Shown: piece after piece, positions 1 through 64,000 of the stretch
How the letters are laid out: the number at the start of each line of letters is the position of its first letter
How positions within the stretch are numbered: the first letter of the stretch is position 1
NCBI GenBank assembly: GCA_021513715.1
Contig: CP084167.1
Coordinates: forward strand, 2,400,001 to 2,464,000
DNA length: 64,000 nt
Source: Candidatus Heimdallarchaeum endolithica
GTDB taxonomy: Archaea; Asgardarchaeota; Heimdallarchaeia; Heimdallarchaeales; Heimdallarchaeaceae
Direction: 5' to 3'
The notes under the pieces: generated by a model
Databases searched by the model: none
What the model was told of the DNA's origin: nothing
What the model saw: only the letters and a program-made list of their open reading frames with translations
Translations under genes and position numbers: made by a program

Positions 1-1
1 T

Positions 2-1096
2 ATAGAATTCACTACAACTGTATTAACAAGATTCAAAATTCGTTTTCCACAAGAGAATTGCGATATTAAAGGAGGAGAGGAGTATCATATTTACTTGGAA
101 AATTTGAGTAACGATACAGTAGGCAAACAAGGAGTTGATTTACCTATCACTCAAACAAAGGGTGGGAAACTAGAATTCACTTTATCTCATCGATTGAGGA
201 AGTTGTTCAGTGTTGGAGACAAAGTAAAAGTTAAAGTTGTTAGCGCTACTGAAGAATTTTATTCTCCAGATAATTTTTTAGGAGAAAAACCAAACGAGCT
301 AACAGACTTTTTAGGAAAAAAATTGTCAGTTGTTTTTCTTTATAGAATAGGAGAAAATAGAGGTTTAATTGCTAGCGAATGCGAAAAAGAAGAAAAAATG
401 AAGGAACTAGAAAGCATAGAAGAGACATATGCTTTACTTACTCCAGAAAAGACAAGAAAAGGAAATAATGGGAGAATAAAAATACAAACGGAAATGTATG
501 ATGATCATGCCGTTACTCGTTTTTTCATAAAAATGAAAAAATATAATTTGTTTAAGCAGAAGGAAGGTTTCTATCCTGTGGATTATTATTTATTAATTAA
601 GAACCAAGAACCAATTACTGTATACGTTTGTCTAATGGTTATTACCACGCATGGGGTGTATAAATTCCTATTAGCATCAAAAATAGTCAAAGAGTTTGAG
701 CGATTTCTTACTTCAAAATTGAATATTTATACTATTAGAGATAAATTATACGAATTAGAAAAAAAAGTAGAAAAAATAGTTTATGACTCTTTCAATTCTA
801 AGTTAAGAAAAGAAGAGGAAGAGATAGGCAACTACTTTTCGACTAGTACTATGCTTGAGATAATGGATCATTCTTCTTCCTATGTGCTCAAAGCAATTCT
901 TGCTCTGAACACTAATAATATAATTTCTAGAGATGGGATAGAAGAATATGTGGAAAAGGAATATAATATCAGTGATAAGGAATACATCACGTATTCTCTA
1001 TTGTATTTATTGGAAAAGGGGATAATACGAAGGATTACTGCAGCCAATGGCAAAACTTGTTTTTCATTGGTGAAAATAGATGACAAGAAAAAGTAA
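2..1096 (+). CDS. 5'-truncated DNA-binding protein: tandem AbrB/MraZ-like N-terminal region and C-terminal winged helix
   Basis: The frame is open from base 2 (IEFTTTVLTRFKIRFPQENCDIKGGEEYHIYLEN...), so the TTG at 95 may not be the start. GKLEFTLSHRLRKLFSVGDKVKV is AbrB-like; the C-terminal VLKAIL...YSLLYLLEKGIIRR...GKTCFSL is wHTH-like. Confidence 0.6.
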   Translation: MEFTTTVLTRFKIRFPQENCDIKGGEEYHIYLENLSNDTVGKQGVDLPITQTKGGKLEFTLSHRLRKLFSVGDKVKVKVVSATEEFYSPDNFLGEKPNELTDFLGKKLSVVFLYRIGENRGLIASECEKEEKMKELESIEETYALLTPEKTRKGNNGRIKIQTEMYDDHAVTRFFIKMKKYNLFKQKEGFYPVDYYLLIKNQEPITVYVCLMVITTHGVYKFLLASKIVKEFERFLTSKLNIYTIRDKLYELEKKVEKIVYDSFNSKLRKEEEEIGNYFSTSTMLEIMDHSSSYVLKAILALNTNNIISRDGIEEYVEKEYNISDKEYITYSLLYLLEKGIIRRITAANGKTCFSLVKIDDKKK

Positions 1097-1895
1097 ATTA
1101 CTAACTCTCTTCTCATTTGAAGGGGGAACAGGAAAAACCATGCTCGCGTTAAACATGGGAAAAATGTTTGTGCGAGAAAAAAAGAAAACACTAGTTGTTG
1201 AATTGGATATATTTAATCCTAGCTATCACTATCTTCTGAATAAAAAAGTGGAGAAGGAGAAATATTTAACCCATTGGTTATTAAAAAGGAATATTTCAGA
1301 CTCTTCAAAACGTAAAAATTTCGATGACTGTATATTAGAGCATGAAACAGGAATAGATTTTGCTATTGTAGAACCTGTTTTGACTCTCAATGAAATCAAT
1401 AATAGATATACTACACTCACTGCAGACACATTCCTAGATTTTTTGATGGGCTTGATAGTAGAAATGAAAATAAAATACGACTTTATAATCATAGATTGTC
1501 CTAGTACTTTGAATATATTCAGCGTAAATGCAATATTTGTAGCTGATAAACCAATATTAGTCGCAAGTCCCAACTTGTTCTTGCTAAAAGCGAATGCGGA
1601 AAGGATAGCCCATTTCCCAGAGTATGTTAAAATCAAACCTTTGGACATCATCGTAAATAATTTCAAAAACACATCCACACCAAATGAAATGAAACAAAAA
1701 ATAATGGATATATTGAATCTATCTTTCGATAATCAAATAATCATATTAGAACATTCTACTACTTATTTTAACGATGTGGTAACAGAAAAAAAACTGTTTT
1801 TAGATCCAGAACGAGACTATGTATTATATAATTGCATTTTCAACTATGTACGCTCTTATACAAGAGAACAAAAAGACCCCCCAATTCAATTATAA
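1080..1895 (+). CDS. MinD/ParA-family ATPase
   Basis: Deviant Walker A SFEGGTGKT, switch I VVELDIFNPS, Walker B YDFIIIDCPS; overlaps the upstream gene end. Confidence 0.9.
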   Translation: MTRKSKLLTLFSFEGGTGKTMLALNMGKMFVREKKKTLVVELDIFNPSYHYLLNKKVEKEKYLTHWLLKRNISDSSKRKNFDDCILEHETGIDFAIVEPVLTLNEINNRYTTLTADTFLDFLMGLIVEMKIKYDFIIIDCPSTLNIFSVNAIFVADKPILVASPNLFLLKANAERIAHFPEYVKIKPLDIIVNNFKNTSTPNEMKQKIMDILNLSFDNQIIILEHSTTYFNDVVTEKKLFLDPERDYVLYNCIFNYVRSYTREQKDPPIQL

Positions 1896-1965
1896 TTAAA
1901 TTATTTTTTACTAATCTATTATTTATTAAATTATTAAGAAAAACATTATTCTGTTTTGACTTAGT

Positions 1966-2024
1966 TTTTTTGTCTATACGTTCTATCGACACATGGATTT
2001 TTTGTCTATACGTTTTATCGACAC
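1966..2024. repeat. Two 27-bp direct repeats (period 32 bp), each an imperfect palindrome
   Basis: TTTTTTGTCTATACGTTCTATCGACAC (1966-1992) and TTTTTTGTCTATACGTTTTATCGACAC (1998-2024), one mismatch; core TGTCTATA-N5-TATCGACA. Confidence 0.9.
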
Positions 2025-2055
2025 TTGTCTGATCAAAGCTAATGAAAAGTTATTA

Positions 2056-3000
2056 TTATTTATTCGAATCAAAGAAATATGTTAGGATTCTCTCAAACAA
2101 TGCTAGGTATTTCATAGTTGATAAACTAATTTCAACAATAAAGAAAAGCATTTTAAATTCTGTAAGAACTTTTTCCCCTATACTAAGCATGTCCTTTTCC
2201 CACTCTGTTTTTGGTTCAATTTCATCAACAGTTTTTTTTCTCAACTCTAATAAAGTATTTTCAGCCTTTTGAAGTTGTTTTGGAAACTTTTTCTTTAACT
2301 TATTGATTTCTACTAATGGTTTTGCATGAGCTATTTCGTTTCTTAATTTTATGATACCCAAAAAAGCTGTTTTATTGTTTGCTTTGTTTAATTTGCGGTA
2401 TGCATCACTAATTATTTTCGGTAATCTTTCATCTAGTACCTTCATTAATCTGTTTGGTCTTTCTTTTATAGAACTTTTGTGGAATTCTTTGCTAATATCA
2501 GGTATAATTTCGCGTTGAGCTTTTTTACACATGTAGTCATAACTTTCACCAAGAAAAGTATCAATGTAAGCATATTGTGTTAAAATTAAATAAGCAATAA
2601 GACGTGGAATGAGATTGATATGTTTAAGCGTTTTAGATAGAGTCGAATCTTGTTTTATCTTTTTTTCTTCCTTATTAGCGTTTAATAATGTTAAAAGTTT
2701 TAACATGTCCTCTTTCTGTTCGATTTCCATAGTTTCAGTTATTTTTTCAATATTATTAAGAAAATAATTGTATGCTTGTATTAATACTGGTATAACTTGA
2801 GGACTGTACGCTATTGCTATAAAGCCTAATAAATCCTTACAATTGCTTTCAAACTTTTTTCCAAAGTCTGTATTAAAGAATGAAAATTGCTCATCTTCAA
2901 ATATATTAATAAAATCGATATCTAATTGTTCGATAGTGTTTTCAATAAATTCTGATAGTTCCTTCTTTTCTATCTTTCCCATCATTACGAATATATACAT
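2056..3000 (-). CDS. HEPN-domain protein (putative RNase toxin/defence)
   Basis: Helical-looking protein with an Rx4H motif (KLRNEIAHAK) and an upstream YAYIDTFL helix. Confidence 0.6.
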   Translation of the reverse strand: MYIFVMMGKIEKKELSEFIENTIEQLDIDFINIFEDEQFSFFNTDFGKKFESNCKDLLGFIAIAYSPQVIPVLIQAYNYFLNNIEKITETMEIEQKEDMLKLLTLLNANKEEKKIKQDSTLSKTLKHINLIPRLIAYLILTQYAYIDTFLGESYDYMCKKAQREIIPDISKEFHKSSIKERPNRLMKVLDERLPKIISDAYRKLNKANNKTAFLGIIKLRNEIAHAKPLVEINKLKKKFPKQLQKAENTLLELRKKTVDEIEPKTEWEKDMLSIGEKVLTEFKMLFFIVEISLSTMKYLALFERILTYFFDSNK

Positions 3001-3041
3001 TGTTAAGATTATATAGTTTGTCAGAAATATATTCTCAAATA

Positions 3042-3393
3042 AAAAAGAACTCTCTGCCCATTAAAAAGAAATTAATTCTTTACATACTTTAATATGATAG
3101 ACTGAACTTATTTTTAAGGCATTTATACAAGGAAACAGTTGACAGTTATGTTTATGGTTGTTTTACTGATACTATCGCTTTAACAGCTTCGCTAATGGAA
3201 CCTTTTCTTGAAAATGAGATTTAATTTGAATCTCTAAAAAATTACCAACCATTTTACAATAATAAAAACAATAAAGTGAAACCAAGAGCAATCAATTTAT
3301 CTAACTTGGTTGAACTAGCAAATGAAAAAAGTTAATATCGACTAATTTAAAAACAAAACTTGAAATTTTTATACTGTTCGTCTTGTTCATTGA
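3042..3393 (+). pseudogene. Degraded HEPN/DUF4145-like gene
   Basis: One frame reads LRHLYKETVDSYVYGCFTDTIALTASLMEPFLENEI*FES...INLSNLVELANEK with stops at 3090, 3222 and 3333; shifted frames continue KLISTNLKTKL and TVRLVH. Confidence 0.5.
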
Positions 3394-3508
3394 GTAAATA
3401 ATATGCTTAATATAGTAATAATTTTTTGATATAGGAATTAAGAATAAGATAAACATTGGAAAGAAATCGAAGAGATTTTAAAGGATTAATAATTAAAGAG
3501 GAAGAGAT

Positions 3509-4228
3509 ATGAATTATATAAGTCCAGAATTTGGTAATGAAGCTTATACGTGTCCTTATTGTGATATTGTATCACAACATAAATTTTATTCTGTTGCAAT
3601 TAGTGTCTATTCAATCTTAGATTTCGATAAATATCATAAACCAAAAGAAAAAAATAATAGTCATAGAAAAGCACGTGTTAGTTTTGATTGTTCTCATTCA
3701 GATTTTGAACATCTTGCTATTTCCATTTGCGTTCATTGTAATAATTATTGTATTTGGGAATTAGAAAATAAAAAAATTATTTTTCCACTTGTTTATGGAC
3801 CAAAACCTAATAATGATTTGCCTAAAGATCTAAAAGATGATTTTAATGAGGCTAGGTCGATTATTAATTTATCACCTCGTGCTTCGGCTGCTCTGTCACG
3901 TTTAATTCTTGAAAAACTGCTGAAACATTTGAAAATTAAGGGGAAAAATCTCAATGATATGATTGTATATCTCATTACTCAAGGTTTGAATGAGAAGTTG
4001 CAAAAGGCAATGGACACTTTACGGGTATTTGGTAATGAAGCTGTACATCCAGGACAAATAGATCTGAAAGATGATAGGGAAACTGCAACTGGTTTGTTAG
4101 ACTTAATTAATATTTTAGTTGAAGATTTGATTTCAAAGAAAAAGAGGATAGATAATCTATACAATAAGCTTCCTCAATCAAAACGGAAAAGTATTGAGAA
4201 CAGGGTTAAGAAAACTAAAATGAAATGA
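3509..4228 (+). CDS. DUF4145 (HEPN-like) protein with N-terminal Zn-binding motifs
   Basis: CPYC...CVHC; DFNEARSIINLSPRASAALSRLILEKLL and LRVFGNEAVHPG are typical of DUF4145. Confidence 0.85.
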   Translation: MNYISPEFGNEAYTCPYCDIVSQHKFYSVAISVYSILDFDKYHKPKEKNNSHRKARVSFDCSHSDFEHLAISICVHCNNYCIWELENKKIIFPLVYGPKPNNDLPKDLKDDFNEARSIINLSPRASAALSRLILEKLLKHLKIKGKNLNDMIVYLITQGLNEKLQKAMDTLRVFGNEAVHPGQIDLKDDRETATGLLDLINILVEDLISKKKRIDNLYNKLPQSKRKSIENRVKKTKMK

Positions 4229-4592
4229 TTTTTCTTGCTTAATGAGTAAATATCACCTTGATTTCTTTAATGTTTCATTTTTAAAACTAAGAAAAAAACA
4301 ATTTAATAAATTACACTTGTGTTATATGTTGAAAAGAATTTATGCAAGGCTAAGAATAGCAATTGAGAGTTTTTAATAAACAAAAGTTATAACTTTTCAG
4401 CATTCCTGTTTTTTACACATGAAGAATTGAATGAGAAGAAAAATAGCATTATAATACTTATATAGCTGTGTATTAACATAATTTCTGAAGTAATACTTGA
4501 CGGTTTCCTTTGGAATTAAGTTCTGGGAAAAATTTTTCTACACTGCAATATCCTTTAATAATCGTTAAATAGTTTGGAATGGATTTTTAATT

Positions 4593-5465
4593 ATGCATTC
4601 ATTTATAGATAGTAAAATTTATCCACCTAACAATTGGGATGTCTTTGAAAAAATGGTTACTGATGTTTTTGCTAAAGAATTCGATGAGCCTTCTTTTGTT
4701 AGATACGGTAGAACGGGTCAAAAGCAAAAGGGTATTGATATTATCAATCAAGATATTTCAAAATTAAAAGGATATTGGGGAATCCAATGTAAAAATAAAA
4801 ATCTAACTGAAAAAGAGATTGATAATATAGTTGAAGATGCCAAAAAATTTGATTTAGAATTATCAAAGTTGATTATAGCAACAACCATGAAACGAGATCA
4901 AAAGATTCTGATATATGTGATGAAAAAATCAAAACATCATTCTAGCAATTCTCTTTTTTCAGTTGAAATATATTTCTGGGAAGATCTAAAAACTATGTTA
5001 GCCAACCATCCTTCTTTACTTTCCAAATACTATCCTCACTATGATAATGACACATTTGATAAAGTTGAAAGACTAATATTGGACTCGTCAGTAGATTCAT
5101 GGTCGTATAATGAAGGAGGTGTATATTCTCTTAAAACAGATGTTAAATTAGTGATTAAAAAAGAAAAAGAATATCGTGAGTTTTCGGAGAAATGGGTTGA
5201 GAATTTTGCTGACAAGAAAGCGTATATGAGTATATATTCCATTTTCTATAATAATTCTTTGATTAAAAGAGAATCGTTTGTCGATGTTGATGGATTCAGA
5301 ATGTCCTTACCACTTCCATCTCTAGATAACAATGGCTTAACTATATCTGAATTTCAATATAAATTGTGCAAGATTATTAATGGACCTCATGTTTCATATT
5401 CTCAATATAGAATAAAACGCTACATTGCAACAGCGGGGATTAAAGTAAAGAAAGATACATATTAA
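4593..5465 (+). CDS. Mrr-like restriction-endonuclease-fold protein
   Basis: WDVFEKMV...YGRTGQKQKGIDII...GIQCK is a PD-(Q)xK nuclease signature; the C-terminal domain is uncharacterised (VDVDGFRMSLPLP). Confidence 0.75.
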   Translation: MHSFIDSKIYPPNNWDVFEKMVTDVFAKEFDEPSFVRYGRTGQKQKGIDIINQDISKLKGYWGIQCKNKNLTEKEIDNIVEDAKKFDLELSKLIIATTMKRDQKILIYVMKKSKHHSSNSLFSVEIYFWEDLKTMLANHPSLLSKYYPHYDNDTFDKVERLILDSSVDSWSYNEGGVYSLKTDVKLVIKKEKEYREFSEKWVENFADKKAYMSIYSIFYNNSLIKRESFVDVDGFRMSLPLPSLDNNGLTISEFQYKLCKIINGPHVSYSQYRIKRYIATAGIKVKKDTY

Positions 5466-5708
5466 TTCAATATTTTTCTCTTTTCTTCCTTCTTTTCTTT
5501 TTTTAGTTAATTAAAACCTTTGTATCTTTTTATTCATTTTTTGTTTTTGGAATTAATCTAACTATTCTCTTAATATAATTTTGTCATTTATACCTGCGTT
5601 TACTGGAGTAAAAATGAAATAATAATCTCAAACAACATTCTTTTTTCTTATTTTTTCTTCAAAAAGTAATGAAGTTATCATTTTTCTTCTTATGTCAGAA
5701 CATAGTTT

Positions 5709-5894
5709 ATGCTCACCTTCTCTATCCTTGTCTGTACCGTCATAATCACTATTCTCGGTTTCATAATAATTGAACTCGTCTTTGGTTTTCTCAAACTCTC
5801 TGTTCCTCCTATCATTGACTGCTTACTCATTGTTATCCTTTCTACCTATTCAGTTTTTTTTCTTATAACTACCTTTTGCTTATTCATATCTTAA
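5709..5894 (+). CDS. Possible small two-TM membrane protein
   Basis: 61-aa ORF with two hydrophobic segments separated by KLSVPP; it lies in a pyrimidine-rich tract, so it could be spurious. Confidence 0.35.
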   Translation: MLTFSILVCTVIITILGFIIIELVFGFLKLSVPPIIDCLLIVILSTYSVFFLITTFCLFIS

Positions 5895-6281
5895 AGCAGA
5901 AGAAAAAGAATTTTTGGACATACTTATAAGTGGACACATGGCGATTATCATAAGCATGCAATATATATTGAATAGTATAGAGGCTTATTTATAGTAATAA
6001 TGACATATACAATCATGTATTACCCATATTTATTAACAATTAATATATGCGTCTTTTTGTTATTTTTACGGCTTGTTGTGTGTGATTTTAGTTTATTTAT
6101 AAACTTAACGCATATATTTATATATCAGTATTTGGCGATATGAGTATTTCCAAAAAAACATAATACCTCTTTTTGGCTCAAATAAACTGCAAATATACAG
6201 GAAGTGTTTAATATACACACAGATTTATAAAAAACTAATAAACAATTAATAGACTAGTTAAAAGCCTAATTTCTGTGCAGC

Positions 6282-6308
6282 TTTATATATAGGGGTTAGC
6301 TTTTTAAA
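6282..6308 (+). promoter_or_regulatory. Candidate archaeal TATA boxes upstream of the structured RNA
   Basis: TTTATATA at 6282-6289 and TTTTAAA at 6302-6308; the latter is ~25 nt before the first hairpin. Confidence 0.35.
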
Positions 6309-6330
6309 GAGAACGATAAGCGTACATTTT

Positions 6331-6525
6331 ATGAGTCAATTTAGACACTATCTCTTGTCTAATACCAACCCCAAGTACTTGAGTAGTGCTAAATTGGCTC
6401 ATGTTGCCTTGTCTCTGATACAAGGATCTGACTTCCTTTTAGACCCAGTAGAGAGTTTCAGCAGATATGGGCAACGCACAAAAAATGAGAGGGTGAATTC
6501 CTTCACTCTCTCCACTCTCCTTTTT
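6331..6525 (+). ncRNA. Candidate structured non-coding RNA (two abutting 72/73-nt hairpins plus a terminal hairpin and T-run)
   Basis: Stems 6331-6354/6381-6402, 6403-6418/6458-6475 and 6487-6497/6502-6512. Mismatches are G-U wobbles on the + strand or 1-nt bulges, and GC is above the flanks. Confidence 0.6.
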
Positions 6526-6530
6526 ATTTA
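6487..6530 (+). terminator. Hairpin followed by T-rich tract
   Basis: GAGAGGGTGAA-TTCC-TTCACTCTCTC, then CACTCTCCTTTTTATTTA. Confidence 0.45.
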
Positions 6531-6757
6531 TTTTATTCAGGTGGAAAAATGTTCGACTTTTTGAAAATTGGATTTCTATTTCAGTCTGTACTTAAGAAAG
6601 AAAAGGTAAACGTTTCTTTTTTAATTTACAATTATTGTATATCTATCAAACTCATCCAGTTAAAAGTTCTGGAATTTTCTTCCCCATTTAAAAACAAATT
6701 AGGTAATTATCATTTTAAAGTGAAAAATATTAGTTTTAGGAAATAGGTGAAAGATAA

Positions 6758-9589
6758 ATGAAAAAGCAAACAATAATTGTTTTCTGTATTATCTCCTTGT
6801 TTTTAATCTCTGGATTAAAAGCGCAAGAAGTAATAAAAACTGATTGTGAAAAATGCAATGAAACACAACTAATAGAAGAAGGTGCGATAGTAGCTGTTAA
6901 ATGTTTAGATAAAACTGTCGATGGAGCAGAAATTGTAAATAAATACAGTAATTTAGGTTTACAGATTTGCAATGTAACTAATCATGATTTGTTTCAGGAA
7001 TTTATTAAAAAGAATAATTTAGTTTATTCTGTAGTTAACACGAAGATAAAAATGAAATCTGCTATGCTTTCGGCTCAAAAGCAGATTGGTTTAGGGTATA
7101 AAGAAGAAGATAATATTCTTCCTGATCCAAATACAACAGTAGCAATATTAGATACTGGAATTGATCTTACTCATAACTACTTCAATAGTTCTCAACTTCT
7201 TCATTGGAAAGACTTTGTTGGTTCTTCAGTGGAAGAAGGACATGATATTTATCTTTCACCTACTGATATTAATGGTCACGGAACAGCAATTGCATCTATT
7301 ATTGCTGGAAACTGTACTGTAAATAATAGTATATTAAAATTCGAGAAAAATGTCACAAAAGGGACTTTAAAATTTGTTTCATATCTTGAAGAAACAAATA
7401 ATGAATTTTTAACCGTTAACGTTAGTTGGTCATCTAATAACAACATTAGTGTGGGTATCTACGACTTAGCAGAAGAGAAGATACGATATTCCTCTGAAAC
7501 TTGTTCAAATGGTTCTTTTGTTTGGAATCGGAGGATATACAATTCAGCGAGAGAGTATCTTATCTTCTATGTAGCAAATGAGGAAGGAGAAAATGTAGTA
7601 GAGGTAAGAGGAGAGTTATCTTTCCCCACACTTAATACTTTCAAGGGAGTAGTTCCTGGAGCAAATATAGTTGTATTAAAAGTTTTAGATGATCAAGGTT
7701 ATGGAAATGTGACTACGCTCTTAGAAGCTTTGGATTATCTATTGACTATAAAAGAAGAATATAACATCAAACTAGTCAATTTGTCTTTAGGTTTTAGTGA
7801 GAGAATAGTAGCGGTAGATGATGCAGTTACAGCAATAGTAGAGGAAGGGATTTTTCCTGTCGTTGCTGCGGGAAATGGAGGAACATCGGGAGAAGTCTAT
7901 TCTCCAGGGAGTAATGATTATGCTTTAACTGTTGGAGCAGTAAATGAGAGAGCAGAAGTAGCTTATTACAGCAGTCAAGGATGTGATTGCCCAACTAGAC
8001 AGATTAAACCAGATGTTTTAGCTCCTGGGGGATCATTCGGAATGGCTTTTCGTCCCATAATTGTGGCAAAAAGTGGAACATATAACGAAGTCAAACAAGT
8101 GAAAGGAACAAGTTTTGCTACTGCATTTATGACTGGAATGGTCTACAGAAAAGTGATAGAAGAAAAATGGGAATATAATAAAGAAAATGTACGAAAAGTG
8201 AAATATCTTATTCTTATGAGTACATACCAATCAAGAGCAAATAACTATAACGGAGACAATGATGGAATAGCACAAGAACCCGATTTAACAATTTACGCAA
8301 AAGACAGAGTAGAAGGATGGGGTATATATGGCTATGCTCCAGTTGTAAACTATACTTTTTCAGAAAGCGAAAAATCTTACTCTGATGCAAAATATTTATC
8401 ACCTATACACATTAACCATTATGATGATTTTGAGTATCAAAGAATTTACGTTGCTGAATTATGGACACCTAAAAATACTACAGGAAGCTATAGAATAGAA
8501 TCTCAAACTAATGGATTTGTATCAAATTCTACTGATTATACTCCTCATCTTGAAAATTGGACTTTTGTTCCTAAATTATCTAATTCTTCAGATGAGTACG
8601 GAAATCCAATTTTCTTTACTCCAGAATTCGCTGAAAGGGAAGATTTAATTTACTTTAATTTAAGTCCTGGTAGCCATTACTACTTTGTAGTTGCAATTAA
8701 TAGATACTTAGATTTAGAACCTTATAAGAGTCTGGGTAATTTTTGCCTTGATACATTTGAAAAAGGAATGCTAATTTCAAATTATTTTATTTATAAAACT
8801 TGGTATGATATTCATCCTAAAGTAATTCTAGAAAATAATACTGTTTATTTTGATGAGGTTGTAAGAGGAAAAATCGAATACCCTCAATATACGAAAATGA
8901 TTAGATTTGAGATGAATGGAATAGATTGCTTGAATTACTTTAATGCTACAACTCATGAGTTCGAAATATATGGATTAAGTGAAGGATCATATCAATTGGA
9001 GTATATTCTTGAATTAGGAAAAACGAGAAAAATTTTCTGGTTTCCTGGGATATATGTAGATAAAAGCCCACCAAAACAATTTTTCTCATTTATTGATAAT
9101 TGCACTATAAAAGAGAATACTACCTATGGTTTTACAACAAAAGATTATTCTCCAACCAACATTACTATCTATATTGACGGGAAAAATTTTGGTTCAAAAA
9201 TTCTGGATCCAGGTTTTGATACAATAAGCATTACAATAAAACCGAAGGAATTACCTTATGGTTATCACAATCTCACAATATTCGCTGTAGATTTATTTAA
9301 TAGAACATTATTTGTCAATTATACTTTTGTAACTTTAGAAAATTACGAAGAACCTACTGAACCTACTGAACCTACTGAACCCACAGAGCCTACTGAACCC
9401 ACAGAGCCTACTGAACCTACAGAGCCTACAGAGCCCACTGAACCTACTGAACCTACTGAACCTACAGAACCTACTGAACCCAATAATTTTGGGAAATACC
9501 CATCGATGAAATATTTAATAGGTGCAAGTGTAATAATCGCATTTCTTGCTGCAGGGTTTATTTTGATATACAAGCGTTATGGAGGTTAA
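6758..9589 (+). CDS. Membrane-anchored S8 (subtilisin-like) serine peptidase
   Basis: Signal peptide; catalytic ILDTGID, HGTAIAS and GTSFATA motifs; oxyanion AAGN; EPT linker; C-terminal TM helix with a basic tail (YKRYGG). Confidence 0.93.
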   Translation: MKKQTIIVFCIISLFLISGLKAQEVIKTDCEKCNETQLIEEGAIVAVKCLDKTVDGAEIVNKYSNLGLQICNVTNHDLFQEFIKKNNLVYSVVNTKIKMKSAMLSAQKQIGLGYKEEDNILPDPNTTVAILDTGIDLTHNYFNSSQLLHWKDFVGSSVEEGHDIYLSPTDINGHGTAIASIIAGNCTVNNSILKFEKNVTKGTLKFVSYLEETNNEFLTVNVSWSSNNNISVGIYDLAEEKIRYSSETCSNGSFVWNRRIYNSAREYLIFYVANEEGENVVEVRGELSFPTLNTFKGVVPGANIVVLKVLDDQGYGNVTTLLEALDYLLTIKEEYNIKLVNLSLGFSERIVAVDDAVTAIVEEGIFPVVAAGNGGTSGEVYSPGSNDYALTVGAVNERAEVAYYSSQGCDCPTRQIKPDVLAPGGSFGMAFRPIIVAKSGTYNEVKQVKGTSFATAFMTGMVYRKVIEEKWEYNKENVRKVKYLILMSTYQSRANNYNGDNDGIAQEPDLTIYAKDRVEGWGIYGYAPVVNYTFSESEKSYSDAKYLSPIHINHYDDFEYQRIYVAELWTPKNTTGSYRIESQTNGFVSNSTDYTPHLENWTFVPKLSNSSDEYGNPIFFTPEFAEREDLIYFNLSPGSHYYFVVAINRYLDLEPYKSLGNFCLDTFEKGMLISNYFIYKTWYDIHPKVILENNTVYFDEVVRGKIEYPQYTKMIRFEMNGIDCLNYFNATTHEFEIYGLSEGSYQLEYILELGKTRKIFWFPGIYVDKSPPKQFFSFIDNCTIKENTTYGFTTKDYSPTNITIYIDGKNFGSKILDPGFDTISITIKPKELPYGYHNLTIFAVDLFNRTLFVNYTFVTLENYEEPTEPTEPTEPTEPTEPTEPTEPTEPTEPTEPTEPTEPTEPTEPNNFGKYPSMKYLIGASVIIAFLAAGFILIYKRYGG
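9350..9481 (+). repeat. 9-bp coding tandem repeat, (EPT)x14 + EP
   Basis: GARCCYACW units with synonymous variation. Confidence 0.95.
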
Positions 9590-9595
9590 TAAAAA

Positions 9596-12500
9596 ATGTT
9601 CAATAAAAAATATAGTTTAGTTAAATATTTTTCTTTAATATTTTTAACTTTAATTTTCGTTCAATCATTATCAAATTCTGCGTTAATAAAAGTACAAGGT
9701 GATACCAATAATACGATACAAATTAAAAATTTATTTCGTTCTCATGAAAATGTATTAGGGGGAATAGAGTTTTCTGTTTACTGTCAAGTAGAAACTAATG
9801 GGTCAAATATAGTTAAGGAGGTTTTGCTTAGATATACAGAAGATGGAGAAAACCATACAACAAGAATGTATTCTAATTTCTACAGCTATTATGTAGGTGT
9901 TGTCCCTGGACAAGAAATCAATAGTTCTATAACTTACTGGGTAGAAGCTAAAGATAATGAAAATAATACTGCAAAAAGCATTATTGTAGGGCCTTTAACT
10001 GTTTTTGATGGAAATTTACCTCTTATAGGCGATATAATACAAAACCCAGTTGTACCTACAAATTTGGACACAATAAACATAACAACATGGGTTACCGACA
10101 ACGTAGGAGTGAAGGATGTAAAAATTGAATATTGGATCAATAATCAAGTTACTTCAAATATTATATTAATGAACAACGATGGAGGTGCAAAATATGTGGG
10201 AAGTTTACCTACATGTGAAATTGGAACAAAAATTGTTTATCGTATTGTTGCTGTGGATACATCTCCATTACAAAATACAAAATATTCAGAAAATAGAACA
10301 GTGTATATTACAGATGGTGTTCATCCATATATTGTCTTTTATGAAAGTGACCCAAATGAACCAAATGCAAGTCAAGAATTTTACTTAATCGCAGAAGCAT
10401 GGGACTCTACAGGAATAGATAAAGTAAATGTTGAAGTAACATATAGTTATAATTCTATTCCAATAATTTATGAGATGGAAAACATTCCAGACACAAATTT
10501 ATACCAGAAGAAGATAGTGGGACAGCCTGAAAATACTAATATCACATTCTTTTTCACTGCAATAGATTCTTCTTCAGAACATTTGAATTCATCTACACCA
10601 ACTTATTCAATAGTAATTCATGACAATGTAAAACCAATAATAACTAACGTTGTACATGAGATTCCAACTTACTTACCCAATTATTACATTGAAATTAATG
10701 CTACAATCACTGATGTATCAGAGATAGGGCGAGCAACGATTTTCTACACTTATGATAATGGAGAAAATATTACTTTGCGGGGAAGTAATATGGTAAGATA
10801 TGCCAATACCAGCGTTTTTCATGCAGGAATTGAAACACAAACCGCTGGAACAGTATGTACATATTGGATAGATGTGGAAGACATTCATCAAAATAGACAA
10901 GTTACAGAGAATTATAGTTTAACTTTTATAGATGGTATCCCACCAAAAATAGATAATGTAAATATATCACCAATAAATTCTACAACAATATTAGATAATA
11001 CAACCGTACAAGTTAACTGTTCTGTTACAGATGAAAATAACGTGACAGTAAAATTAGAAGTGAAAATAGTAGATTATTATGGGTTTGAAATAGAAACAAA
11101 AACATTTGATATGATTGAAAAAGAAGAAAACATTTTCGAATACAATATTACAGCTACAAATGCTACAAATACAGTTTACTGGACAATAATAGCTACAGAT
11201 GATTCACTTACCAATAATACTGCTTGCTATTCAAGTCATTATGTGGTAGTAGATCAAGGTTTACCACAAATATTATTGTGTGATACTGAACCAAATGACA
11301 ATAGTGATACTCAAAGTATTTACCTTAAATTAGTTGATGATGGTAAAATAAAAAATATAAGAGTTAGACCAGGTATATCTGATGGTTTATTCACTACATG
11401 GTATAACCCCACTTATTATGCTCCAGAGTTATCTGATTCATATTGGGAAGGAACAATCACTACTCATTTGAATCTTTACGGGTTAACAAATTACTACTTC
11501 AAAATAGAAGTAACAGTTTATGATGTATGGGATAATTCCTTTACAGATACATACATATTTCTAATTGAAGATAAAACTCCTCCACAAATAAATATTGTTG
11601 ATTATCCTGAAACATTAAACGAAAATGAAGATTTTAACATAACTTTACAAATTGTGGATAACTCCTCTTATACAGCTTGGCTTTTATATCAAGTAAACTA
11701 TGGAGAAGAATATATTGCTCCAATTATTGATACTAATGGAAATTTAACAGGAACTATTTCTTCTTCTAGTTATGATTTTAGTCAAATTTTGTTAATATAT
11801 ATTTGTGCAGAAGATGAGAAAGGAAATAAAATTCAAATAGAAAATCCATTAACCTACGTCATTACTGATGGAAATCCACCTTATATATCAAATGATACAA
11901 CGCTATTTAGTTATGATAATGTAAAGATAGCCTACAATTCTACATTAACTGTTAGAGCTATTGTTAATGATCCTTCTGGAATTGACTATGTAAAATTACA
12001 TTATCGTTATGCTGATGGCAATGAAGGAGAAATAGACATGAATATTGATTTTTATAATCAATATAATTACTCCGTAGAATTTAATATTGACACATTAAAT
12101 TATAGAAACACTAATGTTGAGCTTTGGTTAATTGCGAGAGATAATAGTGGGTGGGTTGTGAACTCTTATGAAAGCAAGGTGTTAGTTTTATTTAGAGATA
12201 TTTTCAGTCCTTCTGGAAAAATTTTGGATTCTTTGGAATATATAGAATTAAAGAATGAAAATATTTCAGTTACTGCTCAATTTAAGGATGATACTTATAT
12301 AAACATCAATTCTATTAAAATGGAAGTAAAATATTTTTCTCTCTCACTTCAAAATATTTCTCTTTCTCGAGTTATTTCTTCCACAGGAGAGAATGATTAT
12401 ATAACTGAATTTGAGATAGATCCTAATCTTTTAGTTCCATATGTTGATCAAAATATATCACTAAGGGTTATTGTTGAAGATAGTCAAGGTAATATTTTTT

Positions 12501-15500
12501 TCTCTCAACCTCTCATACTATTAGTCAAAGATACTACATCACCATGTATTGACGCTGATTCTTGGATATATTCCCCTCTAAATCCAAATGTAGAAAATAA
12601 AGTTTACCTTCCTTCTGTATTTGATGTATCTGGAATAAATGATACATTTACCCTTGTTTATCTTAATTCTTCCGAGAGTGAAACAGAACAATTAAACACG
12701 CTTTATGATTCAAATTTAAGTAGATGGTATGTACTTGTACCTAGTTTTCGTGCTCTTACTTTAATTACTTTAAATGCTACTTTTTCAGATATACATGGTA
12801 ATATTAATGGAGTTTTACTAACAGAAACCATTACAGATTTAGAAGCTCCTGTTATCTACTCTTTGATTACTTCTCCTGAACCATCAGATAACAAGCCAGT
12901 TGAATTTAGTGCAAATGTTTCCGATGATGGTGAAATTTATCTAGTTGAATTAATTGTGGAACAAAACGGAATGAACATCTCATATTTTATGAGTTACAAT
13001 TCATCATTATATGAGACAGATATTAATTTAGACAAGGGAAGCTATAATATTTGGCTAAAAGCTGTAGATATGTGTAATAAAGTATCATATTATTCTTCTA
13101 CTCTGACAGTTATAGATAAGACTCCTCCATCATTAATAAGCGTAAATAGTTATCCCTATGGTTTTCAACCAATTGATAAAAATGATTTTTATTTCATTGT
13201 AGAAGGTACAGATAATGAAGGATTATCTCAAATTATAGTAGAATATACAATTAACTCATCTTCTTACAGACAAATTCAGTCGGTTGCTAATAATTCAGCG
13301 ATTTTCATGATTAACGATACGGAAATACTGCCTTACGACACAATTCTTCTTACAAATATAACTATATTAGATAATGCCGTTTCACCGAATTGTTTAATTA
13401 AAACTACAAACTTACCACAGTGGATAGTAGGTGATAATACTCCTCCTGAAATTTACTCACATACAGATCATAATTTTGACGGTAGTTCAACAAGTGATTT
13501 CTATCTAACAGTATATATTACTGAAAATGATGTTAGAAATCACACTAACATTGATTCAACTATTTATTACAAATATTACAATGATAGCTCTTGGATGAAT
13601 CAATCATTATATTATGGTGGAGAAATTATTGAAGAACAATGTTATTATGAAGTAATGTTAAGTCCACCTTGGAAAGCAGGAACATATGAATATTATATTA
13701 CTGTGTCACTAAATGGAATGACGACACTATATTATAACGAAACAACTCCATTAACTTTTGCAATTGAAGATTTTACTTCTCCAATCATCAAATCTGATAG
13801 CTTGGTACACACTTCTCAAGACGAGCTTCAACCGATTAATAGCAGTAGTGATGAAGATATAAATGATTTTGTAATAAGTTTCATAGTAGTAGAACATGAA
13901 ACAGGGATAGATCTTACAATTGGTGATACTAACACAGGAATAAACGTTTTGCTTAGTTTGGATAGTGGTTCTAGTTGGACAAAATATGGGGAAGTAACTA
14001 ATGCACAATTTCTCGGCAATGGAGAATATCAAATTACATATACAATATCAGCAGATGATTTAAGAACATTCATTCACCATGAAACAATTTTATATAAAAT
14101 CAAATTGAAAGATTCTGCTAATAATGAAAAAATCTACACCTCTTTTGAAGGAGATACTTTTTCTTTCAACATAAAAGATTTATATCCACCACAAATTCAA
14201 TGGATACTAATAACAAAAGAAAGCAATCCTTCTCCAAATTATTGGGCTTATGATTTAGAAAATCTACCAGAAGGATATTACCTTGTAGATACAACTTCAA
14301 CACTTAACTATTCAATAACAGGCATTTCTCCCTTATTAGATGAAGGAGATTTTGGATATTCGGATATTATAAAAATTGGTTTGAAAATAAAAGATCATAC
14401 TGCGTTTAATAACCCCCCAGATATCAGAACTTATTTCAATTATGGTACAGAAAATATTAATATAAACAAAACAATATATGGTAACTCTGAATTTTTATTT
14501 TGGGTAGAGTTTGATTTAGCTAATATCGTCGGTTCAAATAACTTCAAATCACATAAAGACACCACTGAAACACCATTTAGGTTGCAATTAAACTATTACT
14601 TTATACTTACTGATTCATATAGCAATGAACTTACAAGTCAAAATTATTCAATCTATCTTTATGATACATATGCACCAAAATTAACTAATGGTTACAATAG
14701 ACCATACTTTACAGACTTAAATGATAATGTACGAGAAGATGAAGGTAAATGTGTATTACCAAATGAGTATAATAAACTTATGTTTTCTTTTGAAGAAGTA
14801 AGTTTAGTAACACAGAACGATATTACAATTCAGTTTTACGATACAAAAGGGGAAATATTCTATTACGAAGTAAACAATAACGAAATTAATTTGGATAATA
14901 ACGGATTTCAATATTCTGTTTCAATTACAATGGATTATAACACTTTTTTAAGTTTTCCTGATGTAAGATTTTGTATAAAGATAGTTATTAGTCCTAATGA
15001 TGGTCTAATATTAGAAAAATATTATTTGTTAGATATAGAAGCTTTAAATGTTTATTATGTTAAAATGGTAGCTAATTATAATGAAATTAATTGGGCAGTG
15101 GATGGAGGAACAGCGATAGCACATGCAGAAACTGGAGATATATATCCTGGTCAACCTTTAAATGAAGTAACTATTACTCTTGGAAACTTAATGTATGAAA
15201 CACATATTGAAGTTTATGCACATTATGAAATGACTGACAAATTTAATCCTACAACTAGTGATATTGTCTCTGTATCTCAGCTACTAAAGAGTTTTATCCA
15301 AACTCCTTCTTCTGATTTAAAATTAACCAAAATAATAAACTCTTGGGATGCTAATCCTGAATATGCGGGTAATATATATCTATTTTTGAAACTTTATTAC
15401 ACGTGGGATATCCCCTCTAATGCTATCTCCTCTTCAGATATAACAGAAGGAAAATGTTACATCTACATTCATCATAATAAAGCTGTGGAAGAAGTAGATT

Positions 15501-18500
15501 TTGCTTCATCCCCTGTTAGTCATGACGAAATTACAGATGAAGATTATAATTCTGGTTCATTTCAAGTAAAACTAACATTAAAGAGTTATTGGACTTTCTT
15601 ACCTACTCTTTTAGAATACTCTACTACGCTTACTTTTGTAGACATTACAGATTCAAGCAATACTTATGATTTTAACATAATTTGTACAATGAGTGCTGAT
15701 ACAGTTTTGCAGTCAAATTTAGAATACACGAACCTATATTACCTCAGTTTAACTTGTATTTTTGAGCTTCAATTAAGTACTATTATTGATAATTTAAAAC
15801 CTGGAATTTATTCTCTGAAACTCTTAGCAGGAAACATTTTAACAGAGAAGGTCGAGATTGATACAAATAATGATGAAACAGTAGACAAAACGTTTCCTCA
15901 AAACATTGTGTGCAGTATACAAGTTACTTACTCTGATAACAATCCTCCATCTTTAAGGGAAGATCCAGAATTTGGTTTAACACAAACCTATGAGTATGAC
16001 GAGCAAGATATAAAGAGTACATCTTTTAAAATTTTAGCTGCTGATGGTTATTTAGGTCTTCAAACACCCAGATTTTATTGGAGAAAAATAGGATCTACAA
16101 GTTGGAATGAAGCAACACTCACATATTCAAACGATTTTGGAAATGAAAAAAGATATTATGCTATCCTTTACGACCAAGATTTAGGCACGGAGGGTATAGA
16201 ATACTTTTTCACAATCGAAGATGAAAGTTGGAAAACTATTTTTGGCCGGCTAGAGGATAACAATTGGAACCCAGGAATGAAATACGGTTTCAAAAACACA
16301 CCAGACGAGCCTAGTATAAGTGATAGCGACATAAAGCCTTTGCTCTCCTTTCCAATACTGCCGAACGACCAAAATCTCAAACTTTCATATGTTGGTTGTT
16401 CTCCAAGTTCTAATACTTTGTCTTCTAATGATGGAGTAACGATTACTCTGCAATTTGACAATCTTATAGGCGATTTTACTGAAAGTGCACTATTTATAAC
16501 ATCTGACGTTAATAAGAAGTTTGAAACAGATAATACACTATATATTCGAATTAAATATTGGGATCATGATTCATACGTCTATCTTCGATCAGAAACTTCG
16601 GATATAATAAATTACAACTATATCAATAAACATTCACTACAATTAACAGTAAGATTACATGATAATATATGGAATAGTATAAGCGATACAGCAAAAGAAT
16701 TCAAATATTATATTAACTCTCACTATCATTTCAAATTTGATGAATTTGATTTTAATTATGATTATGAAACAGAGAAAGGAACAAGTAGCCAATATGGTAA
16801 CTGGCAGAAAATCACAGTAGTAGATGATGTTGCTCCCAAAATAACGGATGTCTTTATTTATGATTCTAACAATGAACATTCTATAGATGAAACATATAAA
16901 ATCTGTGCTTCAGCAGAAAATTCAAACACAGGTTGGCACGTATATGAAGCATCATCATTTGAACTTCAAGTATATATGAATAAGGAGGGAACAATAAAAA
17001 CTATAGATCTAGTTGGAAATGATTATTCTGCTTATTATGCAGTATATGAAATTAAATTTAGTGATTATTATTCTGATCTTAGTTCAGGCGATACTATCTA
17101 TCTACAAATTATCGCTTGGCATAGTAATAACGATAATATGAAAGGATTTTCAGCGACAACAAGCATATCTTTTACTGATACACATCAAACTTCATTAATT
17201 AGTTCTTATAGCGTTAATCCTTATGATAGTAATGATAAAAAGGACTTAAGGTATTATTCTCATACAATAAGTTTATCCTCTACAATAAACTCTAACCATC
17301 AATTTATTGTAACTCTGGAAGATCTTGATACAGATAACACAGCATTGAGTTGTACTATAGATGTAACATTTATTCCATATACAGTAACGAATTCCTATTA
17401 TTATAAATATACATATGGTGTCTCTGCTTCCTCCATTGACACTTCTACTGCACATAGAGCTGTATTCACTTTCGATATTACACCAAGTATGAGAGTAATG
17501 AACCATAATCCTGTGGCTACTGGTTCAGGTAGGTGGGCAGGAAATATTAAGATTACAATAGATTATGGTAAAAATTTAGAAAATACAAAAGTATGTGGGA
17601 AAAATATAATTTATGAAGATTATAACTCTCCTTACTTCTATTCATCTTCTTTAGATTTATCTTCAGGAAACATGGGTAGTCAAGTCCGTTTTACTTTAAA
17701 ATATCGAAAGTGGTCTCCACCCAAATACATGACTACACTAACTAACCACTTAGTGAAAATGCAATATAAGTATGGTTCAACATGGGTTGATTTGACATGT
17801 ACAAGAATGGAAGTTCATTCTGGGGGGTCAACGGGAAGGTCATATTGGTATATTTATTTTGATATGGATGTAAAATATAGTTACGCTCCAGATAGAACAA
17901 TGTATTATCGTTATAAGATTGTTTCACAAGACCAATCTAGTACTTATTATTCTTCAAGCAAGTATTTCACTTGGAAAGATGTTACAAATCCAACAATATC
18001 AACAGTTAGTTTCGCAGGCGATGGAGACCCCATGGTCAGTCAACGCATAAATACTAGAGTAAAGGATAATTATTATGTAAGCAATGTATATATTCAATAC
18101 TATTGGAGTGGACACGGTTCCAGTAGTAGTCCCTACTCTACAACTGCATCAAAATATTCTGGAAGTAGAACAGATGGATGGTGGAAGGCGTTCATACCAG
18201 GTACTACTCCCAATAAAAATGTGTATGTATACTATAGAGTAAAGGCAAAAGATAGTTCTGGAAGAACAACTTATAGTTCATGGAAAAGTTACCATTCATA
18301 TAGTTCTGGACCAATTTTTGGATTACTACTTTCTCATGCAGTTAATCAGCAAGAAGAACGTACATATTCTAATGAAACGAATTCTGTTGAAAAAATGTTA
18401 CCTATTTATTCTTCATATATTTACGATCATAATGGAATTATTTTAACTCTCGGCACAGGAGGAATAATGGCAAATGGACAACTTGGTTTATATCTTCACA

Positions 18501-19108
18501 ATAAACAATTCGAGAAATATTTACCTATACATAACTCTAACAATTATTTTACATTGAATGTATTCCTACCTGAGATAAACACTAATACTACTTTCTTTGC
18601 AGATATTGTTTTATGGAGTGTGTGGGGAAGAACTTATTATCTTTCAAATTTATGGGAAGAATATTCGGAAACTAAAATAGATTTGGAAGTTAATATCAAA
18701 GAACCTACTATACATACCAATATTGAAGGAGAAAAATTATTAATAGAAATAGAATCGGAAAGGGAAATATATCTAACAAAATTACATTATCGATACTTAA
18801 ATTCTACATCTTGGCAAACAATTTCTTACTACGGGATTATTGAAATACAACAAGATTTTGGTTATATTGATAAACCTGTTGAAATTTCCATTGAAACATG
18901 GAATGAAGGATTAACAAATAATTATGCAAAGATAGAACAGTTAATAATATCACCTTCTGTTAACGAAGAAAAACAAGTAGTTAATTATGTTCTACCTGTT
19001 GTTTTTGTTAGTTTGGGAATAGGTTCTATTCTAGGGGGAGTATATATTGTTCGTATAAGGGATAAAAGAGGTTTGTTAAAATTACTTAAAGGAGTGAAAA
19101 GAGAATGA
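9596..19108 (+). CDS. Giant (3170 aa) surface protein with tandem Ig-like/beta-sandwich repeats
   Basis: Signal peptide; recurring D-x-x-(P)-P-x-I domain starts roughly every 100 aa with Y-[WY]-I-x-A-x-D strands; many NxS/T sequons; C-terminal TM (VLPVVFVSLGIGSILGGVYIV) followed by a basic tail. Confidence 0.85.
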   Translation: MFNKKYSLVKYFSLIFLTLIFVQSLSNSALIKVQGDTNNTIQIKNLFRSHENVLGGIEFSVYCQVETNGSNIVKEVLLRYTEDGENHTTRMYSNFYSYYVGVVPGQEINSSITYWVEAKDNENNTAKSIIVGPLTVFDGNLPLIGDIIQNPVVPTNLDTINITTWVTDNVGVKDVKIEYWINNQVTSNIILMNNDGGAKYVGSLPTCEIGTKIVYRIVAVDTSPLQNTKYSENRTVYITDGVHPYIVFYESDPNEPNASQEFYLIAEAWDSTGIDKVNVEVTYSYNSIPIIYEMENIPDTNLYQKKIVGQPENTNITFFFTAIDSSSEHLNSSTPTYSIVIHDNVKPIITNVVHEIPTYLPNYYIEINATITDVSEIGRATIFYTYDNGENITLRGSNMVRYANTSVFHAGIETQTAGTVCTYWIDVEDIHQNRQVTENYSLTFIDGIPPKIDNVNISPINSTTILDNTTVQVNCSVTDENNVTVKLEVKIVDYYGFEIETKTFDMIEKEENIFEYNITATNATNTVYWTIIATDDSLTNNTACYSSHYVVVDQGLPQILLCDTEPNDNSDTQSIYLKLVDDGKIKNIRVRPGISDGLFTTWYNPTYYAPELSDSYWEGTITTHLNLYGLTNYYFKIEVTVYDVWDNSFTDTYIFLIEDKTPPQINIVDYPETLNENEDFNITLQIVDNSSYTAWLLYQVNYGEEYIAPIIDTNGNLTGTISSSSYDFSQILLIYICAEDEKGNKIQIENPLTYVITDGNPPYISNDTTLFSYDNVKIAYNSTLTVRAIVNDPSGIDYVKLHYRYADGNEGEIDMNIDFYNQYNYSVEFNIDTLNYRNTNVELWLIARDNSGWVVNSYESKVLVLFRDIFSPSGKILDSLEYIELKNENISVTAQFKDDTYININSIKMEVKYFSLSLQNISLSRVISSTGENDYITEFEIDPNLLVPYVDQNISLRVIVEDSQGNIFFSQPLILLVKDTTSPCIDADSWIYSPLNPNVENKVYLPSVFDVSGINDTFTLVYLNSSESETEQLNTLYDSNLSRWYVLVPSFRALTLITLNATFSDIHGNINGVLLTETITDLEAPVIYSLITSPEPSDNKPVEFSANVSDDGEIYLVELIVEQNGMNISYFMSYNSSLYETDINLDKGSYNIWLKAVDMCNKVSYYSSTLTVIDKTPPSLISVNSYPYGFQPIDKNDFYFIVEGTDNEGLSQIIVEYTINSSSYRQIQSVANNSAIFMINDTEILPYDTILLTNITILDNAVSPNCLIKTTNLPQWIVGDNTPPEIYSHTDHNFDGSSTSDFYLTVYITENDVRNHTNIDSTIYYKYYNDSSWMNQSLYYGGEIIEEQCYYEVMLSPPWKAGTYEYYITVSLNGMTTLYYNETTPLTFAIEDFTSPIIKSDSLVHTSQDELQPINSSSDEDINDFVISFIVVEHETGIDLTIGDTNTGINVLLSLDSGSSWTKYGEVTNAQFLGNGEYQITYTISADDLRTFIHHETILYKIKLKDSANNEKIYTSFEGDTFSFNIKDLYPPQIQWILITKESNPSPNYWAYDLENLPEGYYLVDTTSTLNYSITGISPLLDEGDFGYSDIIKIGLKIKDHTAFNNPPDIRTYFNYGTENININKTIYGNSEFLFWVEFDLANIVGSNNFKSHKDTTETPFRLQLNYYFILTDSYSNELTSQNYSIYLYDTYAPKLTNGYNRPYFTDLNDNVREDEGKCVLPNEYNKLMFSFEEVSLVTQNDITIQFYDTKGEIFYYEVNNNEINLDNNGFQYSVSITMDYNTFLSFPDVRFCIKIVISPNDGLILEKYYLLDIEALNVYYVKMVANYNEINWAVDGGTAIAHAETGDIYPGQPLNEVTITLGNLMYETHIEVYAHYEMTDKFNPTTSDIVSVSQLLKSFIQTPSSDLKLTKIINSWDANPEYAGNIYLFLKLYYTWDIPSNAISSSDITEGKCYIYIHHNKAVEEVDFASSPVSHDEITDEDYNSGSFQVKLTLKSYWTFLPTLLEYSTTLTFVDITDSSNTYDFNIICTMSADTVLQSNLEYTNLYYLSLTCIFELQLSTIIDNLKPGIYSLKLLAGNILTEKVEIDTNNDETVDKTFPQNIVCSIQVTYSDNNPPSLREDPEFGLTQTYEYDEQDIKSTSFKILAADGYLGLQTPRFYWRKIGSTSWNEATLTYSNDFGNEKRYYAILYDQDLGTEGIEYFFTIEDESWKTIFGRLEDNNWNPGMKYGFKNTPDEPSISDSDIKPLLSFPILPNDQNLKLSYVGCSPSSNTLSSNDGVTITLQFDNLIGDFTESALFITSDVNKKFETDNTLYIRIKYWDHDSYVYLRSETSDIINYNYINKHSLQLTVRLHDNIWNSISDTAKEFKYYINSHYHFKFDEFDFNYDYETEKGTSSQYGNWQKITVVDDVAPKITDVFIYDSNNEHSIDETYKICASAENSNTGWHVYEASSFELQVYMNKEGTIKTIDLVGNDYSAYYAVYEIKFSDYYSDLSSGDTIYLQIIAWHSNNDNMKGFSATTSISFTDTHQTSLISSYSVNPYDSNDKKDLRYYSHTISLSSTINSNHQFIVTLEDLDTDNTALSCTIDVTFIPYTVTNSYYYKYTYGVSASSIDTSTAHRAVFTFDITPSMRVMNHNPVATGSGRWAGNIKITIDYGKNLENTKVCGKNIIYEDYNSPYFYSSSLDLSSGNMGSQVRFTLKYRKWSPPKYMTTLTNHLVKMQYKYGSTWVDLTCTRMEVHSGGSTGRSYWYIYFDMDVKYSYAPDRTMYYRYKIVSQDQSSTYYSSSKYFTWKDVTNPTISTVSFAGDGDPMVSQRINTRVKDNYYVSNVYIQYYWSGHGSSSSPYSTTASKYSGSRTDGWWKAFIPGTTPNKNVYVYYRVKAKDSSGRTTYSSWKSYHSYSSGPIFGLLLSHAVNQQEERTYSNETNSVEKMLPIYSSYIYDHNGIILTLGTGGIMANGQLGLYLHNKQFEKYLPIHNSNNYFTLNVFLPEINTNTTFFADIVLWSVWGRTYYLSNLWEEYSETKIDLEVNIKEPTIHTNIEGEKLLIEIESEREIYLTKLHYRYLNSTSWQTISYYGIIEIQQDFGYIDKPVEISIETWNEGLTNNYAKIEQLIISPSVNEEKQVVNYVLPVVFVSLGIGSILGGVYIVRIRDKRGLLKLLKGVKRE

Positions 19109-22100
19109 AAAAAATAATCACAAATAAAAAAATTAAAAGCCTTAAAGTAAGTTTTTTGACAATAATAATAATTATTGGTGTAACCTTTGGTGATATTACT
19201 CACGTAATAAGTGACTACTCCTATCACCCAACAAATGAGTTTTATTTTTTCCATGACAGATATTTTTCTGTTAACAACACATTTGGCTGGAAGGGAGATT
19301 ATGATATAAAGAGTAAAAGTTTATCCATTTTGGATGATCACAGTATAAAGAAAAGCGTCGATATTTCAACATGGAATGGATACTCTCCACTTCTATTAAC
19401 AGTTAGAACGAACACAGAATCTTCTGACGCTATTGATCAACTGCTAATTTATGATAGTAACACGTCAAGTATCATAATGGAAAAAAATAATATTAACGTT
19501 TTACGTTCTGTAAGAATAGATTACTACATATTTCCTTCAACAGAATATATTACTATTAAAATCAAAGATTCAGATTCAAATGTTTATGATTGTAATATAA
19601 AAGAAGTAGCTCTTTTCACTCCTCAATACCATCAAATAGATTTGTTATCAAATACTTATGCAGTTCCTGAGGAAGACTATCCTTTAGCTCGTTGGTATGA
19701 AACTGAATACGGATATGTTACTGATCAATATTTAGAACATAATGCACGAGTGGTTAAAACAAATGAAGTAGAGTATGGATTTTCTGAACTTTCATTTTAC
19801 TTTGAAGTTCCTTCAGTTTATATGCCTACATTAAATTATATGTTTTCTAGCGCTAAAGAAACAGAACAAACTATTTATCAAATTGATATTTCTGTTTTAG
19901 ATTTTGATGCTAGAACAAGCTATTATACTTTGAAAAGCGAAAAAGAGATTTACGATAGTTACCCTACTATCAATGCTGTTGACCTCTCTTCTTATGCAGG
20001 ACACTATATAAATCTGAAAGTCAAAATTACATGGTCTAATAATATTGAATTATCAAAATTAGGACTGATTATTAACTATCTTTTTATTGATGGAATAGTT
20101 AATGAAGACTACTATACTCCAGGAGATACAATTGCTGCTGAAGAATATTCTAAGTCACTGTACAAGTCTAAAGTCAAAGAAATTGACGATTTCACTTTTA
20201 TAGAGGGAGAAGGGTATGTAAGCTACTCTAACCCATTGCTTATGATCGATAACAATGTGGAAGGAGGTTATCTATCATATCAAATTCAAAATAGTGTAAG
20301 TGTATATGAAGATGATTTTTATGATATTGATTTAGACGGTTGGTACTATAACACTAATTATACTAGTAATGTAGATTCTTCTTTGTATACCGACACTTTA
20401 ACAAATGAAACGAAAACTACAGTCCATTACGACCAAAATTTCAATGATTCTTATATTATTGATACATCTTTTACTATTCTTGGAACGAGTGAGAGTAGAC
20501 AATCAACTTTTACTATTTTGTTTAACTATGATAACAATACACATTCTGGTTATGGACTAAGATTCGGTTATGGGGACGAAGAAAAAGGCTATATTAGTTT
20601 AATAAGGATAATCAACAATTTAGAGACTGAATTATATTTCAGAAATGAAGAAATTCTTAAAGATGTTTCTTATTCCATATCTATTATCTATTCTAAAAAT
20701 GGTACAACAGTTGAAATATCTAATTCAGAGACTATTAATGTATATGACAGTGCCTTTAACAATGGATTTTTAGGTTTCGCTTTTGATACAATTAAGGCAC
20801 AGATAACAAGTGTTTCTGTACAGATGAGAGATGAGTATGCGATTGATAGGTTACATTTTAGAGCTATGAACACAGGAACAGAAAATGTTGATGTTAATTT
20901 CTATGTTGATCAAATCGATGGTAATGGTCTTTCTAGACAATTACTAGCAAAAATAGTTTTGGAGAAAGGGAAGGGACTAAAACAGTATACTTGCCCTATC
21001 AATCCTGAATTAATAGGTTTTCGAGTCATTTTAAGTGTTGAAATCGTCACTCCTTTTATATTTCCAATATATCTAGATACAATACAATTCTCAGGTGCTA
21101 CGCCTTTTGGTTATACAAGATATGCATGGGATTATTATAGAAAAGGATCAAAAGCTTATGTCGACCATGATAAACTCTACTATGACGGAAATGAGCCTTC
21201 TGCATATGAAACACCTTTTGACTTTACAGATTCGACAGACGAAATTTTCTATCCTAAGTTTGGAATGAATACTCCTTGGCAAAAAATTTATGATTATGAA
21301 GACTCTTCTAATTTATTTACTTCTTTTGATAAATTCGGAGACTGGAAAGGAATAATTGATGTTACAAAGAGCATTCATTTCTCTTTAACAAATAATACAA
21401 ATAGTATGTATGGAGTAAAATCTTTAGCTCCCTTCCAAATTTCGGGAGATTTTGATATCCATCTCACATTTTCTTCTACTAGCTCTTTTTCTTTTTATGA
21501 TGTTTTACAAGTCGGATTGAAAAACAATGAAGGAGATACATTTCTAGCAGTTGGAAGAAAAGGAGATATTTACTACTTGTTGATTGATGGACAAGAGAGA
21601 AAAGTTGTTAGCCTAACTCAAAGTTTAACGGACTTTGTTTTTCATTTGCAATGGAACAATGGGACACTTACTTTTGAATTCGGAGAGAAAGAGATATTTT
21701 CACTGTTTTTAGATGAACCTGCATTATACCAATCCATATCCAATATAGAACTTGTAATCGCATCTCAAGACTTTTTTGATACAACTTTGAAAAGTGTCTC
21801 TGCTGCGTATAAAAATGGTTATACAACATTACGTCATCGAATATTTGAAGAAAAATTTACAGATAAGAGTTTTAGTCAATGGGAAGTAGAGAATAGTTCT
21901 ACTGATTACGCGAGAATTGTTAACAGTCAACTTTATTCTTATTTTGGAAATAGCTCTGATTGGCATGGAGTGACTCTTTCCCACAAACAATCATTAGGAT
22001 TGAATTTTATCTTAGAATATGGTTTTGACGTTTTGCAATCTGATAAAGAATCAAAAGGGAAACAAAAACTCTCTTTAATGTCTAATGAAACAGAGGTATT

Positions 22101-25100
22101 ATCTGTTATTTTAGAAGATATTCAGTCAAATGATGAAACACCAGTTATGAAGATAAATCTTTACGGAACACTCATAGATTCTTACATTTTGCCATCTATT
22201 TGTATTAATCATGCATTAAGAATTAAAAAGGAAGGATTAAACGTTCAAATAAGTTATTATGATACTTTATCGTGGAAAGATTATCTTTCTTTTCAAATTA
22301 ATCCAAATGAATTGAATATTGATGAATTAGTTTTATCTCAAGAGAAATATGAAAATTTACCTTATTCTGATTTCTATATTAATTATCTAAGTGTGGATAG
22401 ATATTATTACAATATGGGATATGAAACAAACGCTGTTCATTCTGTCCTTAATGAGGAATTTTATTCTACAATAACAACTGATTCTAACTGGATAATTGAT
22501 TATACTAATTGCAATGAAAGTGATATAGATTTTGTAAATGATGAAGATATTCTTTATCTTACTCCGAATAATCCTAATATTGCAACAGGAACAATTAATT
22601 TTACTCGAATATTAAGCAACGTTACAGATATTGAGTTTACTCTAGATCTAATGTATAGCTTAATTGCTATATACAAAACTGGTGAATTTATTATTAATAT
22701 AAATGGAGGAGATTTATCTCTTTGGTTAAAGTTTAATGGAGAAAATATTACTCTAACCTTATCTTCTCAAATCGAGTCTCAATCAACCACTATTAACAAA
22801 AACTTTTTTGATCATAATACATTGCGTTTAATAAGTTCAAGTTCAGGACTTACTCTTTATTCTGATTTTATCAAACTCGGTAAACTTCAACCTTTACTTT
22901 CTATTGATTCTTATGCAGTGTCTTTACGTTCTGTAAGTCTAATTATTCAGACAAATTTCAATTCTAACCCTATTTCTTTTGGATTAGGTCGCCTAGCAAT
23001 TTCTGATTCAGATATTACAGTATATCAGTCTCCATGGTCTGATGGTTATACTATTATTAACGATTATTTCTCTGAGTTAAATTGGGCTACAAGAGGTTAT
23101 AACTATTATACACAACCCTTTACAATAACTGATGGTTCTCAACTTCAAACAAAGTTTACTACCGAAAGAAATGATTGGTATGGAAATACTTATTCAAAGG
23201 ATTATACATTTGAAATGGATTTCTTCATGGATGTAAGATTTTCTTTTATTCTTAATGGGGATAATGGATATCAATCTTTTATTTTAGAGAATAAAATTAA
23301 ATATCAAAATCTCATTGAAGTTAGATTTATAAGCGAAAATGAGAGCATTTGTATTCAACTTTTAATACAAAATGTTGTTGTAGATTCAATAATTTATGAA
23401 CATAGTATTATAGGTGGAATCTTACGTATTCAAAGAATAGGTGATAGAGTAGATGTCTACGGTGATTGGATTTCAAACCAACACTCATTTGAAAAAATGT
23501 TCTCTTATACTAATAATCTTAAGGACATATACATTGATCGTATCAAAATTAGGCAACTATCAAAGACTTCTTCTGCACATACCATGTGCATAGATGGATT
23601 ATACCTTAATACCCGTACTCTACCTGTACCAAATCCTTATACTCCTGCAATAGGTGAATTTGTTCCACTAACATATTCTACCACTTTTCAATCAATAGAT
23701 GATTATACTTCTTATGTTTATGGAAATGTAAATTCTGAAAACGTTCCTTTCACACATACTAATGGCTTACAAACACTTTTTGATTTTGATTCTTTTTCTA
23801 ATGAATTTCGAGGACGAACATTTTACAAAGACATTGTTTGTGTGGATGATTTTATCTTCACTTTTGATATTTCAGTAAACATTAGTTATAATAAAGTAGG
23901 ACTTTTGAATATTGAATTTTTAGACAATTCTTACCAAACTGTATTTCTTATTCAAGTTATAACCAATGACACTCTAAAAATTAATCTCTATTTACGTTCT
24001 TCTCTTATTTATACTTACGAAGATGAAATATCTTCTCTTCTAACTAACTCTTTCCGCCTTGCTAGAGCAGGAACAAAAATTCTTTTTGGTGTCTTTCGAG
24101 GAGATTATTATGTTCCTCTTGGTTCTCCTCTTGAAAGTTCTGTATCTCTTCTCTCCTCTTTCAACAGCGATTTATTCGGTATGAAAATCACTCAAGCAGC
24201 TTTATTTAATAACGTTACTTCTCCTAACTCTATTGTTCTTAATAGAATAGAAATTAACACTGCAAGTAGTGATGAAAGCAATTTAATATATAGAGAATCA
24301 ATTAACGATCCTAACTTTATAGCTAGTTACGATATGTGGATAAGAAATGAAACAAAATTAAGCATTTCTGCCTTTTCTAATTATTATACAGGAGAAAATA
24401 TAACTGAAAGATTGCAACTATCGATATATCTGTTGCCAATAGGTATGCCATTTAGTATCGACCCTGAAAACTATGTGGGAAGTATAATATTCTTAGATAA
24501 TGATATTGATACTTACACTCACTCTTTGATGATAATAGGATATACGGGATTATTTGAAGTTATAGTATGTATAGATCGTATGATACCAATTAGTCTATTT
24601 ACTTTAGAAACAAGTGCACCTTCTTCTTATGCTGAAGCAGAAAAGGATTATGAATATCAGTCTGATATTTTTGGTTGGGAAGAAGAATTTGAAGGATATA
24701 CTAATCCTACAGGTTGGGACGAATCAGTTTGGACAAAAGAGATTTTTATTTCTCAAGAAACTATGACTAAAGATTTATGGACATGTTATAATACCCAGAT
24801 TCAATTCACTTCCAGTTCCTTAATCATAAAACATATTTCACAATATAAGGGAACTGTGACAATTAACATTCCTCCCGTAAATGTGTCTCTCTATCCTTTT
24901 CTCTCTTTTGATATTATGACAACGGAGAGGTTCGCTTCAGAATCAATTAGCTTAGTAATTGGTAATAAGTCCATAGATATCACTCCAACTATAGACACAA
25001 CTTTAGGTTTTACAACAGTAAGAAAGAATCTTTATGAGTTAATTTATCCTAATGTAAATGAAACTGTAGGTCAAATTACTTTTGCTATCTATAATCCTTG

Positions 25101-28100
25101 TACGATAACTATACGAAATCTACAAATCTATAAAATCTATGATTATGATTATGTTCACTATTCTAATGGAGAGAATAACTCTACAGCTGACAGTGTAGCA
25201 GATATAGGTTTTCACGTTGGGACTAACACTCTTATAGCCTTTTTACTCGGCAGATATTGTAGTCAGTCACGAGCAGAGCAAGAGTTAGATATTGTAAATA
25301 ATATAAAAGCAATGTATGATGTTCCTGTTGTATCTTTCTACTCTGATGATATAAATTTCATCTATTGGTTTAATGATAGTATAAATTTGAATAAAAGAGT
25401 TCTTTTAATAGTTTTTGATGAAATTCCTACAAAACTTTTAGATACATATTATTACTATGATGATTTTGGCAGACCTTTTGAAACTTCTTTATTAGAAGAT
25501 TTTCAGCGCAATGGCAATTACCTTTTATGGATAGGTAGTGCTCCATTTTCTAAAGGAGTCAATCCTGAGGGTAATTTAATTGATTTAGATTATGAAGATT
25601 ATAAGCAATTTAGCGGACAAATAGTGGAAACAGACATTGATCTTCAAGTTAACATTAGTGATTTTGGAGAAGAATTAGGTATATCACCCTACTCTACAAG
25701 CTGGTTTGTTAATGTTTCTTCTATGCCTTCCTCTTTAGGTGAGTGGATAGGTGGATATGTCAACATCACGGGATTAATTTATAATTCTTCAGAACATGGT
25801 AATGACATTCTTCTACATCCTTACAATTATTATTTCCATATGTTATCTTCCTTCCTAGGACATAATTATGGTTTTCTAGGTGTAACTGATACCTCTATTC
25901 TTGTAAGATTGCTAGATATCGTTTTTATTCCTCCAACACAATATGATAAGATCTTTGGAAACTTGATATTAAAAGGACCTATATTTTTAGAAAAACGTTG
26001 GTCATTTGAAGATCAATTCCAATTTTTATATGTAGGAACAACTGACCTCGTTAATGTAATAATTGATAATAAAAGTTTAACTTACGCTTTTCCTGATATT
26101 TTAGAATTGGAAGAATATAGTATCTCTAGTGTTGATGGTTTTTCTTTGGTTACAAATAGCTCGAATATAGTTTCCATAGATTCGATTACTTTTATCAATC
26201 AAGGAGCTTCGACCACTCCTTCTGTTTTTAATTTTGACGAGCCTAACTCTTTAGATTTTAAACAGAACTTTGTCCCAATAAGTGGAGGATTTGATTATGA
26301 TAATGGTGATGAAAACTATGTCTTAAAATGGAGAAATAATCTTAGTCAACCTTATTCTGCTGCTCTTCTTGACACACAAAGTTATGGAGATAGTGTGATA
26401 CAATTTGAAATGGGTGTTTATCCTACTGGAGATGAAACTCATATAGGAGGAATAATGCTTAATATTCCTGTTATAAATTCTTCTTCTCTCTTCTTTGATT
26501 CACTTTTCATTGGTTTTAAGATGGTTGGTGGTGGAGATCTAACTTTTCCCTTATCACTCTTTGTTGCCCGATATTATTCTCCTACTTCATATACTGTGCT
26601 ATATGAAAAAGAAATAACAAAATTAGGTAACTCTTTTGGAGGAAATAATGATATTCTTGCTCCTCTGAAACTTACAATTATTAAGACAGTTACTTCTACA
26701 GGGTTGAAACTTTCAATTTATTCTAAAGTCTATCGGGTTTATCCTTACTATGGTGCAGATGAACTACTAGAAATACAAATTGAGAATGATGGAATTTATA
26801 ACTGTAAAACTGCTTGGTTTGGTCAAGATTATTCTTTTGATTACGATATGAGAGGAACAGGAAAAATAGGAATCTTTACAACTTCTACCTCTTTTACTTT
26901 TCATCACCTCTCTGTTTACACTACTATTGCAAATACTTGTGGTGATTATGTAAATCTTGCATCGGGGACAAGTCATATCTCATCTGATGGATTATGGTTA
27001 GAAGGAATAATGGAAACAGCATTCCAAGAAAATGTTGATACAAACTATATTTTCTCTATTTTTGATCCATCACAAAGTGTTGCTTCATTCGATAAGAAAA
27101 AATATGTTGAAGTATCTATCGTTAACACTCTCGGTCAAAAAAGAAGCATAGTGTTTAGCCTTGGAGGTTGGGGGACTTATGTAGATAACGAGTCTATTGT
27201 AGGACAACCTTTGTATAGTTATAGAACTGTTGATCCCTTTTATTCAATTAGTTCAAAAGAATATGATGGAACGTATATGGTTATTGTAACGGTGGATAAA
27301 GGAGAAATTGTTTTCAAAGTATGGGAAAGAGACTCTCTCTCAACTGTTTATACTAAAGAGTTTGTAGGATTTGAAGCCATTAACTCTGAAGCAGAAATAA
27401 AGCTACGTATTTCTACCATTAATACCGTTGCATATATTGATTACATTGCTAACGGCAAAATGCAAGCTTCTGACCTTTCTTTTGCTTATGGTAGAGGATT
27501 GTTAGGTGCAGGAGAAGTATCATACTGGTTAAAGGGAGACACACGTTACTCTCTAGTTTTAGACAATTCTCTTATTACTTCTAGTTATAGAGTTTCTAAT
27601 GAGTCTTTGAACACTCTCTATTCTACATTTTTGTTAAATGAGACTTCAAATTTAGGATATGTTAGTAAATACAACTCCAATACGGTTTATAATATCTCAA
27701 TTATAGAAAACACACTTTATTTCAATAACAATAACATGAATTTTACATTTGTCAATGAACATTGGTATGACCTTTCTTATTCCTTTAACTTGACTTATCA
27801 AATTTTATCAATTACTGATACAAGTAAGAATGAAGCTTGTCCTGTTGAATGGGAATTCTATGTTAATACTTCTATTGTAGATGGAACTGAATATAGTATT
27901 GATATTTTTTCTTTTGATGGAATTGTATTAATAGATAAATTGTCTTTACCTTCTCTTTCTTCCAACTTTTATGACAAAGATTTAGGAGAATGGACTTATG
28001 ACACTAATTATAACGTTCCTTCCTTCTCTAACATTTACTCTAACACTTCTAGCTATCTACAATTAATGATTTATTCTCTCATGGGGCCTGTAAATGTGAC

Positions 28101-31100
28101 TGTTTTTGGTGATGGAAAATATATTGGTAGCACATTACTTGAATATAATCCTTTTTCATCTTACTCTCCCGCTATAATAAATCTTGAAAACTTTGATACA
28201 ACAGGATTACATAAATATACTTTATACATAGATAATGTGGTAGAGTTTGATAGTTTGTGTTTAGGAGAGACATTGCCAATCACAGAATTTCTTTACACTG
28301 CCCCTGATGATGACAATAGTTATACAGACTCTCGTTTCTCTTTAGACTTTTCTGATTCTCCTTATTACAATGAGAAATTAGGAAAAGTTCTCTGTTTGCA
28401 TAATGCAGATAACTATTCCGTTTCTATTTCTAATCTTACCTCTGTTTCTTCTTTAGAACTTTACTATAAGATTCCTTCAGAAGATAAATTAACTATCACT
28501 CTTCCACTCAAAGCTACGTATGTTAATGACTATACTTATGATACTCGCAATATTCTTTTTGAGCTTATACTATCAGGAGATGAAACTAAAGATACAGAAA
28601 TATATACACAAGGATATACAAATTACCAACTTATCCAAGTATGGGATACTATTACAGATGACAATATTTGGCATTATTATCAATCTGCTTTTACTTTTTA
28701 CCTTCAATCTGTGGAATACATGAGCGTAGGACAAAGTAAAACTTACAACTTGTACAACAATTTTGATGTTTCTTCTCCTACTGACTCTCTTTACAATCTC
28801 TATTCTCTTTCTGCAATAGAAAGTTTTGATAATTATAATCTTAGTTTTATTGCTACAACAACAACGAATGTATTTATTGACAGTTTTTCTCTTTATACTC
28901 CCCCTACTCCCACATTTCCTGCACTGGACTTAAGAACCTTTGCTCTTTCCTCTTCTGCTCATTGGAAATCCGTAACTACAAACAATTTAGGTAGACTGGA
29001 TTTTGGTGATATGTTCAATCTTACTCCTTACGATGATTTCTCTTTCTATTTCTCTTTCTCTTTAGAAACTATAGCTGAATGTAATGGCTTCCTCAGTATT
29101 TCTACTAACTTAGCTTTTACATTTCTCACACCCACTATGTGGGATTACCAACCTAAATTTATCGATCAACCTACATCAACTTTACTTGCTATTCCTATTT
29201 CGGCTATAGGTGGACTAAATAGATTTATTTTTAGAGTATATAATCATGGACTGTTAAATCTTACAAATACTACAAGCCTTTATTTCCAGATAAATGTGGG
29301 GTTAGACCATACATTTACTCCTCGCCTTAACTCCATTCAACTATCTAAGAATGAACTAAATCAAACTTATATACCCGAATGGGTTGTTTCTACTCCTTCT
29401 ACGTGGATTGATCTAGAAGGTGAATATACCTCTGCTAGTGATTGGGTTCCTGTTTACAACAACGCTTCCTCTAGTTGGGGAACTTTTGATATTTTACAAC
29501 GTTCCGTTCCTCTCGCAGGAGATGTGGTAATAAACAATGTAACTTTATCAGAAGAAAGCTTTGAGTATTCCCAAACAAATAACTATGGACAAATACAAAT
29601 TCTCAATGACTTCGATCCTGAATTATATAGTAATAACACACAAATTATGTGTACATTTTATTACTATCTTTTTGCTGATATCACATCAGAAAATAATTTC
29701 AGTTTAATTTCCAATCTTGATATAAGTAATATTACTGCTATTGTTTTTGACGGATTAATTATTCATCAACCTACTTCTTGGAATGGTAGTAGCTTTTCTA
29801 CTCTTGTTCCTATCAATAATACAGAAAACCACTTCCAATTAGATATTTCTTCTAATCCATACACTATTTCCAATAATAGTTATCTAGGTTACGAACTCTC
29901 CACAAATTGGCACAAAAAAGGTTTCCATTCAGTTACCTTCTTCCTAAATGGAGTAAATCAATATACACATAATTTTTCTATGGTTATTGATGGATTAACG
30001 GATATCTTAGTACCTTTTGCTTCTGCTACTGATTATTCGTTGGATATTTCTGATAAACTCTCCCAGGAAAGAATCTATATAACCTTAGATGAATATAAAG
30101 GTGGAAAAAATATTCCATATTTCAGTTACGTAGATGTAGCCCGTAGACCTTATGCTTCAAAAGATTATCTTTACTCTGTTGTAAATTTTGATGGAATAGC
30201 TTTTCATGTAACTCGAATGGTTTGGATAGGTGTAGCTGATTATAACACTCAAGATAAAATAGGTTATGCAATTTGTGCTATTATCACTGATCAAGGAACT
30301 AACCATGAAGTACACGAACTTTATGTGCAAAAAATAGAAGTGATGTCTGCTGTTCCATGTTCTACTGATTTAGAACTAGAAGAGAAAGCTCAAAGTATGG
30401 GCTTATCTCCTACTTCTTCCTTATCTCATAAATTGGGTTTATCACAAATGTATATAGCTAGTGCTATTTCCAGTTCAAGACACAAGTCAGTAGTGTTAGG
30501 ATTACAAGAATCTAATTATAAATTAGAAGTAATAAACAACACAGTTACTCTTTTCTTGACAAATATTAAAGATATTGAATACTGGAATACAGGAGAAGAA
30601 CATCTACACACGGGAGTTCTTTCTAATTACAATGTCACAATTGATAATCATACTTTTTCCAACTTTAATGCTACTCAAATGAAAATAGTGCTACAAGATA
30701 GACTGATCACAATCAATCTCCTTAGTCAACAATTACATATTCTCAGTGGAGAAAATGTTTTTGCTTATATATTAGGTGAAGATTCTCTTTCTGTTTCTTC
30801 TGGAAGTTCTAAACTAATTGCAAGTAGTACAGGGCTTTTCCTTATCTCTGAAGTAACTCCAATAAGTGCTGACAGTCGTCCTCTCTCTTCTTCAGACTCA
30901 TTAATGTCTGCTCAAGAATCGCTCTATGAAATGGCAGAAAATATAGATCTAGAAGGATATTTTATCGCTATTGCCCGTTCTCGCTGGAGACAATTCCATG
31001 ATTTCATTCAAACTAACGTTCTTTGTCCACTTAAAACATTAGCTAAATCATCGAATTTGGTTGTAAAATACATATTTAATCAATTATTTACCCACAACAG

Positions 31101-34100
31101 CACATTTTGGAAAAATGTACATCAAAATTGGAAAGCTTATGTTATTCTTCTCTCTTCAATAGCCTTTACCGCTTACCTTTATTATGCTTGTATAACAATG
31201 GGTACCACTTATAACCCTCTCTTTTTCTATGTCGGACAAATAGTCAAGTTTTCGCTTGTTGTTCAAGGTTCGATGTTTGTTGGAATGGTTCTATTAGATT
31301 TGTTTAATAAACCTAACTTTATAGCTGAAGGACTTAGTTTCCAATTTAGTTATATGATAAATAAGATAAAAACAATTTTTTGCAACGTTGCTAAATTTAT
31401 TACCTCTGTGTGGAATGTTCTTTGGGACAATAATCTCACTTTTAATGATAAACTTGAATATCTAAAAGGACTAGCAAAACGTGCTCTTGATACTGTTATT
31501 TCTTTCTTCAAGAAAATATATAAGTACCTTACAGTTGCAATGAAAGCCTTGTACGGATTTATTAAAAATGGTGTAAGAGATATTAGCTATCAATCTTTAT
31601 CTTATACTACTAGACGTTTTCTCTTCATTTTACTTTGGATATTTACCGTCGGAGGGTGTACTGGACTTTCTAGTACATACGAATATGATTTTGTTAAATC
31701 AAATACAGCAGATCTTCTCCATCTAAATTATCTCGCTAACCATATTGATGCTCTAGATAACAATATTCTACTCAATTATTATGGAGGAATAGACTTCAAA
31801 GCAGGTTCAGAAAACCTATTTATGACTTTACTTATGTCATCAGCTCATAGTTTCGCTAAAACTGTTTCTGGAGAAAATAATTATCCTTACTTTGATGAAG
31901 AACAATGGTTAAATAATGATACTCGAGCTTATTGGGCAACAGAATTCTTGAGAGAATTGGGATTTGTTGTACAAGTAAGTGAAACAGTAGGTGCAAACGT
32001 TTCAAAAATTTTTGTTCCTTATACTAAAGATAGAAAAAATAACCATCTACCAGAATCTGAAAACAAAGAGGCAGATATCGTTGTTTACAAAGTTTATGAT
32101 AATGAATACGACCCTGACTCTACGTGGCATTATGAATGGTTTATGGGACTAAGTGACAATGTCCATCTTCCTGGAGGAGTAGCACTAGGAGTATCTGAGT
32201 CCTTCTTTATGGGCGCAATGGAGATGTTCTTAGCTAAGTTTGATTATACCGCTTTATGGCAAGATGTAAGAGATGTTTACTTAGATCCAAGCGACTTCTA
32301 TCGCCATTTGGCAATGGTACAAATACCAGGAGACATAGCTGCTATTCTAAGTCAAGGACCTGACCCCTATCTCGTTGCACAAGATATATTACAAAAACAG
32401 ATGAAAGATGGACAACAATTCAAACATGCTTACGAAGAAACCTTAGAACTTTTATCAGAAGATATGAGAAATTTGGGACTTATGAGTACTAAACAGATTG
32501 GTTTTAACCCACAGAGAGAATATGTCAGATTGAACTTTGATTCAATAGAAGATATAGTCGCTAATAGAAAATATTTATCGAATCTTAAACAAAGAAAAGA
32601 ACTTGCACGAATGTTACAATCAGGAGTGATACTCCAATTTATTCAATGGGGACTCTTTGCTCCTCAAATGATTTATCAGAAAGTTTTAGGAACAGTAATG
32701 AGTTTACCTGAAGCTTTAGCTTTTTCCGGATTCCAACTTTTTCTCCAGATGTTTGGTGGAAGAATGAGTACAAGTAAAATGGTTCGTATGCTATCTAACA
32801 CCCAACTTTCAACTTTACAACGTGATAAACGTTGGTACCAACTAATGCAATCGTTTGGACATGCTTATTGGTACAATTATGTAATGGAATGGCTCTACTC
32901 TTTACAAGATATTTCTGACTCAAAAATACTAGAAATATTATCCACTACTTACCCAGAAATGGTTCCAAGATTATCAAAGTTCCTACCAATTGCGGAAAGA
33001 GAAGGAATAGAGCTAAAAGATAAGTATGTAGATGGAAAAAATGCAAAACTAGACTACTTCTCATCAGATGAAAGTTTCAAATCTAAGATTACTGATGAAA
33101 TGATTAAAAAATTCTTCATTGAAGAATTAAAAAAACTAATAGATAGCATTTTTGATACTAGAGGAAATTACAAAAATATTCTCCAAGAGTTTAACGAACA
33201 ACAAATAGATGAATTTAGTAAAAAGGATATAGATAATATAATTAAAACCTTAGATAGCTCTAATAATGACTTATCCTCAGTTCGAGAATTACTTTATCGA
33301 TTTATTAACCCTCAACTTGTAGGAAATTTAGAAAATGGGAAAATCGTTGTAGGTTTAGTAATAGACAATAGAGGAAATGTTAGAATACCTCTAACTAAAA
33401 TAACTAAAGAAGGTATATTAAATGGACAGATACCTGAAGCATATTCTATAGGCACAAAATACTTCAAGGGCTCGTTTATGTACAACATCCTTAAACAAAT
33501 TTATAACTTAGTTCAACTGAATGCACTCTTTAACGAAGATAGACTATTGAAACTTACAGAAAGTTCATCTAGGAAAATAGATGATGATATTAAAAGCTTA
33601 ATGACAAAGCTAATTAACGAAGATAAACAACTGCAATCTTGGTTAGTTAACAATAAACTAATTACCGACGAAAAACTGAAATTTACTACAAAAGAGCTGA
33701 ATGAAAATAAATTTGGGAATATACTCCTAAAAATTCTAAAAAGATATTATTCTACTGATATTCCGCAGTCTGTTCAAGGAGAACTGTTTTTCATAGGATT
33801 AACTTTCTTTAGAGACGCCTTAATTTTAACCAGTGATGTTCATAAAAAAATGAAAATTGCTCAAATAAATGCTTTAAATGAAATAAGAATCAAACATGGT
33901 TTACCAATTATTGACATTATAAGTCCTTGGTTAAAAATAATTTATGATGAAAATGGTAGAGCAACAGATATAGTAGCAAATGTTAAGGATGAGCATGGAT
34001 ATTATTTGAGTTGGTTAAAGTTATTTTTACGTTCAGAAGAAACCAAAAATCCATATGATGACTATCACGCTGGAAAAACTGGATCCGACGGACTAGTAAA

Positions 34101-37100
34101 AGGAATAAAAGGCTATGTATTTCAAGATGAAAGTACTAAAGAATTTATATTTTATGACGTACTAACTAAAATGGAATTTAAACTGTCTATCTCTAATCAT
34201 GGAAAAAATCCTTCTTTATTTTCACCTAAAGCTGTATTTGAAATTCCATATTCACAGATGACAGAGGAAAGTAAAGCATTTGTTGAAAAAATGGATTATA
34301 ATATTAAAACTGATCCAAATGATCCCAACTCAAAAAAAATTGAAACGCATGAACTAATTAACTATGGATTGAAAAACTCAAAGAATGTAATAGAAACAAT
34401 TCAAAGATATTTAGACCTATATCCTAACAAGGTTAGTCAAAAGGTTTATGAAACAATTACTGAGAATGAAATAAAAAATTTATTTAATTCTAAAAATAAA
34501 GATGCAGGTTTCAATGTGATGCATGTCTACCAAAAACAAACATTATATGCTGATTTATACGCTCTTGCTGCAGGAGAACTTGTTCCTATTAAAGACGAAG
34601 ATGGATTTATTATTCTATTCGATAATGGAAAAGAAACAAATTACAGACAAATATTACTAAATGAAAAAGATATGTTGGGAAAGAGAGTAAGCAATATGAA
34701 GTTTGGTTTGTATACTCCAGTATATGAAGTAAATAATTTAGAAAAAATTAATATTAGAGGAAAATATTATCCCATCTATCTTCATGGGGAAACATTCGCC
34801 AGACATACGAAAAATGGAATGAAATATAATAACATTATACCCATTACTTGTGCAGATAACACTAAACTAAATATCATGCCAGCAATATTTTATGAACCTG
34901 AAAATAAACTATTTTACTCTTTCAAATCTGATATGTCTATTTGGACAGGTAAAACGGCAGAAGAATTAAGAAAAAATATTAAACAAGATTTAGATGGTAA
35001 AGTCTCAAATGAAAACGATAATGTTAACTTACCCTATATCTATATTTCAACAAATGCAGAAATTGTTAACAATCAAATCAAAGTGGAACTAGCACAAAAA
35101 TTAGTCAATAATCTAGCTAACGGAGAAATAGATGATCAAGGAATAGAAAAGAAAATAAAATGGAAACTATCCCTATTTAATTCAGTATATGAACCTAAAG
35201 AAGGAAATAACTGGTATGACTACTATTCACCGAATGTGGGAACATTTGCAAGTATAGGGACTAATGGAAAAAGTTCAAGAATCACTAGCGATTTGATCAT
35301 TAAGAATGGGGACAGGCTTGAAGCAAAAGAAGTAAATTTTGAATATGGGAAGGTACCAATTAGATATTTAAAATTATTCAACATAATGAGTACTGGCGAT
35401 TATTATAGCAGTAATTTTGATAAATATAGTAAGGAAGGTTATAACAAATTCTATTCAGTTCAAGGAAAACTATTAATGTCTATACAAGATGGAATAGAAT
35501 GGGATATGCACGTAGAAGATATAGTGGGAGATTTATTTTTACTCAGAAATTCTATAAAAGTAGAAGTTGATTCACAAAAAAAAGGACAGGATAATATTGC
35601 ACTCCTAGGCAAAAACGGTATAATAGAGGCTTTAAGAGGTGGTCAGACTAGATGGAAAAAGATGACAATTAAAGAACTAGAAAATCTAGCACAAGCTATT
35701 CAAATCAGACATAAATTATTTAAATTCCTTGATACAGAAATAAATGTTGGAACGGAGATGGTTAATGCAGTTGGAATAAAATATTATTCTTTAGAGATGG
35801 AACAAGAAATCTATGCTGCAGGTGTAGAAATAGAAAAAATAAAAGATACATATGACATCAAAAAATCAATAGATGATATAATAAGCATAATGCAAAAAGT
35901 ATATGGAAAAGAAGAAATTAATGTGTATGATGAAGAAATCCCATATATAGAAACAATATACAATGAAAAAATATACTTGTATGATTTTATAAATTACAGA
36001 GACGGAACAATTTCAGAAAGTAAAAGGAAAAAGATAGAAGAAGAATTAGTAAACAATAAAATAAAAGTAGGTACAGAATCTGGAATATACGGAAGCTCAA
36101 GTATTAATATCCTAAATTTGATTAATCCAAAAGACAACGAATTAATAGGTCGAGTAAATATTAAATCAATTTCTACTATGTTAGAAGCCGTATTTTCACA
36201 AAAAAGTGAATATAGTATTGGAACTTTCTTACCTGAAATATTTGAAGAACCCAGAAAAGAACTGAAAAAAATATACAGGTTAAAAGAAGAAGAAAAACTT
36301 ACTCCTAAAATAATATTAGACAATGAACCCTATTTAAAAGAAGCTTTAATTATGTATATTATAGATTTAGCAGAAGCTATATATAAGAAATCTATTCACC
36401 AAAATTTAAATTCAAGAGGAATTTCCCAAATAAAGGACACACTTATATATTATAATAAAAATAAATTACAAAAAATTGGTTCAATCATAGAGTATGAGAA
36501 TAAAAGGAAACAAGTAATAAATTATTTAAAAGAAGAACTTGGACTAAATAGAAATTCACAAAAATATAGCGAAGAAGAAGAGTACCTAAATCTTTTAAAA
36601 ATATTTATTATAGACATTTTTCGATTTAATGTAGATCTTAAACTTTTCCAAAAATTCATTTTCCTAACATCAAAACAAGAATTAGTAGGTGGTTCAGGAT
36701 GTTACAAGAGAAAACTACTAGTACCAATGCTTGCATTAAACTTTTTGATGAAAATATATGATATTTATACTGGATATAGAACATGGAAAATAATATCAGA
36801 TGAGGAAATAATAATAGATAATGGAGCAGGACTGGATGGACTGAGGTTTCTAAAAAGAATCAACAGAATAGAAAATAAAGCATTAAAATTATATGAAGAA
36901 ATAAGAACAAAAGCAAAATTAGAAAATACATTAATAACAAAAGAATATTTGGAAAACTATAGAACTGTCAACACAGTAGAAAAAACAGAAGAAAGAATGA
37001 TAGTTGATGTACTAATAAAACTCTACAGTGAAAATGTCCCCATGCCTGCAACTGTTATACTAAAGAACTTCAATGGAGAAATAATTAAAAAACCGACAAA

Positions 37101-37404
37101 AGAAGATATATTATATATACAACTATACACAATAGTGAGATCACAACAAGAACTAGACGCAATAAATGCATTAAAAGGAATAGATTTGTTGAAATTTTAT
37201 ATGAGCGCTACAATACTAACTGTACATAATAGATTATTAAAAGACAAAATAAAAGGCTCTTTTTGGCTTAAAATGAAAAGTGGATTTGAGAAACTTCTAT
37301 CTGACACTGGAGCTACAGCAATTGATGTATCCGAAGCGTTGATAACCTATGCAAACATGGAAAAATACTTCTTTATATGGCGAAATAATTATTCCGATCG
37401 ATAA
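19105..37404 (+). CDS. Giant (6099 aa) exported/membrane protein: beta-rich ectodomain, hydrophobic helical region, charged C-terminal region
   Basis: Uninterrupted 18.3-kb ORF with an ATGA overlap to the upstream stop; N-terminal signal/TM; lectin/LamG-like beta segments; TM-like helices at aa ~4010-4190 and ~4510-4550; K/E-rich last ~1500 aa. Confidence 0.85.
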   Translation: MKKIITNKKIKSLKVSFLTIIIIIGVTFGDITHVISDYSYHPTNEFYFFHDRYFSVNNTFGWKGDYDIKSKSLSILDDHSIKKSVDISTWNGYSPLLLTVRTNTESSDAIDQLLIYDSNTSSIIMEKNNINVLRSVRIDYYIFPSTEYITIKIKDSDSNVYDCNIKEVALFTPQYHQIDLLSNTYAVPEEDYPLARWYETEYGYVTDQYLEHNARVVKTNEVEYGFSELSFYFEVPSVYMPTLNYMFSSAKETEQTIYQIDISVLDFDARTSYYTLKSEKEIYDSYPTINAVDLSSYAGHYINLKVKITWSNNIELSKLGLIINYLFIDGIVNEDYYTPGDTIAAEEYSKSLYKSKVKEIDDFTFIEGEGYVSYSNPLLMIDNNVEGGYLSYQIQNSVSVYEDDFYDIDLDGWYYNTNYTSNVDSSLYTDTLTNETKTTVHYDQNFNDSYIIDTSFTILGTSESRQSTFTILFNYDNNTHSGYGLRFGYGDEEKGYISLIRIINNLETELYFRNEEILKDVSYSISIIYSKNGTTVEISNSETINVYDSAFNNGFLGFAFDTIKAQITSVSVQMRDEYAIDRLHFRAMNTGTENVDVNFYVDQIDGNGLSRQLLAKIVLEKGKGLKQYTCPINPELIGFRVILSVEIVTPFIFPIYLDTIQFSGATPFGYTRYAWDYYRKGSKAYVDHDKLYYDGNEPSAYETPFDFTDSTDEIFYPKFGMNTPWQKIYDYEDSSNLFTSFDKFGDWKGIIDVTKSIHFSLTNNTNSMYGVKSLAPFQISGDFDIHLTFSSTSSFSFYDVLQVGLKNNEGDTFLAVGRKGDIYYLLIDGQERKVVSLTQSLTDFVFHLQWNNGTLTFEFGEKEIFSLFLDEPALYQSISNIELVIASQDFFDTTLKSVSAAYKNGYTTLRHRIFEEKFTDKSFSQWEVENSSTDYARIVNSQLYSYFGNSSDWHGVTLSHKQSLGLNFILEYGFDVLQSDKESKGKQKLSLMSNETEVLSVILEDIQSNDETPVMKINLYGTLIDSYILPSICINHALRIKKEGLNVQISYYDTLSWKDYLSFQINPNELNIDELVLSQEKYENLPYSDFYINYLSVDRYYYNMGYETNAVHSVLNEEFYSTITTDSNWIIDYTNCNESDIDFVNDEDILYLTPNNPNIATGTINFTRILSNVTDIEFTLDLMYSLIAIYKTGEFIININGGDLSLWLKFNGENITLTLSSQIESQSTTINKNFFDHNTLRLISSSSGLTLYSDFIKLGKLQPLLSIDSYAVSLRSVSLIIQTNFNSNPISFGLGRLAISDSDITVYQSPWSDGYTIINDYFSELNWATRGYNYYTQPFTITDGSQLQTKFTTERNDWYGNTYSKDYTFEMDFFMDVRFSFILNGDNGYQSFILENKIKYQNLIEVRFISENESICIQLLIQNVVVDSIIYEHSIIGGILRIQRIGDRVDVYGDWISNQHSFEKMFSYTNNLKDIYIDRIKIRQLSKTSSAHTMCIDGLYLNTRTLPVPNPYTPAIGEFVPLTYSTTFQSIDDYTSYVYGNVNSENVPFTHTNGLQTLFDFDSFSNEFRGRTFYKDIVCVDDFIFTFDISVNISYNKVGLLNIEFLDNSYQTVFLIQVITNDTLKINLYLRSSLIYTYEDEISSLLTNSFRLARAGTKILFGVFRGDYYVPLGSPLESSVSLLSSFNSDLFGMKITQAALFNNVTSPNSIVLNRIEINTASSDESNLIYRESINDPNFIASYDMWIRNETKLSISAFSNYYTGENITERLQLSIYLLPIGMPFSIDPENYVGSIIFLDNDIDTYTHSLMIIGYTGLFEVIVCIDRMIPISLFTLETSAPSSYAEAEKDYEYQSDIFGWEEEFEGYTNPTGWDESVWTKEIFISQETMTKDLWTCYNTQIQFTSSSLIIKHISQYKGTVTINIPPVNVSLYPFLSFDIMTTERFASESISLVIGNKSIDITPTIDTTLGFTTVRKNLYELIYPNVNETVGQITFAIYNPCTITIRNLQIYKIYDYDYVHYSNGENNSTADSVADIGFHVGTNTLIAFLLGRYCSQSRAEQELDIVNNIKAMYDVPVVSFYSDDINFIYWFNDSINLNKRVLLIVFDEIPTKLLDTYYYYDDFGRPFETSLLEDFQRNGNYLLWIGSAPFSKGVNPEGNLIDLDYEDYKQFSGQIVETDIDLQVNISDFGEELGISPYSTSWFVNVSSMPSSLGEWIGGYVNITGLIYNSSEHGNDILLHPYNYYFHMLSSFLGHNYGFLGVTDTSILVRLLDIVFIPPTQYDKIFGNLILKGPIFLEKRWSFEDQFQFLYVGTTDLVNVIIDNKSLTYAFPDILELEEYSISSVDGFSLVTNSSNIVSIDSITFINQGASTTPSVFNFDEPNSLDFKQNFVPISGGFDYDNGDENYVLKWRNNLSQPYSAALLDTQSYGDSVIQFEMGVYPTGDETHIGGIMLNIPVINSSSLFFDSLFIGFKMVGGGDLTFPLSLFVARYYSPTSYTVLYEKEITKLGNSFGGNNDILAPLKLTIIKTVTSTGLKLSIYSKVYRVYPYYGADELLEIQIENDGIYNCKTAWFGQDYSFDYDMRGTGKIGIFTTSTSFTFHHLSVYTTIANTCGDYVNLASGTSHISSDGLWLEGIMETAFQENVDTNYIFSIFDPSQSVASFDKKKYVEVSIVNTLGQKRSIVFSLGGWGTYVDNESIVGQPLYSYRTVDPFYSISSKEYDGTYMVIVTVDKGEIVFKVWERDSLSTVYTKEFVGFEAINSEAEIKLRISTINTVAYIDYIANGKMQASDLSFAYGRGLLGAGEVSYWLKGDTRYSLVLDNSLITSSYRVSNESLNTLYSTFLLNETSNLGYVSKYNSNTVYNISIIENTLYFNNNNMNFTFVNEHWYDLSYSFNLTYQILSITDTSKNEACPVEWEFYVNTSIVDGTEYSIDIFSFDGIVLIDKLSLPSLSSNFYDKDLGEWTYDTNYNVPSFSNIYSNTSSYLQLMIYSLMGPVNVTVFGDGKYIGSTLLEYNPFSSYSPAIINLENFDTTGLHKYTLYIDNVVEFDSLCLGETLPITEFLYTAPDDDNSYTDSRFSLDFSDSPYYNEKLGKVLCLHNADNYSVSISNLTSVSSLELYYKIPSEDKLTITLPLKATYVNDYTYDTRNILFELILSGDETKDTEIYTQGYTNYQLIQVWDTITDDNIWHYYQSAFTFYLQSVEYMSVGQSKTYNLYNNFDVSSPTDSLYNLYSLSAIESFDNYNLSFIATTTTNVFIDSFSLYTPPTPTFPALDLRTFALSSSAHWKSVTTNNLGRLDFGDMFNLTPYDDFSFYFSFSLETIAECNGFLSISTNLAFTFLTPTMWDYQPKFIDQPTSTLLAIPISAIGGLNRFIFRVYNHGLLNLTNTTSLYFQINVGLDHTFTPRLNSIQLSKNELNQTYIPEWVVSTPSTWIDLEGEYTSASDWVPVYNNASSSWGTFDILQRSVPLAGDVVINNVTLSEESFEYSQTNNYGQIQILNDFDPELYSNNTQIMCTFYYYLFADITSENNFSLISNLDISNITAIVFDGLIIHQPTSWNGSSFSTLVPINNTENHFQLDISSNPYTISNNSYLGYELSTNWHKKGFHSVTFFLNGVNQYTHNFSMVIDGLTDILVPFASATDYSLDISDKLSQERIYITLDEYKGGKNIPYFSYVDVARRPYASKDYLYSVVNFDGIAFHVTRMVWIGVADYNTQDKIGYAICAIITDQGTNHEVHELYVQKIEVMSAVPCSTDLELEEKAQSMGLSPTSSLSHKLGLSQMYIASAISSSRHKSVVLGLQESNYKLEVINNTVTLFLTNIKDIEYWNTGEEHLHTGVLSNYNVTIDNHTFSNFNATQMKIVLQDRLITINLLSQQLHILSGENVFAYILGEDSLSVSSGSSKLIASSTGLFLISEVTPISADSRPLSSSDSLMSAQESLYEMAENIDLEGYFIAIARSRWRQFHDFIQTNVLCPLKTLAKSSNLVVKYIFNQLFTHNSTFWKNVHQNWKAYVILLSSIAFTAYLYYACITMGTTYNPLFFYVGQIVKFSLVVQGSMFVGMVLLDLFNKPNFIAEGLSFQFSYMINKIKTIFCNVAKFITSVWNVLWDNNLTFNDKLEYLKGLAKRALDTVISFFKKIYKYLTVAMKALYGFIKNGVRDISYQSLSYTTRRFLFILLWIFTVGGCTGLSSTYEYDFVKSNTADLLHLNYLANHIDALDNNILLNYYGGIDFKAGSENLFMTLLMSSAHSFAKTVSGENNYPYFDEEQWLNNDTRAYWATEFLRELGFVVQVSETVGANVSKIFVPYTKDRKNNHLPESENKEADIVVYKVYDNEYDPDSTWHYEWFMGLSDNVHLPGGVALGVSESFFMGAMEMFLAKFDYTALWQDVRDVYLDPSDFYRHLAMVQIPGDIAAILSQGPDPYLVAQDILQKQMKDGQQFKHAYEETLELLSEDMRNLGLMSTKQIGFNPQREYVRLNFDSIEDIVANRKYLSNLKQRKELARMLQSGVILQFIQWGLFAPQMIYQKVLGTVMSLPEALAFSGFQLFLQMFGGRMSTSKMVRMLSNTQLSTLQRDKRWYQLMQSFGHAYWYNYVMEWLYSLQDISDSKILEILSTTYPEMVPRLSKFLPIAEREGIELKDKYVDGKNAKLDYFSSDESFKSKITDEMIKKFFIEELKKLIDSIFDTRGNYKNILQEFNEQQIDEFSKKDIDNIIKTLDSSNNDLSSVRELLYRFINPQLVGNLENGKIVVGLVIDNRGNVRIPLTKITKEGILNGQIPEAYSIGTKYFKGSFMYNILKQIYNLVQLNALFNEDRLLKLTESSSRKIDDDIKSLMTKLINEDKQLQSWLVNNKLITDEKLKFTTKELNENKFGNILLKILKRYYSTDIPQSVQGELFFIGLTFFRDALILTSDVHKKMKIAQINALNEIRIKHGLPIIDIISPWLKIIYDENGRATDIVANVKDEHGYYLSWLKLFLRSEETKNPYDDYHAGKTGSDGLVKGIKGYVFQDESTKEFIFYDVLTKMEFKLSISNHGKNPSLFSPKAVFEIPYSQMTEESKAFVEKMDYNIKTDPNDPNSKKIETHELINYGLKNSKNVIETIQRYLDLYPNKVSQKVYETITENEIKNLFNSKNKDAGFNVMHVYQKQTLYADLYALAAGELVPIKDEDGFIILFDNGKETNYRQILLNEKDMLGKRVSNMKFGLYTPVYEVNNLEKINIRGKYYPIYLHGETFARHTKNGMKYNNIIPITCADNTKLNIMPAIFYEPENKLFYSFKSDMSIWTGKTAEELRKNIKQDLDGKVSNENDNVNLPYIYISTNAEIVNNQIKVELAQKLVNNLANGEIDDQGIEKKIKWKLSLFNSVYEPKEGNNWYDYYSPNVGTFASIGTNGKSSRITSDLIIKNGDRLEAKEVNFEYGKVPIRYLKLFNIMSTGDYYSSNFDKYSKEGYNKFYSVQGKLLMSIQDGIEWDMHVEDIVGDLFLLRNSIKVEVDSQKKGQDNIALLGKNGIIEALRGGQTRWKKMTIKELENLAQAIQIRHKLFKFLDTEINVGTEMVNAVGIKYYSLEMEQEIYAAGVEIEKIKDTYDIKKSIDDIISIMQKVYGKEEINVYDEEIPYIETIYNEKIYLYDFINYRDGTISESKRKKIEEELVNNKIKVGTESGIYGSSSINILNLINPKDNELIGRVNIKSISTMLEAVFSQKSEYSIGTFLPEIFEEPRKELKKIYRLKEEEKLTPKIILDNEPYLKEALIMYIIDLAEAIYKKSIHQNLNSRGISQIKDTLIYYNKNKLQKIGSIIEYENKRKQVINYLKEELGLNRNSQKYSEEEEYLNLLKIFIIDIFRFNVDLKLFQKFIFLTSKQELVGGSGCYKRKLLVPMLALNFLMKIYDIYTGYRTWKIISDEEIIIDNGAGLDGLRFLKRINRIENKALKLYEEIRTKAKLENTLITKEYLENYRTVNTVEKTEERMIVDVLIKLYSENVPMPATVILKNFNGEIIKKPTKEDILYIQLYTIVRSQQELDAINALKGIDLLKFYMSATILTVHNRLLKDKIKGSFWLKMKSGFEKLLSDTGATAIDVSEALITYANMEKYFFIWRNNYSDR

Positions 37405-37696
37405 ATAAGAAAACTAAAAGAAACATTAATAGATAAATAACTAAAAACCCTCTTCCATCTTTTTTAAAAGGTTAGAGCTCTTTTGTCCCGTTTTCTATAG
37501 ATTTTTTTTCTTTTAAAAATTTTTCCAAAGAAAACGAAAAGAATGAATTTTTGAATTTTATTTTTTTTTAGTCTTTTATGTGCGTTTAATTCTTTTTCTA
37601 TGAACTTTTTCAAGAGCAAGATTGACGTACAACAATTTGTATAAAAATCAAGTTGATCTCACTATTTTAATAAGTGTCCTATGTTACTTTATTTTA

Positions 37697-38428
37697 ATGA
37701 GCACAGAGTTTATTCGGGTAGAAAACCTTTGTAAGGCCTATATTTCTCCTGCAGAACGTTTGGACGTTCTTCGTGGTTGTTCTTTCACTATTTTCTCTGG
37801 TGATGTTGTTTGCCTTTTAGGTGTTAGTGGCTCTGGTAAGACTACTCTTTTAAATCTTCTTTCTGGTCTTGATTCTCCTACTTCTGGAGAAATCTATTAT
37901 GATGGTGTTCCTCTTCATTCTCTAACCTTGGACCAGATTTATGATTTTCGTCTAAAAAATATCGGTTTTATTTTCCAAGATTTTCATCTTTTAGAGCATT
38001 TTACAGCTCTTGAAAATGTTATGTCTCCCCTTCTTCTTCAAGGTCATTCAGAGTCTTTTTCTCGTAATCTTTCTTTGGATTTACTCTCTCAAGTTGGTTT
38101 ATCTGATAAAGTTGATAGTTATCCAGATCAACTAAGTTCTGGTCAAAAACAACGTGTTGCTATTGCTCGTTCTCTTGCAAAAGTTCCTTTTCCTCGTCTG
38201 CTTATTGCTGATGAACCTACAGGTACACTTGATTCTCGTACAGGTGATTCCATTATGGAGCTTATTCTTGGTCTTTCTGTTGAACATAATCTTACTACTA
38301 TTTTTACTACTCATGAACTATTTGTTGCTAAACTAGCTTCTCGCATTTTTTTGCTTCGTGGTGGAAAGGTTACTTCCCTTTTACCCTCTGATTTGAATAA
38401 TGAGTCTTTTCTTTCTTCCCTTGTATAA
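37697..38428 (+). CDS. ABC transporter ATP-binding protein (LolD/MacB-like)
   Basis: GVSGSGKT, IGFIFQDFHLL, LSSGQKQRVAIAR, ADEPTG; start taken at ATG 37697. Confidence 0.95.
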   Translation: MSTEFIRVENLCKAYISPAERLDVLRGCSFTIFSGDVVCLLGVSGSGKTTLLNLLSGLDSPTSGEIYYDGVPLHSLTLDQIYDFRLKNIGFIFQDFHLLEHFTALENVMSPLLLQGHSESFSRNLSLDLLSQVGLSDKVDSYPDQLSSGQKQRVAIARSLAKVPFPRLLIADEPTGTLDSRTGDSIMELILGLSVEHNLTTIFTTHELFVAKLASRIFLLRGGKVTSLLPSDLNNESFLSSLV

Positions 38429-38478
38429 TTTGAAAATTTAAATAGTTTAGATGTAATAAATTAATGTAGGATAGTAAA

Positions 38479-41337
38479 ATGAACTCTTTCCCTTCCTCTT
38501 CATCCTCTTCTCGGTTACGTTATTATTTTAAGCGCATTCTTTTTCATATAAAGCAAATTTTTAAGAATATTTCAAGTAAAAAGCTTAATAGTCTTATTGT
38601 CATTTTCGGCTTAGTCTTTTCTCTCACTTCTCTCTTTGTTTCTAGTATTTGGGTTGAAACCAATAAATCTCTTATTTCAGATAGTTATATCGATAGCTTA
38701 GATTACGAGATGTATGTAACTTCCTATATGCCATATCGCATGAATGAGATATATGAATTTGTTATCTCTGATCCTCTTGTTTCTCAAGCTGATTATCTTT
38801 ATCTCACTGAAGCTCTTTTCAATTTTGAAGATAAATCACCTGAATATAGATTTTTTCCAGAAAATAACCAAGAAGACCCCTCTAATCCCATTTCTATTAC
38901 CTCTGCAATTCTTTTACCTTCTTCTTCAATTAATCGTATAGGAGTTAATTTTAATCTTGAAGGTAATTTGAGTCTTCGTTCTAATGAGATTTTAATCAGT
39001 GATTTTGAAGCGATAGAGTTAGAACGTATTTATAATTGTTCTATTGTTCCTGGTATTACTCTTAATCTAGCAATAACAAAACGTATTCCTTACACTGATG
39101 GTGGTGAAGTTTACCTTAAATATTTTGATCTTAACGTCTATTCTAACTTTACAGTTGCTGCAATTTATTCAACTAACTCTGCTAGAACTATTCTCAATAA
39201 GCTCTTGGGCGGTTATGGTTCTTCTCTAAGTCCTTTAGATGATTCAATTATTTTTCCACTAGAAGCTTTTTCTTCTTCTGATCTCTATACTTTGGAACGT
39301 AATGGACTCCTACCTAAACTCCTTGTCAAAACACGTGCCGATAAGATGCGTGAAAATGGCATTTCTCAAATGGTTGATTCTTTAGCTGCTTTACGTGACC
39401 GTATTACTGCTCGTTTTTACTTCAGTAACTGCATTTTGCTTGATGATGAGATTCAATCTATGGTGGATGAGTATGGGCGTATTTCTAAATCCTTTGTTCT
39501 TTTTGTTCCATCTATTATTGTTTCTATGCTTCTTGTAATTGTTTCTTCAAATATAACTATCAATCAACGACAAGAGGAGGTTGGAATTCTAAGAGTGAAA
39601 GGAGCTCTACCCTATCAAATTATATTGTTATTTTTCTCTGAATTCATGATTCTCAGTTTTATTTCACTGATTATAAGTTTCGGATTAAGTATTCTTGTTT
39701 CTGGAATATTAACTGGCCCTAGCAATTTTTCTTTTTTCTATTATTATCTGCAGATACCTATTTCAAATATTGAATTGAATACTATTGCCGTCTTAGGAAT
39801 TTATTTAGTTTCAATGTTCCTCAAACTTTATTCGTTTATTAGTCAAGAAGTAAAAGAAAGTTTTATTATTTCTAGACGTGGCCGTCAAGCAATTAATAAA
39901 AGTCTATTTGTATTTATTTTTATTCTTCTGCTAGTAGGTTTTATTTTTGAACTTATAGACTTTAAGAAAAGTACGAATAGTTACTCGCATTCACTAACTT
40001 CTATGATTTTGAGCGTAAGACTTTTTTTATTATTTATAGGACTGATTTTACTTTTGCTTTATTTGTTATCTTTAACTTTAAATTTTGCTTTAGTTAAAAT
40101 TAAACCTGTTTACTCATTATTGCTGAAAAAATCAAGTTTCTTTATCCACAAAAATATTCAGCGACCTCGTAAATCTTTTTCCTCTTTAACACTTTTCTTT
40201 CTTATTGCTTTTTCTCTATTAAGCTTTAGTTTAGCTCTCCAGACTTCTCTTCTCAAGAACATTAATGATGAACAATACTATTTACAAGGTGCAGATCTTA
40301 GAATAGTTTCTCATTCCACTAATATTAGTTCTTTTGAAGAGAAAATAGGAAAAATAGAGGGAATTGAAGAAGCTATGGGTATATATTCCGCGACAGCTAA
40401 AATTGCTTCACTTACTATTGAACTATTTGGAGTTGAACCCCTAAAATATCTAGAGATTGGTAGGTGGATTGATGTAAGTTTTGTTAATTATTCCGCTTCA
40501 GAAGCTCTTCATAAACTTGTTTTAGATCCTTTTGGAATTTGTATAAGTGACTATATGGCAGAAAGATTAGGCTTTAGTATAGACCAGTCTATATATATTT
40601 CTGACTTCTTTGGTAGGTCTTCTTTCCTCTCATTTAATATTTCCTCTCTAATTCACTCTGCACCAGGACTAGGTTTTGCTCATGGAATTAACTCAAAAGT
40701 TGGAAGATATGTTGAAGAGTATATATTACTTAACAAGGAAATTCTCTCTACTTTTTTAGGGGTATCAAACGGTACGTTGTTTTTGGCTTCAGTTTCTGAC
40801 CCAAAAAAAGTGGATTCAATAAAAGATCAACTTTTGGAATTTGATGAAGTTGTTAGTGTTAACCCTGAAAAAATTAACCCTAATTATATAGGTTACTTTA
40901 TTCTACAGTTTATTCCAGATATATGGGCTATGTTAGCTATTTCTGTGACTTTTATCTTGATTATAAGTGTAGTATATGTATTTATGTCAATTAACCACAT
41001 ATTACGGCAAAGAAGAGAAGAGTATGCTTTATTATTAGCTCTCGGCGCCAATCCAAGGAATATTCGTAAAATGATATTCTTTGAATTAAATATTTATATT
41101 TTTGTTACACTATTTCTTGGTATACTTTTTGGTATTTTAAGTGCTTTAGGTTCACTGTATTTTGTCAAACCTTTGTTGATAACGCAAGAAATTATTCCTC
41201 TGAAACTTCATGTAAACTTTCTTCTATTGCTCTTAATTATTGTAGTTTTCTTATTTACCACTCTTTTTAGTTCTTTATCGATAATAAGGGCACAAACGAA
41301 AACTGATATCATTAATGAATTAAGAATAGAAAAATAG
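38479..41337 (+). CDS. FtsX/MacB-like ABC permease
   Basis: Duplicated RQEEVGILRVKGA / RREEYALLLALGA motifs, multiple TMs and two large external domains; adjacent to the ATPase. Confidence 0.9.
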   Translation: MNSFPSSSSSSRLRYYFKRILFHIKQIFKNISSKKLNSLIVIFGLVFSLTSLFVSSIWVETNKSLISDSYIDSLDYEMYVTSYMPYRMNEIYEFVISDPLVSQADYLYLTEALFNFEDKSPEYRFFPENNQEDPSNPISITSAILLPSSSINRIGVNFNLEGNLSLRSNEILISDFEAIELERIYNCSIVPGITLNLAITKRIPYTDGGEVYLKYFDLNVYSNFTVAAIYSTNSARTILNKLLGGYGSSLSPLDDSIIFPLEAFSSSDLYTLERNGLLPKLLVKTRADKMRENGISQMVDSLAALRDRITARFYFSNCILLDDEIQSMVDEYGRISKSFVLFVPSIIVSMLLVIVSSNITINQRQEEVGILRVKGALPYQIILLFFSEFMILSFISLIISFGLSILVSGILTGPSNFSFFYYYLQIPISNIELNTIAVLGIYLVSMFLKLYSFISQEVKESFIISRRGRQAINKSLFVFIFILLLVGFIFELIDFKKSTNSYSHSLTSMILSVRLFLLFIGLILLLLYLLSLTLNFALVKIKPVYSLLLKKSSFFIHKNIQRPRKSFSSLTLFFLIAFSLLSFSLALQTSLLKNINDEQYYLQGADLRIVSHSTNISSFEEKIGKIEGIEEAMGIYSATAKIASLTIELFGVEPLKYLEIGRWIDVSFVNYSASEALHKLVLDPFGICISDYMAERLGFSIDQSIYISDFFGRSSFLSFNISSLIHSAPGLGFAHGINSKVGRYVEEYILLNKEILSTFLGVSNGTLFLASVSDPKKVDSIKDQLLEFDEVVSVNPEKINPNYIGYFILQFIPDIWAMLAISVTFILIISVVYVFMSINHILRQRREEYALLLALGANPRNIRKMIFFELNIYIFVTLFLGILFGILSALGSLYFVKPLLITQEIIPLKLHVNFLLLLLIIVVFLFTTLFSSLSIIRAQTKTDIINELRIEK

Positions 41338-41368
41338 AAGTTGCTAATAAACATCTTGTCTTCTATTC

Positions 41369-42505
41369 TTAGACAATAAGTAGTTCCTTTCGAGCTTTGT
41401 CTAATACTTCTTCAACCATAAATTCATACGAATCTTTCCATGAAAGAGTTCTAAAGGAAAAGTTACTGGGGTCAAAGCTCTTGTTAATATAGCTTTGTGG
41501 ATCAATTACCATTATTTGAAGCGCAGGGAACATTGACCAAAGTAGATTTATTAATCTCATTTTTTCACTAGGTGGGAGAAGAATTTTCCACAAAAAACCG
41601 TCATCTGTCTGTCTAAAGTCAGAATCAAAAGGTAATGATAGATTCTGAAGGAGGTACACAATTTTGGTTAAGGCTCTAGTACCACAAATTACCTTAAATA
41701 TAAGATCATCTTGTAAACCGTAAAATTGTGGGTCGAATTTTACTAGATAGTTTCTAATGACATTTTCTTGAAGAAACTTTATTCTTCGAGATAGCGTGTA
41801 TTCAGGAATATCTAGCTCTTTAGCAATGTCTGCATTCTTTTTACTTGTATCTTCCAGTAGTTCTTTTAGAATCATAAAATCTTCATAATGCATTCTGGGA
41901 AGAATATTTTTTGCTTTTTCTCTAATTATTTTTTGAAGAGAAAAAAAAGCAGGAACGTAATCTACGCTGTCAATATTCTTTTCCCATAAATCCCAGTTAA
42001 AATTAGTGAATTCATTATTTTTTGGGTTCCAACATTCTAGATTTAATCTCGTTTTAATACCGTTTCCAATATAATACGAGTGAACAATTTCCTTGATTAT
42101 ATCATGAATTTTCAAATATTCTAAAAAAGTAAAGATGTTGTTGACTGAATTAGAGGGAATGTGGACCTTTAACATTATTCCATTTATTGCACCGTAACAT
42201 CTGCTCTGCTGAACTAGATATGGTTGAAATTGCAAAACTCTTTCTAAGACTTGTAGTTTATCTCTAGATTCTACACGTAGTAAAAAAATATGGCTTTCTA
42301 AACCTAAAGCTTCAGGATAATATTCTGCATGAAAACCCTTGATAAACCCCTTATTCATTAAAGAATTTAACCGTTTTTTTACTGTCGGCGGGCTGAGATT
42401 GACTTCTTTTGCTAATTTAGAATAAGAAAATTTTGGTTCTTGAAAAATACTTTTCAAAATGGTATACTCTTCCATTGAGAGAGATTTAGTAGCAAAAGAA
42501 CTCAT
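41369..42505 (-). CDS. Lrp/AsnC-like transcription regulator with two wHTH domains
   Basis: SYSKLAKEVNLSPPTVKKRLNSL and NADIAKELDIPEYTLSRRIKFL; start taken at ATG 42505. Confidence 0.85.
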   Translation of the reverse strand: MSSFATKSLSMEEYTILKSIFQEPKFSYSKLAKEVNLSPPTVKKRLNSLMNKGFIKGFHAEYYPEALGLESHIFLLRVESRDKLQVLERVLQFQPYLVQQSRCYGAINGIMLKVHIPSNSVNNIFTFLEYLKIHDIIKEIVHSYYIGNGIKTRLNLECWNPKNNEFTNFNWDLWEKNIDSVDYVPAFFSLQKIIREKAKNILPRMHYEDFMILKELLEDTSKKNADIAKELDIPEYTLSRRIKFLQENVIRNYLVKFDPQFYGLQDDLIFKVICGTRALTKIVYLLQNLSLPFDSDFRQTDDGFLWKILLPPSEKMRLINLLWSMFPALQIMVIDPQSYINKSFDPSNFSFRTLSWKDSYEFMVEEVLDKARKELLIV

Positions 42506-42585
42506 TTTTAGACAAGGAGATAAAAATTTGAAGTTTTTATTCTTTGTCCACAAAAAGAATGAGAATAAACAAAAACAAAATGAGA

Positions 42586-43032
42586 TTAGGCGTGGCCTGC
42601 CTTGGTCTCATCATTACCATCTAAAAGTTTCTTGAAGAGTTGAACAAAAGGCTTTTTACCGACAGCGCCAACAACATTACCTAGATATTTTCCATTTTGG
42701 AAAACTAGGAAGTTTGGTATAGAAGATATTCCAAAACGCATAGCTGTTCTTCTGTTTTCATCAACATCGAGTTTTCCAATGTGAACACCTTTATCAGCCC
42801 ACTCTTTTGCTAGTTGCTCCATAATAGGTGCCATTGTTCTGCATGGCATACACCAAGCTGCCCATGTGTCTACTACAACTATTCCTTCTTGTTTTACAAA
42901 CTCATCGAAATCGTTGTCAGTTATATTTACAGCAACTCCTGTAGGGAATTTTGCTGTCTGTTGACTTGTATTTAATAATTCTTCCATTTTCTTTCTTCTT
43001 AATTCTTCTAATGTCTCATCGTCTTGAATCAT
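42586..43032 (-). CDS. trxA: Thioredoxin
   Basis: WAAWCMPC active site; KLDVDEN...FGISSIP. Confidence 0.9.
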   Translation of the reverse strand: MIQDDETLEELRRKKMEELLNTSQQTAKFPTGVAVNITDNDFDEFVKQEGIVVVDTWAAWCMPCRTMAPIMEQLAKEWADKGVHIGKLDVDENRRTAMRFGISSIPNFLVFQNGKYLGNVVGAVGKKPFVQLFKKLLDGNDETKAGHA

Positions 43033-43305
43033 AAAGTTTCACCTACTATGTTCACATTTTTCACACACCTTATAAAATCTTCTATTAGGCAAATTTATCT
43101 GTTTAAGCACTAGAGATGAGAAACTAGTTGATGTTTTCTATTAATTACTTTCTTTGTTATTACAATAGCTATAGTCTTTTATTCCCTTGTCTGTTGTTAT
43201 TTAAATCCAAGGACATTTTACTTAATATTCTTTTTTCACTCAAAAGGCTTATTAATAAAAAAAGACAAAAGAAGAATGTAAAGAGATAGTTGAGGTTTTC
43301 TATTA

Positions 43306-44139
43306 ATGAGTGAAGTTTCAAGTCAGAAATGTCCTAGTTGCGGTGAATCTGTTCCTTTAGAATATTCTGTTTGTCCATTTTGCGGTTTTGGTATTCATGA
43401 ATACGAATTAAAACAATTTTCCTATAAGCCTAAGAGGAGAGAAGTGATAGAGCGCGCAATTTCATTCTACCGTTCTCCATTCAAGACAAGTGGAGAGTTG
43501 GGGGTAGCAACTGAAACTCGGGGCGCAAATATGTTTCTTTATTTCTTTTCAGTGTTTCTTTCTCTAAGATTGTTTTTTACAATATTAAAGGCTAATTTTT
43601 CTTTTGCAGTTTCTATTGCTCTTGGCTCTGTTGGTGATCCTCCACACCCATTTATAACTATTAAACTTGGATTCATTTTATTTTTGGTAAACTTGTTAAT
43701 TCTTCCTTTTGTCATATTCCTAATTTATAAAATTCTTTTTGTTATTGGGTCTTGGCTAATTACTCGTATTGGTGGATTAATGGGCGCAGAAATAAAAACT
43801 AAACAAGTAAAGACTATAATGGCTTACTCAATTGTTCCTGTAGTTTTGGGAGAATTTCTTGGTATCTTCTTTACACTCATTGGACCTTCTGGTGGATTAG
43901 GTAGTACCTCTGCAGTTTCTTTTAGCGAAATTTTGTCCTTCATGGAATCTTTTTATTCTTCTGGTGTGATGATCGCCTTTAAGTTCCTTATGCTAATAGC
44001 ATGGATTGTCACGCTTGTTTATTCCACAATTGGAGTCCGCACTGTTGGTAAAATGGCTTGGGTTAATGCCGCACTTACAATGTTGTTACCCTTGGGTATT
44101 TATGTTTGGTTCTTTTATATTACAGGAATGTTTGGTTAA
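43306..44139 (+). CDS. Zn-ribbon + Yip1-like membrane protein
   Basis: CPSCG...CPFCG followed by five TM segments with a Yip1-like MAYSIVP motif. Confidence 0.7.
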   Translation: MSEVSSQKCPSCGESVPLEYSVCPFCGFGIHEYELKQFSYKPKRREVIERAISFYRSPFKTSGELGVATETRGANMFLYFFSVFLSLRLFFTILKANFSFAVSIALGSVGDPPHPFITIKLGFILFLVNLLILPFVIFLIYKILFVIGSWLITRIGGLMGAEIKTKQVKTIMAYSIVPVVLGEFLGIFFTLIGPSGGLGSTSAVSFSEILSFMESFYSSGVMIAFKFLMLIAWIVTLVYSTIGVRTVGKMAWVNAALTMLLPLGIYVWFFYITGMFG

Positions 44140-44160
44140 TTTTTTATTCCTTTTTCTTTT

Positions 44161-44583
44161 TCAACCCGTATAACTTAATTTTATTTTATCTCCATCGCTA
44201 AGGTAATAGTTGCTTACTCCTACCTCAGAATAAGTCCATGATAAATTTTTACTGTTAAAATAGTAAAATGCCCAGTAATTTGGAGCTTGTTCTTCAAACC
44301 CATTTACTGCTCTTATATACACTCCAAATGGATATTGAATAACATCCAATGATGCGACCTCTGAAAAGGCATCAAAAGCCGAACTTCCCTCTTTTATCGA
44401 AATATTATAATTTTCTATTGTATAATTATTTAATGTTCCATATTCAATAGTTATTTGGCATTGTATTTCTTGTTCAGATTGATTAGAAACATTTAGAAAT
44501 TTAAAGTAATATATACTCCCCCCAATTAGGGTAGAGACTAAAATCAACCCAATGAAAGCAAAAAAGAGATGATATTTCTTCAC
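44161..44583 (-). CDS. DUF4430 (transcobalamin C-terminal-like) membrane-anchored protein
   Basis: SAFDAF...YPFGVYIRAVNG...YWAFY...SEVGVSNYYLSDGDKI; N-terminal TM; probable GTG start at 44583. Confidence 0.8.
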   Translation of the reverse strand: MKKYHLFFAFIGLILVSTLIGGSIYYFKFLNVSNQSEQEIQCQITIEYGTLNNYTIENYNISIKEGSSAFDAFSEVASLDVIQYPFGVYIRAVNGFEEQAPNYWAFYYFNSKNLSWTYSEVGVSNYYLSDGDKIKLSYTG

Positions 44584-44587
44584 TTTC

Positions 44588-45265
44588 TTATTCCTCTTTT
44601 TTAGTTCTTTTTTTTGAACTAGTAGCTTTTTTATCTTCAAAAAACCCTAGTGAGATGTAATCTATTCCTTTGTAGTTAAATGCTGTCTTAATCCAATTTA
44701 TTATTTCCTTCAAAGAACTGAATATTATAAAATTACCCAAAATGTGTATTATTGTGAAAGGTATTCCAAGAACTAGAACAGTAAAAAGGTAAGTTAATGT
44801 TATATTACTTTGAAAAATTACTAACTGTCCACCTATAGTTGTAACAATGTCGTAGAACAAGGCAAAAAAACTACCAAATACCCCAATTTCCCAGAATGAA
44901 AGATGTTCTATGATTTTTCTTAAAATTACAGTTATTAGGATAAGAATCAGATAACATACCATCTTAAATAAAATTAATATCCCTGAAGAACCATAAATTG
45001 GAGTTACAATTAATTCATAAATTAAGGAAATTGATATCATGCTAAAAATACCTGTAGACAGGCCAAATAAGATGGTTATTAAAAAAATAGTAAACGAAAT
45101 AAATTCTACATTAGGAATTAATACAGTTATTGATGAAAGAACGATTCCTAATGCAGAAAGGGAGGAAGCAGTTGTAATTTTAAGTATATTTTTTATTTCG
45201 ACTTCATCCTTTTTCTCAACGATAAATCTACTCTTTGTGGAATTAATATTATTATTAGATTGCAC
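44588..45265 (-). CDS. ECF transporter S-component (probably corrinoid)
   Basis: IPNVEFISFTIF...LFG and GIPFTIIHILGN; about six TMs; start uncertain (GTG 45265 assumed). Confidence 0.75.
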   Translation of the reverse strand: MQSNNNINSTKSRFIVEKKDEVEIKNILKITTASSLSALGIVLSSITVLIPNVEFISFTIFLITILFGLSTGIFSMISISLIYELIVTPIYGSSGILILFKMVCYLILILITVILRKIIEHLSFWEIGVFGSFFALFYDIVTTIGGQLVIFQSNITLTYLFTVLVLGIPFTIIHILGNFIIFSSLKEIINWIKTAFNYKGIDYISLGFFEDKKATSSKKRTKKEE

Positions 45266-45320
45266 TATAATCACTTTTATTATGAAGAAATGGACTTTTT
45301 TAGTTTGTTTTTGATTTTTG

Positions 45321-45860
45321 CTATTCTTCTTCTTGTGTTGAAAGTAAAGACTTAGCAATATAAATTGGTGCATTATTAAGTAATCCTAATAACACAGAGT
45401 GACTAGGGATCATTTGGAAATGTAGCGACCCTTCTACTCCCTCTAATTTTATTTCAACAGAAGCTTGATAGGCATTGGAATATGGCACTATTGCATCAAT
45501 TACTACTTTGTTTATAATACATATCTCTGAGACTAAGTCTGCAATTGTTAGTCTAGAATCGACTTCTTTTATGTTGGACAAAATTTTAGCTATCTCAATT
45601 GCGATATGTCTCGGTATACTTGACATTAGAAAGTTTGATCCATCTTCTAATTCAAAATTTAATAAAGGAATTTCTGAAAAGAAATCTAATTGTTCAATTT
45701 CACTGTTTTGCATATTTGGGGTGGCAGTTAAGACATCGATTCTTATAACTTTCAACAAATCCACATGTTCTTCTTTTGAGTCTTTTTCCATTATCATTAA
45801 ATTGATTTTTTGTGTAAAAAATTTTTGTGTAGACTCAGAATTGTAGCCTTCTTTTTCCAC
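45321..45860 (-). CDS. DUF151/bifunctional-nuclease-like protein
   Basis: IAIEIAK...RLTIADLV...VVIDAI...YQASV...PSHSVLLGLLNNAPIYI pattern. Confidence 0.6.
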   Translation of the reverse strand: MEKEGYNSESTQKFFTQKINLMIMEKDSKEEHVDLLKVIRIDVLTATPNMQNSEIEQLDFFSEIPLLNFELEDGSNFLMSSIPRHIAIEIAKILSNIKEVDSRLTIADLVSEICIINKVVIDAIVPYSNAYQASVEIKLEGVEGSLHFQMIPSHSVLLGLLNNAPIYIAKSLLSTQEEE

Positions 45861-46144
45861 TAAATTTTTATAATATAGTATTTTTCTTCCTTTGGAGCTG
45901 ATTAAGTGGACGATTCAGGGGATAGAAAAATGCTTGTTTGATTATTTAAGATCTGAACGACTAAACAGTAGACTATATAATATCATATTCCCTCTAAAAT
46001 CAAATGTCCTAGTCTTTTATCGGATGATTTTTAATTATTCTTCAAACTATAATGTAAATCCCAAGTTGTCAAATTATCAAGCTCGGCACCTATATAATAA
46101 TTATCTTTCTCAACTTAAAGAGAAAAACATTGAACATCTAAGAG

Positions 46145-48241
46145 GTGACAGGATTGAATAAAAGAAGTAAGGAAAAATATGTGGTAACATGTGCATGGCC
46201 CTATGTAAATACCATCCCGCATCTGGGTACTTTTTTACATCTACTTAGTGGTGATGTGATAACTAGGTATCTTAAAATAAAGGGTGATGAAGCTATTTAT
46301 GTAAGTGGATCTGATACACACGGAACACCTGTAATTGTTGCGGCAGAAAAAGAAGGAATTCCTCCCAAGGAATTAGCTTTCAAATATCATAATATTATTC
46401 TTAGGTTGTTAAAAGAGTGGAATATAGATTTTACTAACTATACTCATACTCACAATGAAGTTCATATCGATTTTGTTCAGGGATTCTATAAGAAAGTTCA
46501 TAAAAACGGATATTTTAAATTAAAGGAATCTAAGCAGTTTTTCTGTAATCATTGTAATAGATTTCTACCAGATAGATTTGTGGAGGGGACATGTCCCCAT
46601 TGTCATCATCAAGGAGCGAGAGGGGATCAATGTGTAAATCCTGAATGTGGAAAGATATTGAAACCAACAGAGTTAATTGATCCTTACTGCGCTACATGTA
46701 AAAACCCTCCAACATTGAAGAAAACAGAACATTGGTATTTTGATTTGCCTAAATTTGAGAAACAATTAAAGGATTTTATTATTTCTACTCCTCATATTCC
46801 TGCAAATGCTAAGCCAAAAATGCTCGATATGATTAAGGACGGTCTAGTCGCTAGACCTTTTACTCGAGATCTTAAATGGGGTATTCCTGCAGGACCTATT
46901 TTTGGAGACAAATTTAAAGATAAAGTACTTTATGTTTGGACCGAAGCAGTATTAGGCTATTTAAGTGCAGTAAAAGAGTGGGCAATTAAAGAAAATAAAC
47001 CTGAATTATTTGAATATTTCTGGAAAGATAAAAAAACAAAAACAGTTTTCTGTATAGGAAAAGATAACAATATTTTTCATATTATCTTGTTTCCTGCTTT
47101 GTTGATGGCTGTAAATGACGGTTATCCTTTGCCTTATGCAATCTCTACAACACAGTTTATAATGTTCAGAGAAAAAGCTTTCTCAAAATCCCAGGGGATA
47201 GGGTTGTGGGCTGATGAAGCAACTGCAATACTTCCAGCTTCATATTGGCGTTATTATCTGATATATACTAGACCAGAACTTAAGGACTCAAACTTTGAAT
47301 GGAGTGAATTCGCAAAAATCGTTAACAGTAACTTAAACGACACTATTGGGAATTTTATTCATCGTACAATATCTTTTATAACGAGATCATTTGAAGGTAA
47401 AATTCCTGCAAGAGGGAAGTTGACTCATGATGAGAAAAAGCTTCTAAGTGAAGTGGAAGAAAGTATTCAAGACTATATCAAAGCAATGGACAATTTTAAA
47501 CTTAAAGATGCTGCTACAATCGTTTCTGATATAGCGCGAAAAGGAAATCAATACTTATCAAGTGCTCAACCATGGCATACAATTAAAGAAAATAAAGAAA
47601 CTGCTGGGACAACATTAAACATTTCTGCTAAAATAACTGAAATATTGGCAATACTTCTGTGGCCAATTATCCCAGAAGTTAGCGAAAAAGTGTGGAAAGC
47701 TTTAGGTTTCCAAGAAGAGATACTTGAAAAAGGAATTTTTTCTATCGACATAAAAAATACTTTGGCAGAACAAAAAATCGAAGCAATTAAACCTCTGTTT
47801 TACAAAATCAAAGAAGATGATATAATTAAGAGCTTAAATGATTTCAGGAAATCAAAACAAGAGCAAAGTAAACAAAAGGAGAAGAAAAAAATGGATGAAA
47901 ATAGAAAAAAAGAGGAAAACAAAATAGATTATAAAACATTTCAGAAAGTAGAACTTAAAGTAGCAACAATAATAGAAGCCGAATCAATTGAAAATAGTAA
48001 AAAATTAATAAAATTACAAGTAGACTTAGGAACAGAAAAAAGACAGATCGTTGCAGGTATTAAGCAGTACTATAAACCAGAGGAGCTAGTAGGAAGACAA
48101 ATAATTGTTGTAGCAAACTTAAAACCAGCAAAACTAATGGGATATGAATCAAATGGAATGCTTTTAGCTGCAGATATTGATGGAGAGCCAATCTTGCTAA
48201 AACCAGATAAAGATGTACCTGATGGAACTCCAATACGTTGA
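46145..48241 (+). CDS. metG: Methionine--tRNA ligase
   Basis: AWPYVNTIPHLGT, Zn knuckles, AFSKS, C-terminal tRNA-binding OB domain. Confidence 0.97.
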   Translation: MTGLNKRSKEKYVVTCAWPYVNTIPHLGTFLHLLSGDVITRYLKIKGDEAIYVSGSDTHGTPVIVAAEKEGIPPKELAFKYHNIILRLLKEWNIDFTNYTHTHNEVHIDFVQGFYKKVHKNGYFKLKESKQFFCNHCNRFLPDRFVEGTCPHCHHQGARGDQCVNPECGKILKPTELIDPYCATCKNPPTLKKTEHWYFDLPKFEKQLKDFIISTPHIPANAKPKMLDMIKDGLVARPFTRDLKWGIPAGPIFGDKFKDKVLYVWTEAVLGYLSAVKEWAIKENKPELFEYFWKDKKTKTVFCIGKDNNIFHIILFPALLMAVNDGYPLPYAISTTQFIMFREKAFSKSQGIGLWADEATAILPASYWRYYLIYTRPELKDSNFEWSEFAKIVNSNLNDTIGNFIHRTISFITRSFEGKIPARGKLTHDEKKLLSEVEESIQDYIKAMDNFKLKDAATIVSDIARKGNQYLSSAQPWHTIKENKETAGTTLNISAKITEILAILLWPIIPEVSEKVWKALGFQEEILEKGIFSIDIKNTLAEQKIEAIKPLFYKIKEDDIIKSLNDFRKSKQEQSKQKEKKKMDENRKKEENKIDYKTFQKVELKVATIIEAESIENSKKLIKLQVDLGTEKRQIVAGIKQYYKPEELVGRQIIVVANLKPAKLMGYESNGMLLAADIDGEPILLKPDKDVPDGTPIR

Positions 48242-48339
48242 AATATATTTTTGTTTCATTAATTGGCTAATATGCTCAATTTAGCATTTTTTGTTTTTTC
48301 TTGTTAATACTAAAGAAAGAAAAATATTAAAATAAACTA

Positions 48340-48417
48340 TGGCGGGCCAGGCAGGATTTGAACCTGCGATACCCTGCTCCGAAGGCAGGTGCCTTATCCG
48401 TGCTAGACTACTGGCCC
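48340..48417 (-). tRNA. tRNA-Arg (TCG), CCA encoded, no intron
   Basis: The reverse complement GGGCCAGTAGTCTAGCACGGATAAGGCACCTGCCTTCGGAGCAGGGTATCGCAGGTTCAAATCCTGCCTGGCCCGCCA folds as a cloverleaf; anticodon loop CT-TCG-GA. Confidence 0.96.
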
Positions 48418-48545
48418 AAACTGTTGGGAGAATACGTCACAATTGATTTTTTTCGTATCTAAATAAATTATTCGATACTCATTTTTCTTTTTTGCATTTT
48501 TTTAGTTAAAAGAACAGCTTCTTCTCATTTTTGATTCTTGATGTT

Positions 48546-49799
48546 TTATCTTGGTAACCCGTTGTTTATCCATGTTGTTAGTAAGCGCTTAAATTCTTTC
48601 TTTTTATGAATCCCTTGTGTCTGATAAGAGTAAATTTGGCTCATTGCTAATCCTCCTAATTCGATATATGCTTCATCCATATCGCAAATTGCCGATATTC
48701 TGGCTTTAAAGTTTTCGTCGCTATCTGCTTCATCTACGTAATTAATAAATAATTTTAATATTTTTTCTATTTTTGGTGCTACTTGTTTCTCTTCCTTTGA
48801 AACAGGTTTTGAGCTGATATCTACTTTCTCTTTGATTTTTTGTTTTGGTTTTGGTTCTGGTTTTGGTTCTGGTTTTGGTTCTGGTTTTGGTTCTGGTTTT
48901 GGTTCTGGTTTTTCTTCAATTGCTTTTTCTATTTCTTCTTCATCTGCAAAAAGTTTTTCTTTAATTATAGGTCTTGAAGGTTTTTCAGTTTCCTTAACTT
49001 CTACCTTTGTTTTAGGTTTTTCTTCTTTTTCTTCTATTTTTGTTTCAGTTTTTGGTATAGTCTGTTTTACTTTAGGGATGCTAGATGTACTTGCACTCTT
49101 AAAACCAAAACTAATCTGGTCTGGAGAAATTGTCACTTCTGATTTTTCTTCTTTTGCTGCGATAATTTTTTCTTTTGTTTCTATTTCTGGAAGTTCATCA
49201 ACTATTAAAGCCTCTGGTATCTCAAATTTTGTTTCTTTTGGAATTTCTTGTCCTTCAACTACAGTATCAAGAAATTGATTGATATCTTTACATATTGGCT
49301 GAATTTTTGGTATTTTATTACTAATTTCTTTCATTTTTTCTTTTAATGTCTCGACACCCGCAATCATAACATTTATTTTACGTTTTAGCTCTTGGTTTTC
49401 CTTTATTATTTCTTGTTCTTCTTCTTCAGTCATTCCCATATCTTGCATTGATTCCATGAGGGCATTCATTTGTAATTTTAACTCTTCACGTTCTGCTTGA
49501 AAAAGTTCTTCTTGTAATCTTTTTTCTTCTATTTCTTTATCCAATGCTTCTTTTTCAGCTTTTAGATCTTCAAGGAGTTTTGTGAGTTGATCAAGTTCTT
49601 TTGTCAACTCATCCACTTTTTCACTGGGTTGTGTTTGTTTTAATTTTTCTTCCAGTTTTTCATATAATTGAATTCTTCTCATTGCAAGCTGAGGAGTTAT
49701 ATTTCTTTTTTTCATGAAATTTAAAATAAAATCTAATTCATGCAGTGGTATCTTATACTTTTTTACAAGTTCCTCAGCGCTAAGACTTGTCTCTGTCAT
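48546..49799 (-). CDS. Hypothetical coiled-coil protein with PEPK linker
   Basis: Long heptad E/K-rich region, low-complexity linker, small C-terminal globular domain. Confidence 0.75.
   Translation of the reverse strand: MTETSLSAEELVKKYKIPLHELDFILNFMKKRNITPQLAMRRIQLYEKLEEKLKQTQPSEKVDELTKELDQLTKLLEDLKAEKEALDKEIEEKRLQEELFQAEREELKLQMNALMESMQDMGMTEEEEQEIIKENQELKRKINVMIAGVETLKEKMKEISNKIPKIQPICKDINQFLDTVVEGQEIPKETKFEIPEALIVDELPEIETKEKIIAAKEEKSEVTISPDQISFGFKSASTSSIPKVKQTIPKTETKIEEKEEKPKTKVEVKETEKPSRPIIKEKLFADEEEIEKAIEEKPEPKPEPKPEPKPEPKPEPKPKQKIKEKVDISSKPVSKEEKQVAPKIEKILKLFINYVDEADSDENFKARISAICDMDEAYIELGGLAMSQIYSYQTQGIHKKKEFKRLLTTWINNGLPR
48847..48906. repeat. Perfect 12-bp tandem repeat x5 (encodes EPKP on the - strand)
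   Basis: GGTTTTGGTTCT x5. Confidence 0.95.
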
Positions 49800-49913
49800 G
49801 GTTCTCTAAATATTATAGGTTTTATATGATTTTAATAACTTTTGGTAGTATTGTCTTTAAAGAAATACGAAGCTTTTTTTAGGAGATAAGCTACTTTGAA
49901 AATGGTGTAATAA

Positions 49914-50945
49914 TTGCCAGATTTGAGAGGGCTAATGGTTAACCGTTTGATTGTTCTAATTCAGATAATCGCGTTTCCAGTTTATTTTTACTTATGGTCC
50001 TTTTTTGGTCCAATGAAAGATATGACACTAGCTAAATTTTTCTTTTGGAGAACAAGTGATGTTTCTCCTTTTTCATCCCAAGCAGAAATGATCATTCTAA
50101 AAATAATCGCACCTTTGATATTTGCACTTCCGTTTACTTTAGGTTCAATTATAAGGGCTACTAGGATAGCTGATTCTTATACACTTATGTGGAGAGCTTT
50201 AGGGAAAGTAAGAATAGATACAAAACTATTTTACTTAGTAAATGCTATTTTTTCGTTGTTTTTCTTCATTTTACCCTTTGGTTCGCCCATTCTAGCAGTT
50301 TTTGGTTCTTTTTTTGCTGTTAAACTAATTATGTATGCGTTTGGATGGAAAAAAAATATCCCTGCAATTTTTATTGTTATCCCTGGATTGTTTCTAAGTG
50401 CAATTCCTATTATGGTTACTATCGCCTTTTATAGTGAATATTCAGCAGTTATTGTTCCCATTTGGCAGTTTTGGGCAAAATATTCTCCTATTTTCTATGG
50501 GTTAGTTTTAACTCTTGCATGTGCAATGGCAACAGGTAACTTCTTCATCTTAATGCAAGAAGGTGCAGCTCAGGTTTCCAGAACTAGAACTGAAGTAAAT
50601 GAAAGAGTTGGCATTTTAGTAAAAGCTTTCTTGTTTGCCAGTTTTATGCTTCTATACTGGCTAGTTGCAAAATGGGATGCAAGTCATTTATCTATGTTCA
50701 TTATAAATATTATAGCTGTTGTTTTAAGTATATTAGAGACTCTTATTCGCTGGAGAAAAGGATTAAGACGTGAAGATAACACAAATGGGGGGGCTTTGAT
50801 GGTACCTATATTCATCGCAGCAAATTTCTTAGCTCGATATTGGAATGGTGCAATAACTGTGGTAGTGTCAATTTCTGCTCTGTTATTCTTTGTATTGTTT
50901 ATCTTAGCATATCACTATGCAACAGATGAAACATTATTCGAATAA
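49914..50945 (+). CDS. Hypothetical polytopic membrane protein
   Basis: 343-aa ORF with about 9-10 hydrophobic helices. Confidence 0.75.
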   Translation: MPDLRGLMVNRLIVLIQIIAFPVYFYLWSFFGPMKDMTLAKFFFWRTSDVSPFSSQAEMIILKIIAPLIFALPFTLGSIIRATRIADSYTLMWRALGKVRIDTKLFYLVNAIFSLFFFILPFGSPILAVFGSFFAVKLIMYAFGWKKNIPAIFIVIPGLFLSAIPIMVTIAFYSEYSAVIVPIWQFWAKYSPIFYGLVLTLACAMATGNFFILMQEGAAQVSRTRTEVNERVGILVKAFLFASFMLLYWLVAKWDASHLSMFIINIIAVVLSILETLIRWRKGLRREDNTNGGALMVPIFIAANFLARYWNGAITVVVSISALLFFVLFILAYHYATDETLFE

Positions 50946-51102
50946 TATAAACATCCTTTCTCTTTTTTACTCTATATTTTCTCCGTTGATATACACTATT
51001 ATTAGCTCTTTAAGGGATAGTTGATAAACATTCAACCATAACTTTTTTAATATAAATACAAACTGACGAATAACAAAAGAAGATACTACGGAGTTTCCTC
51101 AT

Positions 51103-51732
51103 ATGACTGTAGAAAATGAGAGCTTGGAAATAATTACAAAAATTAAGGAAAAAACAGAGAAAAAAATTCAACAACTTCTAAAAGAAAAAGAAGAAGCAAT
51201 AGCAAAAATTGAGGCTAAAGCAGAAGAGGAAATCAAGAAAAAGAGAGAAGTACTAATCGCTAAAGCGAAAAAAGAAGCAGAAATAGCTTTAGCCAAAGAG
51301 CAAGCGATTCAAAAATTGGATCTTGACTTGAAACTCTCTAAACAAAGAGAGGAAATAATTGATGAGTTTATTAATAAAGCTAAATCAATCATTGAAGAGA
51401 AAGTAAAGACAAAAGAATACGAAAAAAGTCTTACCAAGATTATTGTAGAAAGTGCATTAATATTAGACGAGTCATCTCTTGTGATATTTTGTAAAAAACA
51501 AGATAAGAAAATTTTAACACCTGCTTTTCTCAATAAAATTACAGAGAAAATAAAAAAGGAACATAAAAAAGATATAAATTTCTCACTAGCTGATACTTTT
51601 ATAAATACAATTGGCGGAGTAATCGTAGAAACTCAAGATAAGTCTATTCGTGTTAATAATACTTATGAAAAACGAATTGAACGAGCAGTAGACGATTTAA
51701 AAAGAAAAATTGGGACAATGTTGATTTCTTAA
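51103..51732 (+). CDS. atpE: A/V-type ATP synthase subunit E
   Basis: N-terminal coiled coil; GGVIVETQDKSIRVNNTYEKRI motif. Confidence 0.88.
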   Translation: MTVENESLEIITKIKEKTEKKIQQLLKEKEEAIAKIEAKAEEEIKKKREVLIAKAKKEAEIALAKEQAIQKLDLDLKLSKQREEIIDEFINKAKSIIEEKVKTKEYEKSLTKIIVESALILDESSLVIFCKKQDKKILTPAFLNKITEKIKKEHKKDINFSLADTFINTIGGVIVETQDKSIRVNNTYEKRIERAVDDLKRKIGTMLIS

Positions 51733-51749
51733 AATAGAGATGATCGAAG

Positions 51750-52337
51750 ATGAATATCATAAGGAAATTTCAATTTATTATAATTGTAGGATTATGTATC
51801 TCCTCCTTTGCTTTTTCAGTAAGAGCTGAAAATGAAATTCAGGTGTATGATGACCAAATTACAGATACAAAAATATACAGAAATTCTATTATTAATGTAT
51901 TTGCAACGATTGTAAATCTTGGAAATAAAACCATTTTAGTTCATTCACTGAATGCAGAATTTATAAATGCTGATGGATTATCAAAATATAATAAGTTATA
52001 TTCTGAAAAATATGATACTGACCACCGTGAATTAGGTGCAGGAGAAAGTTTGACTGGGACTTTACGCTTTAAGGTGGTTAACGCAGAAGGGACTTATAAT
52101 GTTAGTATCTTCTTTAAGGCGACAGACGTTTATTCTGAAGACAATCCCTTAGGAGAAGCACCAATTCTTAATTACACCACTGGAAAAATTTTCACAGTAA
52201 AAGTATATGAGCAAACAAACGCTTCTGGTATTATTGCTGGTATCAGTTTCACTTTTCTCGGGATTGTTGGCGTGATAGTATTATTCATATTTTATGGATG
52301 GATAAAAGAGAGAATTACCAAAAAGAAGTATGAGTAA
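51750..52337 (+). CDS. Exported membrane-anchored protein with one Ig-like domain
   Basis: Signal peptide, IVNLGNKT...GTYNVSI beta-sandwich, C-terminal TM. Confidence 0.7.
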   Translation: MNIIRKFQFIIIVGLCISSFAFSVRAENEIQVYDDQITDTKIYRNSIINVFATIVNLGNKTILVHSLNAEFINADGLSKYNKLYSEKYDTDHRELGAGESLTGTLRFKVVNAEGTYNVSIFFKATDVYSEDNPLGEAPILNYTTGKIFTVKVYEQTNASGIIAGISFTFLGIVGVIVLFIFYGWIKERITKKKYE

Positions 52338-52481
52338 CCTTTCTTTTTATTCCCTTTACCTTTTCTTGAATGAATTGTTTGATCATTTTACTTTGAATTG
52401 TTTAACAGGATTTTGTTGTTGTTTGGTTATTGTCTCCTATCTTTACAGTTATTTTGTTTTTAAATTTTAAACAAAAAAGAA

Positions 52482-53276
52482 TTAGTCGTCAGAAAATTCA
52501 GTTTTTCTTGCGAACATTAAATATCCTGTGTGTGCCACATATTGCCATGTTTTCGGTCTAATTGCATTTTCTTTTAGCTGCATCTCTCTTTCGAGTAATT
52601 CTATAGCTTTTATCTCTGTAAAATTATTTGCTTTCAAACTGGTATATGTCTTTTCTAGTTGATTGGTTGTGGGAATAAAGAGTGTTATTATCCCAGATGG
52701 CTTTAGTGATTCTTTTGCATAAGGAATAATTTCCCATGGGTCTGCTAAATCTAAAAAAACACAATCGACATTCTTCTCTTCAAATCCTTGTTTTACATCT
52801 GCTAATTTAAATGTAATATGATCTGATAAGCCCAACCCTAATTTTTCTATATTTTTCTTTGCTATGTTATGTGCTTGTTCCCTAACCTCATATGTAAAAA
52901 CGTGTCCAGAAGGTTGAACATACATAGCTAAAACTGAAGTCAATGCCCCACTTCCTGTTCCTGCTTCAATAATTCTTGTTCCTGGCTTAATTCCGCTGTT
53001 TAAAATAATATATCCTAAATCTTTGGGATAAATAATTTGTGATTTGAATTCAAAATGATGGAGATAATCAGTAAGTATTGGCTTGTAAATAAATAGTTTG
53101 ATTCCTTTATTGGTGATTATGGAAAGGCCATAGGGTTTTCCTATTATATCGTTAAATTCGAAAAAACCTTTGTTACAGTGAAATTTTTTATTTTCTTCTA
53201 CCTTTCTTATCCATCTTCTCCTGTTATCAAATACAATTAGCACTCGATCGTCGTTTTTAATGTAATCTTCGCTCAA
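52482..53276 (-). CDS. trmI: tRNA (adenine-N1)-methyltransferase (TrmI/GCD14)
   Basis: QIIYPKD, EAGTGSGALT, FLDLADPW, HTGYL. Confidence 0.95.
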   Translation of the reverse strand: MSEDYIKNDDRVLIVFDNRRRWIRKVEENKKFHCNKGFFEFNDIIGKPYGLSIITNKGIKLFIYKPILTDYLHHFEFKSQIIYPKDLGYIILNSGIKPGTRIIEAGTGSGALTSVLAMYVQPSGHVFTYEVREQAHNIAKKNIEKLGLGLSDHITFKLADVKQGFEEKNVDCVFLDLADPWEIIPYAKESLKPSGIITLFIPTTNQLEKTYTSLKANNFTEIKAIELLEREMQLKENAIRPKTWQYVAHTGYLMFARKTEFSDD

Positions 53277-53388
53277 GTTTTCACCTTAAGATTTGTTTCT
53301 TGGACTAGTTTTTTAGTTTTTCAATATTTGTGTGAGAATTTTCAGATTAAACGAAATGCTTTTGTAAGTTCAAGGATGTCTATTTTTA

Positions 53389-54819
53389 ATGATAAAAGTA
53401 TATAATACTCTCACTAGAAAGCTAGAAGAATTTAATCCCATAAACAAAGGAAAAATCCATTGGTACCATTGTGGTGTAACCGTATATTCTAGAAGTCATC
53501 TAGGTCATGCAAGGAACTTAATAGCTTTTGATACCATCAGGAGGTATTTAGAATATAGAGGATACGAAGTCAGGTATGTTCAAAATTTTACTGATGTAGA
53601 CGATAAGATGATTGTTAGGGCAAACGAAGAAGGCGTGTCAATCATAGAACTGGCAGAAAAAAACATACAAGATTATTATGAAGACTTAGATAGACTTAAC
53701 GTAAAAAGACCTTCTCTAGCACCAAGAGCATTACTACACATTAATCATATGATAAAAGACATTCAATCTCTAATAGAAAAAGGATATGCTTATGTAGCTG
53801 ATAATGGCGATGTTTATTTTGATGTTCGAAAATGGAAAGAATATGGTAAACTTTCTAAACAAAAGTTAGAAAATATATTAGAACATACTGAGGATACAGA
53901 AAATCCAAATAAACGTTTTCCTGCAGATTTTGCACTATGGAAAGCTAAAAAAGAAGGTGAACCTTCTTGGCCTTCTCCATGGGGAGAAGGACGACCAGGT
54001 TGGCATATTGAATGTTCTACTATGTCTATGACCTATCTTGGAGAGACATTTGATATTCATAGTGGGGGACAAGATTTAATCTTCCCTCATCATGAAAATG
54101 AAATTGCACAATCTGAAAGTCTAACAGGTAAACCTTTTGCTAGATACTGGCTACATAATGGTTTCGTAAAAATAGACGCAGAAAAGATGTCTAAATCAAT
54201 TGGTAATATAATTAATATAAACTCAATTCTCAAGAGTTACTCGCCTGATAGTGTAAGATTATATACTCTTCTTACCCATTATAGACAACCTATTGACTTC
54301 ACTGAAGAAGGATTAAAACAAGCGGAAGTAACAGCAGAAAGACTCTTCAATACGATCGTTCTCTTAAAGAGCTTTGCAAATGATGAAGAGGAATCTAGTG
54401 TAATTACTGAAGAAGATAAGACTATGATTCAAAGTATAGAAGATGCTAGAAATAAATTTATTGAAGCGATGGATGAAGATTTTAATACAAGTAATGCTTT
54501 GGCTGCAGTATTTGAAATATCTAAGGATGTAAATGACTATTTAAGAAAAGTAGAAAAAATCAACTCAATGGTTGTAAGCAAAGCAAATGAATTGTTTGAT
54601 GAATTTAGACTTGTTTTAGGACTATTCAGTGATATTGACCAATATATTAGCATCGATAAAGTCAAGAATTTAGTTAACTTGCTTATTGATCTCCGCCAGG
54701 AGTTCAGAAAAAGCAAGAATTGGGAAAAAAGTGACAGAATACGTGACACATTAAAAGATTCTGGGATAATTCTTGAGGATAATCCAAAAAGAGTATTATG
54801 GAAAATAGTTGCTAAATAA
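53389..54819 (+). CDS. cysS: Cysteine--tRNA ligase
   Basis: CGVTVY, HLGH, GRPGWHIECS, FPHHENE, KMSKS. Confidence 0.98.
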   Translation: MIKVYNTLTRKLEEFNPINKGKIHWYHCGVTVYSRSHLGHARNLIAFDTIRRYLEYRGYEVRYVQNFTDVDDKMIVRANEEGVSIIELAEKNIQDYYEDLDRLNVKRPSLAPRALLHINHMIKDIQSLIEKGYAYVADNGDVYFDVRKWKEYGKLSKQKLENILEHTEDTENPNKRFPADFALWKAKKEGEPSWPSPWGEGRPGWHIECSTMSMTYLGETFDIHSGGQDLIFPHHENEIAQSESLTGKPFARYWLHNGFVKIDAEKMSKSIGNIININSILKSYSPDSVRLYTLLTHYRQPIDFTEEGLKQAEVTAERLFNTIVLLKSFANDEEESSVITEEDKTMIQSIEDARNKFIEAMDEDFNTSNALAAVFEISKDVNDYLRKVEKINSMVVSKANELFDEFRLVLGLFSDIDQYISIDKVKNLVNLLIDLRQEFRKSKNWEKSDRIRDTLKDSGIILEDNPKRVLWKIVAK

Positions 54820-54999
54820 GTTCTTTTTCTTTTTTTGCCGTTGAATGTAAAAAATTGTCTTCCACAAACAATTTTTTTCTTTTTTTTGTTGTAAAAGAAA
54901 AGGAAAGATGAAAAAAGAGTTGTGAGTATAAAAAAGTAATTACTTAAATTAAATAATTCAGAAAAAAGTTTTTGTATTTTAGTGTATTTACTAAAAACA

Positions 55000-55161
55000 A
55001 TGAGTGACGATAAGATTAATGAAGAAAAACTAAATAACGAAAAAACTGAAGATGAAGAAGAATATGTGGGTAGGGATTGGAATAAAATTTTAATGGGTGT
55101 CTTGTTTGTCTTTGCTGCTACTGTGACATGGTATGTTATTCAAGCAATTCTTGGACATTAA
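55000..55161 (+). CDS. Small (53 aa) tail-anchored membrane protein, below the ORF-track cutoff
   Basis: MSDDKINEEKLNNEKTEDEEEYVGRDWNKILMGVLFVFAATVTWYVIQAILGH*, followed by T-runs. Confidence 0.65.
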   Translation: MSDDKINEEKLNNEKTEDEEEYVGRDWNKILMGVLFVFAATVTWYVIQAILGH

Positions 55162-55253
55162 CCTTTTTAAACAATTTTTTGTTTATTTTGAGGAAAGACA
55201 AATTAAGGATTTGCATAAAAAAACTTTTTTATATGTATTTTTTTGCTTTTAAT

Positions 55254-55943
55254 ATGTTAAAGAAAACAATTTTTACTAATTTGGTTCTCCTGTTATTTAG
55301 TTCGTTTTTAATGTGTGCAGGGTCTAGCTATACTATAATTCCTTCTGATTACTTGATCTATAATGTTATAGATGCAAGTTCAACAACAAACTACTTTTAT
55401 GGTGCATGGCCCCCAGGGGCATATTTTGGAACATGGTCTGTCAAAGAAGGGGATAAAGTGATGTTCAACATAACTTCTGTAACGAGTAACTCTATTAATG
55501 GCACTCTGACCATTGGAAATGTTACTTTTTCTGATGTAAGAAATATTGATGTAGGTAGTGCTCTTGCTTTAAGCATTTATCCATGGATGGGTGGGCTTAT
55601 TGCAAATTCTTCAGATTGGGATGATATAACACAATTAGTTGAAAATACTAACACTACTATATCTGTAGAGCAAATAACTCACTTTGTAAATGGTGATAAC
55701 CTTACATTAGTTGCAAGAATTTTTGAAGTTTCAAATTATTATGGTCAATATTCAAAGTTAATTTATGATAACGAAACTGGTATTTTGCTTGAAGGAATAA
55801 CAAGTTTTAGTAATTATCTCTTAAGTTTATCTTTGGAATTCACTTCTATTGAGCTTAATATTCAAGCACAAAAAACTATGTGGACTCCCTTGTTAGTATC
55901 TGTTTTTTCTGTTGTTATAGTTGTAATATTAAAAAAACGTTAA
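55254..55943 (+). CDS. Exported, C-terminally anchored hypothetical protein
   Basis: Signal peptide from ATG 55254; YDNETGILL motif; C-terminal TM + KKR. Confidence 0.75.
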   Translation: MLKKTIFTNLVLLLFSSFLMCAGSSYTIIPSDYLIYNVIDASSTTNYFYGAWPPGAYFGTWSVKEGDKVMFNITSVTSNSINGTLTIGNVTFSDVRNIDVGSALALSIYPWMGGLIANSSDWDDITQLVENTNTTISVEQITHFVNGDNLTLVARIFEVSNYYGQYSKLIYDNETGILLEGITSFSNYLLSLSLEFTSIELNIQAQKTMWTPLLVSVFSVVIVVILKKR

Positions 55944-56016
55944 CTATACAACTATTCTTTCCATTTTTAATAAAAAAAGCAAAAACTTTTAGAATAACGA
56001 GTTTAGAACATAATAT

Positions 56017-56811
56017 ATGTCAGAAGAAGAAAAAATAGTTCAATATAAGCAAGTAGGCAAAAATAATAATATTGTGCTTATTACATTTCATAGACACAAA
56101 GATCTGAATGCGTTTAATTCACAAATGCTAGAAGAGTTTGAAGAAGTTTTATTGAAAATAAAGCAAGAAAACGATATTCGCTGCGTAATTATTACTTCAG
56201 AAGGTAAATCATTTGTTGCTGGAGCTGACCTTAAATGGATGTCAACTCTCAATGAAGAAAATTATAACGATTTAATAGCTAAAGGACAGGTAGTATTTGA
56301 ATTGATTGAATCTTTGCCAGTACCAGTAATCGCTGCAGTAAATGGATATGCTTTAGGAGGTGGAATGGAACTTTCTTTAGCATGTGACATTAGAATTGCT
56401 AGTTCAAAAGCAGTTTTCGGACAACCAGAAGTTACGTTGGGGTTAGCTCCAGGATGGGGAGGAACTGTTCGTTTACCCCTTATTTCAGGATTAGGTGTAG
56501 CAAAAGATCTTATTCTTACTGGTAGAAAAATAAGTGCTGATGAAGCTCTAAAACTAAATATAGTTTCTGCAGTTTATCCTCCAGAAGAATTACTAGATAA
56601 AGCTTTAGAACTTGCAGAAACGATTGCATCAAATGCTCCTATTGCAGTAAGAGAAGCAAAAAAAGTTTTTACATCAACATTTCAAGAGAAAGTTAAAGAG
56701 GGGTACCGAAAAGAACAAGATGCAGCAAAACCATGTTTTGCATCAAGTGACTTAAAAGAAGGAATTGATGCATTGTTTAACAGAAGAAAACCAGAATTTA
56801 AAGATAATTAA
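56017..56811 (+). CDS. Enoyl-CoA hydratase/crotonase family protein
   Basis: SFVAGADL, AAVNGYALGGGMEL, FGQPEVTLGL. Confidence 0.95.
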   Translation: MSEEEKIVQYKQVGKNNNIVLITFHRHKDLNAFNSQMLEEFEEVLLKIKQENDIRCVIITSEGKSFVAGADLKWMSTLNEENYNDLIAKGQVVFELIESLPVPVIAAVNGYALGGGMELSLACDIRIASSKAVFGQPEVTLGLAPGWGGTVRLPLISGLGVAKDLILTGRKISADEALKLNIVSAVYPPEELLDKALELAETIASNAPIAVREAKKVFTSTFQEKVKEGYRKEQDAAKPCFASSDLKEGIDALFNRRKPEFKDN

Positions 56812-56837
56812 TTTTTTTTTTAGTTGTGTCTAATTCC

Positions 56838-57986
56838 TTACCTTTTTTTGAATTTATTATTTTTACAATATGGACAGCCAAATTCTTTTAGTTCTTCAAT
56901 TGTCTTTATTTTCTTATTTTTGCCAATTGTAATTTCGTTTTTACAATTTATACAAACATAAATCCTGTTTTTAGGATTGAAATCACCAGTATAAAGCTTA
57001 TCGAGATATTGTCCTTTAATTATTGGTGTTAGGGGTGGAAGAGTTTCTAATCTATATAGAACAGACTCTCCAGCTAAAATTTGTGCTCCTATATACTTAT
57101 TAAATCGAGGTAGAATATGAGTGACCAAACAATTCATTGCAAGAAGATCTTTCTGAATTTTTAGCATTTCTTGAGGGGGTTTTTGACCAAAAGAAAGGTA
57201 GATAACACCTCCAATAGATTGATTTAGTATTTCTAAAGCTCTAGACACAAATAATGACACTCCTGGTCTAGTATATGGGGGATCTGTAAGTACTACATCA
57301 AAGATACCTTGGTAGGATCTAGGAATGGGATTCCTAAAGTCGTGATGAACAAATTTGATATTGGTACTGTTGTCTTTATTATATATATCAATAATTTTTT
57401 TTAACCTTTGATCAATGTCAAATACTACGATTTCTTGGTCATTTTTAAGAAACTGAGAAAGAAGTAAACTAGTTAAATCACTATCTCCAATGAACGCATA
57501 ATTATCTTTTATCAGATCATAGTTGTGATTCATAAATAATATTCTTCTTAAATTTGTTTCAGCTGTAGCAAAAGACTGATCAATTACAGTTTTAGGCGCA
57601 CCTCTCATCGATGCATAATATTTGAATTTTTCTAGTTCTTTTTCAAACTTATTTTCTTCAAATATAAACCCAATTCCATCACATTCTTTGCATGTTAAGT
57701 CAAAATTAACTTTTGTAAGTTCTTTGACTGCTTCAATTCCCGTGAATGAAAGTTTGTTCCCTTTCGGTGTTTTTTCACACCATCCTATCTTTATCAACTC
57801 ATTTTTTATTGCAACACTTATTGGAGTGGGAAAACCGCTTTTTTGCGCAACAAATTTTATTGGTTTGTTTGGGTATCTGTCTAAAACAGCTAAAAAGCGC
57901 TTTATTCCGTTAATTCCCTCTTTTATTTTGACTTTTTTTGTAATTTCATTGATCTGTTTAATTATCTCTTCCCTATTCGTATTCAA
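56838..57986 (-). CDS. bpsA: Branched-chain polyamine synthase family (BpsA/DUF43)
   Basis: DQSFAT, FIGDSDLTSL, FDIDQRL, DFRNPIP, FDVVLTDPPYT. Confidence 0.82.
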   Translation of the reverse strand: MNTNREEIIKQINEITKKVKIKEGINGIKRFLAVLDRYPNKPIKFVAQKSGFPTPISVAIKNELIKIGWCEKTPKGNKLSFTGIEAVKELTKVNFDLTCKECDGIGFIFEENKFEKELEKFKYYASMRGAPKTVIDQSFATAETNLRRILFMNHNYDLIKDNYAFIGDSDLTSLLLSQFLKNDQEIVVFDIDQRLKKIIDIYNKDNSTNIKFVHHDFRNPIPRSYQGIFDVVLTDPPYTRPGVSLFVSRALEILNQSIGGVIYLSFGQKPPQEMLKIQKDLLAMNCLVTHILPRFNKYIGAQILAGESVLYRLETLPPLTPIIKGQYLDKLYTGDFNPKNRIYVCINCKNEITIGKNKKIKTIEELKEFGCPYCKNNKFKKR

Positions 57987-58087
57987 CTTACCTATTTTAT
58001 AATATCTCTCTTCTAAAATTTTGTTATTAATATCTCAAATATTTCTTCGTAAGAAAAATTTTTCAATAGATTGAAAACTGTAAAATT

Positions 58088-59362
58088 GTGAAAAATTTAA
58101 TTTCTTCATTTTCTTATCTAGATTATAAAACTAATCTACTTACTCTAAATAATATCCCACTTAATGAGCTAATAAAAGATGTCGATACACCTTTTTTTCT
58201 TTATTTACCTAAACGATTCGAGCAAAACTATTTAGCACTTAAAAATTCATTATCAAAGTATTTACCTAATTTTCAGATTTTTTATGCCGTAAAAGCCAAT
58301 TATTTAGGAAAAATATTGTTAGATGCAAAAAAACTTGGTTTAGGACTAGAGGTTATGTCTTTGTTTGAGATTTTATTGGCTAGAAGAGCTAAATATTCTT
58401 TTAATAATCTTATTTTTAATGGCCCAGCTAAAACTGAACTAGAACTCACTACTTACTTAAAAGAAAATTCTAATGCTAGAATCAACGTAGAATCATTAAA
58501 TGAACTAGTTTTAATTGAAAGAATTGCTAAAAAAATGAAAATTAAACCAAAAGTAACTGTGAGGATTCATCCTAACTTAAGTAAAGAAACTGAAAAAAGG
58601 ATGTTGATTAAGAAAAGCAGTAAATTAGGTATAGATTACGAAAGGGCAAAGAAACTTTTTTCTTTTGCTAAAGATTCAGACTTTTTAGAACCTGTAGGAG
58701 TACACGTGCATGTTGGCACAAATCTTTCATCTCATGAGTTTTTTGATGAATTGTTTGATTTTATGAATTCATACATTGAGAGTTTAAGAAAAATCGATAT
58801 CCAGATTAAAGAAGTAAATCTTGGAGGAGGGTTAGCTCCCCCAAATGTCCTGATTAGAGAAAATTTTAGTTTATATCGCTTTGCTGAACAAATAGTAACA
58901 AAATTTGAGAACTACAAAGATATTCTTTTTCTTTTTGAACCAGGACGATATTTGATTGCAGATAGTTTTATCGCTTTGACTAAAATTCTACAAACAAAGA
59001 AAAGCTGGGGGCGAAAGTGGGCTTTTGTAGATATTGGAGCTAATTCTCTTGTTCCTTTGAGATATAGCATTTATTCTGTTATTCCTCTATTTTTTAAGGG
59101 GAAGGGCCAATATTGCAATCTTGGGGGTCCATTGTGTTTACCTGTTGATATCATAACAAAAGAAGCAGTTGATTTTATGGTAGAGAACGATGATTTGTTG
59201 GCAGTACTAAATTGTGGTGCTTATACTCTCTCTATGAGCGAACAATTCGGTTATCCACGTCCTCCTGTTTATGAGCTAAATGAGAAAGGAAAGTTAAAAT
59301 TGATCAAACCTTCTGATGATATAGAAAGAATGGTTGAAGAGAATTTTAGTAATCTTGAGTAG
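58088..59362 (+). CDS. PLP-dependent group IV decarboxylase (diaminopimelate/ornithine family)
   Basis: FYAVKAN, HVHVGT, NLGGG, EPGRYL, GPLC, GAY. Confidence 0.9.
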   Translation: MKNLISSFSYLDYKTNLLTLNNIPLNELIKDVDTPFFLYLPKRFEQNYLALKNSLSKYLPNFQIFYAVKANYLGKILLDAKKLGLGLEVMSLFEILLARRAKYSFNNLIFNGPAKTELELTTYLKENSNARINVESLNELVLIERIAKKMKIKPKVTVRIHPNLSKETEKRMLIKKSSKLGIDYERAKKLFSFAKDSDFLEPVGVHVHVGTNLSSHEFFDELFDFMNSYIESLRKIDIQIKEVNLGGGLAPPNVLIRENFSLYRFAEQIVTKFENYKDILFLFEPGRYLIADSFIALTKILQTKKSWGRKWAFVDIGANSLVPLRYSIYSVIPLFFKGKGQYCNLGGPLCLPVDIITKEAVDFMVENDDLLAVLNCGAYTLSMSEQFGYPRPPVYELNEKGKLKLIKPSDDIERMVEENFSNLE

Positions 59363-59870
59363 GGATTTGGTGAAACAATTGACTTCTTCTAAATCCACCC
59401 AAATATGTAGAGACACATGTAAAAGTAAATGTTGCAAAAGTACTCCCCCAGCTTTAACCTCTGAAGATTTAACTAGAATTAGTAATGCCCTCGGGATAAA
59501 AAAAGAAGAGTTTGCAAATAATAAAAATAATTATTTTTTTGTCAAAAAAAGAGAAAATAGTAATGACTGTTATTTTTTATCAGATGAAGGAGAATGTAAA
59601 ATTTATAATTATCGCCCATTAGATTGTCAATTATTCCCAGTTTTGTTTAAAATTAAAAGAGTAGATTCTTCATATTTAATAAAATGGTATATATGGTATT
59701 GTCCCTTAACAGACTTTTTCACTTCAGAGTTTTTGATAGAAAAAGCAAAGAAAATAATTGTTAGGTATTTAGAAAAAGATTCAGGGATTCTGTTTGAATA
59801 TCAATCTGCAATGTACGGAACTGGGGGGTATAAGAGAAAGCACTTTCTTTTTGAGGAAAAGATACCTTGA
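59334..59870 (+). CDS. YkgJ-family cysteine-cluster protein
   Basis: CRDTCKSKCC...CYFL...CKIYNYRPLDCQLFP; start uncertain. Confidence 0.85.
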   Translation: MKRILVILSRDLVKQLTSSKSTQICRDTCKSKCCKSTPPALTSEDLTRISNALGIKKEEFANNKNNYFFVKKRENSNDCYFLSDEGECKIYNYRPLDCQLFPVLFKIKRVDSSYLIKWYIWYCPLTDFFTSEFLIEKAKKIIVRYLEKDSGILFEYQSAMYGTGGYKRKHFLFEEKIP

Positions 59871-59998
59871 TCAAGTAGAATAATATACAAGATTTTTTTT
59901 AGGACAAAAATCCCTAAATAAAAAAATTTTATAAATACTCTATTTTCTGTCTCAATATTCTTAATTATTATTCAATTAACTAATAAAAGGTGTACAAG

Positions 59999-60937
59999 AT
60001 GAAGGCGGATTTGATTGTCATCGCTCTTGGAGGAAATATGATCCTACAAAGAGGACAAAAAGGAACATTTGAAGAACAAATGGAAAATACACAAAAAGCT
60101 TCTGTGGTTATAGCTGATTTGGTAGAACAAGGATATAAATTAGTATTGACTAGCGGAAATGGGCCCCAGGTAGGAAATATCTTAGCACAACAAAATTATG
60201 AAGATGCCCCCTCCATGCCTTTATATGTTTGTGGGGCTATGAGCCAAGGGCAAATAGGTTATATGATCTCCATGACTCTTCAAAATGAATTTAAAAAACG
60301 TAATAAAGAAGTTGATGTTATCACTTTGTCTACACGTGTGATAGTGGATAAAAACGATCCTGGTTTTTCTAATCCAACAAAACCAATTGGTAGGTTTTAT
60401 ACAAAGGATCAAGCAGATAAATTTAATGAAGAAGGTAAAGGGCCTTATATGGATGATGCTGGTAGAGGATATAGATTGTTTGTCGCTTCTCCTCAACCTT
60501 TAGAAATAGTTGAAAAGAAAGCTATACAAACTTTGGCAGATAGCGGTATGCTTGTTTATTGTGTTGGAGGAGGGGGTATACCTGTTGTAAAAAATGATGA
60601 TGGAACACTTGAAGGAGCAATGGCAGTCATTGACAAAGACCGAGCTTCTGCGGTACTAGCAGAACAAATAGATGCAGGAATCCTTATGATACTTACTGAC
60701 GTTCCTCATGCTTGTTTGAATTACAAAAAAGAGGACGAAAAACCTTTGGGAGAAATAAGTTTGGCTCTTGCTATGCAATATTATGATGAAGGGCATTTTA
60801 TTAAGGGTAGCATGGGACCAAAAATCGAAGCAGCAATTAGGTTTGTTAAGAAGACTCAAGGGAAGGCGATAATTACCAATCCAGAAAACGCAATCAAAGC
60901 GATTAAGGGCGAAGCTGGTACAATTGTTGTCCCCTAA
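59999..60937 (+). CDS. arcC: Carbamate kinase
   Basis: IALGGN, GNGPQVG, PTKPIG, GGGGIPV, AVIDKD, GSMGPK. Confidence 0.96.
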   Translation: MKADLIVIALGGNMILQRGQKGTFEEQMENTQKASVVIADLVEQGYKLVLTSGNGPQVGNILAQQNYEDAPSMPLYVCGAMSQGQIGYMISMTLQNEFKKRNKEVDVITLSTRVIVDKNDPGFSNPTKPIGRFYTKDQADKFNEEGKGPYMDDAGRGYRLFVASPQPLEIVEKKAIQTLADSGMLVYCVGGGGIPVVKNDDGTLEGAMAVIDKDRASAVLAEQIDAGILMILTDVPHACLNYKKEDEKPLGEISLALAMQYYDEGHFIKGSMGPKIEAAIRFVKKTQGKAIITNPENAIKAIKGEAGTIVVP

Positions 60938-61052
60938 TGAAAACTCTTCTTTTTTCATTTCAAAATTTTTCTTAAAACCTTTTTTTTGTTATTCTGAAAT
61001 GGGTAATACCGTGCAATTTAAAAAGATAAAGGATAAATTTCTAGTGTTGTAA

Positions 61053-64000
<2,948 letters not shown>

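Follow-up and report, generated by a model that had tools for sequence, protein, structure and literature searches.

In pyrBI-type attenuation of Escherichia coli, a leader reading frame of 44 codons spans a hairpin and a U-rich tract that lie just ahead of the structural genes, and in long-lived bacterial mRNAs of the ompA kind the message is stabilised by hairpins at its 5′ terminus. To our knowledge, regulated leaders are rare among archaea, and we know of nothing on the expression of the 30-kb giant-gene operons of aloposons, mobile elements that count among the oddest in the closest archaeal relatives of eukaryotes. Translation coupled through overlapping leader ORFs, as in mok/hok, and translational coupling in general have been reviewed (PMC12548453). 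The published aloposons of Ca. Heimdallarchaeum carry the tandem giants Otus and Ephialtes, upstream genes that include one for a ParA-like ATPase, and a tRNA downstream (Wu et al., 2022; PMC8813620); the passages of that paper dealing with aloposons contain no mention of the leader considered here, its frame or the small ORF beside it.

The stretch of DNA analyzed here (the window; 64,000 nucleotides, G000:C1:2400001-2464000) contains an aloposon-type mobile element of a Heimdall-group Asgard archaeon. Aloposons are recognized by tandem genes for proteins of 3,000-6,000 aa with a ParA-like gene upstream and a tRNA downstream; the window holds giant ORFs of 3170 and 6099 aa, a ParA-like gene and a tRNA-Arg in this arrangement (Table 1), and, by the gene content given in the paper's passages on aloposons and HeimV2, these are the same elements (PMC8813620). 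An ABC/FtsX gene pair also lies among the genes around the leader, a domain scan of the neighboring genes returned DUF4145, Mrr-like, ParA-like and S8 domains, and ParA and winged-helix proteins are encoded by the element. The leader itself, at window positions 6331-6525 on the + strand, lies directly 5′ of the giant-gene payload and is a real, previously unannotated and conserved part of aloposon elements.

The aloposon leader may be likened to that of pyrBI in that its frame crosses a hairpin and a U-rich tract, and translation rather than the peptide would steer the polymerase and the downstream ribosomes. It differs in being archaeal, in its leaderless start, in a length of 77-112 rather than 44 codons, in having its hairpin 8 nt from a T-run that is not conserved, and in a frame that ends inside the next gene. 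The likeness to ompA would consist in a stable hairpin that starts at the first base of the predicted transcript, leaving no single-stranded overhang, in an mRNA that has to be long-lived; here, however, a conserved reading frame has its start codon within the hairpin, the transcription start is a predicted one, and the decay enzymes of archaea are different. As in mok/hok, an upstream frame overlaps the next start out of frame, and metastable local hairpins are combined with a long-range lock on the start; unlike mok/hok, the leader does not encode a hydrophobic toxin-like peptide. The leader peptides are basic and hydrophilic, most so in copies 3-5, and a type I toxin-antitoxin mRNA, which calls for a small hydrophobic membrane peptide together with an antisense RNA, was rejected on the ground of the peptide.

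Table 1. Features of the aloposon leader region (window positions) and the five leader copies.
Feature	Position	Strand	Remarks
ParA-like gene	1080-1895		
Distal TATA-like box TTTATATATA	6282-6291	+	In copies 3-5, a 16-nt palindrome containing TTTATAAA at the same distance
Proximal TATA box TTTTTAAAGA	6301-6310	+	-30 to -21 from ATG 6331
Leader reading frame	6331-6564	+	77 codons and TGA; overlaps the start of the next gene by 16 nt
Hairpin 1	6331-6402	+	Lower stem 6331-6344/6389-6402; -27.7 kcal/mol; start codon forms the first three pairs
Apical motif CAACCCCAAGTAC	6366-6378	+	Invariant 13-nt loop; N-P-K-Y in frame
Short hairpin CCTTGT...ACAAGG	6407-6425	+	Conserved alternative to the long hairpin 2
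Motifs ACCCAG and CAGCAGATNTGGG	6443-6471	+	Conserved single strand
3′ hairpin	6487-6512	+	11 bp
Tail CACTCTCC, then T5 run	6513-6525	+	Tail identical in all copies
Shine-Dalgarno site AGGTGGA of next gene	6539-6545	+	GGTG at -9, within the genome-wide peak
Small 65-codon gene	6549-6746	+	Unannotated; stop lies inside the Shine-Dalgarno site of the S8 protease gene
S8 protease gene	6758-9589		
tRNA-Arg	48340-48417		
Copy 1	The window copy		
Copy 2	Near 2.239 Mb, same genome	-	
Copy 3	45.5 kb upstream of copy 1, same genome		
Copy 4	Ca. Heimdallarchaeum aukensis genome		
Copy 5	JGI contig Ga0366835_1001915		

Copies of the leader and their surroundings

Five copies of the leader were found (three in the window genome, a fourth in H. 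aukensis and a fifth on a contig from a JGI metagenome), and these five sequences represent only three independent lineages of one genus. Every copy follows variable cargo and stands directly 5′ of the payload in the same orientation; the gene that comes after it is a small ORF in copies 1 and 2 and a giant gene in copies 3-5. A MITE or dispersed repeat was rejected, as the genome contains just three copies, each heading a giant-gene payload; scattering through the genome had been named in the initial annotation as a result that would count against the RNA. Two of the elements lie in tandem, the leader of copy 3 preceding that of the window (G000:C1:2360774 to 2406331).

When the elements of copies 1 and 2 were compared by blastn, three long matches only and two short ones (112 and 52 bp) were obtained. 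Two of the long matches cover backbone genes (80-89% identity), and the third extends from -111 to +404 around the leader module (79% identity). The proteins that flank the leader are only 26-38% identical between elements, the S8 proteins of copies 1 and 2 are 34-38% identical, and the giants are barely alignable. Since the leader and the four upstream backbone genes are the sole long stretches of DNA common to the two elements, the leader is a natural handle on aloposon regulation. The very high identity of the leaders of copies 1 and 2, which includes 93 identical bases, could be due in part to recombination. Recombination would not account for the conservation in copy 3, whose backbone protein is only 33-34% identical and in which ACATTTTATGAGTCAAT, the 13-nt loop, TTGACTCAT, CCTTG, CAGCAGATNTGGG, TTCACT and CACTCTCC are unchanged. 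The cargo differs from element to element and the RNA is constant, which speaks against the earlier suggestion of an antitoxin for a HEPN-like cargo.

Scans with exact motifs of 185,579 species genomes, IMG/VR and the JGI metagenome contigs gave a further copy only in H. aukensis; two other metagenome matches fall within coding DNA and were set aside as chance. A covariance model of hairpin 1 recovered only the four known copies from 83 genomes of the class (a 26-bit match in genome G012 is coding sequence), and BLAST of the leader against 60 relatives yielded nothing further. The 364-aa protein of the backbone occurs in only two of 400 Asgard genomes. A word-index protein search with the N-terminus of the giant gave one relative, on the JGI contig that yielded copy 5, and a full HMMER profile search gave three more distant aloposon-like cassettes, in which the Heimdallarchaeum leader was not found with the covariance model or nhmmer.

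The order in the distant cassettes is ParA, an ORF, S8 and giants. Cassette L045 (GCA_019057815.1 JAHLWR010000019.1) has a ParA-like gene, a 183-aa ORF, an S8 protease, an Otus-like protein and a second giant; L047 (JGI Ga0366836_1005742) has a 214-aa ORF, an S8 protease and an Otus-like protein; and L044 (ENA ERZ4220366) has a 133-aa ORF, an Otus-like protein and a second giant. The 133-aa ORF of L044 is related to the 214-aa ORF of L047 (E 2e-6), and the upstream regions of these two cassettes have a TAAT(A/T)ATTCC start in common.

RNA fold and reading frame of the leader

The 195 nt at 6331-6525 fold at -68 kcal/mol with a z score of -7.17 on the + strand, as against -2.83 on the - strand, and none of 200 shuffles folded as well as the + strand; in copy 3, the corresponding z scores are -6.46 and -4.04. 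The reading in the initial annotation of a strand-specific RNA structure that is borne by the element and heads the giant-gene operon was upheld, the structure being conserved, and so was the view that it is of no known RNA family: the best matches in Rfam 15, which includes riboswitches, ribozymes, C/D and H/ACA sRNAs and tRNA-like families, reach 13-23 bits against gathering thresholds of 47-96 (E 0.7-7.7). ARAGORN detected no tRNA at the leader.

The proposed hairpin 1 is part of the minimum-free-energy fold. The 14 bp of its lower stem are retained in the five copies (all 56 cells paired); four pairs vary and are still paired, one of them being U-A, G-U or A-U among the copies. The departures from Watson-Crick pairing in this stem are all G-U on the + strand, with zero A-C in the five copies, in keeping with the earlier argument for an RNA. 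A shuffle control on the stem was not significant (81/500), a comparison that has low power with three lineages. In each of the copies, the AUG is base-paired within a stem of -20 to -28 kcal/mol; by predicted folding, it is free in the first 35-55 nt of the growing chain. The apical motif is identical in all five copies, third codon positions included, and only three exact sites for it are present in the genome.

In the middle of the leader, the local alternative hairpins that had been drawn (TTAGACA/TGTCTAA and CCTTGT/ACAAGG) do exist. The latter appears in copies 3-5 as CCTTGA...TCAAGG, with U-A changed to A-U, and in copy 2 as a shifted, perfect 6-bp hairpin. Hairpin 2 in its drawn form (6403-6475) was found in copies 1 and 2 only; copies 3-5 have a different middle domain closed by ACCCAGA/TCTGGGT, a pairing that copies 1 and 2 can form only weakly (4 bp). 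The resemblance for which hairpins 1 and 2 had been called twins is at the level of chance (z 0.13).

Ten pairs of the 3′ hairpin are retained in all copies, two of them with swaps on both sides (G-C/A-U and A-U/G-C), and two further pairs alternate between G-U and A-U. Hairpin 1 and the 3′ hairpin stay paired through G-U and compensatory changes. The proposal that a third hairpin and a T-run close the unit stands for the hairpin, and for the T-run in copies 1 and 2 only, where it is T5; copies 3-5 have T3 followed by T5 or T4, and 8 conserved nt separate the hairpin from the run. An intrinsic terminator requires a G+C-rich hairpin that is directly followed by a U-run and is conserved among relatives; a terminator or attenuator of the bacterial type was rejected because of the 8-nt spacer and the unconserved T5. 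No antiterminator pairing conserved across the copies was found, though local alternative hairpins are present, and the pairs that the Shine-Dalgarno and start region can form with the tail or the 5′ end amount to 5-7 bp only and are unconvincing.

The overlapping 77-aa ORF, in which a coding signal had been named as evidence that would refute the RNA, does carry such a signal. A frame that begins at the very base of hairpin 1, its ATG starting with the first base, is open in all five copies (77 codons in copy 1, 84 in copy 2, 111-112 in copies 3 and 4, and 112 in copy 5) and covers all of the hairpins, and the other two frames contain 6-15 stops. Dinucleotide shuffles stay open with P of 0.010 (copy 1), 0.0026 (copy 2) and 0.0006 (copy 3), and the probability that the frame is open by chance in two independent lineages together is ~6e-6. 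The spacing of the anchor motifs differs by -9, +21, +6, -6 (copies 2 and 3) and +3 (copies 4 and 5); five of five differences are multiples of 3, expected in ~0.4% of cases by chance, and the anchor motifs are in the same phase in copies 2-5. The conservation is imperfect, as copy 1 has a +1 frameshift in its last third relative to copies 2-5. In every copy, the frame runs across the Shine-Dalgarno site of the first payload gene and its start codon, ending 16-78 nt inside that gene. Thus, the call of a structured non-coding RNA can conceal a conserved reading frame.

Promoter geometry and the next gene

In leaderless mRNAs of archaea, a TATA box precedes the start codon by ~26-30 nt and a Shine-Dalgarno site is absent. 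Both TATA-like boxes noted earlier (6282-6291 and 6301-6310) are present upstream of the leader; the proximal one sits at the genome-wide peak and no GGTG precedes the ATG. In this genome, TTTAWAWA starts before first ATGs peak at -30/-29 (25 and 24 counts over a background of ~4), and GGTG before first ATGs peaks at -12 to -9. The TATA box of copy 1 lies at -30/-28 and that of copy 3, TTTAAATA, exactly at -30 to -23. The position of the proximal box predicts a transcription start at or next to ATG 6331, and by the start-site rules of the genome the leader would be a leaderless first cistron followed by Shine-Dalgarno-led genes. Because both peaks are sharp genome-wide, leaderless and Shine-Dalgarno-led genes are both common in this Asgard archaeon; its 16S rRNA ends in GGATCACCTCCT. 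Ahead of the proximal TATA box, copies 3-5 have a perfect palindrome of 16 nt, GGTATTTATAAATACC (L015:1303-1318 in copy 3), which is a candidate for a regulator site or a second TATA box.

A Shine-Dalgarno-led gene follows within 25-80 nt of the leader. Copies 1 and 2 agree in all of the 17 nt up to and including its ATG, and in copies 3-5 an AGGTGGA likewise stands before the giant gene. The small gene of the window has a counterpart of 67 codons in copy 2 (38% identity, alignment z 9.1, one in-frame indel); an FKNKL motif is common to both, the shuffle P for the open frame is 0.002, and no Pfam match was found. A second promoter within 6525-6758 was considered and rejected, as the conservation there is that of the small ORF.

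Candidate roles of the leader

Two kinds of selection, on a peptide or on an RNA, may be read from the leader. Residues that are identical between copies are encoded by the identical codon in 75% of cases, compared with 49-62% in control genes, and the synonymous divergence between copies 3 and 4 is 0.10 in the leader and 0.17 in the giant gene. Their non-synonymous divergence is about equal (0.044 and 0.042), as would suit a real small protein gene of 77-112 aa whose peptide acts in trans and whose RNA fold tunes its own translation or stability. The leaderless-type promoter, the open frame, the in-frame indels and the 44% of residues that copies 2 and 3 share (alignment z 8) accord with such a gene, and on the last count the peptide itself could be functional. 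The pN/pS of copies 3 and 4 (0.45, on 18 changes) fits peptide selection or neutrality. On the other hand, most of the identical residues fall in blocks conserved at all three codon positions, and residues change radically wherever pairing is kept; between copies 1 and 2, for example, R-H-Y becomes G-Y-E with the pairs intact. The C-terminal third of copy 1 is replaced through the frameshift, and the end of the frame is not conserved and extends into the next gene. In addition, the peptide has no Pfam match, an ESM Atlas language-model recognition score of 1475 (most real families reach 2300), a mean pLDDT of 54 in a single-sequence AlphaFold2 model, and no exact counterpart among public gene calls. 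A trans-acting protein thus seems rather unlikely to us, if not to be dismissed lightly; in our reading, selection acts on the RNA fold and requires an open frame, and any constraint on the sequence of the peptide is at most weak.

A free-standing ncRNA of ~200 nt with its own promoter and an oligo-T terminator, in which the open frame is an accident, would be suggested by the strong conserved structure, by an invariant loop and tail of the kind expected of binding sites, and by the T5 after the 3′ hairpin of copies 1 and 2. However, an accident would have to produce the joint open frame of two independent lineages and length differences that are multiples of three throughout, and the T-run is not conserved in copies 3-5. 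The T/A-rich spacer could host a second promoter; in copies 1 and 2, however, the Shine-Dalgarno site follows the T-run by 14-24 nt, which leaves no room for a canonical one. With a frame that is open from the first base of hairpin 1 in five of five copies, in-frame indels and the leaderless promoter geometry, the free non-coding RNA of the initial annotation is improbable, and the leader is more likely to be a translated, tightly folded first segment of the mRNA. Still further from likely is an element acting at the level of DNA, with the ATGAGTCAAT/ATTGACTCAT sites as operators, a ParA partition site or a recombination site. Three copies of TTGACTCAT occur in copies 3-5, the first site overlaps the predicted start in a position typical of archaeal repressors, and ParA and winged-helix proteins are among the products of the element; yet the stem complementarity goes beyond the 10-nt site, its deviations are all G-U on the + strand, the 3′ hairpin covaries, folding is strand-asymmetric, and a DNA site would leave the conservation of the frame unexplained. 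We consider equally remote a guide RNA of the bridge-RNA or omega-RNA type that directs integration of the element. The RNA does belong to the conserved backbone, but its matches of at least 13 nt to its own element and flanks are no more than expected by chance (E of at least 0.15), it takes part in none of the repeats of the window, no complement of the conserved loop is present in the genome with up to one mismatch, variation falls in the stems rather than the loops, and no IS110/TnpB/IscB-type domain is present among the neighbors scanned. The guide role proposed in the initial annotation was therefore abandoned.

We regard it as an evenly balanced proposition, judging from sequence and predicted folds, that the leader is a leaderless, translated and structured first cistron that gates or protects the 30-kb payload transcript. 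A feasible model may be that the transcript begins at A6331, the first base of the ATG, or at a neighboring base, and that its 5′-terminal AUG remains free until the polymerase has completed the 3′ arm of hairpin 1 ~60 nt further on; as the AUG would be free only before this arm exists, a ribosome could load only during transcription. The loaded ribosome would trail the polymerase through the hairpins and the U-rich tract and past the next Shine-Dalgarno site and start codon, keeping the nascent 30-kb transcript coupled to translation and opening the next start site. After its passage, or if none has been loaded, hairpin 1 would close, locking the AUG into a 5′ end without overhang and protecting a message that needs many minutes to make. 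The leader peptide itself probably matters little in such a scheme. A stable hairpin on a leaderless AUG could also mean that the frame is rarely or never translated.

Of the switchable attenuator that had been proposed, an altered form survives: the hairpin and T-run are not a conserved canonical terminator, and any switch would probably act through translation of the leader frame. Attenuation at the T-run site is weakly grounded, because T5 is present in copies 1 and 2 only and lies 8 nt from the hairpin. It is also tempting to speculate, as a doubtful extension of the translated-leader model, on a previously undescribed archaeal control of leaders by coupled translation, in which the leaderless AUG is locked by a hairpin, a co-transcriptional ribosome escorts the polymerase, and the 13-nt loop docks a factor of the element or the host that decides on expression of the giants. 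If true, a leader that is both leaderless-translated and hairpin-locked would be a compact system for testing transcription-translation coupling and the protection of messages in an Asgard archaeon.

Termination in archaea involves oligo-T tracts and FttA, and ribosome coupling is thought to counter factor-dependent termination (PMC13681488). Compared with ordinary ORFs of the same genome at equal T content, sense-strand runs of T6 or longer are ~3 times rarer in the giants of all three elements (0.2-0.36 versus 0.97 per kb; window 9596-37404 for the present one). This depletion, which is expected if internal oligo-T terminators are selected against, indicates that such signals are a real constraint on giant genes. 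Immediately before the giants of the window, the 3′ end of the S8 protease gene (9332-9511) contains 14 overlapping 9-nt repeats (GAACCTACT and variants) that encode a Glu-Pro-Thr linker.

Follow-up and report, generated by a model that had tools for sequence, protein, structure and literature searches.

A subtilase gene and two giant genes are inherited and exchanged as one cassette in an aloposon of Candidatus Heimdallarchaeum endolithica

In Candidatus Heimdallarchaeum endolithica, a gene for an S8 subtilase and two genes for giant proteins are translationally coupled, and the three are inherited together and swapped en bloc; this cassette is restricted to one family of Heimdall-group archaea. 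It lies in a window of 64,000 nucleotides, the whole stretch of DNA that was analysed, and is the cargo of an integrated element. Tentatively, it is read as an apparatus for surface contact in which the protease is an accessory, an interpretation that we favour while giving it somewhat less than an even chance.

The cassette and its element

The S8 subtilase ORF (6758..9589, + strand, 943 aa) is followed by the ORFs of giant 1 (9596..19108, + strand, 3170 aa) and giant 2 (19105-37404, + strand, 6099 aa). The S8/giant 1 junction reads TAA, 6 nt and ATG, the giant 1/giant 2 junction is an ATGA overlap of 4 nt, and SD-like motifs stand 7-9 nt 5' of the three starts (GGAGGT, AGGAGTG and TAGGTGA, respectively). 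None of the frames has an internal stop, and chance open frames of such length are excluded because the DNA has 31% GC, so the original prediction of three intact and tightly coupled ORFs stands. It had also described three exported and membrane-anchored proteins. Hydropathy, on which this point relies, agrees, with a signal-like N-terminal segment in each protein, C-terminal anchors at 919-937 of the S8 protein and 3128-3146 of giant 1, and a membrane block inside giant 2, at about 4005-4190.

The three ORFs make up 78% of a 39.5-kb insertion, which is missing at the corresponding site of the sister species genome G006. Synteny with G006 is found on both sides of the insert (86-89% nt) and resumes at 37481, where the element meets the host at the right-hand copy (37481..37528) of a 48-bp imperfect direct repeat. 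The left-hand copy is next to a tRNA gene, 2 kb beyond the left end of the window, and the element begins about there; G006 has a single site that aligns to both copies. Left of the element are the tRNA, 7 kb of core genes and then another aloposon. The ABC ATPase and FtsX permease genes right of 37480 were considered as operon members and rejected, being G006-syntenic host core genes that are absent at the other loci, and tRNA-Arg(TCG) at 48340 was rejected as attachment site, also by G006 synteny.

The insertion is almost certainly one of the published aloposons of Ca. Heimdallarchaeum endolithica (Wu et al. 2022, PMC8813620). Aloposons are the sole non-viral integrated elements so far reported from Heimdall-group archaea (PMC11529989). 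As described in the text and supplementary material of Wu et al. 2022 (PMC8813620), they have tandem genes for proteins of 3,000-6,000 aa, the giants being named Otus and Ephialtes, four consecutive upstream genes that include a MinD/ParA-like ATPase gene, and an integration at a tRNA site 3' of the giant genes; the hosts are Ca. H. endolithica and aukensis. The two giant genes represent about 80% of each aloposon. Tandem giants had been taken as the aloposon hallmark, rightly so for the ORFs of 3170 and 6099 aa with their 4-nt overlap. The element shares with published aloposons and HeimV2 this tandem pair, the upstream MinD/ParA gene set, here wHTH (99 aa), 91-aa, 378-aa and ParA (271 aa) genes conserved in all three giant loci of the genome, and the tRNA-associated integration, the insert being located between the tRNA gene and the host ABC gene. 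While the tRNA of published aloposons is downstream of the giants, the tRNA in this locus is at the backbone end and the giant end abuts the ABC gene. The three tandem giant pairs of the genome are three different cassettes, p1, p2 and p3. The locus studied is p3, and p1, which fills the 44.2-kb interval from the 16S rRNA gene to tRNA-Arg(TCT), matches the description of HeimV2. No protease is mentioned in the text or supplementary material of Wu et al. 2022 (PMC8813620), figures aside. The additions to the published aloposons are the linkage of the S8 gene, along with its loss and decay, the breakpoint between cassette and backbone, the predicted lectin fold and the sequon-avoiding tail.

The backbone before the cassette contains the conserved gene F9 (378 aa; 1..1096, + strand, with its start 41 nt left of the window), whose product has 88% aa identity to the HeimV2 copy and 32% to the p2 copy and gives a weak winged-helix/H1-like match and nothing else in Pfam. 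It is followed by the MinD/ParA-like ATPase gene (1080..1895, + strand; Pfam AAA_31/CbiA, PHROG ParA-like), a backbone marker with 90% aa identity to the p1 copy. Next is a variable region (2025..6254), which contains a multi-copy repeat of ~300 nt, a minus-strand 314-aa ORF and, by Pfam and PHROG, genes for a DUF4145 protein and an Mrr-like nuclease, and which has no nt similarity to p1, while both of its flanks are 79-89% identical. The conserved untranslated leader or promoter region (6255..6757, + strand) lies directly 5' of the S8 gene. Over 528 nt, ending 13 nt into the S8 ORF, it shares 79% of its nucleotides with the DNA that precedes the S8 gene of p1, and its 76-nt core is also found directly 5' of giant 1 in the S8-less p2. 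Up to this breakpoint, the p3 and p1 backbones have 86-90% protein identity and 79-89% DNA identity, whereas past it identity between the S8 proteins is 38% and the giants can hardly be aligned. From these alignments, the S8 gene and the giants are exchanged as a single cassette behind a conserved leader.

The S8 protein and its linkage to the giants

The S8 protein matches Pfam Peptidase_S8 (PF00082, E 3e-37), and its nearest solved structure is the subtilisin-like serine protease 3afg. The catalytic triad and oxyanion Asn are present in S8 order (D132/H174/N373/S452), and these residues are aligned in the remaining cassette copies, p1 excepted. The protein is built by a signal peptide, a pro-like region, the catalytic domain with an insert of ~100 aa after the catalytic His, a beta-rich C-terminal region, an (EPT)n stalk and a TM anchor, and has 26 sequons where 9.6 are expected. 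Its C-terminal region has a full-length match only in G002 C16 and G003 C178, the cassette copies closest to it. S8 proteins of the cassettes group in a clade of their own, separate from the housekeeping S8 genes (91/96 support).

The co-occurrence of the S8 gene with giant pairs, proposed as a check, is found at most homologous loci: the gene is directly 5' of giant 1 at 6/8 assessable loci of three genera (p3 and p1 of G000; C16, C39 and C7 of G002; C178 of G003). It is missing at p2 and, for this query, also at the G006 aloposon. In the p1 (HeimV2) copy, GTS is changed to SPD and N to D, so the catalytic Ser and the oxyanion Asn are lost; this copy is predicted from its residues to be inactive, while the giants alongside are intact. 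Protease activation had been proposed, but activation or cleavage of the giants is not obligatory, because two loci are without the S8 gene and the HeimV2 copy is catalytically dead. The giants show no conserved candidate cleavage site, and their processing by the S8 protein is putative.

Parts of the two giants

Giant 1 (9596..19108, + strand) has a signal-like N-terminus, Ig-like repeats, a C-terminal half, and a TM anchor with a short basic tail. The tandem Ig-like repeats, of ~100 aa each, cover aa 42-1353 plus 2795-2887. When a profile is built from orthologues of one repeat, it recovers the others in register (E 6e-7 to 7e-3), and a weak Pfam Big_7 match is also found. Self-BLAST at E 1e-3 gives no internal repeats. 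The earlier reading of a giant as a stalk is thus supported by giant 1, a repeat stalk. Two repeat analyses were set aside: permissive iterative HMMs on the three cassette proteins were over-fitted and their E-values discarded, and an Ig-like repeat common to the S8 protein and giant 1 was dropped, as non-circular orthologue profiles give E 0.09-0.6.

The ectodomain of giant 2 (aa 1-4004; 19105..31116, + strand) has a glycosylation-type composition and about 30% identity across eight homologues, and its sequon density of 16.7 per 1000 aa is that of signal-bearing proteins of the same genome. Piecewise AlphaFold and Foldseek, which had been suggested as a check, are informative for this region but not for the tail: the AF2 model of aa 560-1350 has moderate confidence (mean pLDDT 64), while that of tail residues 4225-5000, from an 8-row alignment, reaches pLDDT 39. 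The structures that Foldseek retrieves with the aa 560-1350 model are LG arrays of neurexin/laminin and galectins (E 1e-12 to 1e-8, with neurexin LNS arrays at E 1e-12). VIA-align of model residues 551-747 with lectin-fold domains gives Z 13-16.5 and rmsd 3-4 A over 170-193 residues. The corresponding module (aa 1110-1306; 22432..23022, + strand), one among several beta-sandwich modules of giant 2, is assigned by this model a ConA-like (L-type) lectin or LamG fold, and sugar binding is putative.

These Ig-like and lectin-fold modules are what ordinary adhesins, or a sheath for rock or syntrophic partners, would be made of, so the giants could be host-beneficial cargo with the S8 protein as a general cell-envelope proteinase or sheddase that travels along. 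The S8 layout is indeed like that of cell-envelope proteinases, the Ig-like unit is also present in many proteins of 400-800 aa in related genomes, and tandem giant surface proteins are known from bacteria (PMC12863079). This alternative is nevertheless unlikely, if tenable: the S8 clade is cassette-specific, coupled to giant 1 and co-diverging with the giants, and a plain adhesin leaves the sequon-avoiding orphan tail of giant 2 unexplained.

Between ectodomain and tail is a membrane block (aa 4005-4190; 31117..31674, + strand; from hydropathy and alignment), in which two hydrophobic helices, a K-rich loop of ~100 aa, a short hydrophobic segment and GGC[ST]G follow each other. R/K plus 11 hydrophobic residues plus GGC[ST]G is invariant in type-A giants, and a lipobox-like motif is found in 3/266 signal-like N-termini genome-wide; an internal lipoprotein signal before the tail was considered, but finds no backing in this genomic usage. 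Net charge is positive in the loop that precedes the last hydrophobic segment and negative in the stretch that follows this segment.

The tail (aa 4225-6099; 31777..37401, + strand) is helical, K/E-rich and sequon-avoiding, has low S/T and Cys and, by hydropathy, no strongly hydrophobic segment. Its proximal module is conserved (invariant E, AL..D.RD, F.R, QIP.D and F.P), its middle is hypervariable, and its end cap, the last ~170 aa, is conserved among type-A giants (26-28%); an orphan copy of this cap is encoded elsewhere in the genome. No usable match to the tail is found in Pfam, PHROGs, PDB (sequence and profile) or Atlas, nor by a word-indexed homologue search, and an exhaustive search of 1.84 billion representative proteins gives two relatives, one giant-2-like and equal in length to the homologue in G005 (6210 aa), the other an orphan 2438-aa metagenomic protein of uninformative context.

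N-x-S/T sequons in the tails of seven homologues number 20, against 83 reversed motifs and about 93 expected, while the ectodomains have 294 forward and 288 reversed motifs with 306 expected. For cytoplasmic proteins of the same genome the ratio of observed to expected sequons is 1.01, and none of 3000 cytoplasmic windows reaches a level as low as that of the tail. As the depletion is absent in cytoplasmic proteins, it suggests that the tail is exported yet glycan-free, which is probably the case. Giant 2 would otherwise be a transmembrane receptor or anchor that connects an outer lectin array to an inner 210-kDa helical scaffold, with roles such as signalling or tethering to the ParA-partitioned element. 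The three hydrophobic segments that separate ectodomain and tail, and a helical, K/E-rich tail that is poor in S/T and Cys, agree with this arrangement, but it is rather improbable, since sequons are four-fold below the reversed motif in 7/7 homologues, with no depletion in cytoplasmic proteins, and the charge around the last hydrophobic segment favours a tail outside.

Proposed function and comparison with known systems

The original prediction joined these parts into protease-activated giants, an adhesin stalk plus a membrane-inserting delivery subunit, for non-canonical transfer or competitor killing. Its claim that conjugation and capsid genes are absent holds for the whole element, including the ~2 kb left of the window, where Pfam and PHROG find no conjugation, capsid or recognisable integrase genes. 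A T4SS left of the window, a possibility it had raised, is present neither in the element nor left of it; no VirB4/VirD4- or HerA/FtsK-type ATPase is found, ParA being the only P-loop protein of the element. The absence of such genes fits a delivery route, as do the three-part layout of giant 2, the probably exported, glycan-free and fast-evolving tail, and the orphan copy of its end cap. The part on a membrane-inserting or delivery subunit therefore survives to some extent, as the membrane block, the separate C-terminal part and sequon avoidance fit an exported subunit that is delivered or released. Nothing found speaks for the part on DNA transfer or killing: neither a Walker A nor an HExxH motif is conserved in the giants, no toxin domain or toxin/immunity signature is found, and the 77 nt from the giant 2 stop to the element end contain no ORF that could encode immunity. 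A polymorphic-toxin reading was rejected on this short distance and on the conserved extreme C-terminus. Transfer or killing by protease-activated giants is thus quite improbable, the protease being dispensable or dead in three loci and the tail being without a strongly hydrophobic segment. Contact-dependent delivery by giant 2, in which its lectins would dock on a neighbour and the subtilase would free the tail to be inserted or handed over, is equally doubtful. The other defence-type genes of the element (Mrr-like, DUF4145) and three different cassettes in one genome with fast-diverging surface-exposed parts might point to a shield, with giants that mask or remodel the surface and a protease that degrades incoming virus or rival-element proteins to guard the resident element, but conservation is seen in the ectodomain and variability in the tail, and this reading is very unlikely.

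In the contact apparatus that we favour, all three proteins would be exported and retained on the outer face of the cell membrane. Giant 1 would be the long Ig-repeat stalk, the lectin-fold array of giant 2 may bind glycans on another cell or surface, and its 1,900-residue helical tail would reach outside, behind an internal signal-like segment, and be kept free of N-glycans, which would make it the sole unprotected part of the apparatus. The heavily glycosylated and co-anchored S8 protein would be a cassette-specific accessory that trims or releases giant parts, cutting most plausibly at or near the tail. It may double as a structural partner, which could be the reason why the catalytically dead HeimV2 copy is retained. 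The net function would be an element-encoded cell-surface contact or recognition, and either spread of the element or host fitness may be its purpose. Some observations count against this contact apparatus. The S8 gene is absent from p2 and, for the query used, from the G006 aloposon, and the p1 copy is predicted to be inactive. A naive count of three hydrophobic segments puts the tail in the cytoplasm, and the K/E-rich, low-S/T and helical tail has a cytoplasm-like composition.

Mycosins (MycP) are subtilases with a C-terminal membrane anchor that are encoded in the mycobacterial ESX or type VII secretion locus, and their structural role persists without catalysis. The cassette resembles them in having an anchored subtilase in a locus for a putative surface machine, and the catalysis-free role parallels the dead HeimV2 copy. 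While mycosins belong to bacterial secretion loci, the aloposon has an archaeal host and, in Pfam and PHROG searches of all element genes, neither Ecc components (EccB-E) nor an FtsK-like ATPase; the S8 fold is the sole relation. In Pseudomonas, LapA is a repeat adhesin of several thousand residues and an RTX/T1SS substrate, whose surface retention is under the control of LapG, a dedicated periplasmic cysteine protease encoded nearby. The cassette, in contrast, has an S8 serine protease and membrane-anchored giants but lacks a T1SS; the ABC/FtsX genes nearby are the host core pair.

Giant membrane-associated proteins linked to a subtilisin-type domain are also described in Omnitrophota (West-Roberts et al. 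2023, bioRxiv 10.1101/2023.11.21.568195), where N-terminal S8 or C39 peptidase domains are suggested to cut the giant into pieces. There the peptidase is fused and the hosts are bacteria, whereas in the cassette it is a separate anchored protein of an archaeal mobile element; cleavage is putative in both. Like the CdiA/Rhs proteins of contact-dependent inhibition and polymorphic toxin systems, giant 2 is a very large exported protein that is conserved towards the N-terminus and diverges fast towards the C-terminus, and an orphan fragment of its C-terminal part is encoded elsewhere in the genome. Unlike them, it has no immunity gene, toxin domain or demarcation motif, and its extreme C-terminus is conserved (26-28% in type-A giants).

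Three findings make the puzzle of the giants amenable to defined experiments: a dedicated anchored protease accompanies them in a cassette that is exchanged as a whole, one giant has lectin-fold modules, and the tail of this giant is selected against N-glycosylation, a testable lead to its function. Should the tail not be delivered, the cassette still illustrates clearly how modular cargo is exchanged on near-identical backbones. If the tail is released or delivered, the apparatus would represent an archaeal cell-contact system of a new kind. Delivery, if true, would give the integrase-less and conjugation-less aloposons their own route of cell-to-cell interaction or spread, in the lineage closest to eukaryotes, which is the one used to model the cell-cell associations that preceded them.

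The protease-giant cassette and its element

The cassette is formed by three ORFs on the + strand, an S8 subtilase (6758-9589, 943 aa), giant 1 (9596-19108, 3170 aa) and giant 2 (19105-37404, 6099 aa), none of which has an internal stop. The S8 TAA is followed by 6 nt and the ATG of giant 1, the two giants overlap by ATGA, and the SD-like sequences GGAGGT, AGGAGTG and TAGGTGA lie 7-9 nt 5' of the S8, giant 1 and giant 2 starts, respectively. Chance cannot explain open frames of such length at the 31% GC of the window, and the tight coupling and intact frames of the original prediction are confirmed. Export and membrane anchoring, which it also proposed, are predicted from hydropathy: all three proteins have a signal-like N-terminal segment, S8 and giant 1 each carry an anchor at the C-terminus, and the membrane block of giant 2 lies internally, near residues 4005-4190.

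The source genome (G000), one contig of 3.33 Mb with the window at 2,400,001-2,464,000, has three tandem giant pairs, p1, p2 and p3, the last being that of the window. The p1 pair takes up the 44.2 kb from tRNA-Arg(TCT) to the 16S rRNA gene, which is where Wu et al. 2022 (PMC8813620) place HeimV2 of Ca. Heimdallarchaeum endolithica, so the window element is one of the published aloposons, whose giants are named there Otus and Ephialtes with no function assigned to them. Synteny with the complete sister genome G006 (86-89% nt identity) breaks off immediately to the right of a tRNA gene that lies 2 kb outside the left window end, and picks up again at 37481, 77 nt past the giant 2 stop; both insert ends align to a single G006 site, and the insert is thus flanked by an imperfect 48-bp direct repeat. 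The cassette makes up 78% of p3 (~39.5 kb), which also has two PD-(D/E)XK-type nuclease genes, a wHTH gene, ParA, two unannotated genes and a variable stretch carrying DUF4145 and an Mrr-like nuclease. The absence of conjugation and capsid genes extends to the whole element, in which none of the genes could be recognised as an integrase, a capsid gene or a conjugation ATPase. The ABC ATPase and 952-aa FtsX/MacB-type permease straight after the element (37622-41337), easily misread as operon members, were rejected by comparison with G006, where they are conserved core genes, as belonging to the host.

Several other features were observed in these regions. A ~300-nt repeat in the p3 variable region (5633-5926) occurs in G006 in nine or more scattered copies (71-73% identity) and therefore resembles a MITE or IS remnant, while a second repeat, ~70 nt long and immediately to the right of the element/host junction (37586-37657), has several G006 copies and one ~3 kb past the giant 2 stop of HeimV2. 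The borders of p2, the adjacent aloposon (G000:C1:2352127-2352247 and 2390385-2390608), carry mutually inverted tRNA-Asn sequences, which suggests inversion at the attachment site. A GyrB gene (61107-63998), split by an intein whose endonuclease domain is of the LAGLIDADG type, continues past the window end, and a ~390-nt repeat family represented in G006 (L039:8518-8907) has ~20 copies at 81-84% identity over the G000 chromosome.

Linkage and decay of the S8 gene

The S8 protein matches Pfam Peptidase_S8 (E 3e-37), its nearest solved structure is the subtilisin-like serine protease 3afg, and D132, H174, N373 and S452 are all present, so that by sequence it is a genuine subtilase. Cassette S8 proteins share a layout of signal, catalytic domain, beta-rich region, Thr/Pro/Glu stalk and anchor, and their clade is separate from the four housekeeping S8 genes of G000 (support 91/96, long branches). 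The C-terminal region has whole-length matches only in the two closest cassette copies, on G002 contig 16 and G003 contig 178 of related genomes.

All giant-matching loci in related genomes were retrieved and their proteins clustered; two that contig edges truncate are not counted as assessable. The order S8, giant 1, giant 2 is found in p3, p1 and G002 contigs 16, 39 and 7, and is spread over two contigs in G003; p2 lacks it, as does, with this query, the G006 element that resembles p2. The co-occurrence on which the protease proposal depended thus holds in six of eight assessable loci, from three genera within one family. The cassette family has a very narrow distribution (5 of 400 Asgard genomes, every one from a single family).

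On coupling, the p3-p1 comparison is the most informative. Backbone proteins of p3 and p1 are 86-90% identical and their DNA is 79-89% identical until 13 nt inside the S8 ORF, beyond which identity falls to 38% between the S8 proteins and the giants can hardly be aligned. This drop makes the S8 start codon the exact beginning of a cassette that is exchanged or diverges as one unit, and a conserved leader precedes it. The leader is conserved 5' of S8, and in the S8-less p2 its 76-nt core directly precedes giant 1.

The p1 copy of S8 (G000:C1:2237637-2238848) is shortened to 705 aa and has SPD for GTS, which removes the catalytic Ser, and D for the oxyanion Asn; both p1 giants are intact despite it. 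The gene is absent from p2 and, with this query, from the G006 element, and no cassette-type S8 protein was found anywhere in G006. With a dead copy in p1 and none in p2 and G006, S8 catalysis in cis is not obligatory; the active p3 enzyme could work in trans within G000, an option lacking in G006. Of the proposed protease activation, the linkage of an S8 protein with its active site to the giants stands, and its necessity does not. Mycosins have a structural role, and by analogy a retained dead copy would fit such a role.

Lectin-fold modules and the giant 2 tail

The N-terminal part of giant 1 is built of tandem ~100-aa units; a profile from orthologues of one unit alone recovers the others in register (E 6e-7 to 7e-3), and this kind of unit is frequent in smaller proteins of related genomes. 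The C-terminal half of giant 1 carries no assigned domain. The giant 2 ectodomain (aa 1-4004) keeps ~30% identity over eight homologues. Piecewise modelling of its residues 560-1350 gave an all-beta structure (AF2, pLDDT 64) whose Foldseek matches are LG arrays of neurexin and laminin as well as galectins (E 1e-12 to 1e-8), and residues 1110-1306 superpose on L-type lectin-fold domains (VIA-align, Z 13-16.5, 170-193 residues).

The giant 2 tail (4225-6099) has no match in Pfam, PHROGs, PDB or Atlas, just two relatives among 1.84 billion representative proteins, and no conserved Walker A or HExxH motif. Its proximal module is conserved with invariant residues, its middle is hypervariable (10-16% identity) and it finishes in a conserved ~170-aa end cap. 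A stand-alone 140-aa ORF with a frameshifted remainder (G000:C1:1204775-1205304), which shares 71% identity with the final ~170 residues of giant 2, lies without adjacent aloposon genes.

N-glycosylation sequons (N-x-S/T) in the tail were compared with control protein sets. Cytoplasmic-like proteins of G000 have 726 for 722 expected (obs/exp 1.01, 6.0 per 1000 aa), signal-bearing proteins 984 for 726 (1.36, 16.8 per 1000 aa), the p3 ectodomain 66 for 55 (1.21, 16.7 per 1000 aa) and the p3 S8 protein 26 for 9.6 (2.7, 29.8 per 1000 aa). The p3 tail has 3, against 15 reversed motifs (S/T-x-N) and 14.5 expected (0.21, 1.6 per 1000 aa). Pooled over seven homologues, tails have 20 forward and 83 reversed for 92-94 expected (0.21), and ectodomains 294 and 288 for 306 (0.96). 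Of 3000 windows of 1900 aa drawn at random from cytoplasmic protein, none reaches the depletion of the tail, and the most extreme tails are those of p1 (0 against 13 expected) and G002 contig 7 (1 against 12). The cytoplasmic controls undercut an inference of a cytoplasmic tail from sequon scarcity. Sequon counter-selection is not to be expected in a domain that never meets oligosaccharyltransferase, so the simplest reading would be a tail that is exported yet kept glycan-free. Charge changes from net positive in the loop ahead of the last hydrophobic segment to net negative in the stretch behind it, which agrees with a putatively exported tail. This segment is short and followed by GGC[ST]G, invariant in type-A giants, a subgroup of giant 2 homologues; genome-wide usage does not back its reading as a lipoprotein signal.

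Candidate functions of the cassette

Best supported among the readings, though tentative, is that the cassette forms an element-encoded surface contact apparatus, in which giant 1 would be an Ig-repeat stalk, the lectin array would also take part and the giant 2 tail would be the exported naked portion. The heavily glycosylated, anchored S8 protease would be an accessory cutter or partner, with the unglycosylated tail as its most plausible target. It is rather unlikely that the giants are a plain adhesin benefiting the host. Giant 2 as a receptor with a cytoplasmic tail is unlikely, for while the three hydrophobic segments, if counted, would place the tail inside the cell, its sequon depletion (0.21) is unlike cytoplasmic proteins (1.01). 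The original prediction of a machine for spread or competitor killing finds no positive support and is quite improbable, since no motor or toxin domain was found, an immunity gene is missing and the giant 2 C-terminus is conserved. A surface shield is very unlikely.

The element and its giants are already published (Wu et al. 2022, PMC8813620). As far as the accessible text and supplements of that paper go, in which S8 linkage and decay, the S8 start codon as the breakpoint of the cassette, a lectin fold and controlled sequon statistics were not found, these four results are what the present analysis adds to the biology of aloposons.
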